Shown here: one piece after another, positions 1 through 64,000 of the stretch
Layout of the letters: each line of letters begins with the position of its first letter
How positions within the stretch are numbered: the first letter of the stretch is position 1
Source of the DNA: a virus
UHGV virus genome: UHGV-0209617
Length of the DNA stretch: 64,000 nucleotides
Direction: 5' to 3' (one strand)
The notes under the pieces: model-generated
Database searches by the model: none
What the model saw: only the letters and a program-made list of their open reading frames with translations
Told to the model about the DNA's origin: nothing
Program-made: the position numbers and the translations under genes

Positions 1-267
1 AAGGATATGAACCTGCCTACCAAGGAACTTATGAAGCTGACATTGGAAAAAAGAATAGCTCATGGAGGCCACCCGGTGCTTAGATGGATGATGGATAACA
101 TCTTCATAAAAACGGATCCGGCGGGAAATATAAAGCCGGACAAAGAAAAATCCACAGAGAAGATTGACGGTGTGGTAGCAACCATAATGGCACTGGACCG
201 AGCAATCCGCTGTGGATTGGATGATGATGAAAGCGTGTATGATGAACGTGGGATATTACTGTTGTAA
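1..267 (+). CDS. Phage terminase large subunit, C-terminal end (gene continues upstream of the window)
   Basis: Frame is open from nt 1; the last ~85 aa (KELMKLTLEK...DRAIRCGL...RGILL) closely match the C-terminus of the intact terL at 38563-40170. Confidence 0.7.
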   Translation, partial: KDMNLPTKELMKLTLEKRIAHGGHPVLRWMMDNIFIKTDPAGNIKPDKEKSTEKIDGVVATIMALDRAIRCGLDDDESVYDERGILLL

Positions 268-639
268 GGGTGGCATATCTGAAAGAGAAACCTTAGCATA
301 AGCACCATTCTTTTTATCTTCTGGATGTGGTTCAAGTCCAATCACTGTAATAGCTTTATGGTCAGGTCCATACACCCAATACATACGCATGGCGCGGCTT
401 GTTTTGTTTTCTAAATAAGATTGCCATACTTTCATTCCATATCTTTTTGTAAGATCAGATATTTCATGGGTGTTCAAACTAGGATAAAATTGGTTTTCCG
501 AGAGCAGCTTCATGGTTTTACCCCATTTTTTATAGAGTTGAACGTCTGACTTTGATATTGTGCCTTCAGCATTTGATTTTTTGAGTCTGGTCCATAAAGC
601 AAGTATTTCAGGAATACCCAAGTGAATAGAAAATTTCAT
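256..639 (-). CDS. Putative toxin of a two-gene toxin-antitoxin-like module (RelE/ParE-like C-terminal region; family uncertain)
   Basis: About 127 aa from ATG at 639; C-terminal MRMYWVYGPDHKAITVIGLEPHPE resembles the RelE/ParE-type core; 4-nt gap to the upstream small ORF. Confidence 0.35.
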   Translation of the reverse strand: MKFSIHLGIPEILALWTRLKKSNAEGTISKSDVQLYKKWGKTMKLLSENQFYPSLNTHEISDLTKRYGMKVWQSYLENKTSRAMRMYWVYGPDHKAITVIGLEPHPEDKKNGAYAKVSLSDMPPLQQ

Positions 640-643
640 AATA

Positions 644-889
644 TCAGAACTCCGATAAATCAATTGCTTCAGAAACATTTCCCACAGTTATATTTTTTAC
701 AGCATTATCCATCATTTTTAGGGTATTTGCGGATATTTCTGCAGGAACCACAAGCTCACGAGGTTCAAGAAGAATGAAGCCATTATCATATTCCTTAACA
801 TTGTAGTACTCATGAGAGGCACCTCTTAATGTAAGGCGTTTTTTGGCATCAAGATGTGCATTATAGTTTGTTCTTATAGCAGCTTCCAT
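644..889 (-). CDS. Putative antitoxin partner (small protein directly upstream of the toxin-like ORF)
   Basis: 81-aa ORF, same strand, immediately upstream of 256-639; classic antitoxin-toxin order. Confidence 0.35.
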   Translation of the reverse strand: MEAAIRTNYNAHLDAKKRLTLRGASHEYYNVKEYDNGFILLEPRELVVPAEISANTLKMMDNAVKNITVGNVSEAIDLSEF

Positions 890-985
890 AATTTTTACCT
901 CCGTTCATAATGGTGGGATTTCCCACTGTTGTATATATCTATTTTAAACTAAAAAGAAATTTTTTTCAAGAGTAAAATGTAGAGA

Positions 986-1203
986 AACGAATAGTTCATG
1001 GAGGCCACCCGGTGCTTAGATGGATGATGGATAATATTTTCATAAAAACGGATCCAGCGGGAAATATAAAACCGGACAAAGAAAAATCCACAGAGAAGAT
1101 TAACGGTGTGGTAGCAACCATAATGGCGCTAGACCGTGCAATCCGCTGTGGATTGGATAATAGTGAAAGTGTTTATGATGAGCGTGGAATATTACTTATC
1201 TGA
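986..1203 (+). pseudogene. Duplicated 3' fragment of the terminase large subunit gene (no 5' body)
   Basis: About 216 bp at roughly 90% identity to 52-267; translation MLRWMMDNIFIKTDPAGNIKPDKEKSTEKINGVVATIMALDRAIRCGL matches the terL C-terminus. Confidence 0.7.
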
Positions 1204-1587
1204 AAAAGAATGATGCTCAGATGGGTTCATATAAAGGGTAGCCGTTTTGACACCATATTTCTTTACGGTGCATCGTTCTTTCTGGGAAGTGTATCCAAGT
1301 ACATACTTGAACACATAGCCCATTAAAGCACCCATGCACTGGCTTTCACTAGGAGAAAATTTAAAGTCGGGTGCTGGATTCATGGTTCGTTCATATATCA
1401 GAAGAAGTGATTTTACCGGGGGAATCTCAAGGTCATTGGCAAATACAATGTTTCCCATATGTACTGGATTAGCAATTGTGTTAATACAGAAATTCCACAA
1501 AGCACCAGAATTAACAAAAGGGGTTGCAGTTTTATAGGTAGTAGAGAAATCGGAATTGATTGCTTTTATAATTTCGCTGGTATTCAT
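1192..1587 (-). CDS. Hypothetical protein (131 aa)
   Basis: ORF in the intergenic space between the terL fragment and the portal fragment; no recognisable motif. Confidence 0.4.
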   Translation of the reverse strand: MNTSEIIKAINSDFSTTYKTATPFVNSGALWNFCINTIANPVHMGNIVFANDLEIPPVKSLLLIYERTMNPAPDFKFSPSESQCMGALMGYVFKYVLGYTSQKERCTVKKYGVKTATLYMNPSEHHSFSDK

Positions 1588-1720
1588 ATTAAAACCTCAT
1601 AAAAATATAACAGACAAAATATTGATGGTTTTATTATAAGCGTTTACATTGCCATTGTCAATAGTGAACATACAAAAAAATAATGGTTTAATAAGATTGA
1701 TATAAAGGAGGCATCAGCCT

Positions 1721-2212
1721 ATGAATTTCTTTTCTAAACTGTTCCGTTCAGGGGACAAGCCGACAAATTTTTTATCTACCCATTGGCCGTTCCTTTGGGG
1801 GCAGACCATATCAGGGCGGTCGGTAAATGACAGAACCGCTATGCAGGTTACAGCTGTTTATGCCTGTGTCAGAATTCTGGCAGAAGCTATAGCTGGGTTG
1901 CCGCTTAATGTGTATCAGTACCGCCCAGATGGTAGCAAGGAAAAACTTTACAGCCATCCGCTTTACCATCTTCTGCATGATGAGCCAAATCCTGAAATGA
2001 CCAGCTTCATTTTTAGGGAAACCATGATGAGCCATCTTCTGCTCCATGGTAATGCCTATGCCCAGATTATTCGTAATGGCAGGGGAGAGGTTGTGGCTTT
2101 GTACCCATTGCTTCCAAACAAGATGGATGTGAGCCGGGATAACTCTGGAAGACTTTACTACACCTACACCAGAAATTCTGACGAGCCAAATGGCAGACAG
2201 AATTATGTTTGA
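1721..2212 (+). pseudogene. Truncated phage portal protein gene (N-terminal 163 codons only)
   Basis: MNFFSKLFRSGDKPTNF...MQVTAVYACVRILAEAIAGLPL...HDEPNPEMTSFIFRET aligns with the N-terminus of the 425-aa portal at 40890-42167 and ends prematurely. Confidence 0.75.
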
Positions 2213-2543
2213 ACCACATAATACCAGTGCTATCTTCTCTGAAGTTGTATTAGCACGTTTTGCTTTTGTTTTATGGGTAGCCCCAACAGCAATTAATAGA
2301 GAACTTTTTATACATCCAGTGAGTGAGGCGTTATGCATCTATTTCATATATAGCCAATATTCAAGATAAATATCTACTGCTTCAGCGGCAGATACTTTAG
2401 TTGGTTGTACGGCAATAGAACAGCCAATAAAACTGCAATAGTAAGAAGAAAAATAGTAAAAATTTTTTTCGATGTAATCATCTAAAAAAGTATATTATCT
2501 GTCATTTGGAATACTTATTCATTAGAAGAATGTTTTCAGAAAA

Positions 2544-3044
2544 TCAATCTAGATACTGGCTGAGGTCAGCATAATAAGCTGACTTCCAGAATAATCTTTT
2601 CAGAAATCCGTTGTCCCATTTCACCATGCTTTTGGTAATATTTTCTCCTGTTTTTTGAAGAACAACGCTGTCAAGCATTATTATCCTTGTATTATTCATG
2701 CTTAATGTGCGGAATTTGTAAATTGCAGGAGTTACCTTGGCGGGAGAACCATCAGGGTTGGCACCACCGCCAGTGTTATATACCAAGCAACCGACTATTG
2801 CATAATCGCCATCAATGTAGTAATTGCAACTGGATGGATCAATATAATATGCACTTGATTCGCTGGCTCCTACCATTGGGTACTTACCATAAAGCATACG
2901 ATCGGGGTGTTCTTCCTCATTCATAGGGATAATTCCCCAAGGCTTCAGTAAATCGTGGTTTGAATTGGTGATGTTGTAAGAAGCAAAGCATACATTTGCT
3001 ACAAGGGATAGCATTAACATAGTGATAAATAAGATTTTTTTCAT
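2544..3044 (-). CDS. Secreted hypothetical protein (N-terminal signal peptide)
   Basis: ATG at 3044 gives MKKILFITMLMLSLVANVCFA..., a signal-peptide-like N-terminus; SD-like GAGGAGA upstream on the minus strand. Confidence 0.6.
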   Translation of the reverse strand: MKKILFITMLMLSLVANVCFASYNITNSNHDLLKPWGIIPMNEEEHPDRMLYGKYPMVGASESSAYYIDPSSCNYYIDGDYAIVGCLVYNTGGGANPDGSPAKVTPAIYKFRTLSMNNTRIIMLDSVVLQKTGENITKSMVKWDNGFLKRLFWKSAYYADLSQYLD

Positions 3045-3780
3045 ATCAGTATTATCTCCTCTCATATAATGGTTATTTGTGGTTATAGTAACACAACATA
3101 TTACTGTTTTCACTTTATAGGAAAGTTCTAGATTCTTTATCGTGATAAAGGCTCTAGAATAATAAAATATGACACAGCAAACAGAAGAATTAGTCAAATA
3201 ATTCTTCAAAAGGATCATCTTCGTTTAAAAAGTAGTCCATGTCTAGAATATCTTCATCTGTCATTTGTTGAATTTCTTTTTTGCTGAAGCCCTCTGGTAG
3301 ACGTTTTAGGTATTTTTTCGTATTTCTGCTACATTTTTTGGATTCATTTTATCCCTCCTCACTATTATATATTAACAAGTGGGGAGGGATTTTTCCAGTT
3401 AGAATTAAATCCTCTCTTTTCTTTGAGATAAAATTCAACAAATGGAATATTGTGATGTTCGTGGTATAGGGCGATCATCTTCATTGATGTACGGCAGTGG
3501 GGACAAGATAGTGGATCATAGCCAAATGATACCATTATTCGACAACGCCATGATTCTAGAGATCGCATATAGTTTTGCTGTTCTGGAAAATTTAAAAGAG
3601 TAGTATATAAAGGTGGTATGTAATTATGAACAGGGAAGAAATAAAAAAGGCAGCTGGGAAAGATATTGGGTGCCTTATTTTTTTGCAGGAGATTTGGGAT
3701 TTATGTAGAATAATTAAGATAGGATAGTAGATACATAGGTAAATAAAACTAAGGCTATAGGTATGGGAGGAAATGAGAAT

Positions 3781-4326
3781 ATGTATAAAAGAATATTCAT
3801 AATGATTATCGTGTTGCAGGCACTTTTTATAGGGGTATGCTCTGCCAATTCGGGCAGATTAGCAGACATTGGAGCAGAAGTATTTAAAGAAAGAATAGCT
3901 GCAGTCTCATCTTGTCGAGTGACGGAATTTGTCATTAGTACCCCAACAGGTGTTATAGCAAATTCGCGTCCAGAAACAACGGAGTATGAGTTCCGCATTT
4001 TCAATACCTCAGACAATATGGTACTTTTTGATGTATATGTGAATCAAGAAGGGTATATTGACAGTATAGTAATAAGTGGCCCATTCGCTAATCAAACAAA
4101 TCGTAAATTTTTATCCGATCTTGTAGTTAAATCAATGCTTGTTATTGGCTTGAGTTATGATGAGATGAGGTGGTTAGTTAACAATGGTAGTAATCAAAGT
4201 AGGCTATACGAAGGTAGGGTATATTCTGAAAAATTACTTAGGGATGTTTATTACTCTTTATGCATAGAATCAAACGGTTTTTGTATAAATACCATAGACA
4301 AAGTGTCGTTTAAAGATAGGTTGTAA
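3781..4326 (+). CDS. Secreted protein, paralog family member 1 (unknown function)
   Basis: MYKRIFIMIIVLQALFIGVCSANSGRLADIGAEVF signal-peptide-like N-terminus; conserved VYVNQEGYIDSI and GRDVYY motifs shared with 7393-7959 and 8061-8633; GGGAGG upstream. Confidence 0.7.
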   Translation: MYKRIFIMIIVLQALFIGVCSANSGRLADIGAEVFKERIAAVSSCRVTEFVISTPTGVIANSRPETTEYEFRIFNTSDNMVLFDVYVNQEGYIDSIVISGPFANQTNRKFLSDLVVKSMLVIGLSYDEMRWLVNNGSNQSRLYEGRVYSEKLLRDVYYSLCIESNGFCINTIDKVSFKDRL

Positions 4327-4441
4327 TAAGGAGAGATGTTTTTAAGATAATAAGCTAGTAGGATGTGTAGAATACTATAAAATAGGTTAACGGATACATC
4401 GGTAAATAAAATTAAGGTTATATGTATGGTGGCCAGATGAT

Positions 4442-4740
4442 ATGATAAAAAGAGTATTTTTTACGTTTATCGTGCTGCAGATATTTTTATAGGTCCGTGC
4501 TATGCAAGTTCAGACAGATTAGCAGATATTGGAGCGGAGTTATTTAAAGAAAGAATTGTAGAAGATATACCTTTCAAGGTTGCAGATTTCAAAATAACAA
4601 ATGAAGCGACCGTTGCTAGAGAACAGCCACATATGGCTGGTGACTCTAAATACGAATTTATGGCAGTGCAGAATCAAAATGTAATGCTTATGATTGATGT
4701 TTATGTGAACCGAGAAGGTTACATAGATAGTATTATTAAC
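4442..4740 (+). pseudogene. Frameshifted and 3'-truncated copy of the secreted paralog family (closest to 8061-8633)
   Basis: Near-identical DNA to the 5' part of 8061-8633 but with one T missing in a T-run (5 T vs 6 T), giving a stop after 16 codons; homology ends near 4740 where the 536-aa ORF begins. Confidence 0.7.
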
Positions 4741-4754
4741 TGTGGGGAAAATAT

Positions 4755-6365
4755 ATGGATGAGAAGAATTTTATCAGATATGGGGAGAAAGCTATAGAAT
4801 ACCTACATATGGGAGATGAACAAGGTTTTTTTGAGGCCTTGGGGGTTATTAAACATGTTGGAAATAAAGACTACGCTAATATGCTAACATCACTCTATTT
4901 TTATAAGAAAAAGCAGTTTAGAAAATGTATGGACTGTTTAGAAAAAATAGCAGAATGCAAAAACGATAATTTGAAGGAGATGTTAACGGTATGGTATTGG
5001 GATTTTAAAATATGTTGTTTGGCAGAGCAAAAAAAGTTTTCTGAAATATCGAGTATTTTTTGTGAAGATAAAGGACTGTTTAGCGAAGATGATGAGATCA
5101 TAATGCAATATTCAAGCTACGTATATGCTAGATATCTTGCAATAAAAAGTGGATTTCAAAAAGATAAAAACACTGTATATTATCCTGGAATTTTGGGTAA
5201 GAATGTTATTCGTACAGAAGATCAGTTTATGTCTGTTATTTACAGAGAATTAGGTCGAGATTTACTAGATATACATTTAAATTATCATGCTCTTTTACAA
5301 TTGAAGAAGGCAAATGTTGAAAAGAACATTTGTAGGGAAATGAAGGAAAAATTGTTAGTCAAGGTACAATATATCTGTGATTTAGGTGACCAGAAATATT
5401 ATGCATTAACACCGCAAGTTGTTAAATACATGGAGTATATTACAAATATCATTACCAATGAAAAAAATTTAAATGAGGATAAACTTAATGATTTGATTAT
5501 TTCTTTATTTTCAGACGAAATTTTAATCCAAGATATAGACAATTGGTTATTTATGGTTGATTTATTTTCTGTAACGGCAGATAATGAAAAATTTATTAAT
5601 TTCTTTAGATGTTATGATCAATTTATACTTAAATGTCTAAGTAGAGATAATGAGATCGTAGCAAAAAAATTAATATGGATGTGTAATGACGAGAGATTTT
5701 CCTCATTAAAATATGAACATACAACCTTTAAAGATTATTGGGAACATAAGATTGAGCTGTATATGCCTGGGTTTATTGCAAATAGTAGAGTTTATTCATG
5801 TGATAAATATATTCTTGATAATTTATCAGAAAAGAGTAAATGGGCATATGAAGCAGCAATATGGCAGTATGAAAATGTTATGGAATATGGCAGTGAATAT
5901 ATGGATGCTGGTTTGTTGAGTCTAGCGTTTATGAGAGTGCTAGAAACAGAATTGAATGCTAGAGTAATAGCGCCTTTATCAAAAGCTATAAGTGAAGATA
6001 CAAAGGGAAAAGCTTTACTAGACAAATTATTAGTTGGGGCTAATAGTTACCATTATAAGTTTTTGAAAAAAACGAATAAGGGAGCTACATTAGGTCAAAT
6101 CGGGCATTTTCTTGAGGGAATTCGGAAAAAAAGTATCGCAGAATATTCCTGTTTTTATAATATTTTATGTAATAGCTTATTGAGTATTTCTGGAAAAGAG
6201 GCCATAGATGCAGGGATATTCGAAGAAATGACTAGCCAAAAACTAATTGATAAGTATAGAAATCCACCTGCACATTCTAAATATCTTCAAAAGTCAGAAG
6301 CAGTAAAGGGAAAACTATTTGTAGAAGATAGTTTGAGAAAACTATTTACATATATTAACCGATAA
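4755..6365 (+). CDS. Hypothetical protein, 536 aa, unknown function, no signal peptide
   Basis: Long uninterrupted AT-rich ORF beginning where the paralog pseudogene homology stops; no P-loop, nuclease or other recognisable motif. Confidence 0.65.
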   Translation: MDEKNFIRYGEKAIEYLHMGDEQGFFEALGVIKHVGNKDYANMLTSLYFYKKKQFRKCMDCLEKIAECKNDNLKEMLTVWYWDFKICCLAEQKKFSEISSIFCEDKGLFSEDDEIIMQYSSYVYARYLAIKSGFQKDKNTVYYPGILGKNVIRTEDQFMSVIYRELGRDLLDIHLNYHALLQLKKANVEKNICREMKEKLLVKVQYICDLGDQKYYALTPQVVKYMEYITNIITNEKNLNEDKLNDLIISLFSDEILIQDIDNWLFMVDLFSVTADNEKFINFFRCYDQFILKCLSRDNEIVAKKLIWMCNDERFSSLKYEHTTFKDYWEHKIELYMPGFIANSRVYSCDKYILDNLSEKSKWAYEAAIWQYENVMEYGSEYMDAGLLSLAFMRVLETELNARVIAPLSKAISEDTKGKALLDKLLVGANSYHYKFLKKTNKGATLGQIGHFLEGIRKKSIAEYSCFYNILCNSLLSISGKEAIDAGIFEEMTSQKLIDKYRNPPAHSKYLQKSEAVKGKLFVEDSLRKLFTYINR

Positions 6366-6519
6366 TGTATTTTTGTTATTCATATCAAAAATAAGAAAAC
6401 ATAGATAATATTTACAGAATATATAGTTTATTAAATGAACTATATAATACGACGCAATTAAAATATGTACTGGGTTGATTAACAATTTTATTTCAAAGTG
6501 ATGATAGGAGTGTTTAAAG

Positions 6520-7197
6520 TTGAGGAGAATATTTTCATATTTTTTAGCATTAATAATCATGTTATCGGCTACCACAGGAATGGCTGCTGATGACAGATGG
6601 GTATGTATAGAAGATGATGGTATAGGTCAATTCTATTTAGATTCCAAGACAACGTCATATGATTCAGCAGCAAATACAGTAAAGTTCTGGGTTAAATACG
6701 AAGAGAATTCCAAAATCGTAAATATGGATTACTATTTGGTGGATATCAGTAACACAAAATATGGTATTATGCGTTCAGCATTTTATCAAAATAAAACATA
6801 TCCGGAGATAAAGAATTATGAAAATGTGGTACCGCAAAATCCGATTTGGCCAGATGATATTATAGAGAAGGCAGCTAACATGGTATGTGATAATAACAAC
6901 GCTAAGCATATGTATCCTAGTGGTGTCGACAGGTGGCATTGGCTGTATTCCACTGAGCAGTGCACATACAATTATGCTCCTGGTATGGTAGTTGTAGATA
7001 AAGAAAAACGCACAGTGACAGTGTGGACGCAATCTGTATACCCGGAGCATGGAATTGGTGGTGTAACACGGTGGGTATGTTATTTTAATGAAAATATGGT
7101 GGAGCACACTAATAGCAGAGGTGTATATAAGCAGTATGTCTTGCCAGATACATTAGAGGAAGCTGTCTGGGAAAAAGCTGAGCCATATATGAAGTAA
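6520..7197 (+). CDS. Secreted hypothetical protein (TTG start, signal peptide)
   Basis: TTG preceded by AGGAG at 9-nt spacing; N-terminus RRIFSYFLALIIMLSATTGMAADD is signal-peptide-like. Confidence 0.55.
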   Translation: MRRIFSYFLALIIMLSATTGMAADDRWVCIEDDGIGQFYLDSKTTSYDSAANTVKFWVKYEENSKIVNMDYYLVDISNTKYGIMRSAFYQNKTYPEIKNYENVVPQNPIWPDDIIEKAANMVCDNNNAKHMYPSGVDRWHWLYSTEQCTYNYAPGMVVVDKEKRTVTVWTQSVYPEHGIGGVTRWVCYFNENMVEHTNSRGVYKQYVLPDTLEEAVWEKAEPYMK

Positions 7198-7392
7198 ATT
7201 ATTTATTTCATATATGGCCTATAGGTTAGAATTAAGGTCTAACTTTTTGAGGTTGGTACAACATAGGGGGAAATCTTTGCTGTCTTATTTTTTGTGCATG
7301 AAATTAGGAATTTATGTGGAATACTATAAAATATGTCAATAGATACATCAGTAAATAAGACTAAGGTTATAAGTATGGGAGGGGACCATAAT

Positions 7393-7959
7393 ATGCTTAA
7401 AAGAATATTCATAATGATTATCGTGTTGCAGGCATTTTTTATAGGGGTATGCTCTGCCAATTCGGGCAGATTAGCAGATATTGGAGCAGAAGTATTTAGA
7501 GGAAAAATGGTGGAGAGTACGAATTCTTTTGTGAGTGGATTAGAAATTAAAAAGCTATCAGGAGGAATGGCAAAGCTATATCCAGGAACAACATTATATA
7601 CATTTTTTATGTTTGATAATTTGAATACAGATAAAGTTGTCAGTGTTTCGGTATTTGTAAATCAAGAAGGTTATATTGATGCTATAGGCGTAGCTGGCTC
7701 AGGAGCAAGTGAAAGCAGTAGAGCGTTTTCGACAAATATTGTGGAAGAGTCTATGAGGGCTATTGGTTTAAGTAATGATGACATTAACTGCTTGACAACT
7801 AAAGGTATACAAGGGAAAAAATATCAAGGGGTAGTTTTTTCTGAAAATATGGGTAGAGACGTTTATTATACATTTTGGATGGGACCTAATGCTGTCCATT
7901 CAAGTATTATAGATAGAATGTCTTATACGAATAGGGGTAATTTGTTTAGAGCAAGTTAG
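7393..7959 (+). CDS. Secreted protein, paralog family member 2
   Basis: MLKRIFIMIIVLQAFFIGVCSANSGRLADIGAEVF...FVNQEGYIDAI...GRDVYY; conserved ~70-nt upstream leader shared with the copy at 3781. Confidence 0.7.
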   Translation: MLKRIFIMIIVLQAFFIGVCSANSGRLADIGAEVFRGKMVESTNSFVSGLEIKKLSGGMAKLYPGTTLYTFFMFDNLNTDKVVSVSVFVNQEGYIDAIGVAGSGASESSRAFSTNIVEESMRAIGLSNDDINCLTTKGIQGKKYQGVVFSENMGRDVYYTFWMGPNAVHSSIIDRMSYTNRGNLFRAS

Positions 7960-8060
7960 TAAAATATACACAAAATGTATGTCACGGCTATGTATAGCTT
8001 AAGGGAGATAGGTATAAAGAAATAAATTTTTGAGTATATTTATGTAAAGGGGAAGATGAT

Positions 8061-8633
8061 ATGATAAAAAGAATATTTTTTACGTTTATCGTGCTGCAGA
8101 TATTTTTTATAGGGCCATGCTATGCAAGTTCAGACAGATTAGCAGATATTGGAGCGGAGTTATTTAAAGAAAGAATTGTAGAAGATATACCTTTTGAGGT
8201 TACAGATTTCAAAATAGCAAATGAAGCGTCCGTTGCTAGAGAACAGCCACATATGGCTTGTGACTCTAAATACGAATTTATGGCAGTGCAGAATCAAAAT
8301 GTAATGCTTATGATTGATGTTTATGTAAACCGAGAAGGTTACATAGATAGTATTATTATATGTGGGCCATCCGTCGAAAAAAGAAATAGCAAGTTTTTAA
8401 CACTCGTATTAGCAGAGTCTATGAAGGCTATAGGATTAAATATGGATGAGATAATGTGGTTATGTTCTAAAGGTTCAATATCAGGAAATACATATGAGGG
8501 GAGTGTTTTTTCTACAGGAATGGGAAGAACTGTCTATTATAGTATGAGTTTAACATCGGATGGCTTTGGTATTAATAGAATCGATAGAATGTCTTTAACA
8601 GATAGGTTTACAAGATCAATGTTAGCTAACTAA
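8061..8633 (+). CDS. Secreted protein, paralog family member 3
   Basis: MIKRIFFTFIVLQIFFIGPCYASSDRLADIGAELF...VYVNREGYIDSI...GRTVYY; SD-like AAAGGGGAAG upstream. Confidence 0.7.
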   Translation: MIKRIFFTFIVLQIFFIGPCYASSDRLADIGAELFKERIVEDIPFEVTDFKIANEASVAREQPHMACDSKYEFMAVQNQNVMLMIDVYVNREGYIDSIIICGPSVEKRNSKFLTLVLAESMKAIGLNMDEIMWLCSKGSISGNTYEGSVFSTGMGRTVYYSMSLTSDGFGINRIDRMSLTDRFTRSMLAN

Positions 8634-8702
8634 GTTTAGATGATTGGCCTTTGGTTTGTGTTTTAGGTTGTTTACTAATAATTTTGCGTGTTAAATGGCA
8701 AT

Positions 8703-8736
8703 AAGGCAGCAGGGAAAATATCCTTGCTGCTTTATT
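8703..8736 (+). terminator. Rho-independent terminator candidate after paralog 3
   Basis: Imperfect hairpin GGCAGCAGGG / CCTTGCTGC followed by a T-rich run. Confidence 0.45.
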
Positions 8737-8988
8737 GTAGACAATTAAACAGAATGGCTAAGGAAAATAGATATTAATTCATTTTTACAGAACGTATGTA
8801 GATATGAGAGGTAGGCAGAAATGAACTTTCTTTTTTATGGGAAATTTGGGATAAATTTGTGTGATTTGCTCCAGTATTTTTCATTTTCATACTTTTTCAA
8901 AGCTTATTATGGTACAATATTATAAATAGATAATGCCTTAACTTATACTTTGAAGTGTTAATTGCTAGCTGAAATGGGTGTGATATAA

Positions 8989-9231
8989 ATGAGCGTTGTA
9001 GTAAAAAAAATAGGTGATATGTCTGTAAAAGTAATCAGTGCAGACGATATTGCTTCAATCCGCCGGGAAATAAGTAGTAGAGATATGGAAATGGATAAAA
9101 GAGCTGTTGTAGCCGTAAATTCAGCTATAAATAGGGCGCAGGTATGTAATAAGCCTATAGCTAAATATGATTTGGCAAGTGGAAGGGCATATTTAGAATA
9201 TGCTGATGGGAGTAGGGATTATGTCAACTAA
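8989..9231 (+). CDS. Hypothetical small protein (80 aa) overlapping the start of the zeta-like kinase pseudogene
   Basis: ORF with an extended -10-like TGgTACAAT upstream; its 3' end overlaps the ATG at 9221 by 11 nt. Confidence 0.5.
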   Translation: MSVVVKKIGDMSVKVISADDIASIRREISSRDMEMDKRAVVAVNSAINRAQVCNKPIAKYDLASGRAYLEYADGSRDYVN

Positions 9232-9773
9232 GAAGCAGATGATATTGGTGTTAGTTGGTTCCAATGGCTCTGGAAAAAGTACTATTACCAAATTCTTTGA
9301 TGTTGTTGGCGAATATACTAATGCTGATGATATTGTAGCAGCCACTGGAATGGATAATCTTGCTGCAGCACGAATGGCTGATGAAAAATGTATTCTGCTA
9401 TAAAAGAAAAACGGGATTTTACCTTTGAAACGGTACTATCTTCAGAGTATAAGTTTGATATATTAAATAAGGCTAAAGCAGAGGGTATTTTATTAAGTGT
9501 GTATTTGTATTGACCGTGAATCCCTACATAAATGTAGCTAGAGTGCAGATGCGTGTAGCTAATGGTGGTCATTTTGTGGAAAAAGATAAGATTTTATCAA
9601 GATACTATAAATCATTGACAAATATAAAGAAACTGTTAGAAATATGTGATATTATGCATGTTTATGATAATACCGTTACCCCAACGCGTATCATACGAAA
9701 GCATAAGGATGATATTTCTACTTTTGCTAGTGAAATATGGAGCGAAGAGCAGATTCTAAAACTTATGTATTAA
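9221..9773 (+). pseudogene. Zeta-toxin-like P-loop kinase gene disrupted by at least two frame changes
   Basis: Walker A LVGSNGSGKST in the first segment, ...RDFTFETVLSSEYKFDILNKAKAEGILLSVYLY in a second frame, ...RVQMRVANGGHFVEKDKILSRYY in a third; stops at 9403 and about 9511. Confidence 0.55.
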
Positions 9774-9815
9774 GATGGTTTATGTGTTTGTATTTGTGTA
9801 AAAATAAGTGAGGAT

Positions 9816-10085
9816 ATGATTTATCCATTTATGACATTGGAAGATGATACAGAAATTACTAATTCTGAAATGCAGGCAAATGGTGAGGTAAAGGTGTATG
9901 TTGAAACACCAGATGAAAAGGATTGTTTCCATAGTATGATATGTTATCTTCCTGATTATCGTGTTGAAAAGGTAGAGGGGTATTCAGAAGAAGTGGAAAA
10001 GTATCTTGATTTTATTCGCAAGGCTGCGAATCTTATCCTTGAATTTTCTCAGGAAGGTGGATTTAACCATGCCAAAGCTGTTTAA
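9816..10085 (+). CDS. Hypothetical protein (89 aa)
   Basis: ORF only; no recognisable motif. Confidence 0.4.
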   Translation: MIYPFMTLEDDTEITNSEMQANGEVKVYVETPDEKDCFHSMICYLPDYRVEKVEGYSEEVEKYLDFIRKAANLILEFSQEGGFNHAKAV

Positions 10086-10380
10086 GATTGGTTGCCTCAT
10101 ATTCCAGATACATTAAGAAACATTATGCGTATTTTTAGCAATGGGGCAGAATAGGGCATAACGGGGCATTTTAGAGCATTTCAGGAAAGGAAAATGGCAT
10201 GAATAAGATTTTGTTTATCTGCCACGGCAGCGTATAAGGATAGAGTCGATAAACCGCATGGCTACGGGACTTTTGCAACGGTTAAATGATATTCATATAC
10301 TGAAAGCATACCGTTTATGCTGGGTCTTGTATATTCTATTGTGAAACGGTTACATTGAATTATTAAACGATACATATACA

Positions 10381-10399
10381 TTAACGATTTAATCGTTAA
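10381..10399. promoter_or_regulatory. Perfect 9-1-9 palindrome TTAACGATT-T-AATCGTTAA (operator-like)
   Basis: Read directly; lies just upstream of a hairpin plus T-run. Confidence 0.4.
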
Positions 10400-10411
10400 A
10401 TAATACCTTTG

Positions 10412-10439
10412 AGACTCCCGGCTGTGCCTGGGAGTTTTT
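10412..10439 (+). terminator. Rho-independent terminator candidate
   Basis: ACTCCC...GGGAGT stem followed by TTTTT. Confidence 0.45.
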
Positions 10440-10488
10440 CAATATAGGAGAAGGCGAATTTACTTCATAGGAAATGTTCTTATAGCTG

Positions 10489-10517
10489 TTGCCGTTGTAC
10501 TATTGACTTGCTATAAT
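10489..10517 (+). promoter_or_regulatory. Sigma-A-type promoter candidate (TTGCCG, 17-bp spacer, extended -10 TGcTATAAT)
   Basis: Hexamer spacing and extended -10 read directly; 49 nt upstream of the ATG at 10566. Confidence 0.5.
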
Positions 10518-10565
10518 TTAATAAATGACAATATTAATTTAATGAAGATACGGAGATTTGAGCAT

Positions 10566-11384
10566 ATGGAAAAGAATCTTGATGAGGCTGTTAAATGGTT
10601 GCGTAAGGCAGCAGAGCTTGGGCATAAGGATGCAATGGTAAAGCTGGGCGAGCTACTCAGTGGTACAGAGGAGCCATTGACAAAACTATTGGAAAAATCA
10701 TATATGGAAGGCTATGCAGATGGCAAAAATGGCAAGGCTAATAAATATTTCAAGGAAGCATATATTAAATCTACTATGGATAGAGCAGGTTTTGTTAATG
10801 TTAAGGTTGGAGATATAATCACATTTGGCAATTATTGGCAGGATAAAGATAAGTCAGCTGGTAAGCAGCCAGTAGAGTGGCAGGTGCTTGATGTCAAGGA
10901 TGGCAAGGCATTAGTTATTAGTAAATATGGTTTAATAAATCATAAATATAATAAAGAATGGACGGATGTTACATGGGAAACATGTACCTTGAGAAAATGG
11001 CTGAATGATACCTTTATTAAGGATATTTTCTCCGCAGAGGAAATGAAGGCTGTTATGTTATCAGATGTTAGTGCAGATAAAAATCCTAATTATAACACAA
11101 ATCAGGGAAATGACACTAAGGATAAATTGTTCCTGCTGAGTATAAAGGAAGTGGAGCAATATTTTGTTAGTGATGAAAAAAGACTGTGTAAGCCAACAGA
11201 ATATGCAGTTAACAACGGAGCTTATGAGAATAACCGTGGGCATAGTTGGTGGTGGCTACGCTCTGCTGGTGGCTATAGTAGCGATGCGGCGTATGTGGTC
11301 AGTTATGGCTGCGTCTACTACAGTGGCCGTAGTGTGTTCAGCGACGATGGTTCTGTGCGCCCAGCTTTTTGGCTAAATCTTTAG
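10566..11384 (+). CDS. Sel1-like repeat plus DUF6273-like domain protein
   Basis: N-terminal DEAVKWLRKAAELGHKDAMVKLGELL is Sel1/TPR-like; C-terminal W-rich block (WQVLDV...WETCTLRKWLN...WWWLRSAGGYS...VRPAFWLNL) is typical of the DUF6273 pattern as I recall it; start chosen at the ATG with a GGAG upstream. Confidence 0.6.
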   Translation: MEKNLDEAVKWLRKAAELGHKDAMVKLGELLSGTEEPLTKLLEKSYMEGYADGKNGKANKYFKEAYIKSTMDRAGFVNVKVGDIITFGNYWQDKDKSAGKQPVEWQVLDVKDGKALVISKYGLINHKYNKEWTDVTWETCTLRKWLNDTFIKDIFSAEEMKAVMLSDVSADKNPNYNTNQGNDTKDKLFLLSIKEVEQYFVSDEKRLCKPTEYAVNNGAYENNRGHSWWWLRSAGGYSSDAAYVVSYGCVYYSGRSVFSDDGSVRPAFWLNL

Positions 11385-11680
11385 TCTAAAATCTTCAAAT
11401 CTATGAATACGATAAGTGAAAAGTAGAAAAATAAAACAGGTAATTTACCTGCGAAGCAGGGGTGAAATTTTTTAGGAGTATAGGCTGTGAAAAAAAGGTT
11501 AGCGAAACTTTTGTAAGCAGATTGCAGAATTTAAGTTTATCAGCCATAGAAAATCTGTATAGAGCCAATGATATATTTGTGCAGCGTGGCAATTTGAGTG
11601 CCTTGGAACTGACAGGCACTTTTAATGATAAATAGTAATGTTAAATAGCTGTATTATAAAGACAGCTAGAAACAATTTTT

Positions 11681-11735
11681 CAGCGGGGTAACATACTCAA
11701 TAGGAAGCAAGAGTATGTTGCTCCGCTGATTTTTT
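11681..11735 (+). terminator. Long hairpin plus T-run (terminator or small-RNA 3' end)
   Basis: CAGCGGGGTAACATACTC / GAGTATGTTGCTCCGCTG, about 15 of 18 bp paired, followed by TTTTTT. Confidence 0.45.
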
Positions 11736-12357
11736 AGTTTAGGTTGAGTATGTAGAACTGCTATTGGCAGGGGTGGGTATGTAGGGACAATGTGGTTCTG
11801 AAATAGTGAACATATCGAAGCTGAAAGGTACGTGGATATTGAGGTTAGGTAGATATGTTCAGTGCGAGCAGGTTGAATAGATATGAAAAGAAAATGCCCC
11901 AGACCGTGGTATTCCACTTCCTACAATAATTCAGTATGGCAGTGCCGTAACCGCTATTCAGCCGTGAAATGCAAGACCATGAATATCTATGACAAGCTGC
12001 TGTTTATGTCCTGCACGATGTGGCAAAGGACATACGGACAGCAATAGTGGAATTCGCAGCAGATGTGGTCAGTGCTGACAGGCTGGCAGCCATTGAACGC
12101 TACATAGAGAACTTTGAAAGCATGAGTGCCTGGAAGATGCTTTCCAATGCAGATGACCTGTAATTCGTGATGAACATGGTTCTGGTCAAAACGGATAGGC
12201 GCATTGAGGTGATATGGTTGGACGGTGGTGTGGATGGATATGAAATTCCGAGGTATACACCGAAGGGGGGATAGAATGATTAGGTGTCTTTTTAGCATTG
12301 TAAAAGTAATTACATTTACAATGCTAAAAAGATGTAGAAAATATTTTGTAATAGGGA

Positions 12358-12386
12358 TTGTAATTACAGCTTAAATATGCTAAAAT
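12358..12386 (+). promoter_or_regulatory. Promoter candidate for the R-M operon (TTGTAA, 17 bp, TAAAAT) overlapped by palindrome TGTAATTACA; second GTAATTAC palindrome at 12306-12313
   Basis: Hexamers and palindromes read directly; the palindrome overlaps the -35. Confidence 0.4.
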
Positions 12387-12631
12387 ATAAGATGAAAGAC
12401 TATATGGAAATGGAGGAACTACAGTTGAGCGAAATGAAAAGAAAAATGCCTATGGAACATTTGAATATTGGTGAGTTCAACCGTGGGCAATCTTCAAAAC
12501 TAATCCGTAACTTGGTGGAAAAAGATAATGCTGCATTTATACAAAAAAATGGGAAGCCAATAGCCGTTGTTATCTCCTATGAACGATACGAGAGACTGCT
12601 TGAGTCTGGCATTGATATCAATGAGTTCTGA
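12377..12631 (+). CDS. Phd/YefM-fold small protein, first gene of the R-M operon (candidate controller); true start may be the in-frame TTG at 12425 or ATG at 12434-12452
   Basis: NIGEFNRGQSSKLIRNLVEKDNAAFIQKNGKPIAVVISYERYERLLE matches the Phd/YefM N-terminal pattern; ends 11 nt before the methyltransferase ORF; no toxin partner follows. Confidence 0.55.
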   Translation: MLKYKMKDYMEMEELQLSEMKRKMPMEHLNIGEFNRGQSSKLIRNLVEKDNAAFIQKNGKPIAVVISYERYERLLESGIDINEF

Positions 12632-12642
12632 GTATTCAAAAC

Positions 12643-14298
12643 ATGATTAAGGAGGTAACGGAGATGGTTGCGAAAAATTATGGTGTTGTTTACACACCGA
12701 ATAGACTGGCTGAGTTCGCAGCAGAACTTTTATATAGAGAGGCAGCAGAAACTAATACAGAAATAAAGTCGGTATTGGATCCTGCGTGTGGCGAATGCGC
12801 ATTGCTATGTGCTGCAAAGAAATATTTGAATGGTAATGTGAAATATTTGGGAATTGATGTCGATAAAGAAGCAATAATGAATGTTGAGGATGATTTTGAA
12901 ATTCTTTATAATGATTCAATTCTTCCGCGAAATGTAAAAAAACAGACGGCAGAATATTGGAAGAGCAAGATGCCAGTAATATCTGCTATAATTGCAAATC
13001 CACCGTGGAGTTCCGAAAAAATATATGTGCGAGAAGAATTGCAGAGTGCCGGTTTCTCGTTGACCACAGGACAATATGATAGCTTTGTGCTATTTATTGA
13101 GTTGGCATATAATCTGCTTGATGATGGAGGATACTTTTCGTTTATTATCCCCGATTCGTTATTTGATGCACAAAACGAAAAACTAAGAAGATTTTTGACT
13201 GAAAAGATGCAAATCAAAGTGATTGCCAGACTTGGAGAGAAGATTTTTGAAGAAGTGAATAGAGCAACTACTGTTATTGTTTGCAGAAAAGAAAAGCCAG
13301 TCAAAGATTCTGTCACCCACTGTTTCAGACTTACTACGGAAGAAAGAAGAAAGTTTTTGAATTCGAATCAGAGTTTGTTAAACTTTTACAACGAAGATGT
13401 GCATGATGTGTTGCAGGGGCGATTTGCTGAAAACGCTGCCTGTAACTTTGACGTTGATACGCGCACTGATGAAGAGGCATTGTTGGCTAAAATTAAGAAG
13501 CAGTCTATAAGTTGGGAGGATATATTCATTTTTGGTCGAGGTGTTGAGATATCCAAAACAGGAAAGGTCGTATTTTGTCCTTCGTGTGGTTATGCCCAAG
13601 GGTATAAAAAATCACAAATGGCTGAAGGAAAAAAAGAATGTACGAACTGTGGCAGTGAGATATCGGTTACTACGGCAAGTGTTCAAAATGTTATTTCACA
13701 AAGTCAAACGCCACAGACTGTTCAGATATATGTTGGAGAGAATGTTCGGAGATATGGAATAACAGGAGAATGCTATATCAAACCCAACATTCCCGGAATC
13801 AATTATAAAAATCGTGCGATGTACAACCCACCAAAACTGTTGGTGAGAAAGACTGGACTTGGAATATATGCATCGATTGATTATACGGGAAGCATGACAA
13901 GTCAGGCTGTATATATTTTGAAATTTAAAAACAGTCAACATAAGGCTCCGTTGGAATATTATCTGGCATTGCTTAACTCACGAGTGGTCTACTATTTTTA
14001 TTTGAAAGTATATGGAGAAAATGAATGGAAGTCCCATCCGTACTTTACGAAACAGATTATTTATTCTCTGCCTATTAGAGAATATGAGGATAGTGAGTTA
14101 GATAAACAGATCATTAAAGTGGCATCGGAATTGGCGCATAAATATGAATATGTCAAGGATGTTCAGCTTGAGAAGTTGGTAATGAAAAAGTATGGTCTGT
14201 CAGAGACCGAAAGCAATATGGTTTATGGTGAGATGAATCGTCTGCCTGACTTGAGTGCGATTAACAATATGAAAGTTGAGGTGGAAGCGAATGTATAG
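12643..14298 (+). CDS. N6-adenine DNA methyltransferase, gamma-class order (motif I then NPPW), with zinc ribbon and C-terminal recognition domain; probable start ATG at 12664
   Basis: VLDPACGECALL (motif I-like), IIANPPWS (motif IV), CPSCG...CTNCG zinc ribbon; AAGGAGGT 8 nt before the ATG at 12664. Confidence 0.85.
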   Translation: MIKEVTEMVAKNYGVVYTPNRLAEFAAELLYREAAETNTEIKSVLDPACGECALLCAAKKYLNGNVKYLGIDVDKEAIMNVEDDFEILYNDSILPRNVKKQTAEYWKSKMPVISAIIANPPWSSEKIYVREELQSAGFSLTTGQYDSFVLFIELAYNLLDDGGYFSFIIPDSLFDAQNEKLRRFLTEKMQIKVIARLGEKIFEEVNRATTVIVCRKEKPVKDSVTHCFRLTTEERRKFLNSNQSLLNFYNEDVHDVLQGRFAENAACNFDVDTRTDEEALLAKIKKQSISWEDIFIFGRGVEISKTGKVVFCPSCGYAQGYKKSQMAEGKKECTNCGSEISVTTASVQNVISQSQTPQTVQIYVGENVRRYGITGECYIKPNIPGINYKNRAMYNPPKLLVRKTGLGIYASIDYTGSMTSQAVYILKFKNSQHKAPLEYYLALLNSRVVYYFYLKVYGENEWKSHPYFTKQIIYSLPIREYEDSELDKQIIKVASELAHKYEYVKDVQLEKLVMKKYGLSETESNMVYGEMNRLPDLSAINNMKVEVEANV

Positions 14299-15349
14299 AT
14301 ATATAGGAAACAAATCAAAGCTGACTCCATACATTCTTGATAGGGTGGAACAGCTTATTGGAAAAACAGGAATTGTTGCTGACATTATGGCTGGAACAGG
14401 AACTGTGGCATTAGAATTGAGAAAAGCAGGTTATTCGGTTATCGCATCTGATGTAATGACCTATTCGTACCATCATTTGATGGTTAATCTTTGCTTAGAT
14501 TCAGCTCCTTCTTTTTCTGGGCTTGTGAATCATGGAGCAATAGGCAAGAATGAGGTGGATGCATATGGTGCAATCCTGACTTATTTAAATTGCATTGAAC
14601 CCAAAGAAGGTTTTTTCTTCAAGGAATTTTCTCCGGGTGGAACACCGCAGAATGGTTGCGACCCGAGAAAATATTTCACTACGGAAAATGCAAAGAAAAT
14701 TGATGCGATTAGAGAAAAAATAAATGAGTGGATTGATAATGGATATGTGAGCAAAGCTGAAGAATCGCTTTTAAAACATACTCTTATTATGGCAGTAAAC
14801 GAGGTTGCCAATATATCTGGAACTTACGGATATTTTTTGGCTGATTTCAAAAAGAATGCCAATGCACAGATTGATTTAAAACCTGTGGAATTTTGTTCTG
14901 TGAATTCAACTGGTCACATGGTAAAATTGGGATTTGCTGAAAATTTAGCTGCAACAATTACAGTTGATTTGTGCTACATCGACCCTCCGTATATGAAGAG
15001 ACAGTATGCTGCGAATTATCATATTCTGGAAACCATTGCACGAGGAGATTTCCCTGATGCTGTTGGTAAAAGTGGCTTGCGTGACTGGTGGGAGCAGCAC
15101 TCTAAATTGTGTACCAAAACACGAGGATTACAATCGTTTGAAAAGATATTAGGTGATATGCATTGCCCGAAATTTCTGATTAGCTACAGTGAGGATGGTT
15201 TGTTTACGCTGGGGCAATTAGAAGAATGTTTTAGCAAGTTTGGAACTGTTGACGTTCAAGAAATTGATTACAATCGATTTAGAAGCAATGATAGCAAGTT
15301 GCCTAAAAAACTGAAGGAATATTTGATTTCTATAGAAAGGCAGGTATAA
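14291..15349 (+). CDS. D12-class (Dam-like, alpha-order) N6-adenine DNA methyltransferase
   Basis: RYIGNKSKL N-terminal motif, ADIMAGTGTV (motif I), CYIDPPYM (motif IV); ATG overlaps the upstream stop (ATGTATAG). Confidence 0.85.
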   Translation: MYRYIGNKSKLTPYILDRVEQLIGKTGIVADIMAGTGTVALELRKAGYSVIASDVMTYSYHHLMVNLCLDSAPSFSGLVNHGAIGKNEVDAYGAILTYLNCIEPKEGFFFKEFSPGGTPQNGCDPRKYFTTENAKKIDAIREKINEWIDNGYVSKAEESLLKHTLIMAVNEVANISGTYGYFLADFKKNANAQIDLKPVEFCSVNSTGHMVKLGFAENLAATITVDLCYIDPPYMKRQYAANYHILETIARGDFPDAVGKSGLRDWWEQHSKLCTKTRGLQSFEKILGDMHCPKFLISYSEDGLFTLGQLEECFSKFGTVDVQEIDYNRFRSNDSKLPKKLKEYLISIERQV

Positions 15350-15353
15350 GTGA

Positions 15354-17024
15354 ATGGAGTGCATTGAAAGAATATTTTACAGAAAGATTAATCCTTCTGA
15401 TTTCAAAAAGTTGTATGATATTGACAAACCAGAAGGTGGCGGTGGTCAGACATACTTGGAAGCCGCTGGTATTTCAAATGAAAAAATCGTTGATTTCCTT
15501 TCCTATGCGGAGGTTACAAACAGTCCTTTGCCAGATGAAACAAGGTCTGTTTATACATTCAATGCCTATGTTTTGGGCGATTCAAAGGGTAAATGTTCGT
15601 TTGTAGAATTTGCACCTCGCAAAGGAAGAAATAACTATCGTATAAGCCGTCAGAACATGAAATATAAACATCCGGCATGGAGTTTGGATAATGGATTTCC
15701 CGAACCATCAAAAGGTGATGATGGCGAATACACATCTGCAGGCGATTTTGTGGGAATCATTGATAATCTTGTTATTCTTATCATAAGAACTACAAATCGG
15801 CGTTATTATGCAGGTTTTGTAAATATAGCGACAATGCCAGAGAACTGGCCACACAATATTGGCTTAGAGGGCATTTTTAGTGGTGAACGCAGAGATGTAC
15901 TAAAAATGGATGCGTATAAACTACAGTTTGTTAATGATGCCTGTAATCCATTCGGTGATTATGTCCCAACAATCGAAGAATGTAATCGAGCGACTACTGG
16001 TTGCAATGTGCTTTTGTACGGAGTTCCCGGAGCAGGAAAGAGTTGGACAATTGAACACGAATATTGTGCCGATGAAGGGTGTATGGAGCGATTGGTTTTC
16101 CATCCGGATTATATGTATTCGGATTTCGTTGGACAAATTTTGCCTGTAGTAAGGGACGATGACAAGGTTCGTTATGAGTTTACGCCGGGTCCGTTTACCA
16201 AATTATTAAAAAAAGCATATTGGAATACAGAACAGTCTTTTTACCTTATAATAGAAGAAATAAATCGTGGTAATGCACCAGCGATATTCGGTGAAATATT
16301 TCAGCTTTTGGATAGAAAAGATGAAGACGAAATAGATGAAAATAGGGAGATTCTCTACAAAAAAGGCACAAGTGAGTATGGAATAACAAATGCCAATATT
16401 GCACGAATCGTTTATGGCGATGAAAACCATAAGGTTCGAATTCCTGCAAATATGTCTATTTTGGGTACAATGAATACTTCTGACCAAAATGTTTTTACAT
16501 TAGACACAGCATTTCAGAGAAGATGGATTATGAGAATGATTCCGAATTCATTTGATAACCATAAGTTCGCAGACAAGAAGATTTTGGATACTGATATTTC
16601 CTGGAGACAGTTCTGTGAAGCAATTAATGAGGAAATTTTGCGTAGAAACAACATCACATCTTCTGAGGATAAGCGACTTGGGGCATATTTTATCTCGGCT
16701 TCGGATTTGGAGATGAAACCAATCACAGACGGGATGAGCGAAAAAGAAAAAATCCAAGTGGAGCATAGCAACAGCAGATTTGCAGAAAAAGTATTGAAAT
16801 ATTTATGGGATGATGCTTTCAAATTTTCCCATCAAGATACATTTAACACAAGACAGTTTGGTAGTCTTGAAAAAGTTATCGAAGGCTTTATGAATCCTGC
16901 CAAGCCTAAAAATGAGCGTTTTCGTGTATTCAATGAGAACCTTCGTAAAATGATTTTGGATGGAGTAACAGCAGAATCAAACGAGGTTTCTGATGATGAC
17001 AGCGAAGGCTCACAGGAATCTTAA
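15354..17024 (+). CDS. McrB-like AAA+ GTPase restriction subunit with an N-terminal domain of about 200 aa that I cannot assign
   Basis: LLYGVPGAGKSW (Walker A), LIIEEINRGNAPAIFGEIFQLLDR (McrB-type IDEINRAN-like motif), ILGTMNTSDQN (NTxD-type motif). Confidence 0.85.
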   Translation: MECIERIFYRKINPSDFKKLYDIDKPEGGGGQTYLEAAGISNEKIVDFLSYAEVTNSPLPDETRSVYTFNAYVLGDSKGKCSFVEFAPRKGRNNYRISRQNMKYKHPAWSLDNGFPEPSKGDDGEYTSAGDFVGIIDNLVILIIRTTNRRYYAGFVNIATMPENWPHNIGLEGIFSGERRDVLKMDAYKLQFVNDACNPFGDYVPTIEECNRATTGCNVLLYGVPGAGKSWTIEHEYCADEGCMERLVFHPDYMYSDFVGQILPVVRDDDKVRYEFTPGPFTKLLKKAYWNTEQSFYLIIEEINRGNAPAIFGEIFQLLDRKDEDEIDENREILYKKGTSEYGITNANIARIVYGDENHKVRIPANMSILGTMNTSDQNVFTLDTAFQRRWIMRMIPNSFDNHKFADKKILDTDISWRQFCEAINEEILRRNNITSSEDKRLGAYFISASDLEMKPITDGMSEKEKIQVEHSNSRFAEKVLKYLWDDAFKFSHQDTFNTRQFGSLEKVIEGFMNPAKPKNERFRVFNENLRKMILDGVTAESNEVSDDDSEGSQES

Positions 17025-17040
17025 AGCGAGGTGAGCGACA

Positions 17041-18321
17041 TTGGATTTAGGCTTAAACTTAAAAGTTAAATGTCATGTGAATAAAAATGGTGATGGCGAT
17101 AGGTTTGTCGGGATTAAGGCTGATGCTAATCAAGCAATGGTCTATTTTCCAATGGGGTATCGCCTGCCAGACAATGAAGAAGATATTAGGGATGATATTC
17201 TAAAATTGATTTCTGTATTAGCTGAGTTTACGGATTCAAAAGACAAGGTATTGGCTATGCAGAAATTTGAAGCACCACAGTCTGTGAATTTTCCAATCAA
17301 TGCCTATATGAATATTATCCGATACTATTTGGAACAACGTTCATATTACACAGAAAAGGATCCTATTCTAAAGACGAGTGACAGAGGAAAAATCGACTTT
17401 GCAGCATCTTTGCGTAGAAATGTTAGCTTTTTTCAAGAAGATGGAACTCCGTTTTTTGATAAATATACAGTAAAAGGGTCAACTCCTAATGATAAAAATT
17501 TAATAACTATGATTCACAAATACTGTGTGCATGAAAGTTTTGCTCAGATGGGTTGGCTGTTTATGCCGGATGTCCCACAAGATCCACATATTGAACGAAA
17601 CATTCCGCTTTTCCTCAGTGTACTGAAGAAAAAATTGGCAGTCACGCATCTTGAAAAGGATATTCTGCTATTTGAAGCAATGATTTCTATGCTGGAATAT
17701 TTGGATGAGAAAAGTGACGATAAACAATACTATTTTGGAACAGATAGATTTGAATATGTGTGGGAAAAACTGATAGATGCAGTGTTTGGCATAAAAGAAA
17801 AGAATGATTATTTTCCACGAACCTCTTGGAAACTAAACTATGGTGACCAACGAAGAAATTATGCATTAGAGCCGGACACCATAATGCTTTGTAATGGAAA
17901 AATCTATGTCATTGATGCAAAGTATTATAGATACGGTGTAACCGGTACACCTTCGCATTTGCCGGAATCATCATCTATCAACAAGCAGATTACATATGGT
18001 GAGTACATATATAATCATAAGAAATTTAAGGATGTATATGGTGATGATGTTCCTGTGTATAACGCATTCCTTATGCCGTATAACAAACAGGATAATCCAT
18101 TTCATATCAATGAGTATTTCGCCAATATTGGTGAGGCTGATAGTGACTGGAAATATGGCAATCATAATTATGAACGGGTGCAAGGAATTGTAGTTGATAT
18201 TCGTTTCTTGATGAACAATTACTATGGTTCGCACAAGAGTAAAATTATTAAGATGGCGAAGCTCATCGAGGAAGCCCTGCAGGAAAATGCAGATACGCTT
18301 CCAGAAGAAAAGACTGAATAA
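17041..18321 (+). CDS. McrC-like PD-(D/E)xK nuclease subunit (TTG start)
   Basis: ALEPDTIMLCNGKIYVIDAKYY gives PD...D-x-K; position immediately after the McrB-like gene; GAGGTGA 7 nt before the TTG. Confidence 0.75.
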   Translation: MDLGLNLKVKCHVNKNGDGDRFVGIKADANQAMVYFPMGYRLPDNEEDIRDDILKLISVLAEFTDSKDKVLAMQKFEAPQSVNFPINAYMNIIRYYLEQRSYYTEKDPILKTSDRGKIDFAASLRRNVSFFQEDGTPFFDKYTVKGSTPNDKNLITMIHKYCVHESFAQMGWLFMPDVPQDPHIERNIPLFLSVLKKKLAVTHLEKDILLFEAMISMLEYLDEKSDDKQYYFGTDRFEYVWEKLIDAVFGIKEKNDYFPRTSWKLNYGDQRRNYALEPDTIMLCNGKIYVIDAKYYRYGVTGTPSHLPESSSINKQITYGEYIYNHKKFKDVYGDDVPVYNAFLMPYNKQDNPFHINEYFANIGEADSDWKYGNHNYERVQGIVVDIRFLMNNYYGSHKSKIIKMAKLIEEALQENADTLPEEKTE

Positions 18322-18362
18322 AAAATCCGCAAGCAGTGATTATGCTGTTTGCGGATTTTTTA
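18321..18362. terminator. Bidirectional rho-independent terminator between the R-M operon and the convergent CGNR gene
   Basis: A-run, ATCCGCAAGCAG / CTGTTTGCGGAT stem, then TTTTTT. Confidence 0.65.
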
Positions 18363-19544
18363 TTTGCCCTTTTGAACTTTGATGCGATGGGAACGTTGAT
18401 TATTTGCGTTTCTACAGTTACTGCAACAATATTTATTTCTACTATTGGATGTCTTTACTAAGAAATATTTATGGCAAGAAGGATTGGCACACTTTCTATA
18501 TATTTCAGATCCGGGTTTCATGTAGAAAATAGAAAAATATAATGCAGAAAGCAATGATGGTGCCTTCCACGACGGTTCCAGTGAATTGGGACTGTAGAAA
18601 GGTTTTATACTTCTGGTATTATGATTTATTTCCCCACTTAAAACGAGTCGTGCGATAAGAGTAGCAGCCTCTTTTAATGGACTGTTAAATTTGCTGAAAT
18701 CTGGACTACTATAGTATTCAATGCCGCCCTCGAAAGTTACAGCTTTTATTACACCAACAGAATGCATATAGTGAAACAGGAATTCAACCATTAGTCGGAG
18801 CTTCTTGGATTGAATATTGTTATTCTTGTAAGCAATAGTAACCTGGCGATACAGCGTATCATTAATTCCAGGATAATCGTATGTAAATGTTTCTCCGTTT
18901 GAAATATCATCATATTCATCAGCATTTAATTCATATGAAGGAGCATAAATCATGTCTTTTACGGTAATAGATTCTGTTTCAGAGGATTGCTGTAGTGAAT
19001 CGATAGAGGCTTGATTTCTGATGCTATCATGAAATGGATGCCGATAGGTTGAATAAGTAATTCGTGCAGTGCCATTAAGCGTAACTTGTGTCCCAAGAAG
19101 CAAATACAAAGTTAAATGTAGAATCTGTTCATAATCAAGTGATGGTTTTTCCACTGCGGCCATAAGGAGAACTGTAGCCTTTATTCGATTCAAGACTTCT
19201 ACAAGCGCTACTATATCAATTTCCGTTCCTTCGGGCGAAATAGGAAGTAGATAACCATGTTCCTCGAAAAAACCAAGGACCTTTTTTACATTGGTTGCCG
19301 GAAGCGATATCAGAGAACCGAGAACATTTTTATTTTGAAGTGAACCGTGTGGAGTCGTTAAACATAAACCTCGGCTTCCGCTAAAGGCATAATTTATAAT
19401 TTCATCATTCACGGGATAGACTGTTAATATTTTATGCGCCTGCCCGTCCGTCTTTAAGACTTCTTCTATTCTAAATGTACATTTTTTGCAACTCAAAGAA
19501 AAATAATCGTTGCTAAGATTGAAAAAATTGTCTAACTCAGTCAT
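18360..19544 (-). CDS. Protein with C-terminal CGNR-type zinc finger; N-terminal ~340 aa unassigned
   Basis: C-terminus CANPSCHKYFLVKTSNSRNKYCCSNCRNANNQRSHRIK fits the CGNR zinc-finger pattern (C-x2-C ... C-x2-C-R). Confidence 0.65.
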   Translation of the reverse strand: MTELDNFFNLSNDYFSLSCKKCTFRIEEVLKTDGQAHKILTVYPVNDEIINYAFSGSRGLCLTTPHGSLQNKNVLGSLISLPATNVKKVLGFFEEHGYLLPISPEGTEIDIVALVEVLNRIKATVLLMAAVEKPSLDYEQILHLTLYLLLGTQVTLNGTARITYSTYRHPFHDSIRNQASIDSLQQSSETESITVKDMIYAPSYELNADEYDDISNGETFTYDYPGINDTLYRQVTIAYKNNNIQSKKLRLMVEFLFHYMHSVGVIKAVTFEGGIEYYSSPDFSKFNSPLKEAATLIARLVLSGEINHNTRSIKPFYSPNSLEPSWKAPSLLSALYFSIFYMKPGSEIYRKCANPSCHKYFLVKTSNSRNKYCCSNCRNANNQRSHRIKVQKGK

Positions 19545-19978
19545 AAAAAACTACTCCATATTTCCTTGCCCCTCGTAGAAGGGTCTTTTTTTATGTCGAA
19601 AAGTAAGTGATTACATAAGTAATAATGTAATTATAACGCTTACTATTGCTTGTTTCAAGCTAGTATAGTAATGAAATACACAGAAAGTAAGTGATTATAT
19701 CAGAAATTTACTTACTATACTGAAATTCTTATACTTAAAGACAGTGAAGGACAACCAAACTTTATATACAGCGGAGGTGTTTTTCACATCCCTGTTTCAA
19801 TGTTCATCGCCTGATCAGCGATGCCCAGAGCGGAGAAACGGACACAAGTAAATATCAGTCAACCCACTGGGACGGTTGGCCAGCTAAGAAATGAGGATTT
19901 CATTCTTATGGCCAATTATTATGGGAAGTTCAGTGTGGGTCCTCATTTCGGTTTTCAGACCGAAGGAGGGTCTACACG

Positions 19979-20488
19979 ATGGACAAATTTGAAAATCTAC
20001 AGACAAGCAACGAGAAGCAGTATTACATTCCTTTGGAAGTAACCGCAGAAACTATCAGAGATTTTGGCATCAACCCTAAAGATGTGGTATGGACGAGAAT
20101 CGGGAACAAGCCTAAAAAGGTTGTTATGATTCCCGTAACCGAGGAGCAGTACAAAACATTTATGCGTCCTCTGTGGCGTGAGGACAAGCGTCAGCAAAGA
20201 CAGGAGCCGATGGCATCGCTGGATAAGATGTACGAAAAAACCGAGTACGAAGCGGCTGATACCGACTCTGACCTTGAAGCGAATATTATGAAGAAAATGC
20301 TGATTGATGAGCTTCACAAGGCACTGGATGAACTGGAAGAAATCGACCGCACCATTATGAAGATGTACAGCAATAACCATAGCGAAGCCGAAATCGGACA
20401 GACTATCGGTATGAGCCAGAAGGGTGTTAATAAACGTAAGCACAAGGTGCTGCTGAAACTTAACACCAGATTGAAAGACTTCAGATAA
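19979..20488 (+). CDS. Sigma-70 region-4-like HTH protein (putative phage transcription factor)
   Basis: C-terminal EIGQTIGMSQKGVNKRKHKVLLKL HTH; GAAGGAGGG SD. Confidence 0.65.
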   Translation: MDKFENLQTSNEKQYYIPLEVTAETIRDFGINPKDVVWTRIGNKPKKVVMIPVTEEQYKTFMRPLWREDKRQQRQEPMASLDKMYEKTEYEAADTDSDLEANIMKKMLIDELHKALDELEEIDRTIMKMYSNNHSEAEIGQTIGMSQKGVNKRKHKVLLKLNTRLKDFR

Positions 20489-20502
20489 GGGATAATACCC
20501 TG

Positions 20503-20541
20503 CCTGCTCTGCCACAGCATTATCCGGTGGAGCAGGTTTTT
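20503..20541 (+). terminator. Rho-independent terminator candidate
   Basis: CCTGCTC ... GAGCAGG stem then TTTTT, 15 nt after the stop. Confidence 0.5.
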
Positions 20542-20562
20542 ATATTGTTTTCAAAAAATAGT

Positions 20563-20629
20563 GGTTCTTAAAACAACCGTATATGTCCTTTCACTCTCAG
20601 AGGGGCAAACAAGGCACCTCGGAAAGGAC
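20563..20629 (+). promoter_or_regulatory. Conserved leader element copy 1 (GGTTCTTAAAAC ... GTCCTTTCACTCTCAGAGGGG ... GAAAGGAC)
   Basis: Same blocks recur at 25507-25571; TCCTTTC and GAAAGGA can pair as a stem. Confidence 0.45.
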
Positions 20630-20807
20630 GGTGTCAAACGATGACAACCAGATGTAGAACAGGCACGAGGGGCTGCGGCAGTCAGGAACTCGACCGAGAG
20701 TTATCTGATGCGCTTATCGCAATCAGTGTCGTGTCAAAAAGAATCGCTGACCGTATTACAGCAGTCAGCGGCAGAGAAAAAAAAGAATATGGAAGGAGGA
20801 AGCCTAA

Positions 20808-21170
20808 ATGGGAAAGATGAACGAGTTGTCTATGCTCACAGAGGAACTTCGCAAATGTGGTGAAACGCTTATCAGCATTTCAGAGGAATTGGCGGGTATG
20901 TTCAGCGGCTCTGCGGAAGAAAAGCAGCCTGTCAAAAAGAGTGCTGCTAAGAATAAAGCCGCCGAGGCGACGAAGCCAGAAGCGCCGAAGAAAAAGGCTC
21001 TCACGCTGGAAGATGTCCGTGCCGTGTGTGCAGACAAATCCCGCAGTGGTTTTACGGCAGAAGTCAAAGCAATCCTGAATAAGCACGGTGTGGAAAAGCT
21101 GTCGGAGGTTAATCCAGCAGAATATAAGGCACTGCTTGCTGAAGTGGAGGTGCTGGGAAATGCCGGATAA
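20808..21170 (+). CDS. Hypothetical phage protein (120 aa, lysine- and alanine-rich middle)
   Basis: ORF with GAAGGAGG SD. Confidence 0.55.
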   Translation: MGKMNELSMLTEELRKCGETLISISEELAGMFSGSAEEKQPVKKSAAKNKAAEATKPEAPKKKALTLEDVRAVCADKSRSGFTAEVKAILNKHGVEKLSEVNPAEYKALLAEVEVLGNAG

Positions 21171-22332
21171 ACAGAAGGTGAATTGCACCGCAGGTGCAAG
21201 AGAGGCTGGCCTGGGCCACGCAGTTTTATCAGCATCATCCAGTCACCGCTGGCTTGCCTGCCCTCCTTCGGCTTTGCTTTGTGCGAAAGTCGGAGATACC
21301 ATAAGCGAGTTTGCTATGCAGGGTACCGATGCCCACAGCCTTTGCGAACATAAGGTGAAAACAGCATTGGGGCAGCAGTCGAAAGACCCTACAGAGAATT
21401 TAACGTTCTTTGACGAGGAGATGGCAGACTGTTCCGATATGTATGCTCAGTATGTGATGGAGCAGCTTGGGGCGGCAAAGGAAAAGTGCAAAGACCCAAT
21501 CGTTCTGATTGAACAGCGTCTTGATTTTTCCAAGTGGGTACCGCAGGGGTTCGGCACCGGGGACTGTGTCATTGTAGCTGATGAAACGCTGACAATCATT
21601 GACATGAAATACGGAGTCGGGATTCTTGTTTACGCAGAGAAAAATCCGCAAATGATGTGTTACGCATTGGGAGCTTTGGCGCTGTTTGATGGGATTTACG
21701 ATATAACACAGGTATCAATGACAATCTTCCAGCCGCGAAGAGACAATGTCAGCACATACACCATTTCTAAAGTAGAACTTCTGAAATGGGCGGATGAGGT
21801 GCTTGCTCCGACCGCACAGCTTGCAGCCAAGGGAGAAGGAGAATACAAGGCCGGAGACCACTGCCAGTTCTGCAAGGTCAAAGCCAAGTGTCGCAAAAGA
21901 GCCGAATACAACCTGGAACTTGCCCGTTATGATTTTGAAATGCCTTCCACCCTTGAAGACGATGAGATTGAGGCCATTTTAGAAAAAGCAGACGCGCTGG
22001 TATCCTGGGCGGGCGATGTCAAGGAATATGCATTGCAGCAGGCAGTCAGCGGCAAGCAGTGGAAAGACTGGAAGATTGTCGAAGGACGCTCCAACAGGAA
22101 GTATGTAAATGAAACAGCCGTGGCAGATACGGTCAAGGATGCAGGTTATGACCCGTTTGAACATAAGGTTCTGGGGATTACCGCAATGACCAAACTACTC
22201 GGCAAGGCAAAATTTGAAGAATTGCTCTCCGGGTTTATTGAAAAAACACAGGGCAAGCCAACATTGGTACCTATGTCGGACAAACGTCCGGCAATGAATA
22301 CAGCAGCTAACGATTTTAAGGAGGACAACTAA
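21160..22332 (+). CDS. DUF2800-type PD-(D/E)xK nuclease (Cas4/RecB-like, with Cys cluster)
   Basis: SASSSHRWLACP N-terminal motif, IIDMKYG, C-terminal CQFCKVKAKC cysteine cluster. Confidence 0.75.
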   Translation: MPDKQKVNCTAGAREAGLGHAVLSASSSHRWLACPPSALLCAKVGDTISEFAMQGTDAHSLCEHKVKTALGQQSKDPTENLTFFDEEMADCSDMYAQYVMEQLGAAKEKCKDPIVLIEQRLDFSKWVPQGFGTGDCVIVADETLTIIDMKYGVGILVYAEKNPQMMCYALGALALFDGIYDITQVSMTIFQPRRDNVSTYTISKVELLKWADEVLAPTAQLAAKGEGEYKAGDHCQFCKVKAKCRKRAEYNLELARYDFEMPSTLEDDEIEAILEKADALVSWAGDVKEYALQQAVSGKQWKDWKIVEGRSNRKYVNETAVADTVKDAGYDPFEHKVLGITAMTKLLGKAKFEELLSGFIEKTQGKPTLVPMSDKRPAMNTAANDFKEDN

Positions 22333-22333
22333 T

Positions 22334-22900
22334 ATGTCAAAGAATTACACAAATCCTACCAAGGTAATCACAGGAGTCAATACTCGTTGGTCTTACGCAA
22401 ATGTGTGGGATCCGAAATCCATCAACGGCGGTGCACCGAAGTACAGCGTGAGCCTTATCATTCCGAAGTCTGATACCGCAACGGTAAACAAGATAAAGGC
22501 AGCTATCCAGTCTGCTTATGAAGAGGGCGAATCCAAGCTGAAGGGCAATGGCAAGAGTGTACCTGCTCTTTCCATTATTAAGACCCCTCTTCGTGATGGT
22601 GATTTGGAGCGTCCGGATGATGTAGCGTATGCAGGCTGTTACTTCGTCAATGCCAACTCTGCAACTGCTCCCGGTATTGTTGACGCAGAACGTCAGCCGA
22701 TTCTTGACCGCAGTGAGGTATACAGCGGTGTGTATGGCCGTGCATCCATCAACTTCTATGCCTTCAATTCCAATGGGAATAAGGGTATCGCCTGCGGTCT
22801 TAATAACCTGCAGAAGATCCGTGATGGTGAGCCTCTTGGTGGAAAGAGCCGTGCCGAGGACGATTTTGCTACCGATGCAGATGAAGATTTTCTCGCATAA
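22334..22900 (+). CDS. DUF2815-type phage protein (SSB-like, usually partnered with DUF2800 and DNA polymerase)
   Basis: Size, position and sequence character fit my recollection of this family; AAGGAGGA SD. Confidence 0.6.
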   Translation: MSKNYTNPTKVITGVNTRWSYANVWDPKSINGGAPKYSVSLIIPKSDTATVNKIKAAIQSAYEEGESKLKGNGKSVPALSIIKTPLRDGDLERPDDVAYAGCYFVNANSATAPGIVDAERQPILDRSEVYSGVYGRASINFYAFNSNGNKGIACGLNNLQKIRDGEPLGGKSRAEDDFATDADEDFLA

Positions 22901-23127
22901 GGAGGACGGCTTATTATGACAACCATTCAGAGTATGATGCTGTGTGTTTCGGTGCCGTGATGGGAACTTTCATTGCAGATGTGGGGTTTCTCATCAAGTG
23001 TGTCATTGACAAGCACAAGGAGAAAAAGAGTAAGAAAAAAGAAGAGTCTGCTGATAAGGCAGAGTAAATGACAGCGGGCGGCGTAGGTGTATTCTTCGCC
23101 GCCTTGCTTATATGAAGGAGTGACAAT

Positions 23128-25119
23128 ATGGGAAAAATACAAACATTGTCCTTGGACTTGGAGACTTATTCTGATGTGGATTTGCAGAAGTGCGGGGTCT
23201 ATAAATATGCCCAGTCTCCTAATTTTGAAATTCTGCTATTTGGTGTATCCGTAAATGGCGGTGCGGTTGTGGTCTATGACCTGGCACAGGGCGATACCGT
23301 GCCGATTGAAATTATCAAAGCACTGACCGATGAAACCGTAACCAAATGGGCATATAATGCGGCTTTCGAGAGAATCTGTTTGTCAGTGTGGCTGCAGAGA
23401 AACTACCCGGAATATTTTTGCAGTTACAGCATCAATGAGGATACTGTCGGGGATTATCTGGATCCTTCTGCCTGGAAATGCTCCATGATATGGGCGGCAT
23501 ACATGGGACTGCCGTTATCCCTTGCGGGAGCCGGCACGGTGTTGGGATTGGAGGAACAGAAACTCAAGGAGGGCAAAGACCTTATAAGGTATTTCTGTGT
23601 TCCCTGCAAGCCGACCAAAGTGAACGGCGGCAGGACACGCAATCTGCCGGAGCATGATATGGAGAAATGGAATACCTTCGTTTTATATAACAAGCGAGAT
23701 GTGGAAGTGGAGACGTCCATACAGGACAAACTAAAAAAATTCCCTGTGCCGGATTTTGTGTGGGATGAGTACCACCTCGACCAGGAAATCAACGACCGTG
23801 GGATTGCTCTTGATATGGCGGTAGTGGAGAATGCCATTGCTTTTGATGCAAAATCCAAGGCGGAACTGGCAGAGAAAATGCAGGAACTGACTGACCTTGA
23901 TAACCCAAACTCCGTGGTACAGATGAAGCAGTGGCTATTGGATAACGGTTTGGAGATGGACAGCCTTGGAAAAAAGAAAGTAGCACAGGCGATAAAAACT
24001 GCTCCGAAGGAACTGGCGGAGGTTCTGCAGCTGCGACAACAATTATCCAAGTCCTCCGTAAAAAAGTATCAGGCAATGCAGAATGCTGTCTGTGAGGATG
24101 GCAGAGCCAGAGGGATGTTTCAGTTTTACGGGGCAAACAGAAGCGGCAGATGGGCAGGCAGAATGATACAGCTGCAAAATCTGCCTCAGAACCATATGCC
24201 GGATTTGGAACAGGCACGAGGACTGGTGAAGTCTGGTAATTACGCAGCGATGGAACTCTTATATGATGATATCCCCGATACTCTATCGCAGCTTATCCGC
24301 ACTGCCTTTGTGCCGAGACCGGGTATGAAATTTGTCGTGGCGGACTTCTCGGCAATTGAAGCAAGGGTGCTGTCGCATCTTGCAAAAGAAAACTGGCGAA
24401 CAGAAGTCTTTGCAAATAACAGGGATATTTATTGTGCATCGGCATCAGCCATGTTCGGTGTTCCTGTGGAAAAACATGGTGTCAACGGAAACCTCCGTCA
24501 AAAGGGCAAAATTGCTGAATTGGCTCTGGGCTACGGCGGTTCAGTCGGTGCTTTGAAAGCAATGGGTGCCATTGATATGGGACTTTCCGAAGAGGAATTA
24601 CAGCCACTGGTGGATTCTTGGAGAGCCGCCAACCCTAACATTGTGAAGTTCTGGTGGGAGGTTGACCGATGTGTCAAGGAAACTGTGAAAAAGAGAGTGC
24701 CGACCGAAACGCATGGCATCCGTTTTATCTATCAGAGCGGGATGCTTTTTATCAAGCTCCCTTCCGGCAGACAGCTTTCCTATGTGAAGCCTCGCATGGG
24801 AGAAAACCGTTTTGGCGGTGAGTCCGTAACCTATGAAGGTGTCGGAGGTACAAAGAAATGGGAACGCATCGAAAGTTATGGTCCAAAGTTTGTGGAAAAT
24901 ATCGTGCAGGCAATCAGCAGGGACATTTTGGCGCATTCCATGAGAACCTTGTCGCACTGCTTTATCTGCGGTCATGTGCATGATGAATTGATTATTGAGT
25001 GTAGTATGGGAGTTTCCCTTGATGCCGTGTGTGAACAGATGGGCAGGACTCCGGCCTGGATACCGGGTCTGCTTCTCCGTGCAGATGGGTACGAATGCAG
25101 CTTCTATAAAAAAGATTAA
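23128..25119 (+). CDS. Family A DNA polymerase (phage type, with 3'-5' exonuclease domain)
   Basis: LSLDLETYS (exo I), DFSAIEARV (motif A), RQKGKIAELALGYGG (motif B), VHDELIIE (motif C). Confidence 0.9.
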   Translation: MGKIQTLSLDLETYSDVDLQKCGVYKYAQSPNFEILLFGVSVNGGAVVVYDLAQGDTVPIEIIKALTDETVTKWAYNAAFERICLSVWLQRNYPEYFCSYSINEDTVGDYLDPSAWKCSMIWAAYMGLPLSLAGAGTVLGLEEQKLKEGKDLIRYFCVPCKPTKVNGGRTRNLPEHDMEKWNTFVLYNKRDVEVETSIQDKLKKFPVPDFVWDEYHLDQEINDRGIALDMAVVENAIAFDAKSKAELAEKMQELTDLDNPNSVVQMKQWLLDNGLEMDSLGKKKVAQAIKTAPKELAEVLQLRQQLSKSSVKKYQAMQNAVCEDGRARGMFQFYGANRSGRWAGRMIQLQNLPQNHMPDLEQARGLVKSGNYAAMELLYDDIPDTLSQLIRTAFVPRPGMKFVVADFSAIEARVLSHLAKENWRTEVFANNRDIYCASASAMFGVPVEKHGVNGNLRQKGKIAELALGYGGSVGALKAMGAIDMGLSEEELQPLVDSWRAANPNIVKFWWEVDRCVKETVKKRVPTETHGIRFIYQSGMLFIKLPSGRQLSYVKPRMGENRFGGESVTYEGVGGTKKWERIESYGPKFVENIVQAISRDILAHSMRTLSHCFICGHVHDELIIECSMGVSLDAVCEQMGRTPAWIPGLLLRADGYECSFYKKD

Positions 25120-25131
25120 AGCATAAAAAAT

Positions 25132-25157
25132 GGAGAGACGAAATAAATCGTCTCTCC
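25132..25157. terminator. Perfect 9-bp hairpin GGAGAGACG-AAATAAAT-CGTCTCTCC with an A-run on its 5' side
   Basis: Read directly; no T-run on the plus strand, so it is oriented to stop leftward transcription or to act as a structured site. Confidence 0.4.
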
Positions 25158-25506
25158 TGAAAGTCCAATCGGTTTGAGCATCTGTGAGAGGCTTGATTGG
25201 TTCTGTCAAATCCCAAAATGCAAGGAGAGCCGGATTTCTCTGACTCTCTCAAGTATGTATCCTTGAATACATACCCCAATTAGTGTCCATATTATACAGC
25301 TTCCGTTCGAAATATGCAAGACCTAAATGAAATTTTTCAAGGCAGACATTCGTGCTGATAAATCCGGATGAATGACGATTGCTGCTACTGCGGGATTGAC
25401 GGATATTTTATAGTCATCTGTGATTTTCTCAAATTCTCGAATGAAGGCCTTTATTTCGGTTTTGGCATATGTAGCAATTTTAAGAGCAAAAAAAGATTAA
25501 AAATAC

Positions 25507-25571
25507 GGTTCTTAAAACGCAGGGTTTTGTCCTTTCACTATCAGAGGGCAAGACCCTACTTTTATGAAAGG
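25507..25571 (+). promoter_or_regulatory. Conserved leader element copy 2; 3' arm overlaps the SD of the Rha gene
   Basis: GGTTCTTAAAAC ... GTCCTTTCACTATCAGAGGG ... GAAAGG; CCTTTCA can pair with TGAAAGG, which includes the SD. Confidence 0.45.
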
Positions 25572-25581
25572 CGGTATTTTT

Positions 25582-26247
25582 ATGAAAGAATTGATACCCA
25601 AAGACGAATACGGCATCTTTGCCGATGCACATGACACCGCAAGAGTAGACAGCTTGTTTGTAGCGGAGTTTTTTGAGAAGAACCATAAAGAGGTGCTGCG
25701 AGATATCCGCAAAATCACTGACCCCACATCCGGGTTAAGTGAAGAATTCCGACAGCGCAATTTTGCGCCGTCCTCATACACCAACAACCAGAATAAAAAG
25801 CAGCCGTGCTACTGCATGACTCGTGATGGATTCACAATGTTGGCAATGGGATATACCGGGCAAAAGGCAATGAAGTTCAAAGAACTGTACATTCACAGAT
25901 TTAATGAGATGGATGCTTTTATTAAGAACCTGGTATCTGCAAGACAGGAGTTTCCTCTTCTGACTGAAAATATCAAACTGCTCCATGACAAGCCGAAGCC
26001 TTACCACTTCAGCAATGAGTGCGATATGTTAAACCGCATCGTGCTTGGTATGACGGCAAAGCAGTTCAGACTTGCCAATAACATCGAAAAAGGCAAAAGT
26101 ATCAGACCGTATCTGACCAAAGAACAAATTGAGATGCTGGAAATCCTGCAGAAAGTTGATGTGGGTCTGCTCGTAGCATTCCCTGCTTACGAAGACAGAA
26201 AACGCCATCTTGAATGGTACAAAACCAAATTAGAGGAGGACAAATAA
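25582..26247 (+). CDS. Rha family phage regulatory protein
   Basis: DTARVDSLFVAEFFEKNHKEVLRDIRKI matches the Rha N-terminal domain. Confidence 0.8.
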   Translation: MKELIPKDEYGIFADAHDTARVDSLFVAEFFEKNHKEVLRDIRKITDPTSGLSEEFRQRNFAPSSYTNNQNKKQPCYCMTRDGFTMLAMGYTGQKAMKFKELYIHRFNEMDAFIKNLVSARQEFPLLTENIKLLHDKPKPYHFSNECDMLNRIVLGMTAKQFRLANNIEKGKSIRPYLTKEQIEMLEILQKVDVGLLVAFPAYEDRKRHLEWYKTKLEEDK

Positions 26248-26249
26248 AG

Positions 26250-26474
26250 ATGTTTTATGTGAAAGAACAGCTGAATGATGCGATGGAGGTTTCCATTGAA
26301 ATTAACGATGAGAATGTATTCTGCCGCTGCCCGTCCTGCGGGTCTGAGGTACAGGTTGACCTGGCAAAGGTATTTTCCGATGGTGACGGTGATCTGTTTG
26401 GCACATCGGTACTTTGCGACAGCTGCAGCAGAAAAATGATGGGAGGAAAGCCTTGTGGGAGTGAACAGGTATAA
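26250..26474 (+). CDS. Small zinc-ribbon protein
   Basis: CRCPSCG...CDSC four-cysteine ribbon; GAGGAGGA SD. Confidence 0.55.
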   Translation: MFYVKEQLNDAMEVSIEINDENVFCRCPSCGSEVQVDLAKVFSDGDGDLFGTSVLCDSCSRKMMGGKPCGSEQV

Positions 26475-26886
26475 CAGCGAGGGTTATCCTGCTCCGACCA
26501 CCTATGTGGCACTCACTTCCATCGAAAAAGAAACGAAAGCGGCAAGAGCGTACAGACCGATTGTGTATGTATGCTCTCCGTTTTCCGGAGATATTGCCGG
26601 GAACATTGCAAATGCACGAAAGTACAGTCGATTTGCTGTAGAGCAGGGGTATATCCCCATTGCTCCGCATTTGCTGTTTCCGCAGTTTCTTAATGATAAC
26701 GATTTAAGGTCACGTGAGCTGGGGCTTCATTTTGGAAATGTGCTGATGAGCCATTGCAGCGAGGTTTGGGTGTTCGGAGAAATTGTATCAGCCGGAATGG
26801 ATGCTGAAATCAGGAGAGCCAAAAGAAAAAATTACAGGCTGCGCTACTTTGGCAGTGATTTGAAGGAGGTTACAGAAAATGCGTGA
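26455..26886 (+). CDS. DUF4406-like (nucleoside 2-deoxyribosyltransferase-like) phage protein, GTG start
   Basis: RPIVYVCSPFSGD...GYIPIAPHLLF...CSEVWVFGE pattern; family name recalled with moderate certainty. Confidence 0.5.
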   Translation: MGVNRYNSEGYPAPTTYVALTSIEKETKAARAYRPIVYVCSPFSGDIAGNIANARKYSRFAVEQGYIPIAPHLLFPQFLNDNDLRSRELGLHFGNVLMSHCSEVWVFGEIVSAGMDAEIRRAKRKNYRLRYFGSDLKEVTENA

Positions 26887-29209
26887 TTTGAGTATTGCCT
26901 ATGGGAACGGCAGGACGGCAAAATTCTGGTCGAATAAAACGATTCGATTTGATGAATTATGTGACCGCCTGCGCAGTCCTATTTATACTTCGGAAACGGC
27001 AGAGGAATATCCGAAACTGCCCAAAGGTCAGCGTGATGATATCAAGGACAAAGGCGGATTTGTTGCCGGACATTTGCGTGATAACCGCAGACAGGCAAAT
27101 AAAGTGGTGTGCCGTTCTATGTTGGTGTATGACCTTGACAGCATCGAAGCAGAGTTTTTGAAGGACATCGGCAGCAAAATTTCCAACAAGGGATGCTATT
27201 ACACTACCCACAGCCATACCCCGGAGCATCCGAGGGCGAGAATGATTATTCCGGTCAGCCGTGATATGTCTCCGGATGAGTTCAATGCGGCTGCAAGATA
27301 TTATGCCCAAGATAACGGCTTTATCAGTATGCTTGATCCGTGTTCGTTTTCTCCACATCAGCTGATGTATTGGCCGACCTGTTCGTCCAATGGAGAATAC
27401 CTCTTTGACACAATAGACGGTGGCTGGCTTGACCCAGATACGATTTTTGCGAAGCATCCTAATTGGAGAGATTGTTCGCTGCTTCCTACCACACCGAAGG
27501 AGAGTAAGGCATCCGACCATAATGTAAAACAGCAGAAAGACCCGCTTGAAAAAGAGGGGGTGGTCGGTCTGTTCAACCGTGTTTATTTCCCTATCAGCAC
27601 GGCAATTGATGAGTTCCTTCAAGGTGTATATGAGCCGACCGCAGATACCTCCGGCAGATATGATTTTATCCCCGGCGAGGGTTCTGCGGGTGTTGTAATT
27701 TATGATGATAAATTCTCCTACAGCCACCATGCAACTGACCCTGCAGGCGGTAAACTGTGCAATGCCTTTGACCTTGTCCGCCTTCATAAATTCAGTGAGG
27801 ACGATGAGAAAAAATCCTATAAGCAGATGTGCGAGTTTGCCATGACCCTTGATAAAGTCAAACTGCAGGATCTTGAGGAAAAGAAACAAAGGGCAGCAGA
27901 TGATTTTTCGGAGAATGCCAACTGGCAGACCAAACTTCGCTATATGCCAAGAAGCAAGTGCCTGGAAAACAGCGTGTGGAATCTGATGCTGATATTAAAC
28001 AATGACCCGGATTTTGCAAATATTGCCTTCAATGAACTGGTAGGCAGAGTGCAGATTACGGGTGCCATTCCGTGGACAAGACCCAGTGACAATAAGTTCT
28101 GGAGGGATGCGGATACAGCACAGCTGAAGGCACTCATTGACATTCGTTATGAAACTTTCTCAAGCAGAAACCATGATGTGGCTTTTACTAAGGTGGTTGA
28201 GGACAGACATTTCAATCCCCTTCGTGATTGGCTTGACGCATTGCCAGAATGGGATGGTGTGGTAAGGCTTGAAAATCTGTATATCGATTTTCTTGGTGCG
28301 AATAACACGGTATATGTTAAGGCTGCGACCAGAAAATCCTTTGTGGCGGCTGTAGCGAGAATTTACGAGCCGGGTACAAAGTTTGATTCGGTTGTTGTAT
28401 TGGTGGGTCCGCAGGGCTGTGGTAAGTCTACGATTTTTGCAAGGATGGGAAATGAGTATTATTCCGACAGCTTGAATCTGACGGATATGAAGGACAAGAG
28501 CGGTGCGGAGAAACTGCAGGGATACTGGATTTTGGAACTAGGCGAACTGGCAGGACTCAAAAAAGCGGATGTTGAGGTAGTGAAAGCCTTTGTCAGCCGT
28601 ACCGATGATATTTACCGCCCTTCCTATGGTAGAACGATTGAAAGCCACCCAAGGCAGTGCATTATTGTGGGGACAACAAACTCGGAGTCCGGCTTTCTGC
28701 GTGATATTACGGGAAACCGCAGATTCTGGCCTATTAAGGTCACAGGTGTCAGCAAAAGAAAATCATGGGATATGACTGATGAAGAAGTCCTGCAAATGTG
28801 GGCGGAGGCAAAGTACCTGTATGGGCAGGGCGAGCCTTTGTATCTGAATTCGCAGGAAAGCAGTGAAGCATTGAGCGAACAGATTGATGCAATGGAAAGC
28901 GATGAGCGCCAGGGCATAGTCGAGGAGTACTTAAATACACTTCTGCCGGATAACTGGAACAGCATGGATCTGTATGAGAGAAGGAATTTTCTGACAGACA
29001 GCGCTTCGGCAAAGGGTACGGTACAAAGAAAGACCGTAAGCAATGCGGAAATATGGAGCGAGTGTTTTTGCAGAAACTTGTCCGACCTCAAGCCCTCTGA
29101 CTCCTATGCGATAGCTGCCCTTATGACCAAAGTGGACGGTTGGCAGAGAACCGACAAAATCAGAAAGCTTGCCATCTATGGAAGGCAGAGGATTTACGAG
29201 AGGTTGTGA
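26879..29209 (+). CDS. VirE-family (virulence-associated protein E) phage primase/helicase-like P-loop NTPase
   Basis: VLVGPQGCGKST Walker A; 776 aa; position in the replication module. Confidence 0.8.
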   Translation: MRDLSIAYGNGRTAKFWSNKTIRFDELCDRLRSPIYTSETAEEYPKLPKGQRDDIKDKGGFVAGHLRDNRRQANKVVCRSMLVYDLDSIEAEFLKDIGSKISNKGCYYTTHSHTPEHPRARMIIPVSRDMSPDEFNAAARYYAQDNGFISMLDPCSFSPHQLMYWPTCSSNGEYLFDTIDGGWLDPDTIFAKHPNWRDCSLLPTTPKESKASDHNVKQQKDPLEKEGVVGLFNRVYFPISTAIDEFLQGVYEPTADTSGRYDFIPGEGSAGVVIYDDKFSYSHHATDPAGGKLCNAFDLVRLHKFSEDDEKKSYKQMCEFAMTLDKVKLQDLEEKKQRAADDFSENANWQTKLRYMPRSKCLENSVWNLMLILNNDPDFANIAFNELVGRVQITGAIPWTRPSDNKFWRDADTAQLKALIDIRYETFSSRNHDVAFTKVVEDRHFNPLRDWLDALPEWDGVVRLENLYIDFLGANNTVYVKAATRKSFVAAVARIYEPGTKFDSVVVLVGPQGCGKSTIFARMGNEYYSDSLNLTDMKDKSGAEKLQGYWILELGELAGLKKADVEVVKAFVSRTDDIYRPSYGRTIESHPRQCIIVGTTNSESGFLRDITGNRRFWPIKVTGVSKRKSWDMTDEEVLQMWAEAKYLYGQGEPLYLNSQESSEALSEQIDAMESDERQGIVEEYLNTLLPDNWNSMDLYERRNFLTDSASAKGTVQRKTVSNAEIWSECFCRNLSDLKPSDSYAIAALMTKVDGWQRTDKIRKLAIYGRQRIYERL

Positions 29210-29430
29210 TTCTATCCTCTTGTGTTTCCAGCAGAAGTTGTGAACCGTAAAAAAGCCATTAAAACAGGCACTTCCAAGCACCAACTGACACAAGTATCAC
29301 AAGAATTTCTATATTAAATGAAATCTATTATATAGAGAATATCGTAAGCGTGTATACGCACATACACACGTATAGGATTTTTCCGAAACTGTTGTGTCAG
29401 TTGTGTCTTGTGAATTTTAGGAGGAATGGA

Positions 29431-29715
29431 ATGCGAGAAAAAACGATTGAACAGAAACTTGTAACGGCAGTAAAAAAGCATGGCGGGATTTGTCCGAAGT
29501 TTGTATCTCCCGGCTTCGATGGAATGCCAGACCGTTTATTGCTTTTACCACATGGCAGGTTTGCCTTTGTGGAAGTCAAAGCACCGGGAGAAAAACCAAG
29601 ACCACTGCAATTGGCAAGACACCGACTCCTTCACCGTTTGGGACTTATGGTATATGTCCTGGACAGCGAAGGACAGATTGGGGGGATAATAGATGAAATT
29701 ATCAATTCAATGTGA
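29431..29715 (+). CDS. VRR-NUC domain nuclease
   Basis: GICPKFVSPGFDGMPDRLLLLPHGRFAFVEVKAPGEK has the PD...E-x-K core. Confidence 0.7.
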   Translation: MREKTIEQKLVTAVKKHGGICPKFVSPGFDGMPDRLLLLPHGRFAFVEVKAPGEKPRPLQLARHRLLHRLGLMVYVLDSEGQIGGIIDEIINSM

Positions 29716-30202
29716 TTGGTGCGGGAAAGAATTTGTAAGAGATTCTTCCAAATTGAAAGGTAAAAAGCATCACTTTTGTTGCAGACAGTGTCTTGCCGAT
29801 TTTAGCAATAAGGCAAAGAATCCTAGTGGGTATGCCTCCTTGAAGGACTTTACAAATATCAGCAAAAATATGACACAGATTAATGAGCGTATGAATCCAA
29901 GCAGGATGATGAAGAAAACGAGAAAAAAACTGAGAGAGGCTCATCTTGGAAAAGGAGAATGCACTGGGTATTCAAAAATCTACAGTAGGCTTGCACATCG
30001 TGTAATTGCAGAGAAAATGTTAGGCAGACCACTTAAACCAGAGGAAGTAGTGCATCACAGGGATGGAAACAGGTATAACAATATTCCAGAAAACTTGGTC
30101 GTGTTCCCTTCGGTTAGTGAGCATTCAAGATTTCATAACGAGTTTAGATGGTTTCTGCGAGAGTTGGAGAGATTGGAGATGGAGAATGTTGAAACGAAGT
30201 GA
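29693..30202 (+). CDS. HNH endonuclease
   Basis: CxxC pairs and VVHHRDGNRYNNIPENL. Confidence 0.75.
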   Translation: MKLSIQCDWCGKEFVRDSSKLKGKKHHFCCRQCLADFSNKAKNPSGYASLKDFTNISKNMTQINERMNPSRMMKKTRKKLREAHLGKGECTGYSKIYSRLAHRVIAEKMLGRPLKPEEVVHHRDGNRYNNIPENLVVFPSVSEHSRFHNEFRWFLRELERLEMENVETK

Positions 30203-31568
30203 CCTGCATTATTATCAATCATATTGTGTGGAATACATTAAGCAAAATCACACTGCTGCAGTTTTATTGGATTGTGGATTAGGAAAAACTTCAATAACTT
30301 TGACGGCTCTTGCCGATTTGCTGTTTGACAGCTTCGAGATTCATAAGGTTTTGGTTATCGCACCTCTTCGAGTGGCTTCTGTAACATGGAGCGCGGAGAT
30401 TGAAAAATGGGAGCATTTGAAAATTCTAAAGTATTCCGTGGCAGTGGGTACCGAAGCAGAAAGGCTGGCGGCACTGAATGCACAGGCAGATATTTATATC
30501 ATAAACCGAGAAAACGTGCAGTGGCTGATTGAGAAAAGTGGTATTCCCTTTGATTTTGATATGCTTGTTGTCGATGAACTGTCAAGTTTCAAGAACCACC
30601 AGTCCAAGCGATTCAAGGCACTGATGAAGGTAAGACCAAAAGTAAAAAGAGCCGTGGGTCTGACAGGTACTCCTTTCAGCAACGGTTTAATGGATTTATT
30701 CGCAGAATTTAAACTGCTGGATATGGGAGCAAGGCTTGGCAGATTTATCGGTCAATACCGAAATGCCTACTTCTCCCCGGATAAGCGAAACGGTCAGATT
30801 ATTTACAGTTATAAGCCACTGCCGGATGCTGAACAGCAGATTTATGAGAAAATCTCCGATATTACGATTTCCATGAAATCCACGGACCATTTGAAAATGC
30901 CGGAGCTGATCAACACGCAGTATGAAGTGGTGCTTTCCAACAAGGAGCAGGAAAAGTACGAGGAGCTTAAAAAGGATCTGGTGCTGCAGCTTCCAAACGG
31001 AGAAATCACAGCCGCCAATGCTGCAAGTCTTACCGGAAAACTGTCACAGATGGCAAATGGTGCGGTGTATGGGGATGATGAGAAAGTTCTGGAGATACAC
31101 GAAAAGAAGCTGGATGCTTTGGAGGATATCATTGAAGCCGCAAATGGGAAACCGATACTGGTGGCATATTGGTTTAAGCACGATTTGGAACGCATCTGCA
31201 GACGGCTGGAGGAACTGAAGGTGGAGTATGCCAGAATATCTTCTCCCGGCAGTATCGAAATGTGGAACAGAGGTGAGTTTGCAGTAGGTCTTATCCATCC
31301 CGCATCAGCTGGTCACGGCTTGAATTTGCAGGCTGGAGGAAGTACACTGATATGGTATGGCTTAACCTGGAGCCTTGAACTTTACCAGCAGACCAATGCG
31401 AGGCTCTATCGCCAGGGACAGAAGGATACGGTGGTCATTCAGCACATCGTGGCTGAAGGCACCATTGATGAAAGAGTCCTTGCTGCTCTTGAAGCAAAGG
31501 ATAAAACACAGTCAGCACTCATGGATGCCGTGAAAGCTGAACTTGGAGGTGATGGCTGTGTCGGATAA
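30186..31568 (+). CDS. SNF2-family helicase
   Basis: LDCGLGKTS (motif I), VVDELSSF (motif II), QTNARLYRQGQ (motif VI). Confidence 0.85.
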   Translation: MLKRSDLHYYQSYCVEYIKQNHTAAVLLDCGLGKTSITLTALADLLFDSFEIHKVLVIAPLRVASVTWSAEIEKWEHLKILKYSVAVGTEAERLAALNAQADIYIINRENVQWLIEKSGIPFDFDMLVVDELSSFKNHQSKRFKALMKVRPKVKRAVGLTGTPFSNGLMDLFAEFKLLDMGARLGRFIGQYRNAYFSPDKRNGQIIYSYKPLPDAEQQIYEKISDITISMKSTDHLKMPELINTQYEVVLSNKEQEKYEELKKDLVLQLPNGEITAANAASLTGKLSQMANGAVYGDDEKVLEIHEKKLDALEDIIEAANGKPILVAYWFKHDLERICRRLEELKVEYARISSPGSIEMWNRGEFAVGLIHPASAGHGLNLQAGGSTLIWYGLTWSLELYQQTNARLYRQGQKDTVVIQHIVAEGTIDERVLAALEAKDKTQSALMDAVKAELGGDGCVG

Positions 31569-31782
31569 AGGTATAGAAAATCTCCGTAATGCTATCATCC
31601 TTCAGGCAGTAAATGATTTGAAGAGAGCGTACAGAAACCTAAAGAGGAATCCAGACAGCGTACAGCTGAAGGCTGCTGCAGAATACGAGGAGAGGTTCTT
31701 CAGTTCCAAATGGTACAAGACCCTTACCACGATTGATGGCAGTATGGTGGTAGCCCATGTAAGAGAGGAGGCAGGCTTATGA
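31558..31782 (+). CDS. Hypothetical small phage protein (probable GTG start)
   Basis: ORF overlapping the SNF2 3' end; GGAGGTGA upstream. Confidence 0.45.
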   Translation: MSDKGIENLRNAIILQAVNDLKRAYRNLKRNPDSVQLKAAAEYEERFFSSKWYKTLTTIDGSMVVAHVREEAGL

Positions 31783-32222
31783 CAGCAAAAGAATACTTGA
31801 GTCAGGCATTCCTGCTGAACGAACAGATAAACACAAAGCTTGAGCAGGTCAGTGCCTTGAGGCATCTTGCCACAAAGACCTGCACACCTATAAACGATAT
31901 GCCGGGTTCTCCAACAAAGCGTGTTGATGGAATGGAGGAAACCATAATCAAGATGGTTACCTTAGAGAATGAAATCAATGCAGACATCGATAAGCTGGTG
32001 GATTTGAAGGTTGAAATAACACGGCTCATCAACAAGGTGAGCAAGGTTGAATGCAGACTGCTCCTGGAGAAAAGATATCTCTGCATGGAAGCATGGGAGG
32101 TTATAGCAGCGGGGCTTAATTACAACCTGAGGTATATCCACAAACTGCACAGCAAAGCATTATCTTCTTTTGATGAAGTCATGGCAGAATATAAAGTAGA
32201 CACCAAAGGGCACTATTTGTGA
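31779..32222 (+). CDS. Putative late-gene transcriptional activator (sigma-region-4-like HTH; ArpU/RinA-type position)
   Basis: Small protein just upstream of HNH, terS and terL with an HTH-like C-terminus. Confidence 0.5.
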   Translation: MTAKEYLSQAFLLNEQINTKLEQVSALRHLATKTCTPINDMPGSPTKRVDGMEETIIKMVTLENEINADIDKLVDLKVEITRLINKVSKVECRLLLEKRYLCMEAWEVIAAGLNYNLRYIHKLHSKALSSFDEVMAEYKVDTKGHYL

Positions 32223-32325
32223 CTGCCAAACTATAGTATAATGTAAACTGTGAAAAGAATATAATCATAGAGCCATTGGAGAGCAATCTTCGATGGCTTT
32301 TCTTATGCCCGAAAGAGGTGAAGCC

Positions 32326-32697
32326 ATGCCAAGGAAACCAAAGCGTCCCTGCAGATACAGCGGATGCCCGAAGCTGACAGAAGGATACTATTGCGATGAA
32401 CATCAGAAGCTAATGGACAGGCAGTACGATAAATACCGCCGCCCGGCTGAAGCCAAGAAAAGGTATGGCTATCAGTGGAGAAAGATAAGAGCTGCGGTAC
32501 TGGCAAGAGAGCCGTTCTGTCTGGAGTGCCGAAAGGCTGGAAGAATAACCAAGGCCACAGAGGTGCATCATGCTGTGCCATTAGACCACGGCGGTACCAA
32601 CGAGGATAGTAATTTGATACCGCTCTGCAAGCCGTGTCACTCCCGCATAACTGTGGAGATGGGGGATAGATGGCATAAGAAAAAGCTGCCCATATGA
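32326..32697 (+). CDS. HNH endonuclease (packaging-associated)
   Basis: CxxC...EVHHAVPLDHGG...CKPCH; AGGTGA SD. Confidence 0.8.
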   Translation: MPRKPKRPCRYSGCPKLTEGYYCDEHQKLMDRQYDKYRRPAEAKKRYGYQWRKIRAAVLAREPFCLECRKAGRITKATEVHHAVPLDHGGTNEDSNLIPLCKPCHSRITVEMGDRWHKKKLPI

Positions 32698-32778
32698 GCA
32701 GCTTAAAATAAATCGGAATGGCTTCCTGTGCGAGATAGAAAGAGCATTAAATCATTACCATCAATTCGATAGATGATA

Positions 32779-33060
32779 TTAAGCATCACCTAATACCTCG
32801 TTGCGTAATTCCTTGAATGAAGAATAACGTTTATACTTTTCCGGATTAGCTTTCATTGTATAGTATTCATTCATGGCATCGAGTGTTTCCGGATTAGGTA
32901 CTGAACGCTTGATGTCGAAGGGAATGCGCTGTTCACGAACAGCCTGCCGAAGGAATATTGTGACAGCTGTAGTCAAATCCATACCAAGGTCTGAAAAAAG
33001 ACTTTGTGCATTGAGCTTCAACTGAGGGTCTAATGCTATGTTTGTACTTACTTTAGCCAT
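32779..33060 (-). CDS. RelB/DinJ-family antitoxin-like protein with no adjacent toxin gene
   Basis: MAKVSTNIALDPQLKLNAQSLFSDLGMDLTTAVTIFLRQAVREQRIPFDI matches the RelB/DinJ fold; strong SD AGGAGGTG; opposite strand to all neighbours. Confidence 0.7.
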   Translation of the reverse strand: MAKVSTNIALDPQLKLNAQSLFSDLGMDLTTAVTIFLRQAVREQRIPFDIKRSVPNPETLDAMNEYYTMKANPEKYKRYSSFKELRNEVLGDA

Positions 33061-33119
33061 ATCTATGCACCTCCTATTAAGGTTAATTGTAGCATAATAT
33101 GTGCAAAAAGAAAGCATGA

Positions 33120-33129
33120 CATGCGCATG
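33120..33129. promoter_or_regulatory. Perfect palindrome CATGCGCATG upstream of the DinJ-like gene (operator candidate)
   Basis: Read directly, about 60 nt upstream of the minus-strand ATG. Confidence 0.35.
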
Positions 33130-33252
33130 ATAAGCATAAAAATAACGGGAGGGGGTGTCTGATTCTCTACAGATGTACAAATGTAGACCGGGGGGCTCCC
33201 TTCACGCGCAAAAAAGGCGATTTCAAAAGGGTAAAAGAAGGGAGGAGTTGGA

Positions 33253-33804
33253 TTGCCAACAAAATCCAACAACACCGGCGGCCGTGGAGGTAAAAGACTA
33301 GGTGCCGGACGCAAGAAAAAAGCACTGGCAGACAAGCTGGAAACAAATAATCCAGGTGGCCGCCCGCTGGTGGTTTTAGACATACCAGAATTTGAAGGAA
33401 TGGATATGCCACCGCCCAGGGAATTTCTATCCGCCCAGCAGCGTGATGGAAGTGACCTGCAAGCAAATGAGATATATGAGGAAACATGGGAGTGGCTGAA
33501 GAAAATCGGCATGGCAGGAAAGGTAAGCAAGCAGCTTCTTGAACGCTATGCAATGTGCGCTGCCCGCTGGGTGCAGTGCGAGGAAATGACCAGCCGAATG
33601 GGTATGCTTTCTAAGCACCCTACAACGGGAAAACCTATCCCAAGTCCATTCATAAACATCGGGATAAACTACATGAATCAGGCTAACAGGCTGTGGGGAG
33701 AAATCTTCCAGCTTGTTAAGGAGAACTGCTCGACAGGCTATGAGGGAGCCAATCCAACAGACGATGTGATGGAGCGGCTGCTCAGAGCAAGGAGCGGAAG
33801 GTAA
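33253..33804 (+). CDS. Phage terminase small subunit (P27-like), TTG start
   Basis: Basic glycine-rich N-terminus NTGGRGGKRLGAGRKKK and position before terL; GGAGGAG SD. Confidence 0.75.
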   Translation: MPTKSNNTGGRGGKRLGAGRKKKALADKLETNNPGGRPLVVLDIPEFEGMDMPPPREFLSAQQRDGSDLQANEIYEETWEWLKKIGMAGKVSKQLLERYAMCAARWVQCEEMTSRMGMLSKHPTTGKPIPSPFINIGINYMNQANRLWGEIFQLVKENCSTGYEGANPTDDVMERLLRARSGR

Positions 33805-33849
33805 TATGCTAGTGCAGAATTGTACTGGCTATTTTTTATGGAGGCAGCA

Positions 33850-35127
33850 ATGGCGAATACAGAACGATTTGAAAAAGTACATATAGACAAGCTGGTGCCC
33901 TATGCCAGAAATGCCAGGACACACAGCAAGGAGCAGGTCATGGAACTGAGAGCGTCCTTAAGGGAGTTCGGATTCGTTACTCCCGTCCTGGTAGATGAAA
34001 ACTATACAATCCTCGCGGGGCACGGACGTGTCAGGGCTGCAAAGGAAGAAGGCATTACCGAGGTGCCATGTGTATTTGCGAACCAGCTGACGGATGCACA
34101 GAAGAAAGCCTATATCCTAGCAGATAACCGTCTTGCGCTTAATGCGGGATGGGATAACGAGATGCTGGCAGTTGAACTGGCTGATCTGCAGGGCGAGGCT
34201 TTTGATATCGGCCTTTTGGGATTTGATGACAAGGAGCTGGAGAAGCTCCTTGGCAATAACGATGAGGCAGAGGATGATGATTTCGATGTTGATGCCGAAC
34301 TTCAAAAACCATGCTTCAGCCGCCCAGGAGATATCTGGAAACTCGGCAGGCACAAGGTTATCTGTGGTGACAGCACTGACCCGAATGTTTACACTTCTCT
34401 TCTTGGAGATGTGAAAGTAAACCTAGTCTGCACTGACCCGCCGTATTTTGTAGCCTTCGAGAATAAATCAGGGAAAATCCAGAATGACAATCTGGGTGAT
34501 GAGGAAGGATATAAATTCCTCAAATCCGCTATGGATAATTTCCATAATGCTATGGCAAAGGATGCCAGCATTTATGTGTTTTATGCTACATCCAAAGCCA
34601 GGGTATTCCATGATGCTTTTGAGGATGCAGGGTTTAAGGTTGGAGCAGGACTTGTCTGGAAGAAGGATCGCCTGGTGCTGACCCGCACGGATTGGAAGTA
34701 CATCCATGAGCCAATTATCTTCGGCTGGCGTAAGGACGGAAAGCATATCTGGTACGGAGATCAGAAGCAGACTACTGTATTTGAGTTTTCCCGTATCAAG
34801 GATTCTGGCAAGGATGGATACGGTCATCCTACCAGCAAGCCTGTACCTCTCATTGCTTATCTCATTAAGCAGTGCACCCAGACTAACGGTATTGTGCTGG
34901 ATGGCTTCTTGGGTTCTGCCAGCACCCTTATTGCCTGTGAGCAGCTTGAAAGAAACTGTTATGGCGTAGAGCTTGAGCCGAAGTTCGTGGATGTGGCTGT
35001 AAACAGATACATCGCAGCCCATGATGGCTCCGCCCAGGATGTTGTCCTTATCCGAGATGGAAAAGAATACAGCTACGAAGAGTCCCAAGCGATGATGGAG
35101 GATAGTGCTGAAAATGACGAACAATAA
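33850..35127 (+). CDS. ParB-like nuclease domain fused to a DNA methyltransferase (N6-adenine or N4-cytosine)
   Basis: N-terminal ParB-N pattern (VPYARNARTHSKEQV...GHGRVRAAKEEG); C-terminal LVCTDPPYF and HPTSKPVPL methyltransferase motifs. Confidence 0.85.
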   Translation: MANTERFEKVHIDKLVPYARNARTHSKEQVMELRASLREFGFVTPVLVDENYTILAGHGRVRAAKEEGITEVPCVFANQLTDAQKKAYILADNRLALNAGWDNEMLAVELADLQGEAFDIGLLGFDDKELEKLLGNNDEAEDDDFDVDAELQKPCFSRPGDIWKLGRHKVICGDSTDPNVYTSLLGDVKVNLVCTDPPYFVAFENKSGKIQNDNLGDEEGYKFLKSAMDNFHNAMAKDASIYVFYATSKARVFHDAFEDAGFKVGAGLVWKKDRLVLTRTDWKYIHEPIIFGWRKDGKHIWYGDQKQTTVFEFSRIKDSGKDGYGHPTSKPVPLIAYLIKQCTQTNGIVLDGFLGSASTLIACEQLERNCYGVELEPKFVDVAVNRYIAAHDGSAQDVVLIRDGKEYSYEESQAMMEDSAENDEQ

Positions 35128-35246
35128 CGGAGTCGATACTTTAATCGTTTAAAGTCGAGCCACTAGCTGGTGTGAAAGTCAAAGTATACAGTATCTTCTG
35201 CCCTAAGAGAGAAAAAGCCGCCCGCAGGCGGCAGGGAGAAGATGAG

Positions 35247-35420
35247 TTATTCTCCGTAGAGAATGAACTTCACATAAGCGGCACGGTCTTCCTCAATGAA
35301 GCATACCAGCTCGTAGTAGTGGCTTTCAAAGGCCAGCCGCTGTACATAATTGGTATCAAGCATATTGGTCTTGCCGGTGTCCCTGATTGCCAGAATCTGT
35401 TCCTTGATTTTCTCTGTCAT
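35247..35420 (-). CDS. DUF5049-like small protein
   Basis: MTEKIKEQILAIRDTGKTNMLDTNYVQRLAFESHYYELVCFIEEDRAAYVKFILYGE; SD AAAGGAGG on the minus strand. Confidence 0.65.
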   Translation of the reverse strand: MTEKIKEQILAIRDTGKTNMLDTNYVQRLAFESHYYELVCFIEEDRAAYVKFILYGE

Positions 35421-35596
35421 TGAAATGACCTCCTTTGTTTTTGGTATGTACATATATCACTCTAAAGAGGACAAATAGCAAGTCATTTCTTTGGAATATG
35501 TAATAAATATTTTTACAAAAAATATCTACAAAACCCTTGCTATTACTGGCGTTTAGAGTGATTAATGTAGTACCGAAATTAAAGGAGGCAAACAAA

Positions 35597-36298
35597 ATGA
35601 TTTACAAGCTGAAAATGGAAAACGGCACCCGCAAGGAGCTGGCAAAGGAAATCGGAAAGATTATCGCCCAGGAAGCAAAGTACATGGGAGTTCCAAGCTG
35701 CGGCTACAGGATCGGGGACATGGTCTTGGATAAGGATTGGAACCTTGAGGTTCCGGATGGCATGGATGCGCGGGAGCTTCTGATGGCACTAACAGACCTT
35801 GGCTTCTACGAGCCGAAGGAAGAAATACCCGCAAAGACAGAAGAAGAGCCAACACAGGCGGCCACAGCCCCTCTTACGGGTCTTGTGGTAAAGATTCCGC
35901 TGAGTGCCATGACCACGGAAGCAATCATAAACCTTACGGATTTGCTTATCGCAAAGGACAAGCTGCTCTGCCACGCATTTGGCATAGAAAGCCTTGACCT
36001 TATCCGAAACGAGGAGAACATAGAGTTCAGATGGTTTGAAGGGATGGATATCGGAGCGGAGGAAGCCAATGCTTACATGACCTTTATTTCCAAGCTCTGC
36101 GATTTGGCAAGAACCCTCAAGAGGGTAAACGGTAAGGAAAAAGAAGTGCCGAATGAGAAATACGCCTTCAGATGTTTCCTGCTGAGACTTGGCTTTGTCG
36201 GCAAGGAATACAAGGAGCAGAGAAAAATCCTTTTAAGTAAGCTCAGCGGTTCATCCGCATTCAGGGATGGGAGGAAAAAAGATGAAGTATCCGAATAA
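35597..36298 (+). CDS. Protein whose C-terminal ~100 aa are homologous to the C-terminal region of the adjacent amidoligase; lacks the amidoligase N-terminal catalytic part
   Basis: IEFRWFEGMDIGAEEANAYMTF...NEKYAFRCFLLRLGFVGKEYKEQRKILLSKLSGSSAFR versus VEFRLFNSTLHAGELKAYIQF...[38 protein letters not shown]. Confidence 0.7.
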   Translation: MIYKLKMENGTRKELAKEIGKIIAQEAKYMGVPSCGYRIGDMVLDKDWNLEVPDGMDARELLMALTDLGFYEPKEEIPAKTEEEPTQAATAPLTGLVVKIPLSAMTTEAIINLTDLLIAKDKLLCHAFGIESLDLIRNEENIEFRWFEGMDIGAEEANAYMTFISKLCDLARTLKRVNGKEKEVPNEKYAFRCFLLRLGFVGKEYKEQRKILLSKLSGSSAFRDGRKKDEVSE

Positions 36299-36500
36299 GG
36301 AATTGCTGGAAAGTCTCAGAAAGGAATACCCAAATGGGTGCAGGGTGGAGCTGGTGCAGATGGATGATGCACAGGCACCGCCGCCCGGCACGAAGGGAAC
36401 GGTAAAGCACGTGGATGATATCGGCACCATCCATATCAGCTGGGATACCGGCTCAGGACTTGGGGCGGTTTACGGTGAAGATATCATCAGAAAGGTCTAA
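36282..36500 (+). CDS. DUF4314-like small phage protein
   Basis: MKYPNKELLESLRKEYPNGCRVELVQMDD...GTKGTVKHVDDIGTIHISWDTGSGLGAVYGEDIIRKV. Confidence 0.6.
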   Translation: MKYPNKELLESLRKEYPNGCRVELVQMDDAQAPPPGTKGTVKHVDDIGTIHISWDTGSGLGAVYGEDIIRKV

Positions 36501-36575
36501 TGGAAAGGCGGGGATAAAACCCCGCCAGCCCAGTAAAATAGTGTAAAAATAATCCATAAATCTCGCATAAATGAC

Positions 36576-36604
36576 TTGATAATAATACAGATGTACGGTA
36601 ATAT
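36576..36604 (+). promoter_or_regulatory. Near-consensus sigma-A promoter (TTGATA, 17 bp, TAATAT) upstream of the amidoligase gene
   Basis: Hexamers and spacing read directly; the same architecture and flanking sequence recur at 38144-38172. Confidence 0.6.
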
Positions 36605-36653
36605 ACACACAACAAAAGGGAACACCCCACCAAGAGAAAGCGAGGAAAACAAA

Positions 36654-37541
36654 ATGGATTTAAGAGCACAGACCTTCGGAGTAGAGATTGAGATGACCGG
36701 CCTTACAAGAAACAGGGCCGCAAAGGTAATCGCCGCATACTTCGGAACGGAGGCAACCTACTTCGGAGGCGGATACGATGAGCACCACGCAAAGGACAGC
36801 AAGGGCAGAATCTGGAAGGCCATGAGCGATTCAAGCATCAGGGCAGAAAAGAAGGACGGCTCCTACGCAAGCGACCTTTACAAGACCGAGGTGGTAACCC
36901 CAATCCTCAGATACGAGGACATTGAAGACCTACAGGAAATCCTGAGAAAGCTCAGAAAGGCAGGGGCGATGGTAAACAGCAGCACAGGGATTCACATCCA
37001 CATCGGAGCGGAGAATTTCACCCCGGCTACCCTTTGCAACCTTCTGAAGAACATCCGAAGCAAGGAGGACATTCTTTACAGAGCCATTCAGGTCAAGGAA
37101 AACCGCGCAAGGTACTGCAGAAAAACAAACCAGAAGCTCATCGAGATGATTGAGGCACACCGCCCCAAGACAAAGGAGCAGCTTGCAGACCTTTGGTATG
37201 CAGAAGCACCATACGGAAGAAACAGGCATTACAACGACAGCAGATACCACGGACTTAACCTCCACGCATACTTCACTAAGGGAACGGTCGAGTTCAGGCT
37301 TTTCAACAGCACCCTCCACGCAGGCGAATTGAAAGCCTACATACAGTTCTGCATGGCGGTTACAGCAAAGGCCATAAACACCAAGAAGGCAAGCGCGAAG
37401 CCAAGCATCAGCGACAACGAAAAATACACTTTCAGATGCTGGCTCCTCCGCCTGGGCCTTAACGGAGAAGAATTCAAGACCTGCAGAACCCACCTTTTGA
37501 AGCACCTCGAAGGAAACAGCGCCTGGAGGCACCTTTCCTAA
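36654..37541 (+). CDS. Amidoligase-family enzyme (phage-associated amidoligase)
   Basis: N-terminal FGVEIEMTG and overall pattern consistent with the Amidoligase_2 family; GGCT-like gene follows. Confidence 0.7.
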   Translation: MDLRAQTFGVEIEMTGLTRNRAAKVIAAYFGTEATYFGGGYDEHHAKDSKGRIWKAMSDSSIRAEKKDGSYASDLYKTEVVTPILRYEDIEDLQEILRKLRKAGAMVNSSTGIHIHIGAENFTPATLCNLLKNIRSKEDILYRAIQVKENRARYCRKTNQKLIEMIEAHRPKTKEQLADLWYAEAPYGRNRHYNDSRYHGLNLHAYFTKGTVEFRLFNSTLHAGELKAYIQFCMAVTAKAINTKKASAKPSISDNEKYTFRCWLLRLGLNGEEFKTCRTHLLKHLEGNSAWRHLS

Positions 37542-37638
37542 AACAAACCGGCCTACCAGCCCCGAAAGGGGCCTTTCGGTGGTAGAAGCACCTAGCTTCT
37601 GAATAAACCGATTTGCTTTAGGAAGGGAGTCTTCAACA

Positions 37639-38097
37639 ATGAAAAGAAAAATCTATCTGGCCTACGGAAGCAACATGAGCCTTTTGCAGATGTACCACCG
37701 TTGCCCTGATGCAGAACCGATTGGCAAGGGCATCATCAAGGATTACCGCCTGATGTTTAAGGGAAGTAAGAGTGGCAACTATGCGACCATCGAATACGAG
37801 GAAGGACGGCAGGTGCCTGTGGTAGCCTGGGCAATCAGTGAAAGGGATGAAAAATGCCTTGACCGCTATGAAGGATTTCCGAGCTTTTATGTGAAGGACA
37901 CCATCGCATTTGAATATATCGGTGATCGCCCAGGAAGAAGGATGAAGGATGAGGGCATGGTTTATGTGATGCCGCCAGATGAGACTGTTCTGGGGCTTCC
38001 AAGTGGTCACTACATGGATGTCCTTCTTGAAGGCTACCATCGCTTCGGATTTAATTCCAGAATCCTTTGGGAAGCCTACGAATACAGCGATGAGTGA
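37639..38097 (+). CDS. Gamma-glutamylcyclotransferase-like (GGCT/AIG2-like) protein
   Basis: N-terminal YLAYGSNMS motif typical of the GGCT fold; GGAAGGGAG SD. Confidence 0.75.
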   Translation: MKRKIYLAYGSNMSLLQMYHRCPDAEPIGKGIIKDYRLMFKGSKSGNYATIEYEEGRQVPVVAWAISERDEKCLDRYEGFPSFYVKDTIAFEYIGDRPGRRMKDEGMVYVMPPDETVLGLPSGHYMDVLLEGYHRFGFNSRILWEAYEYSDE

Positions 38098-38143
38098 GCC
38101 GATAAAGTATACAAAAATATCCTCCGAATGTGTGAAGTATAAC

Positions 38144-38172
38144 TTGATATAAGTACGAATGTACGGTAATAT
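38144..38172 (+). promoter_or_regulatory. Second copy of the TTGATA-17-TAATAT promoter, upstream of an unlisted small ORF
   Basis: Identical -35 and -10 and near-identical spacer and downstream sequence (GTACGGTAATATACACACAAC) to the copy at 36576. Confidence 0.6.
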
Positions 38173-38220
38173 ACACACAACGAAAGGGGAACAGCCCTAA
38201 AGCAAAAGGAGGAAACCACA

Positions 38221-38400
38221 ATGACAAAGAAGGAAAGCGCAAGGATTTTAGAGATTGCAAAGAAGTACATTTACGCAATCGAAGTGAGAGGGAGCCTTGA
38301 GATGATGCAGTCCGACAGCGATGACTTCATCGAAACCTCGGTCGGCAGCATCGAGGCAGCCCTTGAAGCGGCCTACAGAGCAGGCAAGGCCGCAAGATAA
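38221..38400 (+). CDS. Small protein (59 aa), just below the ORF-track length cutoff
   Basis: ATG preceded by AAAGGAGGAAACCACA; MTKKESARILEIAKKYIYAIEVRGSLEMMQSDSDDFIETSVGSIEAALEAAYRAGKAAR; its own promoter upstream and hairpin downstream. Confidence 0.55.
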   Translation: MTKKESARILEIAKKYIYAIEVRGSLEMMQSDSDDFIETSVGSIEAALEAAYRAGKAAR

Positions 38401-38562
38401 CAAAGAAAAGCCGGAAGGACCTCGGAAGGGGGCCTTTTGGTCGTGGTAGCATAAATAGACTTTACAAGTTCCCAACTACACCATGTTAAAGTATCGGCTC
38501 CGATGGGAGCTTCATATCTAACCGCCTCTGGGCGGATTTTTTTATGTCTGGAAGTGAGAGAA

Positions 38563-40170
38563 ATGGCAATAAGGAAACTGAAAAAATACATACCGACAAA
38601 ATTCATGTCTGAAGACAGCCATTATGATAAGGGGGCGGCTGACTATGCCGTAGCATTTATTGAAGCCTTATGCCATACCAAGGGAACTTGGGCAGGTAAG
38701 CCTTTTGAGCTAATCGATTGGCAGGAACAGATTATTCGTGACCTTTTTGGTATCCTAAAGCCAAATGGATATAGGCAGTTTAATACAGCCTATGTTGAAA
38801 TACCCAAAAAGCAAGGAAAATCTGAGCTGGCAGCGGCCGTTGCAATCCTTTTAACCTGCGGTGATGGTGAGGAACGTGCGGAGGTTTATGGCTGTGCTGC
38901 AGACCGGCAACAGGCATCCATTGTTTTTGATGTTGCTGCGGATATGGTCAGTATGTGTCCTGCTTTAGCCAAGCGCGTAAAAATACAGAAATCTATGAAG
39001 CGCATGATATATCTTCCTACGAACAGCTTCTACCAGGTGCTTTCGGCAGAGGCCTATTCAAAGCATGGCTTCAATATCCATGGTGTTATCTTTGATGAGC
39101 TTCATACCCAGCCAGACCGCAAGCTGTATGATGTAATGACCAAAGGCTCCGGCGATGCAAGAATGCAGCCGATGTATTTTAATATAACTACAGCAGGGAC
39201 GGATACTCATTCCATATGCTACGAAATACATCAGAAGGCAAAGGATATTATTGCTGGGCGGAAGATTGATACAACCTTCTATCCTGTGATTTATGGTGCG
39301 GATGAAGGAGAGGATTGGACTTCTCCAGAAGTGTGGAAGAAGGCAAATCCGTCTCTTGGCATTACTGTTGGCATGGATAAGGTTGAAGTTGCTTGTGAGT
39401 CTGCAAGGCAGAATCCAGGGGAAGAAAATGCTTTTCGCCAACTTCGTCTTAACCAATGGGTAAAGCAGTCGGTTCGTTGGATGCCTATGGAAAAATGGGA
39501 TGAGTGCAGCTTCAAAGTTAACCCTGATGACCTAGAAGGACGCGTATGCTATGGAGGTCTTGACCTATCCAGCACCACAGATATAACAGCCTTTGTATTG
39601 GTGTTTCCTCCGGAGGATGAGGAGGATAAATATCATATACTGCCTTATTTCTGGATACCGGAGGAAACAATGGATCTTCGTGTAAAGCGTGACCATGTGC
39701 CCTATGATATCTGGCATAAGCAGGGATTCCTTGAAACCACCGAAGGCAATGTAGTCCACTATGGCTACATCGAGAAATTCATTGAATCCCTCGGTGAAAA
39801 ATATAATATCCGTGAGATTGCCTTTGATAGATGGGGTGCGACACAGATGGTGCAGAATCTTGAGGGCATGGGATTTACTGTTGTTCCCTTTGGACAAGGT
39901 TACAAGGATATGAGTCCGCCAACCAAGGAGCTGATGAAGCTGACCCTTGAAAAGAAACTGGCTCATGGCGGTCATCCAGTTCTGAGGTGGATGGCAGACA
40001 ATATCTTCATCCGAAGGGATCCCGCTGGGAACATCAAGGCAGACAAAGAAAAGTCCACAGAGAAGATTGACGGTGTCATAGCCACCATAATGGGGCTGGA
40101 CAGAGCAATTCGCTGTGGATTGAATTCTGGAGATTCCGTTTATGATGGGCGAGGAATTTTGTTAATATAA
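38563..40170 (+). CDS. Phage terminase large subunit (intact)
   Basis: 536-aa ORF; nuclease-domain C-terminus matches the fragments at 1-267 and 986-1203; preceded by CCGCC/GGCGG hairpin plus T-run at 38523-38543. Confidence 0.9.
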   Translation: MAIRKLKKYIPTKFMSEDSHYDKGAADYAVAFIEALCHTKGTWAGKPFELIDWQEQIIRDLFGILKPNGYRQFNTAYVEIPKKQGKSELAAAVAILLTCGDGEERAEVYGCAADRQQASIVFDVAADMVSMCPALAKRVKIQKSMKRMIYLPTNSFYQVLSAEAYSKHGFNIHGVIFDELHTQPDRKLYDVMTKGSGDARMQPMYFNITTAGTDTHSICYEIHQKAKDIIAGRKIDTTFYPVIYGADEGEDWTSPEVWKKANPSLGITVGMDKVEVACESARQNPGEENAFRQLRLNQWVKQSVRWMPMEKWDECSFKVNPDDLEGRVCYGGLDLSSTTDITAFVLVFPPEDEEDKYHILPYFWIPEETMDLRVKRDHVPYDIWHKQGFLETTEGNVVHYGYIEKFIESLGEKYNIREIAFDRWGATQMVQNLEGMGFTVVPFGQGYKDMSPPTKELMKLTLEKKLAHGGHPVLRWMADNIFIRRDPAGNIKADKEKSTEKIDGVIATIMGLDRAIRCGLNSGDSVYDGRGILLI

Positions 40171-40178
40171 ATTATAGG

Positions 40179-40207
40179 TTGAATATATCCTAGAGATGGT
40201 ATATAAT
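40179..40207 (+). promoter_or_regulatory. Promoter candidate for Phd-Doc (TTGAAT, 17 bp, TATAAT)
   Basis: Hexamers and spacing read directly. Confidence 0.5.
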
Positions 40208-40230
40208 AGCCATGAAAGGAGATGATACCT

Positions 40231-40473
40231 ATGATGGTTGATACTAATAATCTTGTTTCAATAACTGAGGCAAACCAGAATTTTTCAAAGGTCGCTCGTA
40301 TGGTAGATGAGTCAGGTTCTGTTGTAATCCTAAAAAATAATGTACCTAAATATTTAGTAGTTAATTTTGATGTGGCTGATAGCGTGGATTATACTTCAGA
40401 TGAAGAGCTGCTCATGGTATCAGATAAATTTATGAAGAAAAATAAAAAGGCGTATGAGGTATTGGCAAAATGA
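40231..40473 (+). CDS. phd: Phd/YefM-family antitoxin
   Basis: VSITEANQNFSKVARMVDESGSVVILKNNVPKYLVV; stop overlaps the Doc start (ATGA). Confidence 0.8.
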   Translation: MMVDTNNLVSITEANQNFSKVARMVDESGSVVILKNNVPKYLVVNFDVADSVDYTSDEELLMVSDKFMKKNKKAYEVLAK

Positions 40474-40844
40474 AGCGAATATCTAAACGTCAGGTATTAT
40501 TGCTGCATAATAAGCTGATAGAGGAAAGTGGCGGCTCTGATGGTATCAGGGAAGATGGACTCTTGGAATCAGCTTTGAATGCGCCTTACCATGAGTTTGC
40601 AGGTTTTTCAAACTATCCCACGATAGAAGAAAAAGCTGCCAGGCTCGGTTATGGTATAATCAAGAACCATCCATTTGTTGATGGGAATAAAAGAATTGGT
40701 ACCCATATTATGCTTCTGCTTTTGTATATCAATGGTGTTGAGTTGGTATATGAACAGGAGGAGCTGATAGACATAATTCTACAAGTTGCATCAGGACAAG
40801 CTGATTATGAAGAGTTATATGCTTGGGTTTTAGATCATGAATAA
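40470..40844 (+). CDS. doc: Doc (death-on-curing) Fic-family toxin
   Basis: Fic motif HPFVDGNKRIG. Confidence 0.85.
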   Translation: MKRISKRQVLLLHNKLIEESGGSDGIREDGLLESALNAPYHEFAGFSNYPTIEEKAARLGYGIIKNHPFVDGNKRIGTHIMLLLLYINGVELVYEQEELIDIILQVASGQADYEELYAWVLDHE

Positions 40845-40889
40845 CAAGGGTGTTGCCGTAATGGTAACGCCTATTTTTATGGAGGAAAA

Positions 40890-42167
40890 ATGAATATATT
40901 TACAAAACTTTTCAAGTCGAGGGATAAGCCGACCAACTATCTGGGCGGTTTATCCTTTTTATTTGGTCAGACTGCAGCCGGTAAGCCGGTTAATGAGAAG
41001 TCTGCCATGCAGGTAACAGCAGTTTATGCCTGTGTCAGAATTTTGGCAGAATCCATAGCAGGGCTGCCGCTTCATGTGTATAGGTACAATTCGGGTGGCG
41101 GCAAGGAAATGGTGACAGACCATAATCTGTACCGCATCCTGCATGATGAGCCTAATCCGGATATGACAAGCTTCATATTTAGGGAAACACTGATGAGCCA
41201 TCTTCTCTTGTGGGGTAATGCCTATGCACAGATTATTCGTGATCATGCTGGCAGGATGATAGGGCTGTATCCTTTACTTCCAGATAAGGTAGAGGTAGAT
41301 AGGGACAGCAGCACCGGTGAAATCTTCTATACCTATACCAAAAGCACAGACGAAAATCCGAACTTCAAGCAGGGCGGACAGATAAGGCTTAACAAGAATG
41401 CTGTACTTCATATTCCAGGTCTTGGCTTTGATGGACTTGTAGGATATAGTCCTATTGCCATGGCGAAAAATGCTGTAGGTATTGCTCTTGCCACCGAAGA
41501 ATATGGTGCTACCTTCTTTGCTAACGGTGCAACACCGGGCGGTATCTTAGAGCACCCTGGTGTGGTAAAAGACCCAGAACGTCTACGTCAGAGCTGGCAG
41601 AGTCAGTTTGGGCAGAAGAACAGCCACAGGGTAGCTGTGCTGGAAGAAGGCATGACCTTTCACCAGATGACCATACCGCCAGAAGAAGCACAGTTCCTGG
41701 AAACAAGGAAGTTTCAGATTGATGAGATTGCCCGTATTTTCAGGGTACCGCCACACATGGTAGGTGACCTTGAAAAATCCAGCTTCTCTAATATTGAGCA
41801 GCAGAGCCTTGAGTTTGTGAAATACACACTGAACCCTTGGGTTATCCGCTGGGAGCAGGCCCTTCAGAAAGCACTCCTTACAGATAAGGAAAAGGGCGAG
41901 TATTTCGTAAAGTTCAACGTGGATGGACTTCTCCGTGGTGACTACCAGAGCCGTATGAACGGCTACGCCATTGGGCGGCAGAATGGCTGGTTTTCAGCCA
42001 ATGACATCAGGGAAATGGAGAACCTAAATCCAATACCTGATGAAGAAGGTGGAAATCTCTATCTTATTAATGGCAATATGACAAAATTAAAGGATGCTGG
42101 CCTTTTTGCCGGTCAGCAGAAAGGAAAAGAAAATGAAGAGAAAGTTTTGGAACTGGGTGCGAAATGA
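40890..42167 (+). CDS. Phage portal protein (HK97-like)
   Basis: 425 aa; position after terL; homolog of the fragment at 1721-2212. Confidence 0.85.
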   Translation: MNIFTKLFKSRDKPTNYLGGLSFLFGQTAAGKPVNEKSAMQVTAVYACVRILAESIAGLPLHVYRYNSGGGKEMVTDHNLYRILHDEPNPDMTSFIFRETLMSHLLLWGNAYAQIIRDHAGRMIGLYPLLPDKVEVDRDSSTGEIFYTYTKSTDENPNFKQGGQIRLNKNAVLHIPGLGFDGLVGYSPIAMAKNAVGIALATEEYGATFFANGATPGGILEHPGVVKDPERLRQSWQSQFGQKNSHRVAVLEEGMTFHQMTIPPEEAQFLETRKFQIDEIARIFRVPPHMVGDLEKSSFSNIEQQSLEFVKYTLNPWVIRWEQALQKALLTDKEKGEYFVKFNVDGLLRGDYQSRMNGYAIGRQNGWFSANDIREMENLNPIPDEEGGNLYLINGNMTKLKDAGLFAGQQKGKENEEKVLELGAK

Positions 42168-42846
42168 TGAAACCCAGGAGCGTATTCTTATGTTAAACGG
42201 TCAGATTTCCGATGAGACCTGGTTTGGTGACGAGGTAACTCCGGGACTGTTTCGTGATGAGCTTAATGCTGGTGATGGTGATGTTACTGTATGGATTAAC
42301 AGTCCAGGTGGTGACTGCTTTGCAGCCGCCCAGATTTACAATATGCTTATGAATTACAAGGGCAATGTAAATGTAAAGATTGATGGTCTTGCAGCGTCAG
42401 CGGCTTCCGTCATTGCCATGGCAGGCACTACCGTAGAAATGAGTCCTGTGGCCATGATGATGATTCATAATCCTATGACAGCAGCTATCGGTGACAGCAG
42501 GGAAATGCAGAAAGCCATCGAGATGCTGAGTGAGGTTAAGGAAAGTATTATCAATGCCTATAACCTTAAATCTGGTATGTCCAGAAATAAGCTATCTAAA
42601 CTGATGGATGCCGAAACTTGGATGAATGCCAAAAAGGCAGTGGAGCTAGGCCTAGCAGATAGTATCATGTTTTCAGATAAAGAAGCAGATGAAGATGATG
42701 AAAGGATAGAAGCTATGCTGTTTAGTCGGGCGGCGGTAAATAACTCGCTGATGGATAAGCTCAGAAGCAAGTTTACAGAAAACAAAATTGAAAATAAAGT
42801 TGATGCAGGGCAGCTTCAAAAGAGGCTGTCTTTAATTATGCACTGA
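42133..42846 (+). CDS. ClpP-like prohead maturation protease
   Basis: WINSPGGDCFAAAQIYNML and GLAASAASVIAMAG fit the ClpP-type serine protease pattern. Confidence 0.8.
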   Translation: MKRKFWNWVRNDETQERILMLNGQISDETWFGDEVTPGLFRDELNAGDGDVTVWINSPGGDCFAAAQIYNMLMNYKGNVNVKIDGLAASAASVIAMAGTTVEMSPVAMMMIHNPMTAAIGDSREMQKAIEMLSEVKESIINAYNLKSGMSRNKLSKLMDAETWMNAKKAVELGLADSIMFSDKEADEDDERIEAMLFSRAAVNNSLMDKLRSKFTENKIENKVDAGQLQKRLSLIMH

Positions 42847-42859
42847 GGAGGAATTTACA

Positions 42860-44056
42860 ATGGATAAGATTACAGAACTTCGTGAAAAAAGAGTAAAGGC
42901 ATGGGAGGATGCCAAGGCATTTCTTGATTCCCATACCGATGCAGATGGCAAGATGTCTGTTGAAGATGCAGCCGCCTATGACAAGATGGAAGCAGATATG
43001 GTGGAGCTGGGTAAGTCCATCGAGCGCTTTGAAAAGCAGGCGGCTATGGATAAGGCCATGGCTCAGCCTGTGGCAAAGCCTATAATGAATCAACCTACTA
43101 AGGATACTGCCGTAAAGATTGGCAGAGCTAGTGATGAGTATCGGGAAGCTATGCTGGCAGCTCTCCGTTCCAACTTTCAGAAGGTAAGCAATGTGCTTAT
43201 GGAGGGAACTGACACAGCTGGCGGTTATCTTGTTCCTGTGGAATATGACCGCCGCCTGGTGGATGTGCTGACTGAGGAGAACATTATGCGTGGCCTTGCT
43301 ACCAAGATTACTACCTCTGGTGAGCACAAAATTAATATCGCAGCTACTAAGCCTGCTGCCTCCTGGATTGAGGAAGGGGCGGCTATCAGCTTTGGTGATG
43401 CAACCTTTGACCAGATCATGATGGATGCCTATAAGCTGCATATCGCCATCAAGATTACCGAGGAGCTTCTTTATGATAATGCTTTTAATCTTGAAAGCTA
43501 CATTATTGAGCAGTTTGGTAAGGCTATGGCAAATGCCGAGGAGGATGCCTTCTTAAATGGTGATGGTAAGGGTAAGCCTACCGGTCTTTTTCATGCTACC
43601 CTGGGCGGTCAGTATAACTGCACTACAGCAACTGCAAATATTTCAGCTGATGATGTGATTAACCTTATCTACACCTTGAAGCGACCATACCGCCGTAACG
43701 CTTCCTTCATTACTAATGACCAGACCATTGCGGCCCTTCGTAAGCTGAAGGACAATAATGGTGCGTATATCTGGCAGCCAGCACTTACAGCAGGTGAGCC
43801 TGACCGTATCTTTGGCTATGCCATTCATACCTCGCAGTTTGCACCGGTGGCAGCTGCTGGAAAGCCTGTCATGTCTTTCGGTGATTACAGCTACTACAAT
43901 ATCGGTGATCGCGGTCCTCGTTCCCTGCAGCAGCTCCGTGAGCTCTTTGCGGGCAACGGCATGGTGGGTTATCTCATGAAGGAGCGTGTGGATGGCCGTC
44001 TGATTCTGCCGGAGGCAGTTCAGATTCTGAAAATGAAGGGGACAGCCTCTTCTTGA
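42860..44056 (+). CDS. Major capsid protein (HK97-like)
   Basis: 398 aa immediately after the protease; typical module order. Confidence 0.8.
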   Translation: MDKITELREKRVKAWEDAKAFLDSHTDADGKMSVEDAAAYDKMEADMVELGKSIERFEKQAAMDKAMAQPVAKPIMNQPTKDTAVKIGRASDEYREAMLAALRSNFQKVSNVLMEGTDTAGGYLVPVEYDRRLVDVLTEENIMRGLATKITTSGEHKINIAATKPAASWIEEGAAISFGDATFDQIMMDAYKLHIAIKITEELLYDNAFNLESYIIEQFGKAMANAEEDAFLNGDGKGKPTGLFHATLGGQYNCTTATANISADDVINLIYTLKRPYRRNASFITNDQTIAALRKLKDNNGAYIWQPALTAGEPDRIFGYAIHTSQFAPVAAAGKPVMSFGDYSYYNIGDRGPRSLQQLRELFAGNGMVGYLMKERVDGRLILPEAVQILKMKGTASS

Positions 44057-44069
44057 TGGGGTGATGTAA

Positions 44070-44348
44070 ATGCTGGTAACACTTGAGGAAATGAAGAACT
44101 ACCTACGGGTAGATTCGGAGGAGGACGATGTGCTTATTACCAGCCTTCTCATGACAGCGGAAAGCCTGTGCAGGGATATACTGAGGATTCAGGATGTGGC
44201 AGTCTTGGCGGATTCAGCTGAAACGCTAAAGACTGCCATTTTATATGCTGTGAGCTATATGTATGAGCATAGGGAAGAGGCAGACCATAAGGAGCTGGTG
44301 CTTACCCTGCGCTCACTGCTGTTTGGTATAAGAGAGGAGCAGTTCTAA
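44070..44348 (+). CDS. Head-tail connector (gp6-like)
   Basis: LEEMKNYLRVDSEEDDVLITSLLMTAESL pattern. Confidence 0.7.
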   Translation: MLVTLEEMKNYLRVDSEEDDVLITSLLMTAESLCRDILRIQDVAVLADSAETLKTAILYAVSYMYEHREEADHKELVLTLRSLLFGIREEQF

Positions 44349-44662
44349 TGAGGGTTTCAAGGCTTGATAAAAGAGTCGGCATCTATAAGCCTGTGTCAGA
44401 AGCTGATGAGTATGGCGGCAGGAACGAGTCCTTTGAGCTGGAATGTTACCGCTGGGCGGAGTTCCTGCGGCCTAACTTCTCCAGCCGTACCCTTGAAGGT
44501 GACGGAAGGGCGGAGATTATTACTCAGGGTATAAGGCTTAGAAACACAGATGCTGAGACCGGATGGCAGGTTCATCACAAGGGTCACATCTATGAGGTGC
44601 TTCATGTTGATGAGTCAGCCAAGGGTGAAATAATCCTTACTACATCGGAGGTGAACCGCTGA
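44348..44662 (+). CDS. Head closure / head-tail adaptor protein
   Basis: Size and position; translational coupling. Confidence 0.6.
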   Translation: MRVSRLDKRVGIYKPVSEADEYGGRNESFELECYRWAEFLRPNFSSRTLEGDGRAEIITQGIRLRNTDAETGWQVHHKGHIYEVLHVDESAKGEIILTTSEVNR

Positions 44663-45108
44663 TGGCCAGAAGTTTCTGGGTAAATACCAATAAGAGCCAG
44701 GCTATAAGCTCTGCTATACGGGATATAGATAAGTTTCAGGATAAGACACAGCGGAATATAAAGGATGCCATAGCAGACAGCACTAGAGCTGTAAAGGATG
44801 CGGCTGTATCAAGGGTCAGGGTGCATAGCGGTAAGCTTAAGAAATCTATCGGTATGAAGCTGAGTGAAAAGGAAACCACAGGCTTTGTATCAGCCAATGC
44901 TCCCCATGCCCATCTGGTAGAGTTTGGGGTATCTGCTGCTCTCGTCATGCCGAAGAATAAGAAGGCCATAAAGATTGGTGACAGGCTAGTGCATCATGCC
45001 ATTGTGCCTGAGCGAAAGGCCAAGCCTTTCATGAGGCCTGCTGCTGACAGTGAAAAAGCAAACCTTGAGAAAAGGATTGTGGAGGCGATAAAGGATGAGC
45101 GTCATTAA
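44662..45108 (+). CDS. HK97 gp10-like tail component
   Basis: RVHSGKLKKSIGMKL...PHAHLVEFG pattern. Confidence 0.6.
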   Translation: MARSFWVNTNKSQAISSAIRDIDKFQDKTQRNIKDAIADSTRAVKDAAVSRVRVHSGKLKKSIGMKLSEKETTGFVSANAPHAHLVEFGVSAALVMPKNKKAIKIGDRLVHHAIVPERKAKPFMRPAADSEKANLEKRIVEAIKDERH

Positions 45109-45511
45109 GACCAGGGTTCCTATACTGGCTTTTCATAAGGCGGTATATAAGCTTTTGTCTGAAGGGCAGACCACATCCGTATATGATGATGTGCTGCCTA
45201 AATCAAAGCCGCCCTATGTGACAATAGGAGCCATAAACATAAAGCCCAACGGCAGCAAGGACAAAGCAATATATGATGCAAGCGTACAGCTTCATATATG
45301 GTCCAGCTACCAGGGCAAGCGTGAAATAAACAGTATCATGAATGACATTTCTACAGTGCTCTCTTATGCGAAACTGAGCCTGGAGGATGGATTCCAGCTT
45401 ATTTCACAGGATGTAGATTTCTATGAGGTCTATTCCGAGGAGGAATACGGCTATCATGGAGTAATAACAGTGATTGCAAGAATACAGGATATGGAGTGTG
45501 AAAGACTATGA
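45095..45511 (+). CDS. Tail completion/terminator-like protein
   Basis: Position between gp10-like and major tail genes. Confidence 0.5.
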   Translation: MSVIKTRVPILAFHKAVYKLLSEGQTTSVYDDVLPKSKPPYVTIGAINIKPNGSKDKAIYDASVQLHIWSSYQGKREINSIMNDISTVLSYAKLSLEDGFQLISQDVDFYEVYSEEEYGYHGVITVIARIQDMECERL

Positions 45512-45990
45512 GTACTACTTTAGATAACATTACCCTTCCGCAGAATCCAGATGTAAGTGCGGCAGAGGTAGGCAAGGATTTTCTTTTGTATATAAATACT
45601 GGGACTGAGGCAGTTCCTGAGTGGCAGATGATTGGCGGTCAGCGAAACAGCGGTCTTACCCGTCAGGCTGAAACTATTGATGTGTCCCACAAGACCAGTG
45701 GTGGCTGGAGTGCTACCAAGGCAGGTCTTCGCTCCTGGAGCATCTCTCTTGATGGGCTGGTGCTTCTGCAGGACATCGGTGTCCGAGCAGTATCCCTTGC
45801 TTTTGAGGATGGCAAGGATGTTCATATCAAGCTGGAATATCCGGATAGCTCCTACCGAACCGGTTGGGCATCTGTGACAGAATTCAGCCTGGATAATCCG
45901 CATGATGGTGCGGCCACTATTTCTGGCACTTTATCTGGTAATGGTGCGCTTTCTGCACTTACAAAAGATAGTATTGGAGGTGGCATCTGA
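45508..45990 (+). CDS. Major tail protein
   Basis: 160 aa; position immediately before the chaperone pair. Confidence 0.65.
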   Translation: MSTTLDNITLPQNPDVSAAEVGKDFLLYINTGTEAVPEWQMIGGQRNSGLTRQAETIDVSHKTSGGWSATKAGLRSWSISLDGLVLLQDIGVRAVSLAFEDGKDVHIKLEYPDSSYRTGWASVTEFSLDNPHDGAATISGTLSGNGALSALTKDSIGGGI

Positions 45991-46328
45991 TGATTAAGTC
46001 AGTGACTGTAACAATAAATGGAAAGCCTCAGAGCATGGCTTTCAACATCAAGCGTCTGGCAAGGTTTGAGCAGTATATCGGTAAGAGTCTGTTTTTTGTA
46101 ATGAGTAGTGGCGGTATCCTAAAATCCATGGATATCAACTTTACCGTAGCTGGCATTGCAACCGCCCTGGATAAGGAAATGACTATGGAGGAGGCAGCTG
46201 ATCTGGTGCAGGCTCACTGCGATGGCGGCGGTCTTTTGGATGACCTTAATGATGGCATCTACAGAGCTATCATTGCATCCGGTCTATTCGTGAAGAATGA
46301 GGATTCAGCCAGCCAGGGAAACGACTGA
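45990..46328 (+). CDS. Tail assembly chaperone (short form)
   Basis: Position before the tape measure gene; overlapping -1 frame open to 46648. Confidence 0.7.
   Translation: MIKSVTVTINGKPQSMAFNIKRLARFEQYIGKSLFFVMSSGGILKSMDINFTVAGIATALDKEMTMEEAADLVQAHCDGGGLLDDLNDGIYRAIIASGLFVKNEDSASQGND
46316..46322 (+). promoter_or_regulatory. Slippery heptamer G_GGA_AAC for a programmed -1 frameshift producing the long chaperone form (45990-46648)
   Basis: X_XXY_YYZ heptamer in the 0 frame, 4 nt before the stop; the -1 frame is open from 46301 to 46648. Confidence 0.6.
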
Positions 46329-46871
46329 ACTCCTTTGCTGAGTGGGTAGAGTATGCCGAAGGTTATGCTTACGGCATACTCGCACTTAAGCCAAGGGAGC
46401 TTGATGAAATAACGCCTGGAGAGTTTTATAAGATGCTGAAGGGCTACGAGGAACGGCAGGAAGTACACAATACTACCACAGCCTATTTCGTGACTAATCT
46501 TATGAACCTCTTTGGTAAATCACTTAAATCCAGTATGACAGTAGAGAAGCTCATGAAGCCGCTTCTCGGAACAAAGAAGAAATCCCCATCAGACAGGAAA
46601 GCTGATGAGGAATATCTACGGACATTATTCAACTTGGCGAAGAAGTAATATCTTCTTTTGGTGGTGCAGGTTGTACGGTGGTTTTACGGATACCTTCGAC
46701 AACCTGTTCTTTAGCATCCATAAGGGCTTCGTTTAACCCTTCGAGAATGGCTTCTGCAGGTGCAGATATTTTTTAACCCATAATTCTCGGCCTCCTTTAT
46801 GGTAAGCACTGCTGATATAGATATTATGCTTGGTTAATTGTAGTAAGTCAACAAATTATGGAGGGATTAGT

Positions 46872-49800
46872 GTGTCGGTAATTTCAAATTTAATGGTTAA
46901 GATCGGTGCAGATTCCTCCGGTCTTAAAAAAGGGCTGGCAGAAGCCGGCAATCAGATAAAAACATCATTCAATACGGCGCCCGTTGAAGCATTCAGCACC
47001 CAGGTGGATGCTTCAAGGAAAACTGTCGAGGGTCTTATCGGAAAGATGAAAGGCTTTGCCGTTCTTGCTGCCGGCGGTTTTGGTATGACTGCCATGATTA
47101 AGGGCATTGCTGAAGCAGGAGATAACTCCTATCGCCTCGCACAGCGTATGCACATAACTGCAGCAGAGGCAGGTGCCTTATCCAGAATCATGAGCATAAC
47201 GGGCGGTGATGTAAACTCCCTCTCCGGTGCCATGATGCGTCTAGATAAATCCTTTTCGTCTGCATCCACGGATGGAGAGCAGACAAGGGCAATCCTTGAT
47301 GCGGTTGGAGTAAGCCTTACCAATCAGAAGGGACAGCTTCTTCCGATAAACGAACAGCTGAAGAACTTGGCGGCTGGATATAAGAAAGCAACGGATGCTG
47401 GCTACGGTCAGGAGTTTATCATGAACACCCTGGGCGTAAAGGGTATGGCTCTTGTATCTACCCTGGAGCAGTACAATGAGGCTGCTGAAGCTGCAGGAAA
47501 GGTAAAGACTGTAGGCCTTGACCCGAAGGCTATGCATGAGCTTAATATGCAGCTGAAGATCATGCAGATGGAAAGCGGTCAGATACAGAATGCCCTTGTG
47601 ATGGGATTTGCACCCGTGGTGCAGGAGTTTCTGCCAGGAATTATGACAGGGCTTCAGACAACGGCCTTATTCCTTCGTGAAAATAAGACTGAGATTGCTG
47701 CCCTTACCAAGGCGGCAGTTGAGTTCTACCTTACCATGAAGGCAATAAGCCTTGTTACTACAGCTGGTGCCAATGTACTGAATTTCTGGAAATCCATAAG
47801 CATGGCTGCCAAGGAAAGTGCGGTCGTTCAGGAAGCAGTATCAGCAGAACTTACAGCAAAGCAGATATCCCAGATAAACAAGGTGGTGGCAAAGTCCAAT
47901 CAGGGCTATGCCAAGATGCAGGTTGATGCAATTAAGGCCGCCCAGAAGCAAGGGATGGCTTCTGAAGAAGCAAGGGCTAAGCTTGAAAAAGACCTGCTTG
48001 CAATTCAACTTGAGGCAGAAAAGACTGCAGCCTTCATAACAAGAAGCTTTACGGCACACTTTATGGAGGTAAATGCAGCGGCTAATGCCATGGCTGCGGG
48101 AACTGCTGAATCCATGACTGCTATGGGGGCGGCTGGGGTTAAGGCAACTACTGCCCAGACCATGGCAACAGCAGAGCTTACGGCAGCTCATGCAGCAGAA
48201 GGAGCTGCGGCATTAAGGGCTGGCGAGAGCAATGTGGCTGCCAGTGCTATGGCAACAAAGGCCACTGTATCACAGACTGTTGCAACAGGTGAGCTTACCG
48301 TTGCTACGGTAGCGTCTGGAAATGCTGCAGCCGTGGCAGGAGCAAAGACAGTTTCCTTTACAGCAGGGGCATTGAAGGGAATCAAGGCACTGCAGGCAGG
48401 AGTTCTTGCTCTGACTGGCGGCTGGCTTGGCCTTGCAGCTGCCATTGCCTATGCCGGATACTGCCTTTATGAGTATCAGAGCGAGAAGATCGCAGAGGAA
48501 AAAGCACATACCTATACTGTTGATGGCCAGCAGTATGAAGAAAAGAATGGCTATTTCTATACCAAGGACAGGGTGAATCCTGATTGGGAGCCAAGCCCTT
48601 ATGATGAGTTTGATGATACTGCCATCATCAAGGGCGGTGAGCTGGTAACAGACAATGACCTCAATGAAAAGCTACAGGCAGCATGGTGGGAACGCCATAA
48701 GGATGACCCGGATTATAAGGCACATCTTGAGCAGGAGGCTGCCGAGACAAAGATGCGTGAGGCAGACAGCAAGCTGGCCGAACTAATGCAGAACCTTAAT
48801 GTAGGAACAGAAAGCGGCTCTAAGGCTCCAGTAAAGGAGCCTGTTACTTATGAGGTGGCTGTGCCAGTAGGTGAGGATGTTGTTGCGGCCGCTATGTATC
48901 ATGTTGGAGAGTCCTGGGGTGAAAATACCTGCTCCATCTTTGCGTCCAAGATGCTGGAAGAGGCAGGTATAACAGGACTATCAGATCCAAACGGGGATAA
49001 TATGGCAGCAAAAGCAGGAGCAGCCTATCACGATGTGAATGATGGTTACCAGCCGAAAGCTGGTGATGTCATTGAGTGGGGCGGTCATGTCGGTATTTAT
49101 GATGGAAATGGCGGATATATTGCATCCAACACAAAGACAGGAGTTCATCATGGCTCCATGGATGAAGCTGAAAGCTGGTTCGGACCGGTGCAGGGTTATA
49201 TCAGCACAGCAGAGTACACTGGGAACAAGACGGTGCTCAAGAACATGGATAGTGAAGCCAAGGCTGTGGAAGATGCCACCGCCAAGCTGAATAAGGCTAA
49301 AGAGGATGCCAAGAAATTATTCTCATCCATGGAATCCGAGATTCAGCGTGAGACAGGCACAGAATACAGCTATGGCATGAACCAGATTGAAGCCAATATC
49401 CGCAAAAAGCAGGTGGAAATTAATCAGCTGAAGGAGTCTGGGGTAGATACCGGTATGCTTGAAAAGGAGCTTCAGGACTATGAGACAGTGCTTAAATCCA
49501 AGATTATAGATAACTGGGAAAAAGCAAACGAGGAAATAAAGGGTTCTACCGCTGTAACCCTGGCAGAGGTAAAGAAAAACTACATCCAGGCAGCAGACGA
49601 AGAGTACAAGGTTACTCTTCAGAAGCTTGCCAGGGAGAGGGAGGAAAAGGAAAAAGAGCTGCTTCGGGATAAGGAGGATGCAGAAAGCCGCCTTGCTATA
49701 GATGAGTGGTATGCAGCTGAATCCTTGAAAGCTATGGAAACAAGGAATAAGAACATACGGGCAAGCTACAGCAAACTGATTTCAGATCTGGAAGAGACTG

Positions 49801-50579
49801 GTGATATAGATGCCCTGCAGGATTTTCTAGGTTCTAATGATGCGCAGGATATGATGTATCTTGAAGGACAGCAGAATCTTGCCAGAGCCTATGTGGATAT
49901 TTGGAAGGAAGCCCATAAAACCACCGAGGATATGGTGGCTGACCTTGCTGTAAGCGTCAACAGCTCAATGGCTGACAGCCTTAAAAGCTTCATTACTGGC
50001 TCAAAGACTGCAATGGATGTGGTGCATGACCTTGGCAGAACCATCATGAACACAATAGCTGAAATCGTAGCCAAGAAAGCTGCCACCCAGATTGTTACCT
50101 CCATGTTTGGAGGATTCTTCAAGGATGGCGGTGAGCTGCCAGGATTTGCTTCGGGAGGCTCTATTGCCGGCGGATATATCAGCGGTGCGGGGACGGGTAA
50201 AAGCGACAGCATAGTTGCGTATCTTGAGAGAAGCGGTCAGTTCGTAAGGCTCTCTGATGGAGAGTTCGTCATGACTGCCGAGGCTACAAGGAAGAACCGC
50301 CCAATGCTTGAAGCCATGAACGCAGGTGCCTATGCTAATGGTGGCTTCATAACAGCTCCGGGAGTAAGACCAGCCTATGCCGGTTCATATTCTGTTGGAA
50401 GCAATCAGCCGGCTGGTGGTGTCATAGTAAACATTACAAATAACTCCGACAGCAGGGTTGAAGCAAGACAGGCAGGATTTGACTCGCAGGCCCAGCGTTA
50501 TATTTTGGATATTGTGATAGACGGAGCACAGAGAAATGTAAACGGTTTTGGAAATAATCTTAAAGCAGTGATGGGGTGA
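46872..50579 (+). CDS. Tape measure protein with embedded CHAP/NlpC-P60-like peptidoglycan hydrolase domain (GTG start)
   Basis: 1236 aa, Ala/Gln-rich coiled-coil-like segments; ENTCSIFASKML...GDVIEWGGHVGIYDG Cys/His hydrolase-like block. Confidence 0.8.
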   Translation: MSVISNLMVKIGADSSGLKKGLAEAGNQIKTSFNTAPVEAFSTQVDASRKTVEGLIGKMKGFAVLAAGGFGMTAMIKGIAEAGDNSYRLAQRMHITAAEAGALSRIMSITGGDVNSLSGAMMRLDKSFSSASTDGEQTRAILDAVGVSLTNQKGQLLPINEQLKNLAAGYKKATDAGYGQEFIMNTLGVKGMALVSTLEQYNEAAEAAGKVKTVGLDPKAMHELNMQLKIMQMESGQIQNALVMGFAPVVQEFLPGIMTGLQTTALFLRENKTEIAALTKAAVEFYLTMKAISLVTTAGANVLNFWKSISMAAKESAVVQEAVSAELTAKQISQINKVVAKSNQGYAKMQVDAIKAAQKQGMASEEARAKLEKDLLAIQLEAEKTAAFITRSFTAHFMEVNAAANAMAAGTAESMTAMGAAGVKATTAQTMATAELTAAHAAEGAAALRAGESNVAASAMATKATVSQTVATGELTVATVASGNAAAVAGAKTVSFTAGALKGIKALQAGVLALTGGWLGLAAAIAYAGYCLYEYQSEKIAEEKAHTYTVDGQQYEEKNGYFYTKDRVNPDWEPSPYDEFDDTAIIKGGELVTDNDLNEKLQAAWWERHKDDPDYKAHLEQEAAETKMREADSKLAELMQNLNVGTESGSKAPVKEPVTYEVAVPVGEDVVAAAMYHVGESWGENTCSIFASKMLEEAGITGLSDPNGDNMAAKAGAAYHDVNDGYQPKAGDVIEWGGHVGIYDGNGGYIASNTKTGVHHGSMDEAESWFGPVQGYISTAEYTGNKTVLKNMDSEAKAVEDATAKLNKAKEDAKKLFSSMESEIQRETGTEYSYGMNQIEANIRKKQVEINQLKESGVDTGMLEKELQDYETVLKSKIIDNWEKANEEIKGSTAVTLAEVKKNYIQAADEEYKVTLQKLAREREEKEKELLRDKEDAESRLAIDEWYAAESLKAMETRNKNIRASYSKLISDLEETGDIDALQDFLGSNDAQDMMYLEGQQNLARAYVDIWKEAHKTTEDMVADLAVSVNSSMADSLKSFITGSKTAMDVVHDLGRTIMNTIAEIVAKKAATQIVTSMFGGFFKDGGELPGFASGGSIAGGYISGAGTGKSDSIVAYLERSGQFVRLSDGEFVMTAEATRKNRPMLEAMNAGAYANGGFITAPGVRPAYAGSYSVGSNQPAGGVIVNITNNSDSRVEARQAGFDSQAQRYILDIVIDGAQRNVNGFGNNLKAVMG

Positions 50580-50583
50580 TTGT

Positions 50584-50943
50584 ATGCTTGTTTTTCCGGA
50601 TATTGAACCTAATATATCCTCTGCCAATGGCTGCGGAGACAGCTATAAGATGTCTATAAAAGACAGTACCGTTTCAACGGTGACAGATGGAAACTATAAA
50701 ATGACCAGACCACGCACGACCAGGATGCTGGCTGCGTGGTCTTTTTCCTGGGTGGCCTTATCTGAGGATGAGTTCAGGAAAATAGAGGACTTCTTCCGAA
50801 AGGTGGGTACCTTCCAGAAGTTCCTCTTTAATAATCCCATGGATGGCAAGGAATACACTGTGAGATTTTCCGAGCCACTTACAGATTGGCAGTATGTTCA
50901 TCCCTATGGCTGGCAGGGAAAGCTCAGTTTTGAGGAGGTGTAA
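50584..50943 (+). CDS. Minor tail protein (lambda gpM-like position)
   Basis: Position and size after the tape measure gene. Confidence 0.5.
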   Translation: MLVFPDIEPNISSANGCGDSYKMSIKDSTVSTVTDGNYKMTRPRTTRMLAAWSFSWVALSEDEFRKIEDFFRKVGTFQKFLFNNPMDGKEYTVRFSEPLTDWQYVHPYGWQGKLSFEEV

Positions 50944-50946
50944 GCC

Positions 50947-51531
50947 ATGCAGGTATGGTCACAGGCGGCAACCCTTGAAAAGAACAGCCTATCTTCGGAT
51001 ACACCGTTTCTTCTTCTGGTTGAGGTCATATCCAAGGAGATGTCAGAGCCGATATATCTGGTCAGAAATACAGAGAATATCGTATGGCGTGGAAAGGAAT
51101 GGACGGCCTTTCCCATAGAGGTGGAATCATCCTCCGAGGATGGAAAGACAATACCGTACATAAACATCAAGGTCAGCAACTGCGGAGGCATGATAGGTGC
51201 CTACCTTCAAAGGTATAACGGCCTTGTGGATTCCGAGATAAGGATTTATGTGGTACTTGCTAGCAATCTGCGATCTGAGTCAGCTGAGTTTGAGCTGGAC
51301 TTTCTTATAACCGAGGCAAAGTACACCGAGGACTGGATAACCTTTGTCCTGGGGGCAAGTGCAGAGCTGGTATCAAGATTTCCCACATTCCGCTATAACA
51401 AGAATTTCTGTCCTTTTATCTGCGGAGATGTGCGGTGCGGCTATGTGGGAAATGAAAGCTGTGTTAATACCCTGGATTCATGTAAGATTCCAGGAAGATT
51501 TGGCGGGGAGCCAGGGATGGTGAGTGCATGA
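50947..51531 (+). CDS. Minor tail protein L-like, with C-terminal cysteine cluster
   Basis: C-terminal FCPFICGDVRCGYVGNESC...C cluster, as in gpL-type tail tip proteins. Confidence 0.6.
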   Translation: MQVWSQAATLEKNSLSSDTPFLLLVEVISKEMSEPIYLVRNTENIVWRGKEWTAFPIEVESSSEDGKTIPYINIKVSNCGGMIGAYLQRYNGLVDSEIRIYVVLASNLRSESAEFELDFLITEAKYTEDWITFVLGASAELVSRFPTFRYNKNFCPFICGDVRCGYVGNESCVNTLDSCKIPGRFGGEPGMVSA

Positions 51532-51911
51532 TGTACAGTGATTTGATTGGTGTGCCATTTGAAGATGGCGGCAGGAACAAAAATGGTATGGACTGCTGGG
51601 GTCTTGTGATGGAGTGCTTTTTCCGTAAGGGAATAGTTCTGCCGGAATATGGTATATCTGCAGAGGAGCTTCTAAGAATTTCAGACAAAATGGCATCTGA
51701 AGAATCCAAATGGGAAAAGCTCACTGAACCGACAGACGGATGCCTTGTGCTTATCCGCACTGCTGAAGGTGCATGGGCAAACCATGTGGGAATCTATATC
51801 GGGGATGGCAGGTTCATCCATGCATATCCCGCAGCAGGGGTATGCATTTCTAAAATCTCTCGCTGGAAGAGTCACATTGTAGGTTTTTATTATCCGAAGG
51901 AGGGCGGCTGA
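51528..51911 (+). CDS. NlpC/P60-family tail-associated peptidase (gpK-like)
   Basis: DCWGLVMECF...H...GDGRFIHA Cys/His pattern. Confidence 0.7.
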   Translation: MMYSDLIGVPFEDGGRNKNGMDCWGLVMECFFRKGIVLPEYGISAEELLRISDKMASEESKWEKLTEPTDGCLVLIRTAEGAWANHVGIYIGDGRFIHAYPAAGVCISKISRWKSHIVGFYYPKEGG

Positions 51912-54900
51912 TGGTAAAGGTCATAATAATTGAAAATCCATTCGAGCCGCATATCCATGATGCATATGAGGTTCTATATACCGGTAAATCCTTGGAAAGC
52001 TACACATCCCTTGAAAGCAGGGATGTGTTCATCAACGGTCATAAGGCTGAAGATATAGCTATTCCAGCAGACGAGGACTGTATCATTTCCATTCCACACA
52101 TAGCAGGAGGCGGTGTAGGAAAGATTCTAGGCTTTGTGGCTATGGTAGCACTTACTGTGGTTACAGGTGGTATTGCTGCTAATGGTCTTACTGGCTTTCT
52201 TGGGCTTACCGTAAAGGGAGCGACCCTTGCCAGCTGTCTTATCTCAGGCGCTGTGATGTATCTGGGCGGCAGGCTCATAAATGCAGTGTTTCCGCAGGGG
52301 GCAGCTACCCAAAGTATTGGAGGATACAGCGAAGGACAGAAGACTCAGACCTATGGCTGGGATCTTCCGACAGTAGCAACAAGAGAAGGCGGCATCATAG
52401 GAGAAACCTATGGCACCTGCATTCCACAGCCCCAGCTCTTGGAGGAGCACGTTGAAACAATCGGTGGAAAGCAGTACCTTAATCTTCTATATTGCGGCGG
52501 TTATGGTGAAGTGGACAACATAACGGATATGCGGATTGATTCTACTCCCATTGACTGCTTTTCAAATGTACAGATAGAAAAGAGGTTTGGCACCAATGAC
52601 CAGAAGCCAATCTCCTTCTTTGACGATACTCCGACCGACCAGGGCGTGAGCCTTCTATTAGACCTCAATAAGCCAATCATCCGTACCACGGATTCCATCA
52701 AGGCATCAGCTCTTGAGGTAACTTTGGAGTGGCCTAATGGACTATACCATCTGAACAATGATGGCAACTATGAAAGTGCCAGCATCGTATGCAGGATAGA
52801 TTACAGGCTTCGCGGGGATGAAGCATGGATTTACCATAATTCCTATACGGTCAGCAACTCATCAGCGGATGCCTTCAGGCGTTCCTTCAAGTGGAAGGTA
52901 TCAAAGGCAGGGCAGTATGATGTAAAGCTGGTGCTTACAACAAAGCCATCTGGCTCAAGGTATATGACCTACACCAGCTGGTCTATCCTGACCTCATATA
53001 ATTCTGGCATTTACAGCAGGCCCAATAAGGTGCTTATTGGCCTTCGCATCCTGGCAACGAATCAGCTGTCGGGCGGAGTTCCTAACCTTACCTGGAAACA
53101 GACACGAAGCAGGGTGTATGTCTATAATCCGCATCTTAAATGCTATGAGATTAAGCCTGCCGACAATCCAATCTGGGCGGCATATGATATCCTTCATGGC
53201 TGCAGGTATCTGAAGAATATCAACACAGGAAGCTTTGAGTATGTGGTGGACGGATGTGCTCATGAGAGACTTGATGCCTATTACGATGAGTGGCTAAGTG
53301 CAGCAGCTTATGCTGATGAAGAAATAGTAAACCATGATGGCGAAAAGGAAAGACGCTTCAAGTTTGATGCGTTCTATGATACCGCCCAGAAACGCTATGA
53401 TGCAGCAGTCAAGGCTGCGGCAGTAGGACACAGTAACATAATAATCCATGGCTGTAACTACGGCATCACAGTGGATAGGCCGGGTATCATAACCCAGGTG
53501 TTCAGCGAAGGGAGAACCACAAAATCCTCTGTGATAGGCTCATTCTTAAGCAGGAGCGAAAGAGCCAGGTCTGTAGAGATTACCTATAATGATGAAAACA
53601 ATGACTACAAGAATACTCAGTTCACCCTGAGAAGTGCCTTGTATGACAGGGATATGGAGCAGGATAATACCGCTCAGCTTACTCTCTTTGGTGTGAGCCG
53701 AAGAAGCCAGGCATACCGTGAGGGTATCATGGCCCTGGCTGCATCAGAAAGACAGCTACAGACAATCGAGCTATCTACGGACATAAATGGCATTACGGCA
53801 GAATACGGGGATATCGTTGGTTACTCACACAGTATCAGCAGAATTGGCATCGCATCCGGCAGGATCGTAAGTGCCACTAAAAACACAGTGAAGCTGGATA
53901 AGAGCGTAACCATGGATGAGGGCAGAACCTATGAAATCTATCTTCAGACACGGAAGGATGAGCTTATACATAGGCTGGTCAAGACCGAGGAGGGCACAAC
54001 TGACCTTCTTACTGTGATGCTGCCGTTTGACACTGCTGTATCTGAATACGACTGCTATTCCTTTGGTGAGGCTGAAAGGGCAGTAAAGCCTTTCCGCATT
54101 GTGGGAGCAGAGCGTGACGGAGATTTTCTGGTGAAGCTGAAGCTCATAGAATATGACGAGGCAGTCTATGCTACCGAAATGGACTATAGTAAATATCCAA
54201 GGATTGACTACACATCATCCGATAGCTTTACCACAGATAACATAACCCTTACGGAAGATACCTATGTGCAAAAAGACGGTACTGTGGTATCTGCTATAGA
54301 TATCGAGTGGGAAAGCCAGTCGGTGTATCAGTCCTCCTTGGATGGCTACAGCGTTGAGATAACGGATATGGAGACTGATACCACAGAGGAGTTCATCGTA
54401 AGCGGTCTGTCTTACAGATACTCTGGGGTAAAGGCAGGAAATACCTATAAGGTAAGGGTGCGGCCTGTGGTTCATGGCAACCGCATCAACGGAAGGTCAG
54501 CATCCATAACCATCACGGGAAAGGTTACGCCACCAGGGGATGTGGCTTATATGTCACTTGTAGAGGTGGATGGCAAAATCCTCGTAACAATCCAGCAGGT
54601 GGCAGAGCCGGATATTGACCACTATGAGCTTAGGCTTGGCAGCAGCTGGGATAATTCCTTTAAGGTATGTGATTTTTCAGGAAGTCCTGTAACTGTCCAG
54701 CCAAGTATGAACGGCACCTGCACATACTTTGTAAAGGCAGTGGATACCTCTGGTAATAAGTCGGAAAATGCCTGCAGGCAGATCATAAACATCAGCAGCA
54801 TCACGGCAAACAATGTAATCCTTGAAAGAAACTTTGATATTCATGACTTTGCTGACTGGGACAATTTTTATGAGCATAGGGGAGCTTTGCTGATGGCAAG

Positions 54901-55603
54901 CAGAGAAAGAATCACTGACTTTGAGTATTTCTGGGAAATCTTCGACCAGCTTACCTATCTTGATGGTTCGGTGTATCTTCCGCTTATTGATTTAGGGGAA
55001 AACATCATAGATACTGACTGCTACTACATAGACAGCAAGGGAATCATCCATCAGCAGAATCTACGGCGCATAAGGGATTTTAAGTATTTTTCCGAGCTAT
55101 TCGAGAAGGATGACCGCCTTGCGGCTCCCGTATCCCTGGACAGTACATTCTTAAGGATTGCCATTGATGGTGATAACAGCAGTGATGTACTGAAGGCAGT
55201 GGAGTATCGGACAAGCATTGATGGATATACCTTCAGCAATTGGATAGCCGCATCCCAGACAGCCTTCAAGGGAAGGTTCGTGCAGATAAGGATTAATCTC
55301 AGCAGCATATCCGGTCATACCCAAGGATACATTAAATCAGTATGTGTCAGCATAGATGTGCCAGATACGGAGGTAATCCTTGAAAATGTACTCCTTAATG
55401 CGGGAGATAACTACATTCGGTATAATCACCGCTTCATGGAAAAGCCATCCTCGGTTGCCGTTTTTACGGCAGATGATAACGGCATGGCTGCAACATGGCA
55501 GATTACGGATTATGACAGGGATGGAGTACACCTTACCATATTCAATGCAAAAGGTGAAAGCTGTAGTGGTAAATTAATAAGAGCCATGGTTCGTGGCTAC
55601 TAA
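51911..55603 (+). CDS. Host-specificity (gpJ-like) tail tip protein
   Basis: 1230 aa immediately after the gpK-like gene. Confidence 0.7.
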   Translation: MVKVIIIENPFEPHIHDAYEVLYTGKSLESYTSLESRDVFINGHKAEDIAIPADEDCIISIPHIAGGGVGKILGFVAMVALTVVTGGIAANGLTGFLGLTVKGATLASCLISGAVMYLGGRLINAVFPQGAATQSIGGYSEGQKTQTYGWDLPTVATREGGIIGETYGTCIPQPQLLEEHVETIGGKQYLNLLYCGGYGEVDNITDMRIDSTPIDCFSNVQIEKRFGTNDQKPISFFDDTPTDQGVSLLLDLNKPIIRTTDSIKASALEVTLEWPNGLYHLNNDGNYESASIVCRIDYRLRGDEAWIYHNSYTVSNSSADAFRRSFKWKVSKAGQYDVKLVLTTKPSGSRYMTYTSWSILTSYNSGIYSRPNKVLIGLRILATNQLSGGVPNLTWKQTRSRVYVYNPHLKCYEIKPADNPIWAAYDILHGCRYLKNINTGSFEYVVDGCAHERLDAYYDEWLSAAAYADEEIVNHDGEKERRFKFDAFYDTAQKRYDAAVKAAAVGHSNIIIHGCNYGITVDRPGIITQVFSEGRTTKSSVIGSFLSRSERARSVEITYNDENNDYKNTQFTLRSALYDRDMEQDNTAQLTLFGVSRRSQAYREGIMALAASERQLQTIELSTDINGITAEYGDIVGYSHSISRIGIASGRIVSATKNTVKLDKSVTMDEGRTYEIYLQTRKDELIHRLVKTEEGTTDLLTVMLPFDTAVSEYDCYSFGEAERAVKPFRIVGAERDGDFLVKLKLIEYDEAVYATEMDYSKYPRIDYTSSDSFTTDNITLTEDTYVQKDGTVVSAIDIEWESQSVYQSSLDGYSVEITDMETDTTEEFIVSGLSYRYSGVKAGNTYKVRVRPVVHGNRINGRSASITITGKVTPPGDVAYMSLVEVDGKILVTIQQVAEPDIDHYELRLGSSWDNSFKVCDFSGSPVTVQPSMNGTCTYFVKAVDTSGNKSENACRQIINISSITANNVILERNFDIHDFADWDNFYEHRGALLMASRERITDFEYFWEIFDQLTYLDGSVYLPLIDLGENIIDTDCYYIDSKGIIHQQNLRRIRDFKYFSELFEKDDRLAAPVSLDSTFLRIAIDGDNSSDVLKAVEYRTSIDGYTFSNWIAASQTAFKGRFVQIRINLSSISGHTQGYIKSVCVSIDVPDTEVILENVLLNAGDNYIRYNHRFMEKPSSVAVFTADDNGMAATWQITDYDRDGVHLTIFNAKGESCSGKLIRAMVRGY

Positions 55604-55617
55604 GGAGGTAGAGATGA

Positions 55618-57972
55618 ATGATAAAGTTTTACGATAGCATGGGAGCCGCCCAGGGCATATCCGTCCTGTCGGACCTGGTGGATGCCTGTGACTTCTGGCA
55701 AAATGGCAAAGAGATTAAGTCGGGCAGTATTGCAAGAAGCTCAACGGACAGCCTTATTTATGCTGAGTGCATTGCAGGAGGCATAACAGGTGATGCAGAA
55801 CCCATCTGGGGGATAACAGATGGAACAGAGATAAACGATGGCAGCGTTAAATGGAAGGTGCATGATTTAAGAAAGGCACTTACTGCAGAAACGACTGACA
55901 GGTTCTCAGTTCCAAGGAAAATAAACGGCATAGAATTTGATGGCAGCAAGGATATAATCCTTCCGGCAGATTCCGTAGACGAGTCCACCTACATTGCAAA
56001 GGGACTGAAGGTTGGCGGTTTCTCTGGGAAGGATTTATTTATTTCCAGCGGTACGGCAAAGGTCAATGGCCGTACTGTAAACTTTGATGGTGGCAGCATT
56101 GAATTAGGGGAAAGGGAAACAGCCCTTGTTCATGTCACGGCAGAGGGGAAGCTGGGCAAGCGAAAGGCGGCATATCCAACGGAGTGGATTGATGACAATA
56201 CCATTGGCTTTTGGATTTTCAACAAGACAATAGCTGGTGATGCCGTGCCTAACATTGCTGTTGGAAAGTCAGCTGTAGCACAGAAAAATGACTTCATTCC
56301 ATACGGTGGCATTACATCGGTTGATGGTTGGGCGGATTATTCCCTGCAGACTGATGTGGCAACAGGTTATTTTGAGCTTCAGAATAACCTTGGCTTTATG
56401 ACGGGTGTTGTGCCATTTGAGTACAACATCCTTATAACACCAGATAAGATTGATGGCTCTACAGACTTCATTTTCAATTATGCAGGAAATGTTACGACCA
56501 TATACATCAACAGCAACGGCCTTCTTTACTGCGGTGGTCAGAACACTGGCTATATCTGCGAGACAGGGAGAACCTTCTTCCTGACCTATCAGTATGATGG
56601 CAGGATTGCCTATGTGTATATTGACGGAAGGCTTGTATTCCAGGTTACAGTAAATATCTCTCTTTCTCTGAATACCAGCCAGAACACAAGAATTGGCTGT
56701 GCCTATGATAAGTCGGATATGTTTCCGGCCACATTCCATTTCGTGGAGATCAGAAAAGCAATCCGTAAGCCGGAGGAGATTGCACATATATCAAATGAAC
56801 TGCTTTTGCCATGCTTCTATGAAAAGGGCAGTTCTACTTATCCTGTCATTCCATCTGAGTATACCAATTATGCCGAGTGGAAATTCGATGATGAGACACC
56901 GGATACTTTGAAGGAAACCAACGGTATCAATAGCGGTGTGGTCGGCAGTACTGTTACTCCCACACAGGAAGAAAGCCAGCTTGGACTTGGCAAGGCTATG
57001 CGTTTTACGGGAGCCAATACCTGCTATATGAGTATCGGCACCATTACAATCCCAGAGGAGTTTACCATCATAGCTGTAGCTAATCCATTCCAGCTCACTG
57101 GACTGAACCGAATCTTTGGCAACAAGATTGGTGCAAGCCAAACCTTCATGTTCTGCTCCTCACAGGATGGAACGCTTGGAGTGTCATTTTACACGGGAAA
57201 TCAGAACAGCAACTCATGGATTAACTCTGGCCTTAAGCCGAATGTGGGAATGGAAAACTTCATTGCTCTTAGGACTACCGCCAAGAATCACTATTTTAGA
57301 GTGAACAGGGAAACGGCAGTAAGGCAAAATGCTTATTGGAGAAAGCCGGTATCTACAGAATTTGCCATAGGTGCCTGCTATGACAATAACTATCCATTCA
57401 AGGGTACATTAGCCTATCTGCTCTTTGTGCCTAGAGCCTTGACTGATGCAGAAATAGAGGAAATGTATGACTGCCTTATGGTAAAGGGCAGGAAGAACAT
57501 CATTGATGATATGGTTCCCGCAGATGCCGCAGTTGTTGCCATGGCAAGGGCTGATGGGGAGTCTGTCATTGAGTATAACGATGCTGACTACAAGTTCGGC
57601 AGGCGAGAAGGCGCGGTTGGCGGCAATAGGAAGGTGTTCCTTGGCTATAAGTATTTCTCTGGCACATCGGTATTATCATGGGATAACCCATTCGGGACAA
57701 GCAGAGTGAAACGATACTTCACATGGGCATCTGATGCCAAGGGTACCAATGAGATTGAAGCCATGAAGATGGTCTATGTGTATAACACTGGCTGGGGAGG
57801 TCTGTGGCCATTCTCGGATTCTGACACAGGAAACGATGATATGAAGATTACCTGTTATGTTAGCACCGTCTATGGAGGTGTTGCTCTATACAACGGAGCA
57901 TGGAAATCCTCTGGCTATATTGGCTGCTATGTGGAGGTAATGGAAGATTATACGGGGGTTGATGGCAGATGA
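55618..57972 (+). CDS. Tail fiber / receptor-binding protein candidate
   Basis: 784 aa at the end of the tail module. Confidence 0.55.
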   Translation: MIKFYDSMGAAQGISVLSDLVDACDFWQNGKEIKSGSIARSSTDSLIYAECIAGGITGDAEPIWGITDGTEINDGSVKWKVHDLRKALTAETTDRFSVPRKINGIEFDGSKDIILPADSVDESTYIAKGLKVGGFSGKDLFISSGTAKVNGRTVNFDGGSIELGERETALVHVTAEGKLGKRKAAYPTEWIDDNTIGFWIFNKTIAGDAVPNIAVGKSAVAQKNDFIPYGGITSVDGWADYSLQTDVATGYFELQNNLGFMTGVVPFEYNILITPDKIDGSTDFIFNYAGNVTTIYINSNGLLYCGGQNTGYICETGRTFFLTYQYDGRIAYVYIDGRLVFQVTVNISLSLNTSQNTRIGCAYDKSDMFPATFHFVEIRKAIRKPEEIAHISNELLLPCFYEKGSSTYPVIPSEYTNYAEWKFDDETPDTLKETNGINSGVVGSTVTPTQEESQLGLGKAMRFTGANTCYMSIGTITIPEEFTIIAVANPFQLTGLNRIFGNKIGASQTFMFCSSQDGTLGVSFYTGNQNSNSWINSGLKPNVGMENFIALRTTAKNHYFRVNRETAVRQNAYWRKPVSTEFAIGACYDNNYPFKGTLAYLLFVPRALTDAEIEEMYDCLMVKGRKNIIDDMVPADAAVVAMARADGESVIEYNDADYKFGRREGAVGGNRKVFLGYKYFSGTSVLSWDNPFGTSRVKRYFTWASDAKGTNEIEAMKMVYVYNTGWGGLWPFSDSDTGNDDMKITCYVSTVYGGVALYNGAWKSSGYIGCYVEVMEDYTGVDGR

Positions 57973-58202
57973 TGTATTACAACAGAAAAACAGGAGACTT
58001 GAGCAGTGTTCCACCATGGGGCGCTGCTTTTTTACTGCCCAAAATCAGGAAGGCAAGATTTCCAGATTGGGAAGAAGTGGATGATGGCTTTGTTCCAAAG
58101 AATAAGAAGGTTGAGCTATCTGAGCCTGAAACCAGCAAGGCTGACATCGAGCTTGCTGAGGCTTTAATAGAAATCTACAGCATATTGGAGGAGAGAAAAT
58201 GA
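57969..58202 (+). CDS. Hypothetical small phage protein
   Basis: ORF translationally coupled to the fiber gene. Confidence 0.5.
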   Translation: MMYYNRKTGDLSSVPPWGAAFLLPKIRKARFPDWEEVDDGFVPKNKKVELSEPETSKADIELAEALIEIYSILEERK

Positions 58203-58357
58203 AGATTTACAAGTACAAGGCAAAGGCCTACGCAGTGCTGGTAAAGGCAGGAAGGTACATACTGTCTGAAGATCAGAGGGAGAACAAGAAGCAGGAGCTT
58301 GTACCAGAGGAGTATGCAGATCTTGTGGCAGAGATTCTTCTTGGAGGCGATAGCTGA
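58199..58357 (+). CDS. Small protein (52 aa), not in the ORF track
   Basis: ATG overlaps the upstream stop (ATGA), GGAGGAGAGAAA SD, and its stop overlaps the next ATG (ATGA). Confidence 0.5.
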   Translation: MKIYKYKAKAYAVLVKAGRYILSEDQRENKKQELVPEEYADLVAEILLGGDS

Positions 58358-58725
58358 TGGATGAGAGGGATGTAGTCATGCTTTACATCCAGGTTGGTGG
58401 TGCGTTACTTGTCAGTGCCATCACAGGCGTAATGGGTGCTCTGGTACGTGAGGTATGGGCGCTTAGAAAGGAACGACAGGAAAAAGCCATAGAGGAAGAA
58501 GCTGAACGGGGAAAACGCAGAAAGGCATTAAAGGCACTCTTGAAGTTTCAGCTTCATCGCTCCTGGCAGTATCACACCAGCAATGGCTTCATGCCAGCCA
58601 ACGAGATGAGCCTTCAGACAGAGCTGTATGAGGCTTATCACGATATGGGAGGTAACGGCACCGGGACAAAGCTCTATAACGAGATGATGGAGCTGCCACA
58701 TATCAAGCACACGGAGGTAAAGTAA
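58357..58725 (+). CDS. Membrane protein, holin-like (one N-terminal TM segment plus charged coiled region)
   Basis: VMLYIQVGGALLVSAITGVMGALV hydrophobic segment; GGAGG SD; in the lysis cassette. Confidence 0.5.
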   Translation: MDERDVVMLYIQVGGALLVSAITGVMGALVREVWALRKERQEKAIEEEAERGKRRKALKALLKFQLHRSWQYHTSNGFMPANEMSLQTELYEAYHDMGGNGTGTKLYNEMMELPHIKHTEVK

Positions 58726-59030
58726 TGAAGAACTTAATAGTACAGTTTTCTGCATGGGCGCAGGCCAACTGGCTTGCGCTTGTTATTTTTATGATTTTTT
58801 CCATGATGGCATTCCTGTGCATGGTCATGGGAAGCTGGCTTTATGGCTACTGGTCAAATGCTCTCTGCGGCACGAAGTTTGAACTTGGTAGCTGCTGGCA
58901 GGGAATCACTGTTGTTATCACGGGCCTTGGCGGTGTTGCAGCACTGGCCAAGGCTGCATGGACCAAGTATTCAACGGACAGCCAGTATAACAGCATGATG
59001 GGGAGTCATCCATACGAAAGGGGTAAGTGA
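58725..59030 (+). CDS. Holin (two predicted TM segments)
   Basis: Two hydrophobic stretches; immediately upstream of the endolysin. Confidence 0.6.
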   Translation: MKNLIVQFSAWAQANWLALVIFMIFSMMAFLCMVMGSWLYGYWSNALCGTKFELGSCWQGITVVITGLGGVAALAKAAWTKYSTDSQYNSMMGSHPYERGK

Positions 59031-59602
59031 TTATGATTAAGGGTATTGATGTATCGGAGAACAACGGCACTGTAGATTGGCAGGCAGTAAAGAATGCCGG
59101 GATTGAGTTTGCTATTGTAAGAAGCTCCTATGGTAAGACGGGAGTGGATGAGAAGTTCCTGGAAAATGTAAATGGTGCTCATGCAGTGGGGCTGAAGGTT
59201 GGTGCTTACCATTATGGCTATGGCCTGACTCCGGCTGATGCAGTGCTTGAAGCAAGGAACTGCCGTGAGGTAATTGATGAGGCAGGAGTGCTTCTGGAGC
59301 TTCCTGTTTTCTATGACATGGAAGATGCTGATGGCTATAAAGAAAGACACGGATTTTGGTTTGACCCAGAGAATGCCACAGGTATCTGCAGGGCATTCCT
59401 GGATAACATTGGCCTGAACTGTGGTGTATACGCATCATACAGCTGGCTTTGTGATTTGATTGACTGGCGCAGTCTCGGCTGCTCAGTCTGGAACGCAGAA
59501 TGGGGAGGTAGCGATGATATTGAAGGATATATGTGGCAGTTTACGGAAAAGCTTTATATCTCTGGTAAGCAGTTTGATGGAAACTATCTCTACAACTGGT
59601 AA
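59027..59602 (+). CDS. GH25-family lysozyme endolysin (muramidase)
   Basis: IKGIDVSENNGTVDWQAVKNAGIEFAIVR ... GAYHY pattern typical of GH25. Confidence 0.8.
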   Translation: MIMIKGIDVSENNGTVDWQAVKNAGIEFAIVRSSYGKTGVDEKFLENVNGAHAVGLKVGAYHYGYGLTPADAVLEARNCREVIDEAGVLLELPVFYDMEDADGYKERHGFWFDPENATGICRAFLDNIGLNCGVYASYSWLCDLIDWRSLGCSVWNAEWGGSDDIEGYMWQFTEKLYISGKQFDGNYLYNW

Positions 59603-59616
59603 GGCGGTGATGGGGC

Positions 59617-60036
59617 ATGAGAAAATCATTCTGGTTTGTGCTGCTGTTATTGCTCTTGTGTGTGCCGCAGCTTTCCTTTGCTGCAGAGAGGACATACCAA
59701 GTGACGGAGACAGAGCTGACGAGGTTAGAACAGAACTTGACGGAGCTATCCGAAATGAACAGCAAGCAATCAATGAACTTAGAACAGCAGAAGATACAGC
59801 TTCAGAACTCGGATTTGCAGTTGAAGCAGGCCGAAGAGAAGTACAGTCTGCTATCCAGTCAAATGAAGAACTTGGAGAAGGAAATGCTAGAGCAGCAGGA
59901 CTCATTAGAGAATGCCAGGAAATCCTTCGAACAGTTCGCCAAAGAGGAACAATTGAAGAGAGATAAGCTGAAGCGTGAAAAGAATATAGGATACTGGCTT
60001 GCAGGGATACTAGCTGTAGTATGTATTGCCAGATAA
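59617..60036 (+). CDS. Signal peptide + coiled-coil + C-terminal membrane anchor protein (unknown function)
   Basis: MRKSFWFVLLLLLLCVPQLSFAAE signal-like N-terminus; heptad-like Q/E/K/L-rich middle; hydrophobic C-terminus IGYWLAGILAVVCIAR. Confidence 0.6.
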   Translation: MRKSFWFVLLLLLLCVPQLSFAAERTYQVTETELTRLEQNLTELSEMNSKQSMNLEQQKIQLQNSDLQLKQAEEKYSLLSSQMKNLEKEMLEQQDSLENARKSFEQFAKEEQLKRDKLKREKNIGYWLAGILAVVCIAR

Positions 60037-60040
60037 GTGA

Positions 60041-60084
60041 AAAGCCCGATGTGGAGAAAAAATTTCTCTGCATCGGGCTTTTTC
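60041..60084 (+). terminator. Rho-independent terminator after the lysis cassette
   Basis: AGCCCGATG ... CATCGGGCT stem followed by TTTTT. Confidence 0.7.
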
Positions 60085-60174
60085 AGTTATTGGTCATATA
60101 CATAACGAGTAGCAAACGGCGCTAATAAACGTGCGTATATAAATTATAAAATAAGCACGAATGTTAAAATTATC

Positions 60175-60203
60175 TTTACAACTGTGCTTATTTAATTTAT
60201 AAT
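60175..60203 (+). promoter_or_regulatory. Consensus-like promoter for abiE (TTTACA, 17 bp, TATAAT) flanked by ATAAGCAC repeats
   Basis: Hexamers read directly; ATAAGCACG at 60151 and 60204 and its inverse GTGCTTAT at 60184 overlap the promoter. Confidence 0.6.
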
Positions 60204-60228
60204 ATAAGCACGGTTGGAGGTGATTGCC

Positions 60229-60810
60229 ATGAATGACATTGAAAAGCTTGTTGATGAGTCAGGAATGATTACAACTAGAGATATAGTGAAAAATAATCAG
60301 TCAAAAGTAGAATTTTACAATTACCTGAGAAAAAATGATTTTGAACAAGTATCGCGTGGTATATATGCTTCTAAGGATGCGTGGGTAGACCCATTATTGA
60401 TTGCGCATATGAGATGTCCTAAAGCGGTGATCTCTCATGATGTGGCACTTCATTATTATGGCTTGGTTGATAGAGAGCCTTCAGCTCCAACGCTTACTAT
60501 TTATTCTGGATACAACACAAGCAGGTTAAAAGAAGCAGGGTACAAGGTGTTTTTCGTGAAGAAGGAATACCTTGATGCTGGCAAAGAAGAGGTTGTAAAT
60601 TTTGATGGCAACATCATTCCTATGTATAACCTTGAAAGAACGATGTGTGACCTTGTCAGAAACAGAAGCAGCTTTGAGATTCAAGATTTCAATGCAGCTA
60701 TAAAAGCGTATGCCAGAAAAAAGGAAAAGAATCTTACAAGGCTATTTGAATATGCGAAAATGCTTAGGGTGGAAAAATTGATGCGGTCATATATGGAGGT
60801 GCTTTTGTAA
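60229..60810 (+). CDS. abiEi: AbiEi-family antitoxin / transcriptional regulator
   Basis: N-terminal DNA-binding-like region ending ...VSRGIYA; paired with a DUF1814-type nucleotidyltransferase; GGAGGTGA SD. Confidence 0.75.
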   Translation: MNDIEKLVDESGMITTRDIVKNNQSKVEFYNYLRKNDFEQVSRGIYASKDAWVDPLLIAHMRCPKAVISHDVALHYYGLVDREPSAPTLTIYSGYNTSRLKEAGYKVFFVKKEYLDAGKEEVVNFDGNIIPMYNLERTMCDLVRNRSSFEIQDFNAAIKAYARKKEKNLTRLFEYAKMLRVEKLMRSYMEVLL

Positions 60811-61664
60811 TGATCTTATCAGCTGCACAGGCAAGAGGCAGGATTAAGAATATTGTGGCAAAAAATGGTGCGGACCCAAGACTGCTTATGAGAATTTATA
60901 TGATGGAGAGATTTTTGGAACGAGTATCCCTTTCTGCATACAAGGATAATTTCATCATTAAGGGCGGAATGCTTATAACATCATTGGTTGGTATTTCCAT
61001 GCGGTCAACTATGGATATTGACACAACTGTAAAAGGCCAGGATGTAAGCATGGAAAATGCACAGCGTATTGTTAAAGAAATTGCTGACATTCAGATTGAT
61101 GATGGGGTTTCTTTTGTGATTAAAGATGTAGAAAACATAATGGATGAGATGGAATATCCAGGAATCAAATTTCACTTGGAAGTGTTATTAGACAAAATGG
61201 TTACGCCAATAAAGATTGATGTTTCTACGGGCGATGCAATTACACCCAGAGCGATTGAATATAATTACAAGCTTATGCTTGAAGATAGAGAAATCGGGCT
61301 GTGGAGCTATAATCTGGAAACAATCCTTGGGGAAAAATTACAGACGATACTTGTACGTGAACGTGCAAACACCAGAATGAGAGATTTCTATGATATATGT
61401 GTATTGGTAGAAATGTATGACAGTAAGATAAATACTGTCAATTTCAAAGCAGCATATGAGGCGACCTGTAGAAAAAGAGGGTCATTACACTTATTTGGTA
61501 ATGAAGGAAAAATACTGGATATAATAGCTGGTGAAAGTAAAATGATTGATAGATGGACAAATTATCAGAAGAAGTTTTCTTATGCATCTGATATCAGTTT
61601 TGAGAAAGCTATTCAGTGTGCAAAGGGGTTAATTTCATTCTTGAAAAATAGTACCGGAAAATAA
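60810..61664 (+). CDS. abiEii: AbiEii-family nucleotidyltransferase toxin (DUF1814-type)
   Basis: 284 aa directly coupled to the AbiEi gene; typical gene pair. Confidence 0.75.
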   Translation: MILSAAQARGRIKNIVAKNGADPRLLMRIYMMERFLERVSLSAYKDNFIIKGGMLITSLVGISMRSTMDIDTTVKGQDVSMENAQRIVKEIADIQIDDGVSFVIKDVENIMDEMEYPGIKFHLEVLLDKMVTPIKIDVSTGDAITPRAIEYNYKLMLEDREIGLWSYNLETILGEKLQTILVRERANTRMRDFYDICVLVEMYDSKINTVNFKAAYEATCRKRGSLHLFGNEGKILDIIAGESKMIDRWTNYQKKFSYASDISFEKAIQCAKGLISFLKNSTGK

Positions 61665-61697
61665 TATGTCAGCTTAATAGTATATGGAAATGTACGT

Positions 61698-61736
61698 CCC
61701 TATGTGGAACTTGAGGTTCTGCATAGGGTATTTTTT
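61698..61736 (+). terminator. Rho-independent terminator after abiEii
   Basis: CCCTATG ... CATAGGG stem followed by TTTTTT. Confidence 0.65.
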
Positions 61737-61892
61737 GTTATCGCTGGTTCTAAAAATGGTTCTTGTTGTCCTTGTACTGTTGAGGTGAAGAATCATGACG
61801 GATTTCCGTTCAAAGAGTGCATTTCTGTCATGGGACTGTTAAAGGGGTTCGATTTGCCCTGATTTGCCGCATATAAGTAGGAGGGATGCATC

Positions 61893-62270
61893 ATGACAGA
61901 AGTAGAGAAGAAAAGAATAAAGGAGCTTCATTATCAGGGGCTGGGATATCGGAAGATTGCTGCCGAACTTGGCATGTCCCCTAATACTGTGAAATATGTA
62001 ACCAAGAATCTGGTAGCTACGGATAATCATACCTGCAGGAACTGCGGCATCAAAGTTTTACAGACAGCAGGACGCAAGGAGAAGAAGTTCTGTTCAGATA
62101 AATGCCGTATGGATTGGTGGAACAGCCATCTCGATACTGTTAATCGCAAGGGATATAAGACCTTTACCTGTAAATGCTGCAGTAAGGAATTCATGGCTTA
62201 TGCCAGGACAGGCAGGAAATACTGCAGCCGGGAATGTTATTTCAAGGCTAGATATGGAGGTGCAAGATGA
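61893..62270 (+). CDS. HTH protein with C-terminal zinc-ribbon motifs (Tn916 orf7-like position)
   Basis: LHYQGLGYRKIAAELGMSPNTVKY HTH followed by several CxxC pairs. Confidence 0.6.
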   Translation: MTEVEKKRIKELHYQGLGYRKIAAELGMSPNTVKYVTKNLVATDNHTCRNCGIKVLQTAGRKEKKFCSDKCRMDWWNSHLDTVNRKGYKTFTCKCCSKEFMAYARTGRKYCSRECYFKARYGGAR

Positions 62271-62458
62271 GTACGCCGTTGAATGAAAAGTACACACTTA
62301 GTATAAAGGAATCCGCCAAGTATTTCGGTATTGGCATGAAAAGGCTGCGGCGGCTTGCAGAAGAACATATGGACACCTTTGCTATCCGCTGTGGCAACAA
62401 GTATCTCATCATCCGCACTGAGTTTGAAGCCTTTCTGAAGGATTCAGAAGAAATATAG
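62267..62458 (+). CDS. xis: Excisionase-family DNA-binding protein (Tn916 Xis-like)
   Basis: EKYTLSIKESAKYFGIGMKRLRRLAEEH resembles the Tn916 Xis N-terminus. Confidence 0.7.
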   Translation: MSTPLNEKYTLSIKESAKYFGIGMKRLRRLAEEHMDTFAIRCGNKYLIIRTEFEAFLKDSEEI

Positions 62459-62526
62459 CTTATATGCCAAATAGTAGTTGAATAATATCGCAAACAGAGT
62501 GATATATAGTGTCGGAGGTGATGAGC

Positions 62527-62751
62527 ATGCAGAAATCAGATCTTGGGGAACGGGAATACCTTAGCAAGAAGTATACTGCCGTCTTCTTCGGACTCAGTCC
62601 CAGGCGGCTTGAGCGATTCCTCAAAGCAGATGACTATGATTTTGTTGTGTATTATAAGAAAAGAACACTGATATTAAGGGAGGCCTTCAACAGATATCTC
62701 TGGAGGAATCCTGATGTAAGGGAGATGTTGAAACGTGGCAAGACGAGGTGA
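62527..62751 (+). CDS. Second excisionase-like HTH protein
   Basis: YLSKKYTAVFFGLSPRRLERFLK; start chosen at the ATG 8 nt after GGAGG. Confidence 0.55.
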   Translation: MQKSDLGEREYLSKKYTAVFFGLSPRRLERFLKADDYDFVVYYKKRTLILREAFNRYLWRNPDVREMLKRGKTR

Positions 62752-64000
62752 AGTAAGAAGGGATTCAAGGAACAGGCTGTTAAGGATAGGTGAATCCCAG
62801 CGTAAAGATGGCAAGTACATGTTCAAATACCATGTGGATGGCAGACCGTATTTCGTCACCAGCTGGAGACTGCTGCCTTCAGATAGGCAGCCAAAAGGTA
62901 CAAAGCCTACCCTTTCACTGAGGGAATTGGAAAAGAAGGTAGGAAGGGAAATCGACCTGCAGATGAGCCTTGAACTCAGGAACTGCACGGTTAAGGATTT
63001 GGTTGAGCGGTATTTGGCTACCAGGATTAATGCAAAGCCGAATACCAAGATGGGGTATAATACTGTAAAGAATGTACTGGAAAGTGAGCCCTTTTATCAT
63101 AGGAAGATAAAAACAATCAAGGTATCTGATGCAAAGATATTCCTCATCAAGTTGCAGGAAAATGGCAGGAAGGCCAGCACGGTGAAATGCATCAGAGGGG
63201 TTCTCCGCCCGGCTTTTCAGATGGCTGTAGATGATGATATGCTGGTCAAGAATCCTTTTGCTTTCGAGCTGGCAGGTGTCCTGGTAAATGACTCAGTCAC
63301 AAGGGAGGCTGTCAGCAGGAGGGAAATGAAAAAGTTCTTGCAGTTTGTCAGGAACGATGATTGCTACTGCAAATACTATGAGGCAGTACATATACTGTTC
63401 CATACGGGAATGCGAATATCTGAATTCTGCGGTCTGACGATAAATGACCTTGATATGGAGAACAGAATCATAGATATAAACCATCAGCTGGTGCGTGTGG
63501 GAATGAAGCTGATAATACAGACCACAAAGACCAACGCAGGCACCAGAAGGATTCCGATGTCTGAGGATGTATATGAAATGTTCAAGAGCATATTGGCTAA
63601 CAGGCCAACAGGCATAGATGAGAAAGCCGTTGATGGGTATAAGGGGTTCCTCTACCTTGATAATGCCGGACTGCCACTTGTGGCAATGCACTGGTCAAAC
63701 AGGTTCAGGCATATGGTCGGGCGCTACAATGACATTTACAAAGAACAGATGCCTAAAATCACTCCTCACGTCTGCCGCCATACCTACTGCAGCAACATGG
63801 CAAAATCGGGAATGCATCCAAAGATCCTGCAGTACCTTATGGGGCATTCGGACATTGGTGTGACGCTCAATACATATACCCACTTAGGGCTTGAGGACGC
63901 CCAGGGCGAGATGGACAGACTGAAGGATGCCCAACAGGAGATTGACAAGGGCAAGGTAAGGGAACTGCCACCAACCAAGGCTCAATTCAAAGTAGTATAA
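62735..64000 (+). CDS. int: Tyrosine site-specific integrase (Tn916 Int-like), GTG start, stop codon at the window end
   Basis: N-terminal RRDSRNRLLRIGESQRKDGKYMFKY resembles the Tn916 Int arm-binding domain; C-terminal ...HVCRHTYCSNMAKSG...LMGHSDIGVTLNTYTH carries the recombinase R...H-x-x-R...Y region. Confidence 0.85.
   Translation: MARRGEVRRDSRNRLLRIGESQRKDGKYMFKYHVDGRPYFVTSWRLLPSDRQPKGTKPTLSLRELEKKVGREIDLQMSLELRNCTVKDLVERYLATRINAKPNTKMGYNTVKNVLESEPFYHRKIKTIKVSDAKIFLIKLQENGRKASTVKCIRGVLRPAFQMAVDDDMLVKNPFAFELAGVLVNDSVTREAVSRREMKKFLQFVRNDDCYCKYYEAVHILFHTGMRISEFCGLTINDLDMENRIIDINHQLVRVGMKLIIQTTKTNAGTRRIPMSEDVYEMFKSILANRPTGIDEKAVDGYKGFLYLDNAGLPLVAMHWSNRFRHMVGRYNDIYKEQMPKITPHVCRHTYCSNMAKSGMHPKILQYLMGHSDIGVTLNTYTHLGLEDAQGEMDRLKDAQQEIDKGKVRELPPTKAQFKVV

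What the first reader, a model, noticed from the sequence alone, without database searches (positions are those of the whole stretch)
19598..64000. Prophage with Tn916-type xis/int at the right end and candidate arm-type repeats at the left end
The integrase N-terminus and the adjacent excisionase resemble Tn916 Int and Xis, and they are the last genes reading rightward to the window edge, so the element's right attachment site lies just beyond the window. At the presumed left end, AAGTAAGTGATTA occurs as a direct repeat (19601-19613 and 19685-19697), with further CTTACT/AGTAAG copies between, which could be arm-type integrase binding sites. It is not resolved whether the whole 44-kb unit is one integrating phage or a phage next to a separate integrative element.
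Basis: partly seen in the sequence, partly recalled or inferred. Interest (0 to 1): 0.4.

Follow-up and report, generated by a model that had tools for sequence, protein, structure and literature searches.

The report
Prophage inserted in a phosphatase gene

Summary
The sequence features are real. The integrase (62735-64000) matches Tn1549 and Tn916 Int. A Tn916-type Xis lies at 62267-62458. AAGTAAGTGATTA occurs exactly at 19601 and 19685.

The left end is not at 19.6 kb. I extended the window with the identical public contig and compared it with a conspecific empty site. The inserted block runs from 10230 to 640 bp beyond the window (54,411 bp). It is bounded by a 10-bp core, TGCCACGGCA, in the first codons of a low-molecular-weight phosphatase gene. 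The phage supplies a substitute 5' end for that gene.

The 10.2-19.7 kb stretch is phage cargo:
- a DUF6273 gene;
- the 3' remnant of a large serine integrase;
- a LlaJI-type restriction-modification operon;
- a convergent CGNR zinc-finger gene.

Related phages keep an intact serine integrase and carry other defence genes in the same slot. The tyrosine int/xis module has therefore replaced the original integrase.

The flagged repeats sit on two divergent promoters upstream of the CGNR gene. They are conserved with that gene across distant relatives and have no copy in either att arm. They are probably operators. Better arm-site candidates are six TTCACCCC copies between int and the core.

Verdict: a new member of a known kind, of modest interest.

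The parts
10220..10229 (+). attL core TGCCACGGCA, inside codons 8-10 (Cys-His-Gly) of the native 5' end of a low-molecular-weight phosphatase gene (PF01451). Inserted DNA begins at 10230.
   Evidence: This is the only exact copy in the window. The same 10 bp occur at L001 11897-11906, which is window-equivalent 64631-64640. attB in L254 and L018 equals the attL left half plus the attR right half. L012 has a different left flank but the identical junction.
10230..10502 (.). Int-distal att arm. It starts GCGTATAAGG, which is conserved as GTGTTTAAGG at the junction of relative L100. It contains two ACGGTTA(A/C)AT direct copies.
   Evidence: No function was tested.
10503..11384 (+). DUF6273 protein gene, cargo of the integrase module side.
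   Evidence: PF19789 E 2.6e-30. The gene is absent from serine-integrase relatives L181-L183 and duplicated in L011.
11898..12331 (+). Pseudogene: the 3' remnant (aa 337-488) of a large serine recombinase, with a frameshift and in-frame stops.
   Evidence: tblastn against the intact 488-aa recombinase of L182 gives 81-94% identity. That protein has Resolvase, Recombinase and Zn_ribbon_recom domains. Backbone homology with relatives starts at 11896.
12377..12631 (+). Phd/YefM-like antitoxin gene at the head of the restriction cassette.
   Evidence: PF02604 E 1.7e-6, just below the Pfam cut-off. It is conserved in L181-L184.
12643..18321 (+). LlaJI-type restriction-modification operon. M1 is 12643-14298 (N6_Mtase/Eco57I). 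M2 is 14276-15349 (D12-class methyltransferase). R1 is 15354-17024 (AAA_5, McrB-like). R2 is 17041-18321 (RE_LlaJI).
   Evidence: Pfam hits listed. PADLOC REase_II E 1e-138 and 1e-117, and MTase_II. McrB-like hit in NCBIfam. The four-gene layout matches the one described for LlaJI in PMC1459862.
18360..19544 (-). 394-aa CGNR zinc-finger protein gene, convergent with R2. It is a constant partner of AAA_5 plus RE_LlaJI genes in related phages.
19569..19594 (+). Conserved G+C-rich hairpin followed by a T run (terminator-like), between the CGNR start codon and the first repeat.
   Evidence: The sequence is. The stem CCCCTC/GAGGGG is conserved in L181, L184 and L185. The consensus terminator scan did not call it.
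19600..19716 (.). The flagged repeats. AAAGTAAGTGATTA occurs at 19600-19613 and 19684-19697. CTTACT occurs at 19639-19644 and 19711-19716. I read these as operator-like sites overlapping two divergent promoters.
   Evidence: They are conserved in relatives at 81-94% protein identity. AAGTAA/TTACTT is the most widespread hexamer upstream of 16 CGNR-gene homologues, present in 15 of 16 and counted 36 times against 3.4 expected, with a recurring AGTAAx-N19-xTTACT pair.
19630..19658 (-). Promoter-like site TTGAAA-17-TATAAT facing the CGNR gene.
   Evidence: 11 of 12 consensus matches. Not tested experimentally.
19707..19735 (+). Promoter-like site TTTACT-17-TATACT facing the phage early operon.
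   Evidence: 9 of 12 consensus matches. The surrounding block is invariant in L181, L184 and L185.
19792..19945 (+). DUF2800 RNA motif (Rfam RF02960), a cis-regulatory leader of the early operon.
   Evidence: 81.8 bits against a gathering score of 60.2, full-length match.
19979..32697 (+). Early and replication module: sigma-70 region-4 protein, DUF2800 nuclease, DUF2815-type ssDNA-binding protein, family-A DNA polymerase, Rha, VapE primase-like protein, VRR-NUC, SNF2 helicase and HNH.
   Evidence: Pfam hits.
33253..60036 (+). Packaging, head, tail and lysis module: TerS 33253, ParB-methylase 33820, amidoligase 36576, TerL 38503, Phd/Doc pair 40222-40844, portal 40890, capsid 42860, tape measure 46830, GpJ-like 51911, GH25 lysin 59027 and p139 59617.
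   Evidence: The stretch 49027-60167 is 92.5% identical to IMG/VR contig L203, which then diverges.
60214..61664 (+). AbiEi/AbiEii toxin-antitoxin (abortive-infection) pair in a low-G+C insert.
   Evidence: PADLOC AbiEi E 4e-63 and AbiEii E 2.5e-93. G+C is 0.367.
61893..64000 (+). Integration module: HTH_38 regulator 61893-62270, Tn916-type Xis 62267-62458, second small HTH-like gene 62509-62751, and tyrosine integrase 62735-64000. Beyond the window it continues with a 630-bp arm and the attR core at window-equivalent 64631-64640.
   Evidence: The same four-gene order occurs in L098 at 48-67% identity. The arm and core were read in L001.

Best explanation
A single 54,411-bp temperate siphovirus-type prophage is integrated in the 5' end of a low-molecular-weight phosphatase gene of an Anaerovibrio-like host.

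Integration. A Tn916-subgroup tyrosine integrase, encoded as the last gene, recombined the phage attP with attB at the 10-bp identity TGCCACGGCA. That sequence covers the Cys-His-Gly codons of the phosphatase. The phage DNA next to the core carries a substitute ribosome-binding site and first codons, so the reading frame predicts an intact hybrid gene in the lysogen (MSKSILFVCHG in place of MNKILFICHG). attL is at window 10220-10229. attR is 631-640 bp beyond the window.

Excision. Excision should need Int together with the Tn916-type Xis (62267-62458). This step is inferred. Int probably binds the six TTCACCCC copies in the 630-bp arm between int and the core as arm-type sites. This is inferred by analogy with twelve GGTCTA copies at the same place in a relative.

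Origin. The phage is chimeric. Its relatives carry a large serine integrase at the left end, followed by a variable defence slot and then the early operon. Here the 5' two-thirds of that serine integrase, and presumably its attP, have been replaced by the HTH-Xis-Int-attP-DUF6273 module.

The flagged repeats. The defence slot holds a LlaJI-type M1-M2-R1-R2 operon and a convergent CGNR zinc-finger gene. The flagged AAGTAAGTGATTA repeats lie 9.4 kb inside the element. They sit on the divergent promoters of the CGNR gene and of the early operon. They are most likely operators for a cassette-encoded regulator. The CGNR protein itself is the obvious candidate, but this is inferred and not shown.
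For: Identity and extension of the window:
- L009 is 100% identical to window 8360-29544 and comes from the same contig as L001, which extends the window rightward.

The att sites:
- attB, attL and attR were resolved at base level using the conspecific empty site L254 (98.4% identity) and the related-species site L018.
- There is only one core copy in the window, and no near-copy at 11.9, 19.6, 60.2 or 61.85 kb.
- L012 shows the same left junction against a different flank.
- L100, whose Int is 57% identical, shows int, arm, phosphatase 5' end, TGCCACGGCA and then a similar left arm.

Int and Xis homology.

Candidate arm sites:
- TTCACCCC occurs 6 times in the 630-bp arm against 3 times in the 64-kb window. 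None of 20,000 shuffles gave 2 or more copies.
- In L100 all 12 GGTCTA copies lie in its 535-bp arm.

Chimeric origin:
- Serine-integrase remnant at 11898-12331.
- L203 diverges after 60167 and carries a serine integrase instead.
- Backbone homology in relatives covers 11896-12276 and resumes at 19730-19790, with a LlaJI-like cassette or a type I restriction-modification system in between.

The CGNR gene and the repeats:
- The CGNR gene always accompanies AAA_5 plus RE_LlaJI.
- The repeats are conserved and lie on predicted promoters.
- The AAGTAA motif is about 10-fold enriched upstream of 16 homologues.
- The flagged motif is absent from both att arms.
Against: - No excised attP junction was found in IMG/VR or JGI metagenome contigs. 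Excision of the 54.4-kb unit is therefore inferred from the att structure, not observed.
- At 54.4 kb the element is about 4-5 kb longer than my estimate for serine-integrase relatives and about 10 kb longer than many contigs of the family. Packaging competence is unproven.
- The TTCACCCC copies are arranged as three hairpin-forming inverted pairs and occur only on the int-proximal arm. They could be something other than arm-type sites.
- No experiment links the CGNR protein to the AGTAAG repeats. Its fold matched nothing informative.
- The promoter calls are consensus matches only.
Confidence: 0.75

Rival explanations
1. One reading: the phage is about 44 kb, its left end is at about 19.6 kb, and the AAGTAAGTGATTA / AGTAAG copies there are arm-type binding sites for the Tn916-type integrase.
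For: - The repeats are real and non-random.
- G+C jumps near 19.7 kb.
- From my own recollection, not checked here, the Tn916 arm-type site resembles AGTAGTAAATT, which is loosely like AGTAAGTAAATTT on the minus strand at 19704-19716.
Against: - There is no att core or near-core at 19.6 kb.
- The empty site L254 lacks everything from 10230 onward.
- The motif has no copy with 3 or fewer mismatches beyond the integrase or in the true left arm.
- The repeats lie 9.4 kb from the core.
- They travel with the CGNR/LlaJI cassette in phages that use a serine integrase (L181-L185), so they do not depend on this Int.
- The same motif is enriched upstream of CGNR homologues in unrelated integration contexts.
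Confidence: 0.03
2. Nested composite. A small integrative element (AbiE, HTH, Xis, Int, attP, DUF6273) sits in the phosphatase gene. A phage that lost its serine integrase is trapped inside it as a passenger. The block may excise, but it is not a viable phage genome and persists by vertical descent.
For: - The int module has a separate history. The HTH-Xis-Xis-Int order recurs in L098, and Xis-Int modules sit next to replication genes without structural genes in L100, L138 and L139.
- The DUF6273 module is duplicated in L011, next to another integrase.
- The serine integrase is truncated.
- The unit is longer than relatives.
- No attP junction was found.
Against: - The int module has no att sites of its own inside the block, so today it can move only together with the phage.
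- All phage structural, replication and lysis ORFs checked are intact in the window.
- The exact Int protein was found only with this phage's lysis module, in 24 contigs from many samples.
- The whole arrangement is 99.6-100% identical across samples, and in L012 it abuts a different left flank, which suggests recent movement.
Confidence: 0.17
3. The repeats are regulatory, but they are read by the restriction-modification methyltransferases, as in the epigenetic control of the LlaJI promoter, or by the phage sigma-like or Rha proteins, rather than by the CGNR protein.
For: - LlaJI expression is reported to be controlled through methyltransferase recognition sites in its promoter (cited in PMC11779793).
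- The repeats overlap the early promoter, which a phage regulator could also target.
Against: - The motif is conserved upstream of CGNR homologues whose neighbouring methyltransferases are of quite different families: DNA_methylase (5mC type) in L249, N6_N4_Mtase in L248 and N6_Mtase/D12 here.
- The restriction-modification operon's own promoter lies 7 kb away, at about 12.3 kb.
- The motif tracks the CGNR gene.
Confidence: 0.1

Closest known systems
Tn916 / Tn1549 Int and Xis (Tn916 subgroup of heterobivalent tyrosine recombinases)
   Same: - N-terminal arm-binding domain (PF02920; PDB 1B69/2BB8, E 2e-15).
- Core-binding and catalytic domains (Tn1549 Int 6EMY, E 8e-78).
- A PF09035 Xis just upstream.
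- xis-int as the last genes, transcribed towards the element end.
   Different: - The element is a tailed phage, not a conjugative transposon.
- Integration is site-specific at a 10-bp identity inside a gene. From my own knowledge, Tn916 inserts at loosely defined AT-rich targets with heteroduplex coupling sequences.
- A second small HTH gene lies between Xis and Int.
Temperate-phage integrases of the Tn916 subgroup, such as Lactobacillus phage mv4 and the streptococcal T12 cluster (bioRxiv 10.1101/2023.11.06.565760)
   Same: - A phage-borne Tn916-type Int with attP arms and an overlap region that requires identity between attP and attB.
- The paper calls the Tn916 subgroup the largest heterobivalent family and reports 7-bp overlaps. 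A 7-bp overlap fits inside the 10-bp core found here.
   Different: - mv4 targets the 3' end of a tRNA-Ser gene. This phage targets the 5' end of a protein-coding gene and rebuilds its start.
- The arm sites here are inferred only.
LlaJI restriction-modification system of Lactococcus plasmid pNP40 (PMC1459862)
   Same: Four co-oriented genes, M1-M2-R1-R2, with a McrB-like GTPase R1 and an RE_LlaJI-family R2.
   Different: - The methyltransferases here are of N6-adenine types, not 5mC types.
- The system is phage-borne.
- It always comes with a convergent CGNR zinc-finger gene, which the LlaJI papers read here do not mention.
Related prophages with the DUF2800 / family-A polymerase / VapE / SNF2 replication module that use a large serine integrase (IMG/VR contigs behind L181-L185 and L203; C. 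beijerinckii L248; Bacillus sp. L249)
   Same: - Backbone order of integrase, defence slot, DUF2800 RNA leader, sigma-like gene, replication, packaging, tail and lysis.
- Up to 94.7% nucleotide identity over 11896-20096 and 92.5% over 49027-60167.
   Different: They keep an intact serine integrase and lack the AbiE-HTH-Xis-Int-attP-DUF6273 block. Here the serine integrase is a 3' stump.

Membership tests
Tn916-subgroup heterobivalent tyrosine integrase | C-terminal tyrosine-recombinase catalytic domain with the conserved Arg, Lys, His-x-x-Arg, His/Trp and Tyr residues | tested here: met
   PF00589. Tn1549 Int 6EMY, E 8e-78, over aa 85-396. The motifs HTGMRISE, HVCRHTY and GHSDIGVTLNTYTH are visible in the translation. 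The residue assignment is by inspection only.
Tn916-subgroup heterobivalent tyrosine integrase | N-terminal three-stranded-sheet arm-binding domain homologous to Tn916 Int-N | tested here: met
   PF02920. PDB 1B69/1TN9 and 1BB8/2BB8, E 2e-15, aa 6-68.
Tn916-subgroup heterobivalent tyrosine integrase | Cognate excisionase of the Tn916-Xis family encoded next to int | tested here: met
   62267-62458: PF09035 E 8.9e-13 and PDB 1Y6U E 3.5e-10. It is separated from int by one further small gene.
Tn916-subgroup heterobivalent tyrosine integrase | Repeated arm-type sites in the att arms, distinct from the core-type sites | tested here: inconclusive
   Six TTCACCCC copies lie in the 630-bp int-proximal arm, against none of 20,000 shuffles with 2 or more. 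None lies in the int-distal arm within 1.2 kb. Binding was not tested.
Arm-type integrase sites (as proposed for the repeats at 19601 and 19685) | Located within the att arms, a few hundred bp from the crossover core | tested here: not met
   The core is at 10220-10229. The repeats lie 9.4 kb inside the element.
Arm-type integrase sites (as proposed for the repeats at 19601 and 19685) | Matching copies in the other arm, beyond the integrase | tested here: not met
   No copy with 3 or fewer mismatches in L001 11267-11960 or in window 10101-10560.
Arm-type integrase sites (as proposed for the repeats at 19601 and 19685) | Association with this integrase rather than with other genes | tested here: not met
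   The repeats are conserved in relatives that carry a serine integrase, and they track the CGNR gene.
Integrated temperate tailed phage (prophage) | Complete packaging, head, tail and lysis gene set together with replication genes | tested here: met
   TerS, TerL, portal, capsid, tape measure, GpJ-like protein, GH25, polymerase A, VapE and SNF2. The ORFs are uninterrupted.
Integrated temperate tailed phage (prophage) | Defined attL and attR with a matching empty attB in related genomes | tested here: met
   L254 (98.4% identical) and L018.
Integrated temperate tailed phage (prophage) | Excision, or production of particles | not testable with these tools
   The predicted attP junction was not found in IMG/VR or JGI contigs. 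That result is uninformative about activity.
LlaJI-type restriction-modification system | Operon of two methyltransferases plus a McrB-like GTPase R1 and an RE_LlaJI R2 | tested here: met
   12643-18321: PF02384/PF07669, PF02086, PF07728 and PF09563. PADLOC and NCBIfam hits. The layout matches PMC1459862.
LlaJI-type restriction-modification system | 5-methylcytosine methyltransferases recognising GACGC/GCGTC | tested here: not met
   Both methyltransferases here hit adenine-N6 families. The specificity is unknown.
Large serine recombinase (phage integrase) | N-terminal resolvase catalytic domain followed by the recombinase and zinc-ribbon domains | tested here: not met
   Only residues 337-488 remain at 11898-12331, with a frameshift and stops. 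The intact homologue in L182 has all three domains. This copy is a pseudogene.

The most novel reading that the evidence does not exclude
The CGNR zinc-finger protein and its array of AGTAA(G)/(C)TTACT sites may be an undescribed, obligatory third part of phage-borne LlaJI-like restriction cassettes. It would act as a DNA-binding switch on two divergent promoters, its own and the one that reads into the DUF2800-RNA leader and the phage early operon. It would thereby couple control of the defence cassette to the lysis-lysogeny decision in a widespread family of Firmicutes prophages that lack an obvious CI-type repressor.
Probability: 0.2. Interest if true: 0.55.

Novelty: new member of a known kind. 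Interest (0 to 1): 0.3.

Why it matters
Practical value:
- The work corrects the element's boundaries from 44 kb to 54.4 kb.
- It defines attB, attL and attR to the base.
- It removes a false candidate for integrase arm sites.

Biological points, each a modest addition to known themes:
- **A new kind of target.** A Tn916-type phage integrase targets the Cys-His-Gly codons at the start of a low-molecular-weight phosphatase gene and rebuilds the gene's 5' end. I did not find this target in the literature I could search. The codons are conserved in many Firmicutes, which could give a broad target range.
- **An integrase swap caught in the act.** The serine integrase has been replaced by a tyrosine integrase module, and the serine stump is still present.
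- **A defence hotspot.** The slot between the integrase and the early operon carries a LlaJI-like or a type I restriction-modification system in different relatives.

The one lead that could interest specialists in phage defence is the strict partnership of a CGNR zinc-finger gene, and its conserved AGTAAG site array, with LlaJI-like restriction genes.

Tried and rejected
- **Predicted attP junction.** I searched for TTCGTATGCCACGGCAGCGTATAAGG in IMG/VR and a 24-nt version in JGI metagenome contigs. Both gave 0 hits, so there is no direct evidence for the excised form.
- **A tRNA or known RNA at the att site.** None was found in L001 or in the window, apart from the DUF2800 RNA and the abiF RNA elsewhere.
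- **A shared direct repeat between 19.4-19.9 kb and the DNA beyond int.** Only a 9-mer (TAATGAAAT) is shared, which is chance level.
- **Small minus-strand ORFs at 11401-12298 as a possible repressor module.** They have no Pfam hits and implausible composition. The real signal there is the plus-strand serine-integrase remnant.
- **A second, degenerate att core marking a phage-only unit.** No near-core copy lies at any module boundary. The 1-mismatch copy at 20510 sits inside a terminator-like hairpin.
- **Literature searches.** Searches for CGNR with restriction and for a phosphatase-gene attB found nothing relevant.
- **Near-identity search of the structural half against deposited phages.** Only 2-7% coverage at 70-76% identity, so no close named relative exists there.
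- **Pfam scan of ORFs in window 256-8633.** No hits.

Full report
- AAGTAAGTGATTA occurs exactly at 19601-19613 and 19685-19697, and nowhere else in the window with fewer than two mismatches.
- The identity extends to 14 bases, and to 24 nt at 88%.
- An exact 13-mer repeat arose in only 28 of 20,000 shuffles of 19545-19760. The four AGTAAG/CTTACT hexamers at 19602, 19639, 19686 and 19711 are the densest such cluster in the 64 kb.
- The last ORF (62735-64000) stops exactly at the window edge. It has the Tn916 Int N-terminal domain and a tyrosine-recombinase domain (PF02920, PF00589).
- It matches Tn1549 Int (6EMY, E 8e-78) and the Tn916 Int N-domain structures (1B69/2BB8, E 2e-15).
- The Tn916-type Xis (PF09035; 1Y6U, E 3.5e-10) is 62267-62458. 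The gene that actually abuts int (62509-62751) is only a weak HTH_17 look-alike.
- Terminase subunits, portal, capsid, tape measure, a GpJ-like tail protein and a GH25 lysin confirm a tailed phage.

**Extending the window.**
- Contigs that encode the exact integrase were retrieved. L001 shares the last 200 bases of the window and continues for 10 kb.
- L009, from the same ENA contig (ERZ28638444 scaffold_39), is 100% identical to window 8360-29544. L001 is therefore a legitimate rightward extension.
- Downstream of int come a terminator, about 630 bp without genes, and then a low-molecular-weight phosphatase gene (PF01451). After that come ordinary host genes: DUF896, a carboxylase subunit, an aminotransferase, a UvrD-type helicase and CorA.
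- The nearest reference genome is an uncultured Anaerovibrio MAG (L018), with 95% protein identity and about 88% nucleotide identity in the flank.

**The attachment sites.**
- L018 has an uninterrupted phosphatase gene. Its first 79 bp, with the upstream leader, match window 10151-10229 at 97%.
- In the window that match ends abruptly at 10229, after ATGAATAAGATTTTGTTTATCTGCCACGGCA.
- The same 10 bases, TGCCACGGCA, occur in L001 at 11897-11906. That is window-equivalent 64631-64640, inside a different set of first codons.
- A JGI/ENA metagenome contig, L254, is 98.4% identical to window 9102-10229 joined directly to the phosphatase gene. Its sequence equals attL to the left of the core and attR to the right.
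- The insertion is therefore 54,411 bp, from window 10230 to 640 bp beyond the window.
- The core is the only exact copy in the window. No one-mismatch copy lies near 11.9, 19.6, 60.2 or 61.85 kb.
- The core encodes the Cys-His-Gly that begins the CHGNICRS stretch of the phosphatase. The phage side of attR supplies a new ribosome-binding site and start, MSKSILFVCHG instead of MNKILFICHG. The gene is rebuilt rather than destroyed (read directly).
- Two further observations support 10230 as a true terminus:
  - L012, from another sample, has an unrelated left flank but the identical junction. That flank's last 50 nt resemble phosphatase starts of Lachnospira.
  - An IMG/VR contig (L100) with an Int 57% identical shows int, arm, phosphatase 5' end, TGCCACGGCA and then GTGTTTAAGG…. 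This is an attP-like or tandem junction with the same core and a similar left-arm start.

**What lies between 10.2 and 19.7 kb.**
- The order is:
  - a DUF6273 gene (10503-11384);
  - about 1 kb without good ORFs;
  - a Phd-like gene;
  - a four-gene LlaJI-type restriction-modification operon (12643-18321);
  - a convergent 394-aa gene on the minus strand (18360-19544).
- The "ORF-less" kilobase contains, on the plus strand at 11898-12331, the last 152 codons of a large serine recombinase, with a frameshift and stops.
- The intact 488-aa protein (Resolvase, Recombinase and Zn-ribbon domains) sits at exactly this place in close relatives. Those relatives (L181-L183, L114, L118, L119) are 94.7% identical over window 11896-20096.
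- Other relatives share only 11896-12276 and then 19730 or 19790 onward.
  - In L112, L117 and L133 a distant LlaJI-like cassette fills the gap.
  - In L111 a type I restriction-modification system fills it.
- The family layout is therefore serine integrase, a variable defence slot, then the early operon.
- The 10.2-19.7 kb region is phage cargo plus an integrase stump. It is not a neighbouring island.

**The right-hand side tells the same story.**
- L203 is 92.5% identical to window 49027-60167, through the lysin and p139. It then diverges and carries a serine integrase where the window has AbiEi/AbiEii, the HTH_38 gene, Xis, the second small HTH gene and Int.
- The HTH-Xis-Xis-Int order recurs in L098 at 48-67% identity.
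- On the circular map, the block from about 60.2 kb through attP to 11.9 kb has replaced the serine integrase's 5' part and its att site.
- Because the block has no internal att sites, the only unit the tyrosine integrase can now excise is the whole 54.4 kb.

**What the flagged repeats are.**
- They lie in the 435-bp gap between the 394-aa gene (start codon at 19544, minus strand) and the early operon (sigma-like gene at 19979).
- The consensus scan finds two divergent promoters:
  - TTGAAA-17-TATAAT (19658 to 19630, minus strand, 11 of 12 matches);
  - TTTACT-17-TATACT (19707-19735, plus strand, 9 of 12 matches).
- The sites sit on these promoters as follows:
  - repeat 1 lies just downstream of the minus-strand -10 hexamer;
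  - one CTTACT lies in that promoter's spacer;
  - repeat 2 lies 10-22 bp upstream of the plus-strand -35 hexamer;
  - the last CTTACT overlaps that -35 hexamer.
- Downstream follows a full-length DUF2800 RNA motif (RF02960, 19792-19945, 81.8 bits).
- The repeats and the block around the plus-strand promoter are conserved in L181, L184 and L185.
- Homologues of the 394-aa protein are annotated as CGNR zinc-finger proteins.
- In 22 of 22 IMG/VR loci, and in Clostridium beijerinckii and Bacillus sp. genomes, such a gene sits between RE_LlaJI/AAA_5 genes and a DUF2800-polymerase phage module, down to 30% identity. Family members that lack one of the three genes lack all three.
- Across the 250 bp upstream of 16 such genes, AAGTAA/TTACTT is the most widespread of all hexamers. 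It occurs in 15 of 16 regions, 36 times against 3.4 expected. An AGTAAx-N19-xTTACT pair recurs in several.
- The repeats are therefore a conserved feature of the CGNR-gene control region. The most economical reading is operator sites, with the CGNR protein as the candidate binder. That last step is inference.

**Arm-type sites.**
- The flagged motif has no copy with 3 or fewer mismatches in the 700 bp beyond int or in the true left arm.
- The int-proximal arm contains two 197-bp repeats (L001 11335-11480 and 11532-11680).
- It also contains six TTCACCCC copies, arranged as three inverted pairs. The whole 64-kb window has only three copies, and no shuffle of the arm gave two or more.
- In L100 all twelve GGTCTA copies of the 10.9-kb locus lie in the equivalent 535-bp arm.
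- By analogy, TTCACCCCA is the better candidate arm-type site. Their hairpin arrangement and their absence from the other arm leave this open.

**Comparison with what is known.**
- Tn916-subgroup integrases are described as the largest heterobivalent family. They include temperate-phage integrases such as mv4 and the T12 cluster, with 7-bp overlaps that require attP/attB identity (bioRxiv 10.1101/2023.11.06.565760). The 10-bp core here accommodates such an overlap.
- The restriction cassette matches the four-gene LlaJI layout (PMC1459862) but has adenine-type methyltransferases.
- The DNA search of deposited phage genomes found no close relative: at most 7% coverage of the structural half (window 38500-60100), at 70-76% identity.
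- Exchange of integrase modules between related phages is a familiar form of mosaicism (my own knowledge).
- The element is therefore a new member of a known kind.
- The points that may be new are:
  - the phosphatase 5'-end target, which I did not find in the searchable literature;
  - the constant CGNR partner of LlaJI-like cassettes, which the LlaJI papers read here do not mention.

**Limits.**
- Excision, packaging, arm-site binding, promoter activity and restriction activity are all inferred.
- The predicted attP junction was not found in IMG/VR or JGI contigs.
- At 54.4 kb the element is larger than its relatives. A trapped, non-viable composite remains a live rival at about 0.17.
- Against that rival, the ORFs are intact, the arrangement is near-identical across many samples, and the same junction occurs against a different flank.

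Noticed in passing
window 1-264, 994-1200, 1721-2200: There are fragments of a second, related phage. Two copies of a terminase large-subunit C-terminus are 82% and 81% identical in protein to aa 468-555 and 487-555 of the prophage's TerL. A portal N-terminus (aa 1-161) is 65% identical. Unrelated minus-strand ORFs lie between them, and about 6 kb of low-G+C ORFs without Pfam hits follow. This looks like a decayed prophage at the same hotspot.
   Followed up: partly
window 25164-25200 (- strand): An abiF RNA (Rfam RF03085, 43.3 bits against a gathering score of 37) lies between the DNA polymerase and the Rha gene.
   Followed up: no
L001 11335-11480 and 11532-11680 (window-equivalent about 64069-64414): Two tandem 197-bp repeats (84% identical over 85 nt) lie between int and the att core. 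Each carries a TTCACCCCA…TGGGGTGAA hairpin, and a third hairpin lies at 11671-11692. A TGgTATAAT extended -10-like element follows the int terminator and points towards the rebuilt phosphatase gene.
   Followed up: partly
L011 (reverse complement) 1-2200: In another sample the same site carries the end of a second, related integrase gene, then the phosphatase 5' end and core, then an extra copy of the DUF6273 module (window-like 10131-11446 and 11646-11868), and only then the element from 10481 onward. This suggests tandem or rearranged elements at this attB.
   Followed up: partly
L012 (reverse complement) 1-303: The same left junction (TGCCACGGCA|GCGTATAAGG) abuts a different phosphatase 5' region (MIKILFICHG). 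Its last 50-70 nt are 79-85% similar to Lachnospira and Lachnospiraceae phosphatase gene starts. This could be a second host background or another tandem element.
   Followed up: partly
L098 10001-11691; window 9816-10085: An IMG/VR contig with an Int 67% identical has, right after int, an 89-aa ORF that is 91% identical to window ORF 9816-10085. That window ORF lies just left of attL. The DNA left of attL may itself be the right end of an older element of the same family.
   Followed up: no
L100, L138, L139: Related Xis-Int modules sit directly after replication genes (SNF2 and HNH, or DUF2800, the ssDNA-binding protein and polymerase A) with no structural genes in between. These may be satellite-like or deleted derivatives of the phage family.
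   Followed up: no
window 40222-40844: A Phd-like/Doc(Fic)-like pair is inserted between the terminase large subunit and the portal gene. The Doc-like protein hits the PADLOC candidate families PDC-S23 and PDC-M59B. The decayed phage at the window start also has unrelated small genes at the same TerL-portal position.
   Followed up: no
window 36576-38097: An Amidoligase_2 gene (E 5e-70) is followed by a 152-aa ORF that I judge, from reading the sequence only, to be gamma-glutamyl-cyclotransferase-like. Both lie just upstream of the terminase.
   Followed up: no
window 18308-18364: A 57-bp segment between the stop codons of R2 (18321) and the CGNR gene (18360) matches itself in reverse orientation in relatives (86%). 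It is probably a shared bidirectional terminator hairpin.
   Followed up: no
whole window: One-mismatch copies of TGCCACGGCA number 12, against 3.1 expected (0 of 100 shuffles reach 12). Two palindromic variants are counted on both strands, and none lies at a module boundary. The excess is unexplained.
   Followed up: partly
L003 and L006 (AbiEii); L010 and L013 (VapE): In some samples the AbiEii gene or the VapE primase-like gene is split into two ORFs, whereas both are intact in the window. This indicates ongoing decay in part of the population.
   Followed up: no

Follow-up and report, generated by a model that had tools for sequence, protein, structure and literature searches.

Several phages, among them Bacillus phage SPO1 with gp28 and gp33/34 and phage T4 with gp55, carry products that redirect the host RNA polymerase to phage-specific promoters. 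The element described here, which occurs three times in the window (the whole 64-kb stretch of phage DNA that was analysed), resembles these systems in that a phage-specific consensus stands before successive operons and in that the gene of the proposed factor comes first and is insulated by a terminator. It differs in that the consensus is unrelated, the protein family is a different, uncharacterised one, and the setting is a temperate prophage family of gut anaerobes, in which one of the putative promoters stands ahead of xis and int. The small RinA, ArpU and Alt proteins of Firmicutes siphoviruses, which have a sigma region 4-like helix-turn-helix and switch on a phage transcription unit, are similar in kind. 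Theirs is a single site before the packaging genes, whereas the element is found at three sites, ahead of modules for replication, regulation and integration but not of terminase.

In E. coli, the sigmaE promoter is composed of GGAACTT and, 16 nt further on, TCAAA, with an A/T-rich UP region and a discriminator of 5-6 nt (PMC1312014), and its motifs have been given as 'GGAACTT' and 'GTC' (PMC6648896). Written in the same way, the element is GGTWCTT-N15-GTC with an A/T-rich upstream region as compared with GGAACTT-N15-GTC, the register from the first G to GTC being 22 nt. The likeness to group 4 (ECF) systems includes two short boxes, a GTC that opens the downstream box, a very strict spacing, and a small candidate factor (169 aa) whose C-terminal half matches a sigma70-ECF model. 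In contrast with ECF systems, box 1 of the element is GGTWCTT without the AAC typical of ECF -35 elements, the conservation of box 2 extends over about 20 nt, the phage factor has no detectable sigma region 2, no gene for an anti-sigma factor was noted next to that of the factor, and the system is phage-carried with a proposed use in a temporal cascade.

The element is a bipartite unit, GGTTCTTAAAAC-N10-GTCCTTTCACT(C/A)TCAGAGGG, present at 20563-20604 (copy 1) and 25507-25548 (copy 2). Both copies lie where the earlier note had placed them, with GAAAGG following at an identical offset (20622-20627 and 25566-25571). When up to 3 mismatches were allowed, the 20-mer of box 2 matched copies 1 and 2 only in the window (0 matches expected from 100 shuffles), whereas the 12-mer of box 1 alone did not reach significance (9 matches vs 5.5 expected at up to 2 mismatches); the signal is therefore the bipartite unit. 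Apart from copies 1 and 2, the exact spacing is matched in the window only by a third, diverged copy, GGTTCTAAAAAT-N10-GTCCTTGTACTGTTGAGGTG, with 4 mismatches in 23 scored positions (an estimated chance of about 0.004 per window) and 9.7 bits in nhmmer. Its syntenic place, before the phrog_2308 gene, is that of the third copies in related phages. The three copies are designated P_A, P_B and P_C (Table 1).

Table 1. Coordinates of the three copies of the element and of neighbouring features in the window.
Feature	Coordinates	Strand	Remarks
169-aa sigma-like protein gene	19979..20488	+	Proposed trans-acting factor; sigma-70 region 4 helix-turn-helix, residues 110-161
Intrinsic terminator of sigma-like gene	20502..20545	+	12-bp stem (20502-20513 with 20526-20537), then U-run
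P_A box 1 (GGTTCTTAAAAC)	20563..20574	+	Proposed -35-like element; consensus GGTWCTTAA
P_A box 2 (GTCCTTTCACTCTCAGAGGG)	20585..20604	+	GTCCT proposed -10-like; start predicted from geometry at ~20596-20599
Leader hairpin after predicted P_A start	20600..20620	+	GAGGGGC 20600-20606 with GCACCTC 20614-20620
Shine-Dalgarno of small ORF (GGAAAGGA)	20621..20628	+	Includes GAAAGG of the earlier note
Small Cys/Arg-rich ORF, 59 aa (MTTRCRTGT...)	20641..20820	+	First gene of P_A operon; phrog_3280, E 2.7e-5
P_B box 1 (GGTTCTTAAAAC)	25507..25518	+	In relatives ~10 nt past the DNA polymerase stop codon
Terminator-like hairpin enclosing box 2	25521..25565	+	15 contiguous pairs (AGGGTTTTGTCCTTT with AGAGGGCAAGACCCT), loop CACTATC, then ACTTTTAT
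P_B box 2 (GTCCTTTCACTATCAGAGGG)	25529..25548	+	Start predicted from geometry at ~25540-25543
Shine-Dalgarno of Rha gene (GAAAGGCGG)	25566..25574	+	7 nt ahead of ATG 25582
Rha-family regulator gene	25582..26247	+	First gene of P_B operon; Pfam Phage_pRha, E 8.7e-36; phrog_2657
Intrinsic terminator just upstream of P_C	61698..61737	+	14-bp stem and TATTTTTTGT; -19.9 kcal/mol, z -4.3
P_C (GGTTCTAAAAAT-GGTTCTTGTT-GTCCTTGTACTGTTGAGGTG)	61746..61787	+	Diverged third copy; nhmmer and synteny
HTH (sigma region 4-like) and zinc-ribbon gene	61893..62270	+	phrog_2308, E 8e-37

The motif GGTWCTTAA-N13-GTCCTnTnACT was found in more than 120 phage contigs of gut Firmicutes and also in prophages of Clostridia, Negativicutes and Enterococcus. 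Its recurrence is far above chance and is limited almost entirely to three syntenic, same-strand, intergenic places at operon heads, by which the sites were classified: class A after the terminator of the 169-aa sigma-like gene, class B directly past the DNA polymerase stop codon, and class C after a terminator and before the HTH/zinc-ribbon, xis and int module. Among 154 sites, 73 follow polA, 53 (class A) have the sigma-like gene directly upstream, and 19, in other phages, precede the HTH-Zn gene of the phrog_2308 family. In each of the 131 unique sites the boxes are separated by exactly 10 nt, giving a start-to-start distance of 22 nt, and the spacer sequence is unconstrained in classes A and C. 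An A/T-rich stretch lies upstream of the motif. Position 4 of box 1 is A or T, with GGTACTT in half of the copies, and the choice is concordant within the genome in 29 of 34 multi-site loci. At least 62 of the 80 unique class A and C sites are preceded by an intrinsic terminator hairpin with a T-run, the copies beginning 12-45 nt past the T-run, and no sigma-70-type promoter was found between the terminator and the downstream gene. Something in this interval must therefore start transcription. Of the roles suggested in the earlier note, namely promoter, protein-binding site and RNA switch, the evidence favors the first two; the stem proposed for the switch shows no compensatory changes. Judged by sequence and by analogy with the systems above, the element is probably a DNA-level two-box promoter that is used three times and recognised by the sigma-like protein encoded by the phage itself.

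The 169-aa protein matches Pfam Sigma70_r4_2 (E 2e-6) and the NCBIfam sigma70-ECF model (positions 70-165, E 9.5e-11), and its homologues carry the name 'RNA polymerase sigma factor'; the match to the ArpU model was weak (E 8.5e-4) and below the cutoff. The N-terminal domain is conserved, its 95 residues matched no Pfam family, and the AlphaFold model is weak (pLDDT 63) with beta strands predicted in this part. Structure and sequence searches of the protein gave region 4 only and no recognisable region 2, so that it may be an activator instead of a true sigma, with box 2 perhaps read by another factor. The arrangement of gene and site was the same in the intact-context prophages among 49 retrieved by the sigma-like protein. 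In the loci retrieved by this protein alone, the motif lies 50-80 nt past the stop codon in every intact-context ortholog of at least 38% identity. The divergent Selenomonas-type family has a sigma-like protein of 36% identity with the helix SKTAVHKRK vs SQKGVNKRK, and both copies in each genome are GGTGACC-N15-GTCCGCT with the register unchanged. As read from these sequences, both sites have changed in concert with the recognition helix of the sigma-like protein, a co-variation that has essentially one independent divergent family behind it.

The same family bears on the question whether the element is an operator or activator site and not a core promoter, which we consider unlikely. The two boxes would then form a tandem direct repeat, GTyCTT ... 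GTCCTT, 22 bp or about two helical turns apart, at which a phage helix-turn-helix regulator (a dimer of the sigma-like protein, Rha or the HTH-Zn protein) would bind and exert positive or negative control over a host-sigma promoter. Box 1 (GGTTCTT) and box 2 (TGTCCTT) do agree at 5 of 6 core bases, and the sole recognisable domain of the sigma-like protein is a helix-turn-helix of the region 4 type. However, the boxes are unlike each other in the Selenomonas-type family (GGTGACC and GTCCGCT), a sigma-70-like -35/-10 pair beside the element was found in no class, and the conserved block fills the entire terminator-to-leader interval. It is extremely unlikely that the copies are recombination or module-boundary repeats that promote module exchange or act as a recombinase site, with no role in expression. 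Such a role would fit the position of copies 1 and 2 as direct repeats flanking the 4.9-kb DUF2800-SSB-polymerase module, the 378-bp insertion that adjoins copy 2 in the window, and the variation of the genes downstream of class B sites between phages (Rha, VirE, others), but it leaves unexplained the two-box layout with its unconstrained spacer of invariant length, the constant orientation to the downstream genes, the constant placement between terminator and ribosome-binding site, and the concerted change with the sigma-like protein.

With the element taken as a promoter, GGTWCTTAA in box 1 would serve as -35-like element and GTCCT at the head of box 2 as -10-like element, both recognised by RNA polymerase that either carries the 169-aa protein or is recruited by it. 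The gene of this protein lies just upstream of P_A and ends in its own terminator (RNAfold -23.7 kcal/mol, z -4.5). Transcription is predicted to start inside box 2, at about position 12-15, and the conservation of box 2 reaches position 20, beyond what a -10 element requires. At the head of each mRNA there would be a short hairpin, and after it the ribosome-binding site (GAAAGG). Variants of the P_A leader hairpin that appear compensatory by eye occur across lineages (GAGG/CCTC, GAAGG/CCTTC, CTGAA/TTCAG, TTCAAA/TTTGAG); within the class A subset there were no double changes.

P_A would drive a recombination and DNA polymerase operon. Its first gene is the conserved small ORF and not the ORF at 20808 that the earlier note had assigned to copy 1; the reading frame is kept across phages with changes that fit a coding sequence, and the Shine-Dalgarno stands 10-13 nt ahead of a conserved ATG in all class A small-ORF copies. 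A 120-aa ORF, a DUF2800 nuclease, an Enc34-type SSB and the DNA polymerase follow. P_B would drive an operon with Rha, primase and helicase, in which Rha is followed by DUF7768, VirE primase, VRR-NUC, SNF2 helicase and a DUF1492/ArpU-like regulator (31779-32222), the last preceding HNH and terminase genes. For the Rha gene, ATG 25582 is the most likely start and is conserved in relatives (ATGAAAGAATTGATACC), and given this start the GAAAGG of copy 2 is indeed part of the Rha Shine-Dalgarno. P_C would drive the HTH/zinc-ribbon gene and, behind it, xis and int, represented here by an excisionase-like ORF (62509-62751) and a tyrosine integrase (from 62735 to the end of the window); the three are presumed to form one operon.

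Box 2 may also have a role at the RNA level, since it can form pairs with the class A ribosome-binding site and, in class B, belongs to a hairpin that covaries. In copy 1, CCUUUC could pair with GAAAGG 35 nt downstream in the manner of the Shine-Dalgarno-sequestering hairpins of translational riboswitches and RNA thermometers; unlike these, the stem shows no covariation, and there is no conserved ligand-binding or sensor architecture and no match among Rfam families. In an RNA leader switch, the transcribed box 2 would act as an anti-Shine-Dalgarno or a terminator arm, the default being a closed ribosome-binding site in copy 1 or a formed terminator in copy 2, to be opened by a phage protein binding GUCCUnUnACU or by some other signal. 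Folding is in keeping with this idea. Copy 1 can form GUCCUUUC/GAAAGGAC with an inner hairpin (-18.8 kcal/mol, z -2.0), so the stem is thermodynamically possible, and for the class A small-ORF copies the ribosome-binding site has a predicted unpaired probability of ~0.0 when the RNA starts at box 1, ~1.0 when it starts at position 13 of box 2, and 0.4-0.55 when the upstream part is shuffled. The same pattern is seen in class B copies of the L001 type, and the class B hairpin covaries and has U-G pairs in the + sense only.

Conservation, however, speaks against the switch, which we judge improbable. The CCTTTC/GAAAGG stem claimed in the earlier note is 95% paired within the closely related class A subset, yet it has 0 compensatory changes and a covariation score no higher than that of shuffles. 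Position 6 of box 2 varies across lineages (T to A/G), and in most cases the ribosome-binding site has not changed to match; in many copies this site is GGAGG or directly adjoins box 2. Box 2 is kept even where RNA structure cannot involve it, for example in L081 and L166, both with a directly adjacent ribosome-binding site. The accessibility effect is missing in other lineages, the strict 10-nt distance to box 1 is left unexplained, and the class A and C copies stand right after strong terminators with no other promoter, so that box 2 would rarely be transcribed. If the start predicted at box 2 positions 12-15 holds, CCTTTC is absent from the mRNA; this pyrimidine stretch is probably located upstream of the point of initiation. 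GAAAGG is no more than the ribosome-binding site.

In copy 2 the Shine-Dalgarno was correctly identified; in read-through RNA, CCTTTC already pairs with AGAGGG in the 15-bp terminator-like hairpin. This hairpin is the best + strand terminator-like site in 19400-27000 (-21.5 kcal/mol, z -5.0). Over 30 class B sequences it showed 52 double-change cells vs 24.5 in shuffles and a covariation score of 0.292 vs 0.175, with 0 of 500 shuffles as high, and the outer stem is paired at 0.74 in class B vs 0.33 in classes A and C. The hairpin and its U-tract are probably the terminator of the upstream operon. At P_B there is no room for a separate terminator past the polymerase gene, and the free 10-nt spacer and the sequence past box 2 may have evolved into a hairpin and U-tract enclosing box 2. 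Read-through RNA from upstream would form the hairpin and stop, whereas RNA initiated at P_B would contain the 3' arm only and elongation would continue.

The class B hairpin also invites comparison with lambda nut sites, in which a linear box is followed at about 10 nt by a second, hairpin-capable unit, repeated at phage operon heads. In a nut-like antitermination site, NusB/NusE would bind box 1 as a boxA-like RNA, an N-like protein of the phage would bind box 2 as a boxB-like hairpin, and RNA polymerase would thereby become terminator-resistant. We count for it a resemblance of box 1 to lambda nutL boxA plus spacer (CGCTCTTAAAAA) and to the Firmicute rrn boxA (GTTCTTTGAAAAC), the imperfect palindrome in box 2 (TCCTTT...AGAGGG) and the hairpin that follows box 1 in class B. 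This explanation is nevertheless very unlikely, since in classes A and C the copies come immediately after strong terminators and have no promoter ahead of them, instead of standing between promoter and terminator. The hairpin is kept in class B only, where with its U-tract it looks like a terminator itself; in classes A and C changes at position 6 of box 2 leave the inner hairpin unmaintained; and GGTACTT and, in the divergent family, GGTGACC move box 1 away from boxA. No N-like protein was identified for this reading.

By sequence and analogy, the three copies are best read as middle promoters that would depend on the phage sigma-like factor. If this is true, they represent a new example of a familiar phage gene-timing strategy.

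An element with two conserved boxes recurs at the head of several operons in this genome. The earlier note had described it as a two-copy repeat with a downstream GAAAGG block, and both copies were confirmed on the plus strand as GGTTCTTAAAAC-N10-GTCCTTTCACT[C/A]TCAGAGGG, with 35 nt from CCTTTC to GAAAGG in each. With up to three mismatches allowed, the 20-mer of the repeat occurs in the window at these two places only (0 expected from shuffles). A scan for both boxes at the correct spacing identified a further, diverged site, GGTTCTAAAAAT-N10-GTCCTTGTACTGTTGAGGTG, so that the repeat is real while its copy number is three rather than two. All three copies share one consensus, consisting of box 1 (GGTWCTTAA, proposed as -35-like), a 10-nt spacer and box 2 (starting with GTCCT, proposed as -10-like), and are intergenic and co-oriented with the genes that follow. 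A recombination boundary, as another explanation for such a repeat, is clearly less likely than the promoter reading developed below. The surrounding region, whose features are listed in the table, belongs to the early and replication section of a Clostridia-type prophage.

Element copies and neighbouring features in the window
Feature	Position	Strand	Remarks
Type IIG-like methyltransferase/endonuclease	12643-14298		from translation only
DNA methylase	14276-15349		from translation only
McrB-like AAA protein	15354-17024		from translation only
McrC-like protein	17041-18321		from translation only
CGNR zinc-finger protein	18360-19544	-	
Rfam DUF2800 RNA (RF02960)	19792-19945	+	81.8 bits; gathering score 60.2
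169-aa protein with sigma-70 region 4 domain (sigma-like protein)	19979-20488		
Strong terminator	20502-20545		between sigma-like gene and copy 1
Copy 1	20563-20604	+	
Conserved small ORF	20641-20820		after copy 1
120-aa ORF, DUF2800 nuclease, Enc34-type SSB, DNA polymerase	DNA polymerase end 25119		after small ORF
Insertion, 378 bp	25120-25497		DNA polymerase stop codon to copy 2
Terminator-like hairpin	25132-25157	-	inside insertion
Rfam abiF RNA match	25164-25200	-	inside insertion; 43.3 bits
Copy 2	25507-25548	+	
Copy 2 hairpin	25521-25557		
Rha, DUF7768, VirE primase, VRR-NUC, SNF2 helicase, then DUF1492/ArpU-like regulator, HNH, terminase	Rha from 25582		after copy 2
AbiEi/AbiEii-like toxin-antitoxin pair	60214-61664		from translations only
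Terminator	61698-61728		before copy 3
Copy 3 (diverged)	61746-61787		
HTH plus zinc-ribbon (HTH-Zn) gene, excisionase-like ORF, integrase			after copy 3

The exact 20-mer was found in 52 IMG/VR loci, and the degenerate motif GGTWCTTAA-N13-GTCCTNTNACT in at least 120 loci among the matches listed in the IMG/VR scan. Three syntenic classes hold 145 of the 154 sites in the fetched loci. Class A (53 sites) has the sigma-like gene on one side and the small ORF or the 120-aa ORF on the other, class B (73 sites) lies directly 3' of the DNA polymerase gene and is followed by Rha or another gene, and class C (19 sites) lies upstream of the HTH-Zn gene. A search with the sigma-like protein, at one genome per species, retrieved 49 prophage loci, with Eubacteriaceae, Acetobacterium, Ruminococcus, Megasphaera, Veillonella, Acidaminococcus, Enterococcus, Parvimonas, Peptostreptococcus and Selenomonas among the hosts. 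Wherever an ortholog is at least 38% identical and its context is intact, the motif stands 50-80 nt 3' of the sigma-like gene and a second copy follows about 4.5 kb beyond the first. The phage GenBank collection contained distant relatives only (72-78% identity over parts of the region, without useful annotation), and a metagenome scan with the sigma-like profile returned relatives that were all at least 58% identical, which left the diversity unchanged.

The geometry of the element is strict. The spacer is 10 nt long at every one of the 131 unique sites, its sequence being free in classes A and C, and GTCC starts 22 nt from the first G of box 1 at all 131, equivalent to GGAACTT-N15-GTC. Every class has an A/T-rich stretch 5' of box 1, which for classes A and C is formed by an intrinsic terminator's T-run at no fewer than 62 of 80 sites, as detected by a crude script for which most of the missed sites are visible terminators. 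No sigma-70-like promoter was found between these terminators and the downstream genes. To our knowledge, the element fits neither the spacing nor the boxes of sigma-70, sporulation, FliA-type sigma or TcdR-type promoters. The promoters of E. coli sigmaE combine GGAACTT, a preferred 16 nt to TCAAA with a G before it, an A/T-rich UP region and a discriminator of 5-6 nt (PMC1312014), and their elements have also been given as GGAACTT and GTC (PMC6648896). In GGTWCTT-N15-GTC and the A/T-rich upstream region the element resembles these promoters in identical register, and its GTC would correspond to an ECF-type -10 element at a strict spacing of about 16 nt. The likeness has limits, as box 1 matches six of the seven positions of GGAACTT but lacks the AAC core of an ECF -35 element, the Selenomonas-type box 1 is GGTGACC, and the conservation of box 2 extends further than a -10 element requires. 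The sigmaE-like geometry places the predicted start site at box 2 position 12-15, just 5' of a conserved leader hairpin. This short hairpin comes after box 2 and before the ribosome-binding site and start codon; its 5' arm begins at box 2 position 14-16, and its arms co-vary between lineages by eye (GAGG/CCTC, GAAGG/CCTTC, CTGAA/TTCAG, TTCAAA/TTTGAG). Judged from sequence, the element is very probably a set of phage middle promoters that depend on the phage sigma-like protein. A text search of the literature with the motif strings turned up no paper that describes this consensus.

The candidate factor is encoded beside the element and matches a sigma70-ECF model over positions 70-165. Its sigma4 is supported by Pfam, NCBIfam and PDB sequence matches, the PDB sequence search returning region 4 of FliA/SigF only. 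A sigma2 signature in the N-terminal domain was found neither by Pfam nor by the PDB sequence search nor by Foldseek against the PDB; the domain has no Pfam match, Foldseek gave no significant PDB match for the protein, and the AlphaFold model (pLDDT 63) was too weak to classify the domain. A binding site for a non-sigma regulator is clearly less likely than a sigma-dependent promoter. The strongest support for the promoter reading comes from a divergent family, the Selenomonas type. Its sigma-like protein is 36% identical, with the recognition helix SKTAVHKRK vs SQKGVNKRK, and both copies in its genomes read GGTGACC-N15-GTCCGCT with the register unchanged. Since both copies and the helix are altered, the sites appear to have changed in concert with the protein, so that the cis sites, which accompany the putative trans factor in the orthologs described above, co-vary with it in one independent divergent family. 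Within the main family, position 4 of box 1 (A or T) is concordant within the genome in 29 of 34 loci. The variant sites stand at two places per Selenomonas-type genome (7525 and 13678 in locus L166; also L168 and L255-L258), and there the first copy appears to lie inside the sigma-like ORF, which has no stop at its normal position and would reach 211 aa. In the most distant sigma-like relatives (L171-L174 and L259-L261; Desulfosporosinus, Youngiibacter and a Sphaerochaeta MAG), with 30-34% identity and a different recognition helix, the motif is absent. Loci of the L171 type carry, at about 7620-7720 after the terminator, an array of AGTTCYnTAGCCYCAACC-type repeats with the box 2-like unit GTTCTGTATACTCGCAGAGC between them.

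The earlier note had also pointed out that CCTTTC, which lies in box 2, can pair with GAAAGG to form a stem. The pairing is possible in copy 1, and the stem is 95% paired among 29 class A sequences, but there were no double changes and the covariation score was 0.068 vs 0.071 in shuffles; maintenance of this stem by compensatory changes was not borne out. Box 2 position 6 varies across lineages, mostly uncompensated, and the ribosome-binding site is often GGAGG or abuts box 2 directly. We attribute the conservation of GAAAGG to its being the ribosome-binding site and that of CCTTTC to its being part of box 2. Neither at the gathering score nor with E relaxed to 5 did Rfam place a family on the element, a chance match to Histone3 excepted (20539-20583, minus strand, below the gathering score); its other matches in the region, the DUF2800 RNA 5' of the sigma-like gene and, within the insertion, the abiF motif, lie outside the element. 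Neither DUF2800 nor abiF is mentioned in the main text of Weinberg 2017. An ACC/GGT pairing between the class A spacer and sequence further downstream was rejected, partly by eye, as the lineages were inconsistent.

A covarying helix does exist in class B, distinct from the CCTTTC/GAAAGG stem and specific to that class. Here one arm is made up of the spacer together with the 5' half of box 2, the other of the 3' end of box 2 together with the adjoining downstream bases. Among 30 class B sequences, the helix has 52 double-change cells vs 24.5 in shuffles and a covariation score of 0.292 vs 0.175, reached by 0 of 500 shuffles and well above all slid controls. In copy 2 it comprises 15 contiguous pairs followed by the tail ACTTTTAT, and with -21.5 kcal/mol and a z of -5.0 it ranks first among the terminator-like sites of the region. 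Copy 2 therefore presents a stable G+C-containing hairpin, a U-tract and the predicted end of a transcription unit, as an intrinsic terminator does, and T-rich tails are found in the hairpin-type class B copies, in which the spacer pairs with the bases immediately after box 2. The outer stem is paired at 0.74 in class B vs 0.33 in classes A and C, which have separate terminators upstream. The simplest reading is that the copy 2 hairpin would be the terminator of the polymerase operon overlapping the next promoter; an RNA begun at the predicted start site of that promoter would contain the 3' arm only. An RNA operator, in which the element would act through its transcript, is clearly less likely as an account of the element as a whole. 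The same grade applies to a nut-like site: class A and C copies lie 12-45 nt 3' of terminator T-runs with no promoter between, a boxB-like hairpin is not common to all copies, and an A or G at box 2 position 6 always costs the inner stem a pair.

Some copies have a different pairing. In the L001-type class B lineage the spacer pairs just before the start codon instead, and the ribosome-binding site of class A small-ORF copies can be closed by the 5' half of box 2. For these two groups, the other lineages being without effect, the ribosome-binding site has a predicted accessibility of about 0 with the upstream parts in the RNA and 0.5-1.0 from position 13, a difference which suggests that read-through RNA may be silenced. 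A two-level element, a promoter as DNA and an insulator or operator as RNA in the part 5' of the start, would extend the promoter reading but seems to us improbable. The RNA part would be the spacer and the 5' half of box 2; transcripts from upstream would fold into a terminator (copy 2 type) or form a helix closing the ribosome-binding site (copy 1 type and L001-type class B), and only initiation by the sigma-like factor would give transcripts that are elongated and translated. The most radical form of this idea shares its low standing: the N-terminal domain would bind box 2 RNA, and the sigma-like protein would be both an initiation factor and an RNA-binding antiterminator or translation activator.

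Several other features of the window deserve mention. The DUF2800 RNA belongs to the sigma-like gene's leader and does not immediately precede the DUF2800 gene; it may control expression of the proposed factor for the three promoters. The small ORF after copy 1 (MTTRCRTGTRGCGSQELDRELSDALIAISVVSKRIADRI...) is conserved at the protein level in many phages, has a Cys/Arg-rich N-terminus and runs 13 nt into the next ORF. From polymerase stop to copy 2 there are about 10 nt in relatives vs the 378-bp insertion here, which is flanked by a duplicated AAAAAAGATTAAA, holds the 3' fragment of a minus-strand ORF without a start (...TYAKTEIKAFIREFEKITDDYKISVNPAVAAIVIHPDLSARMSALKNFI*) and has no match in the phage collection; it resembles the remains of an inserted accessory gene. 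After copy 3, within 61796-61892, GAGGTGAAGAATCATGACGGA corresponds to the ribosome-binding site and first codons (MTD...) of the HTH-Zn gene of relatives and continues into a short ORF of 15 codons, while the full gene begins about 97 nt on with its own ribosome-binding site (61893). As the match to the relatives' start ends in the short ORF and the full gene comes later, a recombination joint or insertion in this leader is suggested. A defence-type cluster (12643-18321), assigned from translations only, lies just left of the phage early region, and the AbiEi/AbiEii-like pair, a transcriptional regulator-like ORF and a nucleotidyltransferase, lies between the lysis genes and copy 3, ending at the terminator there.

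If confirmed, these results would provide a promoter consensus, together with its probable factor, for temperate phages of a very widespread family that infects human-gut and rumen Firmicutes (Ruminococcus, Enterocloster, Lachnospiraceae, Eubacterium, Veillonella, Acidaminococcus, Megasphaera and Enterococcus), whose early, middle and late gene programme could then be annotated from sequence alone. They also point to an uncharacterised family of sigma-like proteins with a new N-terminal domain. The layout proposed for copy 2, in which the terminator loop contains the -10 box of the next promoter, would be a compact design. At least two naturally orthogonal pairs of factor and promoter, GGTWCTT/GTCCT and GGTGACC/GTCCGCT, would likewise follow on confirmation, and these might serve to express genes in anaerobes for which engineering is difficult.

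Follow-up and report, generated by a model that had tools for sequence, protein, structure and literature searches.

Two tiny ORFs upstream of a phage DNA polymerase gene read as the halves of one conserved small gene followed by a hairpin

What, if anything, is encoded in the short gap that separates two replication genes of a phage? In the 64-kb window, i.e. the whole stretch of DNA analysed here, this question is raised by the interval between the gene of a ssDNA-binding protein, which is a marker gene of Ca. Heliusvirales (PMC9226167, PMC11283538), and that of a family A DNA polymerase (Table 1). The first gene matches Pfam PF10991 (E = 3e-78) and PHROG phrog_112 (E = 5e-71) and its product has an acidic C-terminus (...ATDADEDFLA); the second matches PF00476 on identical contigs and its product is named 'DNA polymerase I' in NCBI nr (DAM45459.1). 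A sequence-only reading had described the gap as containing two tiny coupled ORFs and a GC hairpin, which could correspond to a small membrane peptide or to a leader region regulating polymerase expression. The elements that it listed, namely the two ORFs, the GGAGGA Shine-Dalgarno (SD) motif (22901-22906), the one-base overlap, the 35 codons of the second ORF and the GGCGGCG/CGCCGCC hairpin, are all present in the sequence and located in the gap, with coordinates that are one base lower than implied and a gap length of 227 nt instead of 228.

Table 1. Features in and around the gap between the ssDNA-binding protein gene and the polymerase gene (positions in the window).
Feature	Position	Strand	Remarks and basis
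DUF2815 / Enc34-type (Gp2.5-like) ssDNA-binding protein gene	22334..22900	+	TAA stop 22898-22900
Small-gene SD, AGGAGGA	22900..22906	+	9 nt before ATG; overlaps/abuts the ssDNA-binding gene TAA; read from sequence
Small-gene 5' fragment (putative), 14-codon ORF MTTIQSMMLCVSVP	22916..22960	+	stop TGA 22958-22960; ORF listing, alignment A1 with nine relatives
4-nt deletion site (TTCC or each relative's equivalent missing)	22941..22942	+	alignment to relatives
Small-gene 3' fragment (putative), 35-codon ORF MGTFIADVGFLIKCVIDKHKEKKSKKKEESADKAE	22960..23067	+	ATG 22960-22962, stop 23065-23067; tblastn and alignment to intact relatives
GC-rich RNA stem-loop (predicted)	23076..23104	+	folding; covariation in relatives
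Hairpin 3' tail TGCTTATAT, degenerate U-tract	23105..23113	+	TTTTT here in other clades
Polymerase SD, GAAGGAG	23114..23120	+	read from sequence; kept in alignment A1
Family A DNA polymerase gene, 663 aa	23128..25119	+	ATG at 23128; phrog_17, E = 8e-141

Comparison with relatives indicates that the two ORFs are most likely the halves of one conserved gene of ca. 51 codons that was split by a 4-base deletion. In tblastn searches, the 41-aa and 14-aa peptides of the window both matched one and the same ORF in relatives, with 80-86% identity over the 3' 41 aa; this longer peptide corresponds to the frame of the 35-codon ORF, which is open from a GTG at 22942 and then spans 41 codons. In alignment A1, the window reads GCT----GTGTGT when compared to nine relatives that each possess a single ORF of 49-53 codons. 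The extra 4 nt were present in all nine of these aligned relatives and in 30 of 30 pattern matches collected from IMG/VR, GTDB genomes and metagenomes, in which the 26-nt intact version occurs within an uninterrupted ORF of 50-52 codons. Across the relatives examined for the fused ORF (10 IMG/VR loci, 30 pattern hits and 78 protein clusters), a single ORF of 47-53 codons starting with MTTIQSMMLSVCFGAVMGTLIANVGFLIKCAIDKHKEKKRKK was found in every one outside the near-clonal lineage of the window (at least 99.95% identity), to which the two-ORF pair is confined. The reading frame is thus conserved in homologous phages as one fused frame and not as a two-ORF arrangement, and the coupled pair described earlier is an artefact of a lineage-specific deletion.

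The effect of this deletion can be followed codon by codon. The first ORF comprises nine native codons (MTTIQSMML), five out-of-frame codons (CVSVP) and a TGA; the loss of 4 nt past this ninth native codon puts the following codons out of frame, so that ribosomes starting from the conserved SD, whose region TAAGGAGG is kept in most relatives of this type (hereafter type A), stop after 14 codons. The ATG at 22960 uses the A of the upstream TGA, and this TGATG overlap results from an in-frame GTG-ATG (Val16-Met17) of the intact gene being read out of frame. The 35-codon ORF represents codons 17-51 of the ancestral protein, which correspond to the second half of a hydrophobic helix and to a Lys-rich tail. 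Taken together, the two ORFs of the window display the full-length type-A pattern (MTT.QSMML.VCFGAV.G..I......I..A...HKEKKRK...; alignments A1 and A2) as well as type-A synteny, with a location between the DUF2815 ssDNA-binding and family A polymerase genes and an SD at the upstream stop. They also align over the full length of hypothetical proteins of ca. 50 aa from Ca. Heliusvirales phages and prophages (P0004; Agathobaculum sp. RWV98_06990; Hespellia MAG PHN80_10000), with which the window shares the flanking genes, the SD overlapping the ssDNA-binding stop and the downstream hairpin, but its own copy carries the deletion and cannot make the full-length protein. The ORF being interrupted, the window copy is therefore a disrupted copy and not an intact member of type A. 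Overall, we consider it very likely that the gap consists of one disrupted small gene and one conserved RNA hairpin.

The fused ORF evolves as a coding sequence under purifying selection. Its pN/pS is 0.21 in the ORF frame, whereas values of 1.1-2.4 were obtained for four of the remaining five frames: 1.3 and 2.4 for the two alternative sense frames and, among the others, 1.08 for the antisense frame that is free of stops. Since these ORFs were retrieved with a conserved motif, the ratio was also computed once the motif codons were removed and amounts to 0.22. Variable columns at codon positions 1, 2 and 3 number 19, 13 and 35 of 38, respectively. Antisense ORFs of 70-71 aa span the gap (22914-23142) and are stop-free in many relatives; they were rejected as genes on the basis of the ratio given above for the open antisense frame.

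The intact type-A protein has a short N-terminus followed by ca. 22 hydrophobic residues and a tail rich in Lys, Arg and Glu, and it was modelled by AlphaFold2 as one helix covering residues 3-50 (mean pLDDT 80). The intact gene is thus predicted to encode a small single-pass membrane protein of 47-53 aa, which would insert N-out/C-in, the charged tail facing the cytoplasm, following the positive-inside rule. The small membrane peptide proposed earlier is supported for this ancestral protein, with its hydrophobic helix, basic or charged tail and coding evolution, and not for the two separate ORFs. A word-indexed search recovered 78 type-A protein clusters at 90% identity, and a profile search of 1.84 billion representatives recovered 117 clusters at 50% identity, nearly all of them being stand-alone, 31-92 aa long and aligned from residue 1. 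The intact protein matched no Pfam or PHROG model above threshold. Assignments to holin, lipoprotein or FAM176 families were discarded, for this protein and for other proteins encoded at the same location, as sub-threshold matches typical of any hydrophobic helix; in the case of holins (PF16082 Phage_holin_2_4; phrog_4237), the score was 17.2 bits for a cut-off of 30, the PHROG E-value was 0.14 and the gene lies in the replication module. The small protein would be an accessory component of the early/replication operon, dispensable for prophage maintenance.

The second element of the gap is the hairpin, in which GGCGGCG (23077-23083) pairs with CGCCGCC (23097-23103) and GGGCGGCG pairs with CGCCGCCT, next to an upper stem of 3 bp. 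At 23084 the window has a T where relatives have a G, which leaves T opposite T (23084/23096) unpaired inside the stem. The window hairpin exceeds what chance would give: it folds with -21.2 kcal/mol (z = -3.2; one of 200 shuffles folds as well), and the 64 kb contain no more than five perfect GC-rich stems of 7 bp or longer, of which it is one. In relatives, a hairpin precedes the polymerase start by 5-29 nt in the majority of 72 loci (median score 28.5 versus a background of 14), and the consensus stem of 11 bp shows compensatory double changes in 7 of its 11 pairs, with frequent G-U pairs. It occurs with or without the small ORF. The many G-U pairs would become A-C mismatches on the complementary strand, which makes the structure plus-strand-specific. 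An ORF of 15 codons that runs through the hairpin (MTAGGVGVFFAALLI, 23068-23115) was considered as a conserved extension of the polymerase and rejected, its frame containing a stop in some relatives; in some others this frame runs open into the polymerase, for which gene callers give 683 aa. Promoter-like sites were no more common than in shuffled sequences in a promoter scan, and a weak match (ATGACA-16-TATTCT) overlaps the hairpin.

Based on its sequence features, the hairpin looks like a terminator or an attenuator that has been conserved before the polymerase gene. It shares with Rho-independent terminators and attenuators found inside operons an 11-bp GC-rich stem, a short loop of 5 nt, a location just past a stop codon and strand specificity, and T-runs (TTTTT) follow the stem in many clades. 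It differs from them in the window and its clade, in which an uninterrupted U-tract was not found (UUGCUUAU being poor and interrupted), and the internal mismatch of the window stem is a further difference; a terminator scan did not flag the hairpin tail in the window or in the related locus L002. The hairpin may instead act in RNA stability or processing. In the plus-strand transcript it could serve as a leaky intrinsic terminator or as a 3'-end stabiliser, which would set the ssDNA-binding protein, needed in stoichiometric amounts, and the small protein above the catalytic polymerase. With the weak U-tract of its clade and the G-to-T change in its stem, the window hairpin would be weaker still.

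Whether the hairpin acts as RNA at all can be questioned, as it might be a DNA-level element, either a hotspot of recombination at the border of a small-gene cassette that can be exchanged or a signal for replication or priming. GC hairpins indeed lie on both sides of the small ORF in several clades (loci L019, L023, L027, L033, L038, L044, L047, L054, L070 and L071), non-homologous small ORFs occupy the same location, sometimes two in tandem, the GGYGGC core is kept across very divergent loci and the hairpin resides inside the replication module. Yet the frequent G-U pairs of the plus strand would be G-T mismatches in DNA, the T-rich tails follow the stem on the plus strand only in many clades, and terminators internal to operons typically stand where the hairpin does, immediately past a stop codon and ahead of an SD. 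We thus regard a DNA-level role as quite unlikely and retain the RNA hairpin.

The hairpin could also be part of a leader peptide or attenuator system in which translation of the mini-ORF would control hairpin formation and hence polymerase transcription or translation. The stem begins 8 nt after the TAA of the small ORF in the window and 1-12 nt after the stop in most relatives, as read by eye, so that a terminating ribosome would cover its 5' arm; moreover, it stands directly upstream of the polymerase SD. Opposed to this are the purifying selection on the peptide sequence itself and its membrane-protein architecture, and the strong SD that the polymerase gene has of its own. Furthermore, the gap is devoid of an ORF in 22 of the 79 related loci, 15 with a short gap and 7 with overlapping genes, and most of the 15 short-gap loci still have the pre-polymerase hairpin. 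The single-sequence fold shows no competing antiterminator helix with the 5' arm, and no Rfam family matches (E-value mode, positions 22000-24000, chance-level matches only, with E of at least 4). A leader regulating the polymerase, as put forward in the sequence-only reading, is thus very unlikely, and a disrupted protein-coding gene followed by a separate RNA element accounts better for these data.

In the window lineage, the split itself might be functional, either as a translationally coupled pair of peptides or through a programmed +1 ribosomal frameshift restoring the full-length protein. An overlap of stop and start such as TGATG is a classic signal of coupling, a weak GGTG occurs 6 nt upstream of the second ATG, and the 35-aa ORF has no further disruption and is predicted by gene callers, an identical product being already recorded as P0153. 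Many samples contain the split lineage, whose exact ssDNA-binding protein has index entries in 27 blocks of the collection. The frameshifted lineage being this widespread, the split form could keep some function via reinitiation at TGATG. The arrangement is however limited to near-clonal sequences; in no relative outside this clonal lineage are both ORFs and their overlap kept as separate genes, and all other relatives, including every divergent one, have the fused frame, so that the likeness to UGAUG-coupled gene pairs is a by-product of the frameshift, arising automatically from the in-frame GTG ATG. As to a programmed frameshift, the two-frame arrangement is absent from all divergent relatives and no recognised shift-prone site was found, the 14-codon ORF ending in CCG-TGA, unlike the CUU-UGA of prfB-type +1 sites. 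Finally, the 35-aa product has lost half of the hydrophobic helix: its maximum Kyte-Doolittle mean over 19 residues is 0.95 versus 1.93 for the intact protein, and its hydrophobic stretch appears too short for a full-length membrane helix. A 41-aa version initiated at the GTG would reach 1.8 but has no SD. A functional split is hence highly improbable. The window copy would rather be a null or strongly hypomorphic allele, with weak reinitiation at TGATG giving at most little of an N-terminally truncated peptide devoid of a full-length membrane helix.

The 4-nt deletion is a real inherited allele supported by several independent assemblies. An exact look-up of the ssDNA-binding protein retrieved six independently assembled ENA/Logan contigs, from different samples and projects, that carry the same deletion, are 99.95-100% identical to positions 18334-26900 of the window and have an identical gap sequence. 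That a sequencing or assembly error hides an intact gene is extremely unlikely. In favour of an error, the record behind the window was assembled from metagenomic data (NCBI nr lists its proteins as 'MAG TPA ... Caudoviricetes sp.'), only intact versions came up when three collections (IMG/VR, GTDB genomes and JGI/ENA metagenome contigs) were scanned for the deletion allele, and other frameshift variants occur sporadically in low-coverage assemblies. Against it, the exact deletion recurs in these six contigs and the missing TTCC lies outside any homopolymer or simple repeat.

Beyond type A, the location between the ssDNA-binding and polymerase genes appears as a slot for small proteins. Ca. 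Heliusvirales, an order of temperate phages from gut Firmicutes and streptococci, is very widespread. Among its 79 related loci, 53 have in this gap an ORF of 42-92 aa that combines a single hydrophobic helix with a tail of net positive charge; an ORF for a small membrane protein is likewise found there in all six annotated phages that were sampled, including ORF16 of Streptococcus phage phi-SsUD.1, and NatCom_9291 XTK82527.1 is a related occupant of the same slot. The occupants are probably fast-evolving. Those of type A and type C were aligned by hhalign with 85% probability (E = 6e-6, 40 columns), which is suggestive of homology, this score being possibly inflated by membrane-helix composition. 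The members of phrog_2442 (phi-SsUD.1 ORF16, Javan122_0043) occupy the same DUF2815/polymerase slot with a protein of 55 aa made of a helix and a charged tail, and are followed by a GC hairpin with a T-run, as type-A loci are by a hairpin. They have, however, no significant sequence similarity with the window type: the type-A query did not match phrog_2442, and only L027-type gut-phage proteins did (E = 1e-6).

Membrane proteins p16.7 and p1 of phi29 anchor and organise phage DNA replication at the membrane (PMC4974454). The slot proteins resemble them, by analogy only, as early-operon products that have a membrane helix at the N-terminus and whose genes lie among those for replication, and a membrane tether for the replisome is the most specific functional analogy available. 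With ca. 130 aa, p16.7 of phi29 comprises a coiled coil and a folded domain that binds DNA, and phi29 replication is protein-primed; the Heliusvirales proteins differ in having 42-92 aa and only a charged helical tail, no Pfam or PHROG match to a p16.7-like organiser was obtained and the single-helix relatives of ca. 51 aa have no room for a folded domain. Slot proteins could hold the phage replisome at the membrane or organise it there, for instance through a basic tail that binds DNA or the acidic ...DEDFLA tail of the ssDNA-binding protein, and the window lineage would then be a natural knock-out; this is a speculative idea that we judge rather unlikely.

These data indicate that the gap of the window should be annotated as one disrupted small gene and an RNA hairpin rather than as mini-genes or a leader peptide. 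The features described do exist but are of an ordinary kind, and the wider observation on the slot is modestly useful. It concerns a family of small membrane proteins that Pfam lacks and that PHROGs either lacks as well or lists under 'unknown function'; its place in the replication module is constant, in a phage order that ranks among the most prevalent in the human gut. The natural occurrence of a frameshifted and still widespread lineage provides a ready comparison for the role of the small protein in induction, replication and host fitness.

The gap of 227 nt between the ssDNA-binding gene and the polymerase gene consists of one ancestral small gene, frameshifted in the window, and one conserved, strand-specific stem-loop. 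The elements described in the sequence-only reading, two tiny coupled ORFs and a GC hairpin, are present with ORF coordinates one base lower than implied there. Though confirmed, the observation is unremarkable: what it describes is a conserved, uncharacterised gene for a putative small membrane protein, disrupted in this copy, with a conserved stem-loop of terminator-like form behind it.

Coordinates of features in and around the gap
Feature	Position	Strand	Detail
McrB-like gene	15354-17024		556-aa product
ssDNA-binding gene	22334-22900	+	stop TAA
GGAGGA	22901-22906	+	directly after the TAA
14-codon ORF	ATG 22916, stop TGA 22958-22960	+	MTTIQSMMLCVSVP; final A of TGA is base 1 of the next ATG (22960)
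35-codon ORF	ATG 22960-22962, stop 23065-23067	+	MGTFIADVGFLIKCVIDKHKEKKSKKKEESADKAE; frame open already from GTG 22942 (41 codons)
5-bp stem-loop	23047-23063		TCTGC-TGATAAG-GCAGA; terminator-like on minus strand (scan tool)
15-codon ORF	23068-23115		MTAGGVGVFFAALLI; crosses the hairpin in the polymerase frame
Stem-loop (hairpin)	23076-23104	+	GGGCGGCG.AGG / loop / TCT.CGCCGCCT
Tail 3' of stem-loop	before polymerase SD	+	TGCTTATAT
Polymerase SD	23114-23120	+	GAAGGAG
Polymerase start	23128	+	ATG
Polymerase-Rha gap	25120-25563		445 nt, no Abi_2 gene
Hairpin, then T-run	25132-25157	-	strong

The genes around the gap encode a DUF2800/PD-(D/E)XK exonuclease (PF10926, E = 1.5e-162), the DUF2815/Enc34-type ssDNA-binding protein (PF10991; phrog_112, 'Gp2.5-like'), a family A DNA polymerase (phrog_17), a Rha-like regulator (PF09669) and a VapE-like primase/helicase (PF05272). 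They form the Ca. Heliusvirales replication module, and DUF2800, DUF2815 and the polymerase are three of that order's nine marker genes (PMC9226167, PMC11283538). GenBank phages with the best matches are likewise assigned to Heliusvirales, and NCBI nr names for the window's own proteins read 'MAG TPA ... [Caudoviricetes sp.]'. NCBI nr lists the McrB-like protein under the name 'GTPase subunit of restriction endonuclease' (DAM45446.1, a record that assigns the gene to a phage MAG), which points to a defence-type gene just upstream of the module. In related prophages (L119, at 6339-7241, and L120-L126) a minus-strand gene for a 300-aa Abi_2 protein (PF07751, abortive infection) lies between the polymerase and Rha genes, an interval that looks like a second variable slot of the module, for accessory or defence genes.

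The hairpin before the polymerase gene has a folding energy of -21.2 kcal/mol in the window (z = -3.2; 1 of 200 shuffles as stable). Few others like it exist: the whole 64 kb contain just five perfect GC-rich stems of 7 bp or more, this one included. No Rfam family was found at the gap. In most loci a GC-rich hairpin is found 5-29 nt 5' of the polymerase start, whether preceded by a small ORF or by the ssDNA-binding gene itself, with a median score of 28.5 (24 for the window's own) versus 14 for random 75-nt windows of the same loci (95th percentile 21; 99th percentile 28). RNAalifold analysis of 22 diverse examples gave a consensus stem of 11 bp with compensatory double changes in seven pairs (e.g. 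C-G in 12 vs U-A in 9, A-U in 11 vs G-C in 7). G-U pairs are frequent in this stem, and the other strand would have A-C mismatches in their place, indicating that the structure is selected in the plus strand, most simply in the sense transcript. A T-run follows the stem in many clades, and the sequences of the streptococcal and Christensenellales hairpins look like canonical intrinsic terminators; the tail in the window's clade (TTGCTTAT) was not flagged by the terminator scan tool. Since G-U pairs and T-tails are strand-specific, a hairpin acting at the DNA level, as cassette boundary or priming signal, is unlikely.

In several clades the small ORF is also preceded by a hairpin, which separates it from the ssDNA-binding gene. 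At 23084 the window lineage carries T, against G in every one of the other 19 distinct sequences of the same hairpin type (GGCGGCGTAGG vs GGCGGCGGAGG), which costs the stem about 4 kcal/mol; this is a second lineage-specific change, at most 145 nt from the frameshift. L119-type contigs (L119 4157-4216) have GGA for the TGA at 23113-23115 of the window, and callers give a 683-aa polymerase. Extension of the polymerase through the hairpin was rejected because other relatives have TAA or TGA at that site, making the call a start-site annotation artefact and not a conserved extension. In some contigs (L088, L095, L097 and L098), what follows the small ORF and hairpin is a gene without a polymerase-like start, which begins ATGTCAGATGA... 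(MSDE...), so that the hairpin may mark a recombination boundary joining different downstream modules.

Occupancy of the slot between the two genes was tallied over the 79 loci containing both. In 53 of them the gap has one or more ORFs of 42-92 aa in which a hydrophobic stretch near the N-terminus is combined with a highly charged tail of net positive charge; another 15 have a 58-96-nt gap with no ORF, the two genes overlap in seven, and four have other gap content. The occupants fall into several sequence types. Two loci, L021 (gap 542 nt) and L043 (gap 510 nt), carry two different small single-helix membrane ORFs in tandem, showing that the slot can take more than one occupant and that at least two unrelated small-protein types exist. 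Profile-profile comparison of type A, that of the window, with another type, C, aligned 40 columns at 85% probability, which may reflect distant homology or just common composition. All six annotated phages opened (NatCom_9291, Oscillospiraceae phage NatCom_11393, a Christensenellales phage, and Streptococcus phages phi-SsUD.1 (ORF16), Javan122 and phi-SgaBSJ27_rum) have a 52-60-aa 'hypothetical protein' of this architecture in the slot, the streptococcal type belonging to phrog_2442 (listed 'function unknown').

Among 22 distinct DNA versions of the intact ORF, variable columns per codon position number 19, 13 and 35 of 38. The pN/pS ratio is 0.21 in the ORF frame (0.22 once the codons by which the ORFs had been fished are removed), 1.29 and 2.39 in the two other sense frames and 1.08 in the stop-free antisense frame; the other antisense frames are interrupted by stops in most sequences or in all. 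Given that the peptide is under purifying selection and that hairpins also exist without any ORF, a leader peptide or attenuator, in line with the suggested leader region for polymerase expression, is very unlikely.

In a word-indexed search, the family comprised 78 clusters at 90% identity, with lengths of 35-69 aa that fall outside 46-59 aa in just three; all names are of the 'hypothetical protein' sort. One of these proteins is encoded on the Agathobaculum sp. NTUH-O15-33 chromosome and one in a Hespellia MAG. A profile search of 1.84 billion representatives gave 117 clusters at 50% identity, nearly all being stand-alone proteins (31-92 aa) with alignments that begin at residue 1; apart from the window's lineage, truncated or frameshifted members of the family are few and sporadic. 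Pfam and PHROG gave no significant family match for the intact protein. AlphaFold2, run on the family alignment, predicts one continuous helix over residues 3-50 (mean pLDDT 80, best over the hydrophobic part). The Kyte-Doolittle 19-residue maximum is 1.93 for the intact protein vs 0.95 for the 35-aa product of the window; the 41-aa GTG-started version reaches 1.8, but has no SD. The proposed small membrane peptide probably holds for the intact gene of relatives, with its single helix and purifying selection, and the two coupled ORFs reduce to a single frameshifted gene. The 5-bp stem-loop within the closing codons (ESADKAE) of the small ORF is kept in nucleotide sequence even between clades differing elsewhere (TCTGCTGAYAAGGCAG); protein constraint, RNA structure or recent recombination could be the cause.

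The intact gene was found among 80 IMG/VR loci retrieved with the ssDNA-binding protein as query, in each of which the end of its gene and the polymerase start were located. Ten (L001, L002, L004, L005, L017, L025, L048, L051, L052 and L080) have the window-type gap sequence, each with a single ORF of 49-53 codons (e.g. MTTIQSMMLSVCFGAVMGTLIANVGFLIKCAIDKHKEKKRKKNEESADKAE). In the DNA alignment of the window with nine of them (GCT----GTGTGT), the window lacks four bases present in 9/9, between 22941 and 22942. Owing to this deletion, the 14-codon ORF corresponds to ancestral codons 1-9 plus five out-of-frame codons, the 35-codon ORF to ancestral codons 17-51, and the TGATG overlap is what an in-frame GTG ATG (Val16-Met17) becomes once the frame is shifted. 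A pattern search allowing 0-4 bases at the deletion site matched 8 sequences in IMG/VR, 3 in GTDB genomes and 19 in metagenome contigs, and all 30 carry the 4-nt version with an unbroken ORF of 50-52 codons and the same surroundings.

An exact-match look-up for the ssDNA-binding protein of the window retrieved contigs from different ENA and Logan samples. Six of them, compared with the window over 18334-26900, are 99.95-100% identical with an identical gap, deletion included; gene callers make no call within the gap on these contigs, and the exact 35-aa product is predicted in another protein record (P0153). The frameshift is real, and these data indicate one mutational event inherited by a near-clonal, fairly widespread prophage lineage, neither a read or assembly error nor a conserved gene arrangement. 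Relatives thus conserve the fused single ORF, the two-ORF arrangement being restricted to this lineage; with the trivial explanation of the overlap, this makes a functional two-peptide unit or programmed frameshift highly improbable. Sequencing error is hardly credible given six identical independent contigs. An almost identical setting of small ORF, hairpin and polymerase is seen in three records (L089, L090 and L091) whose labels are Megasphaera sueciensis (Negativicutes), Enterococcus sp. PF1-24 and a Hespellia MAG, the Enterococcus protein being identical to that of an IMG/VR contig; either the element passes between distantly related hosts, or contamination or misbinning affects some of these records.

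From its architecture, the intact product would be a single-pass membrane protein with a cytoplasmic charged tail (positive-inside rule), probably co-expressed with the ssDNA-binding protein from an early/replication operon. The window's allele is presumably null or strongly hypomorphic, and weak reinitiation at TGATG could give a truncated peptide lacking the full membrane helix. The hairpin may serve as a leaky terminator or 3'-end stabiliser, and would hold expression of the polymerase below that of the stoichiometric ssDNA-binding protein. As a best guess, the small protein is a membrane protein with an accessory role in the replication stage, and the prophage can be maintained without it; the most specific functional hypothesis for this putative membrane protein, by analogy with phi29 p16.7 and p1 (PMC4974454), is tethering of the replisome to the membrane. 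The added value is modest: a gut phage order of very high prevalence is recognised to have, within its replication module, a fixed slot for putative small membrane proteins, and the natural frameshift lineage is a resource for testing the role of the small protein.
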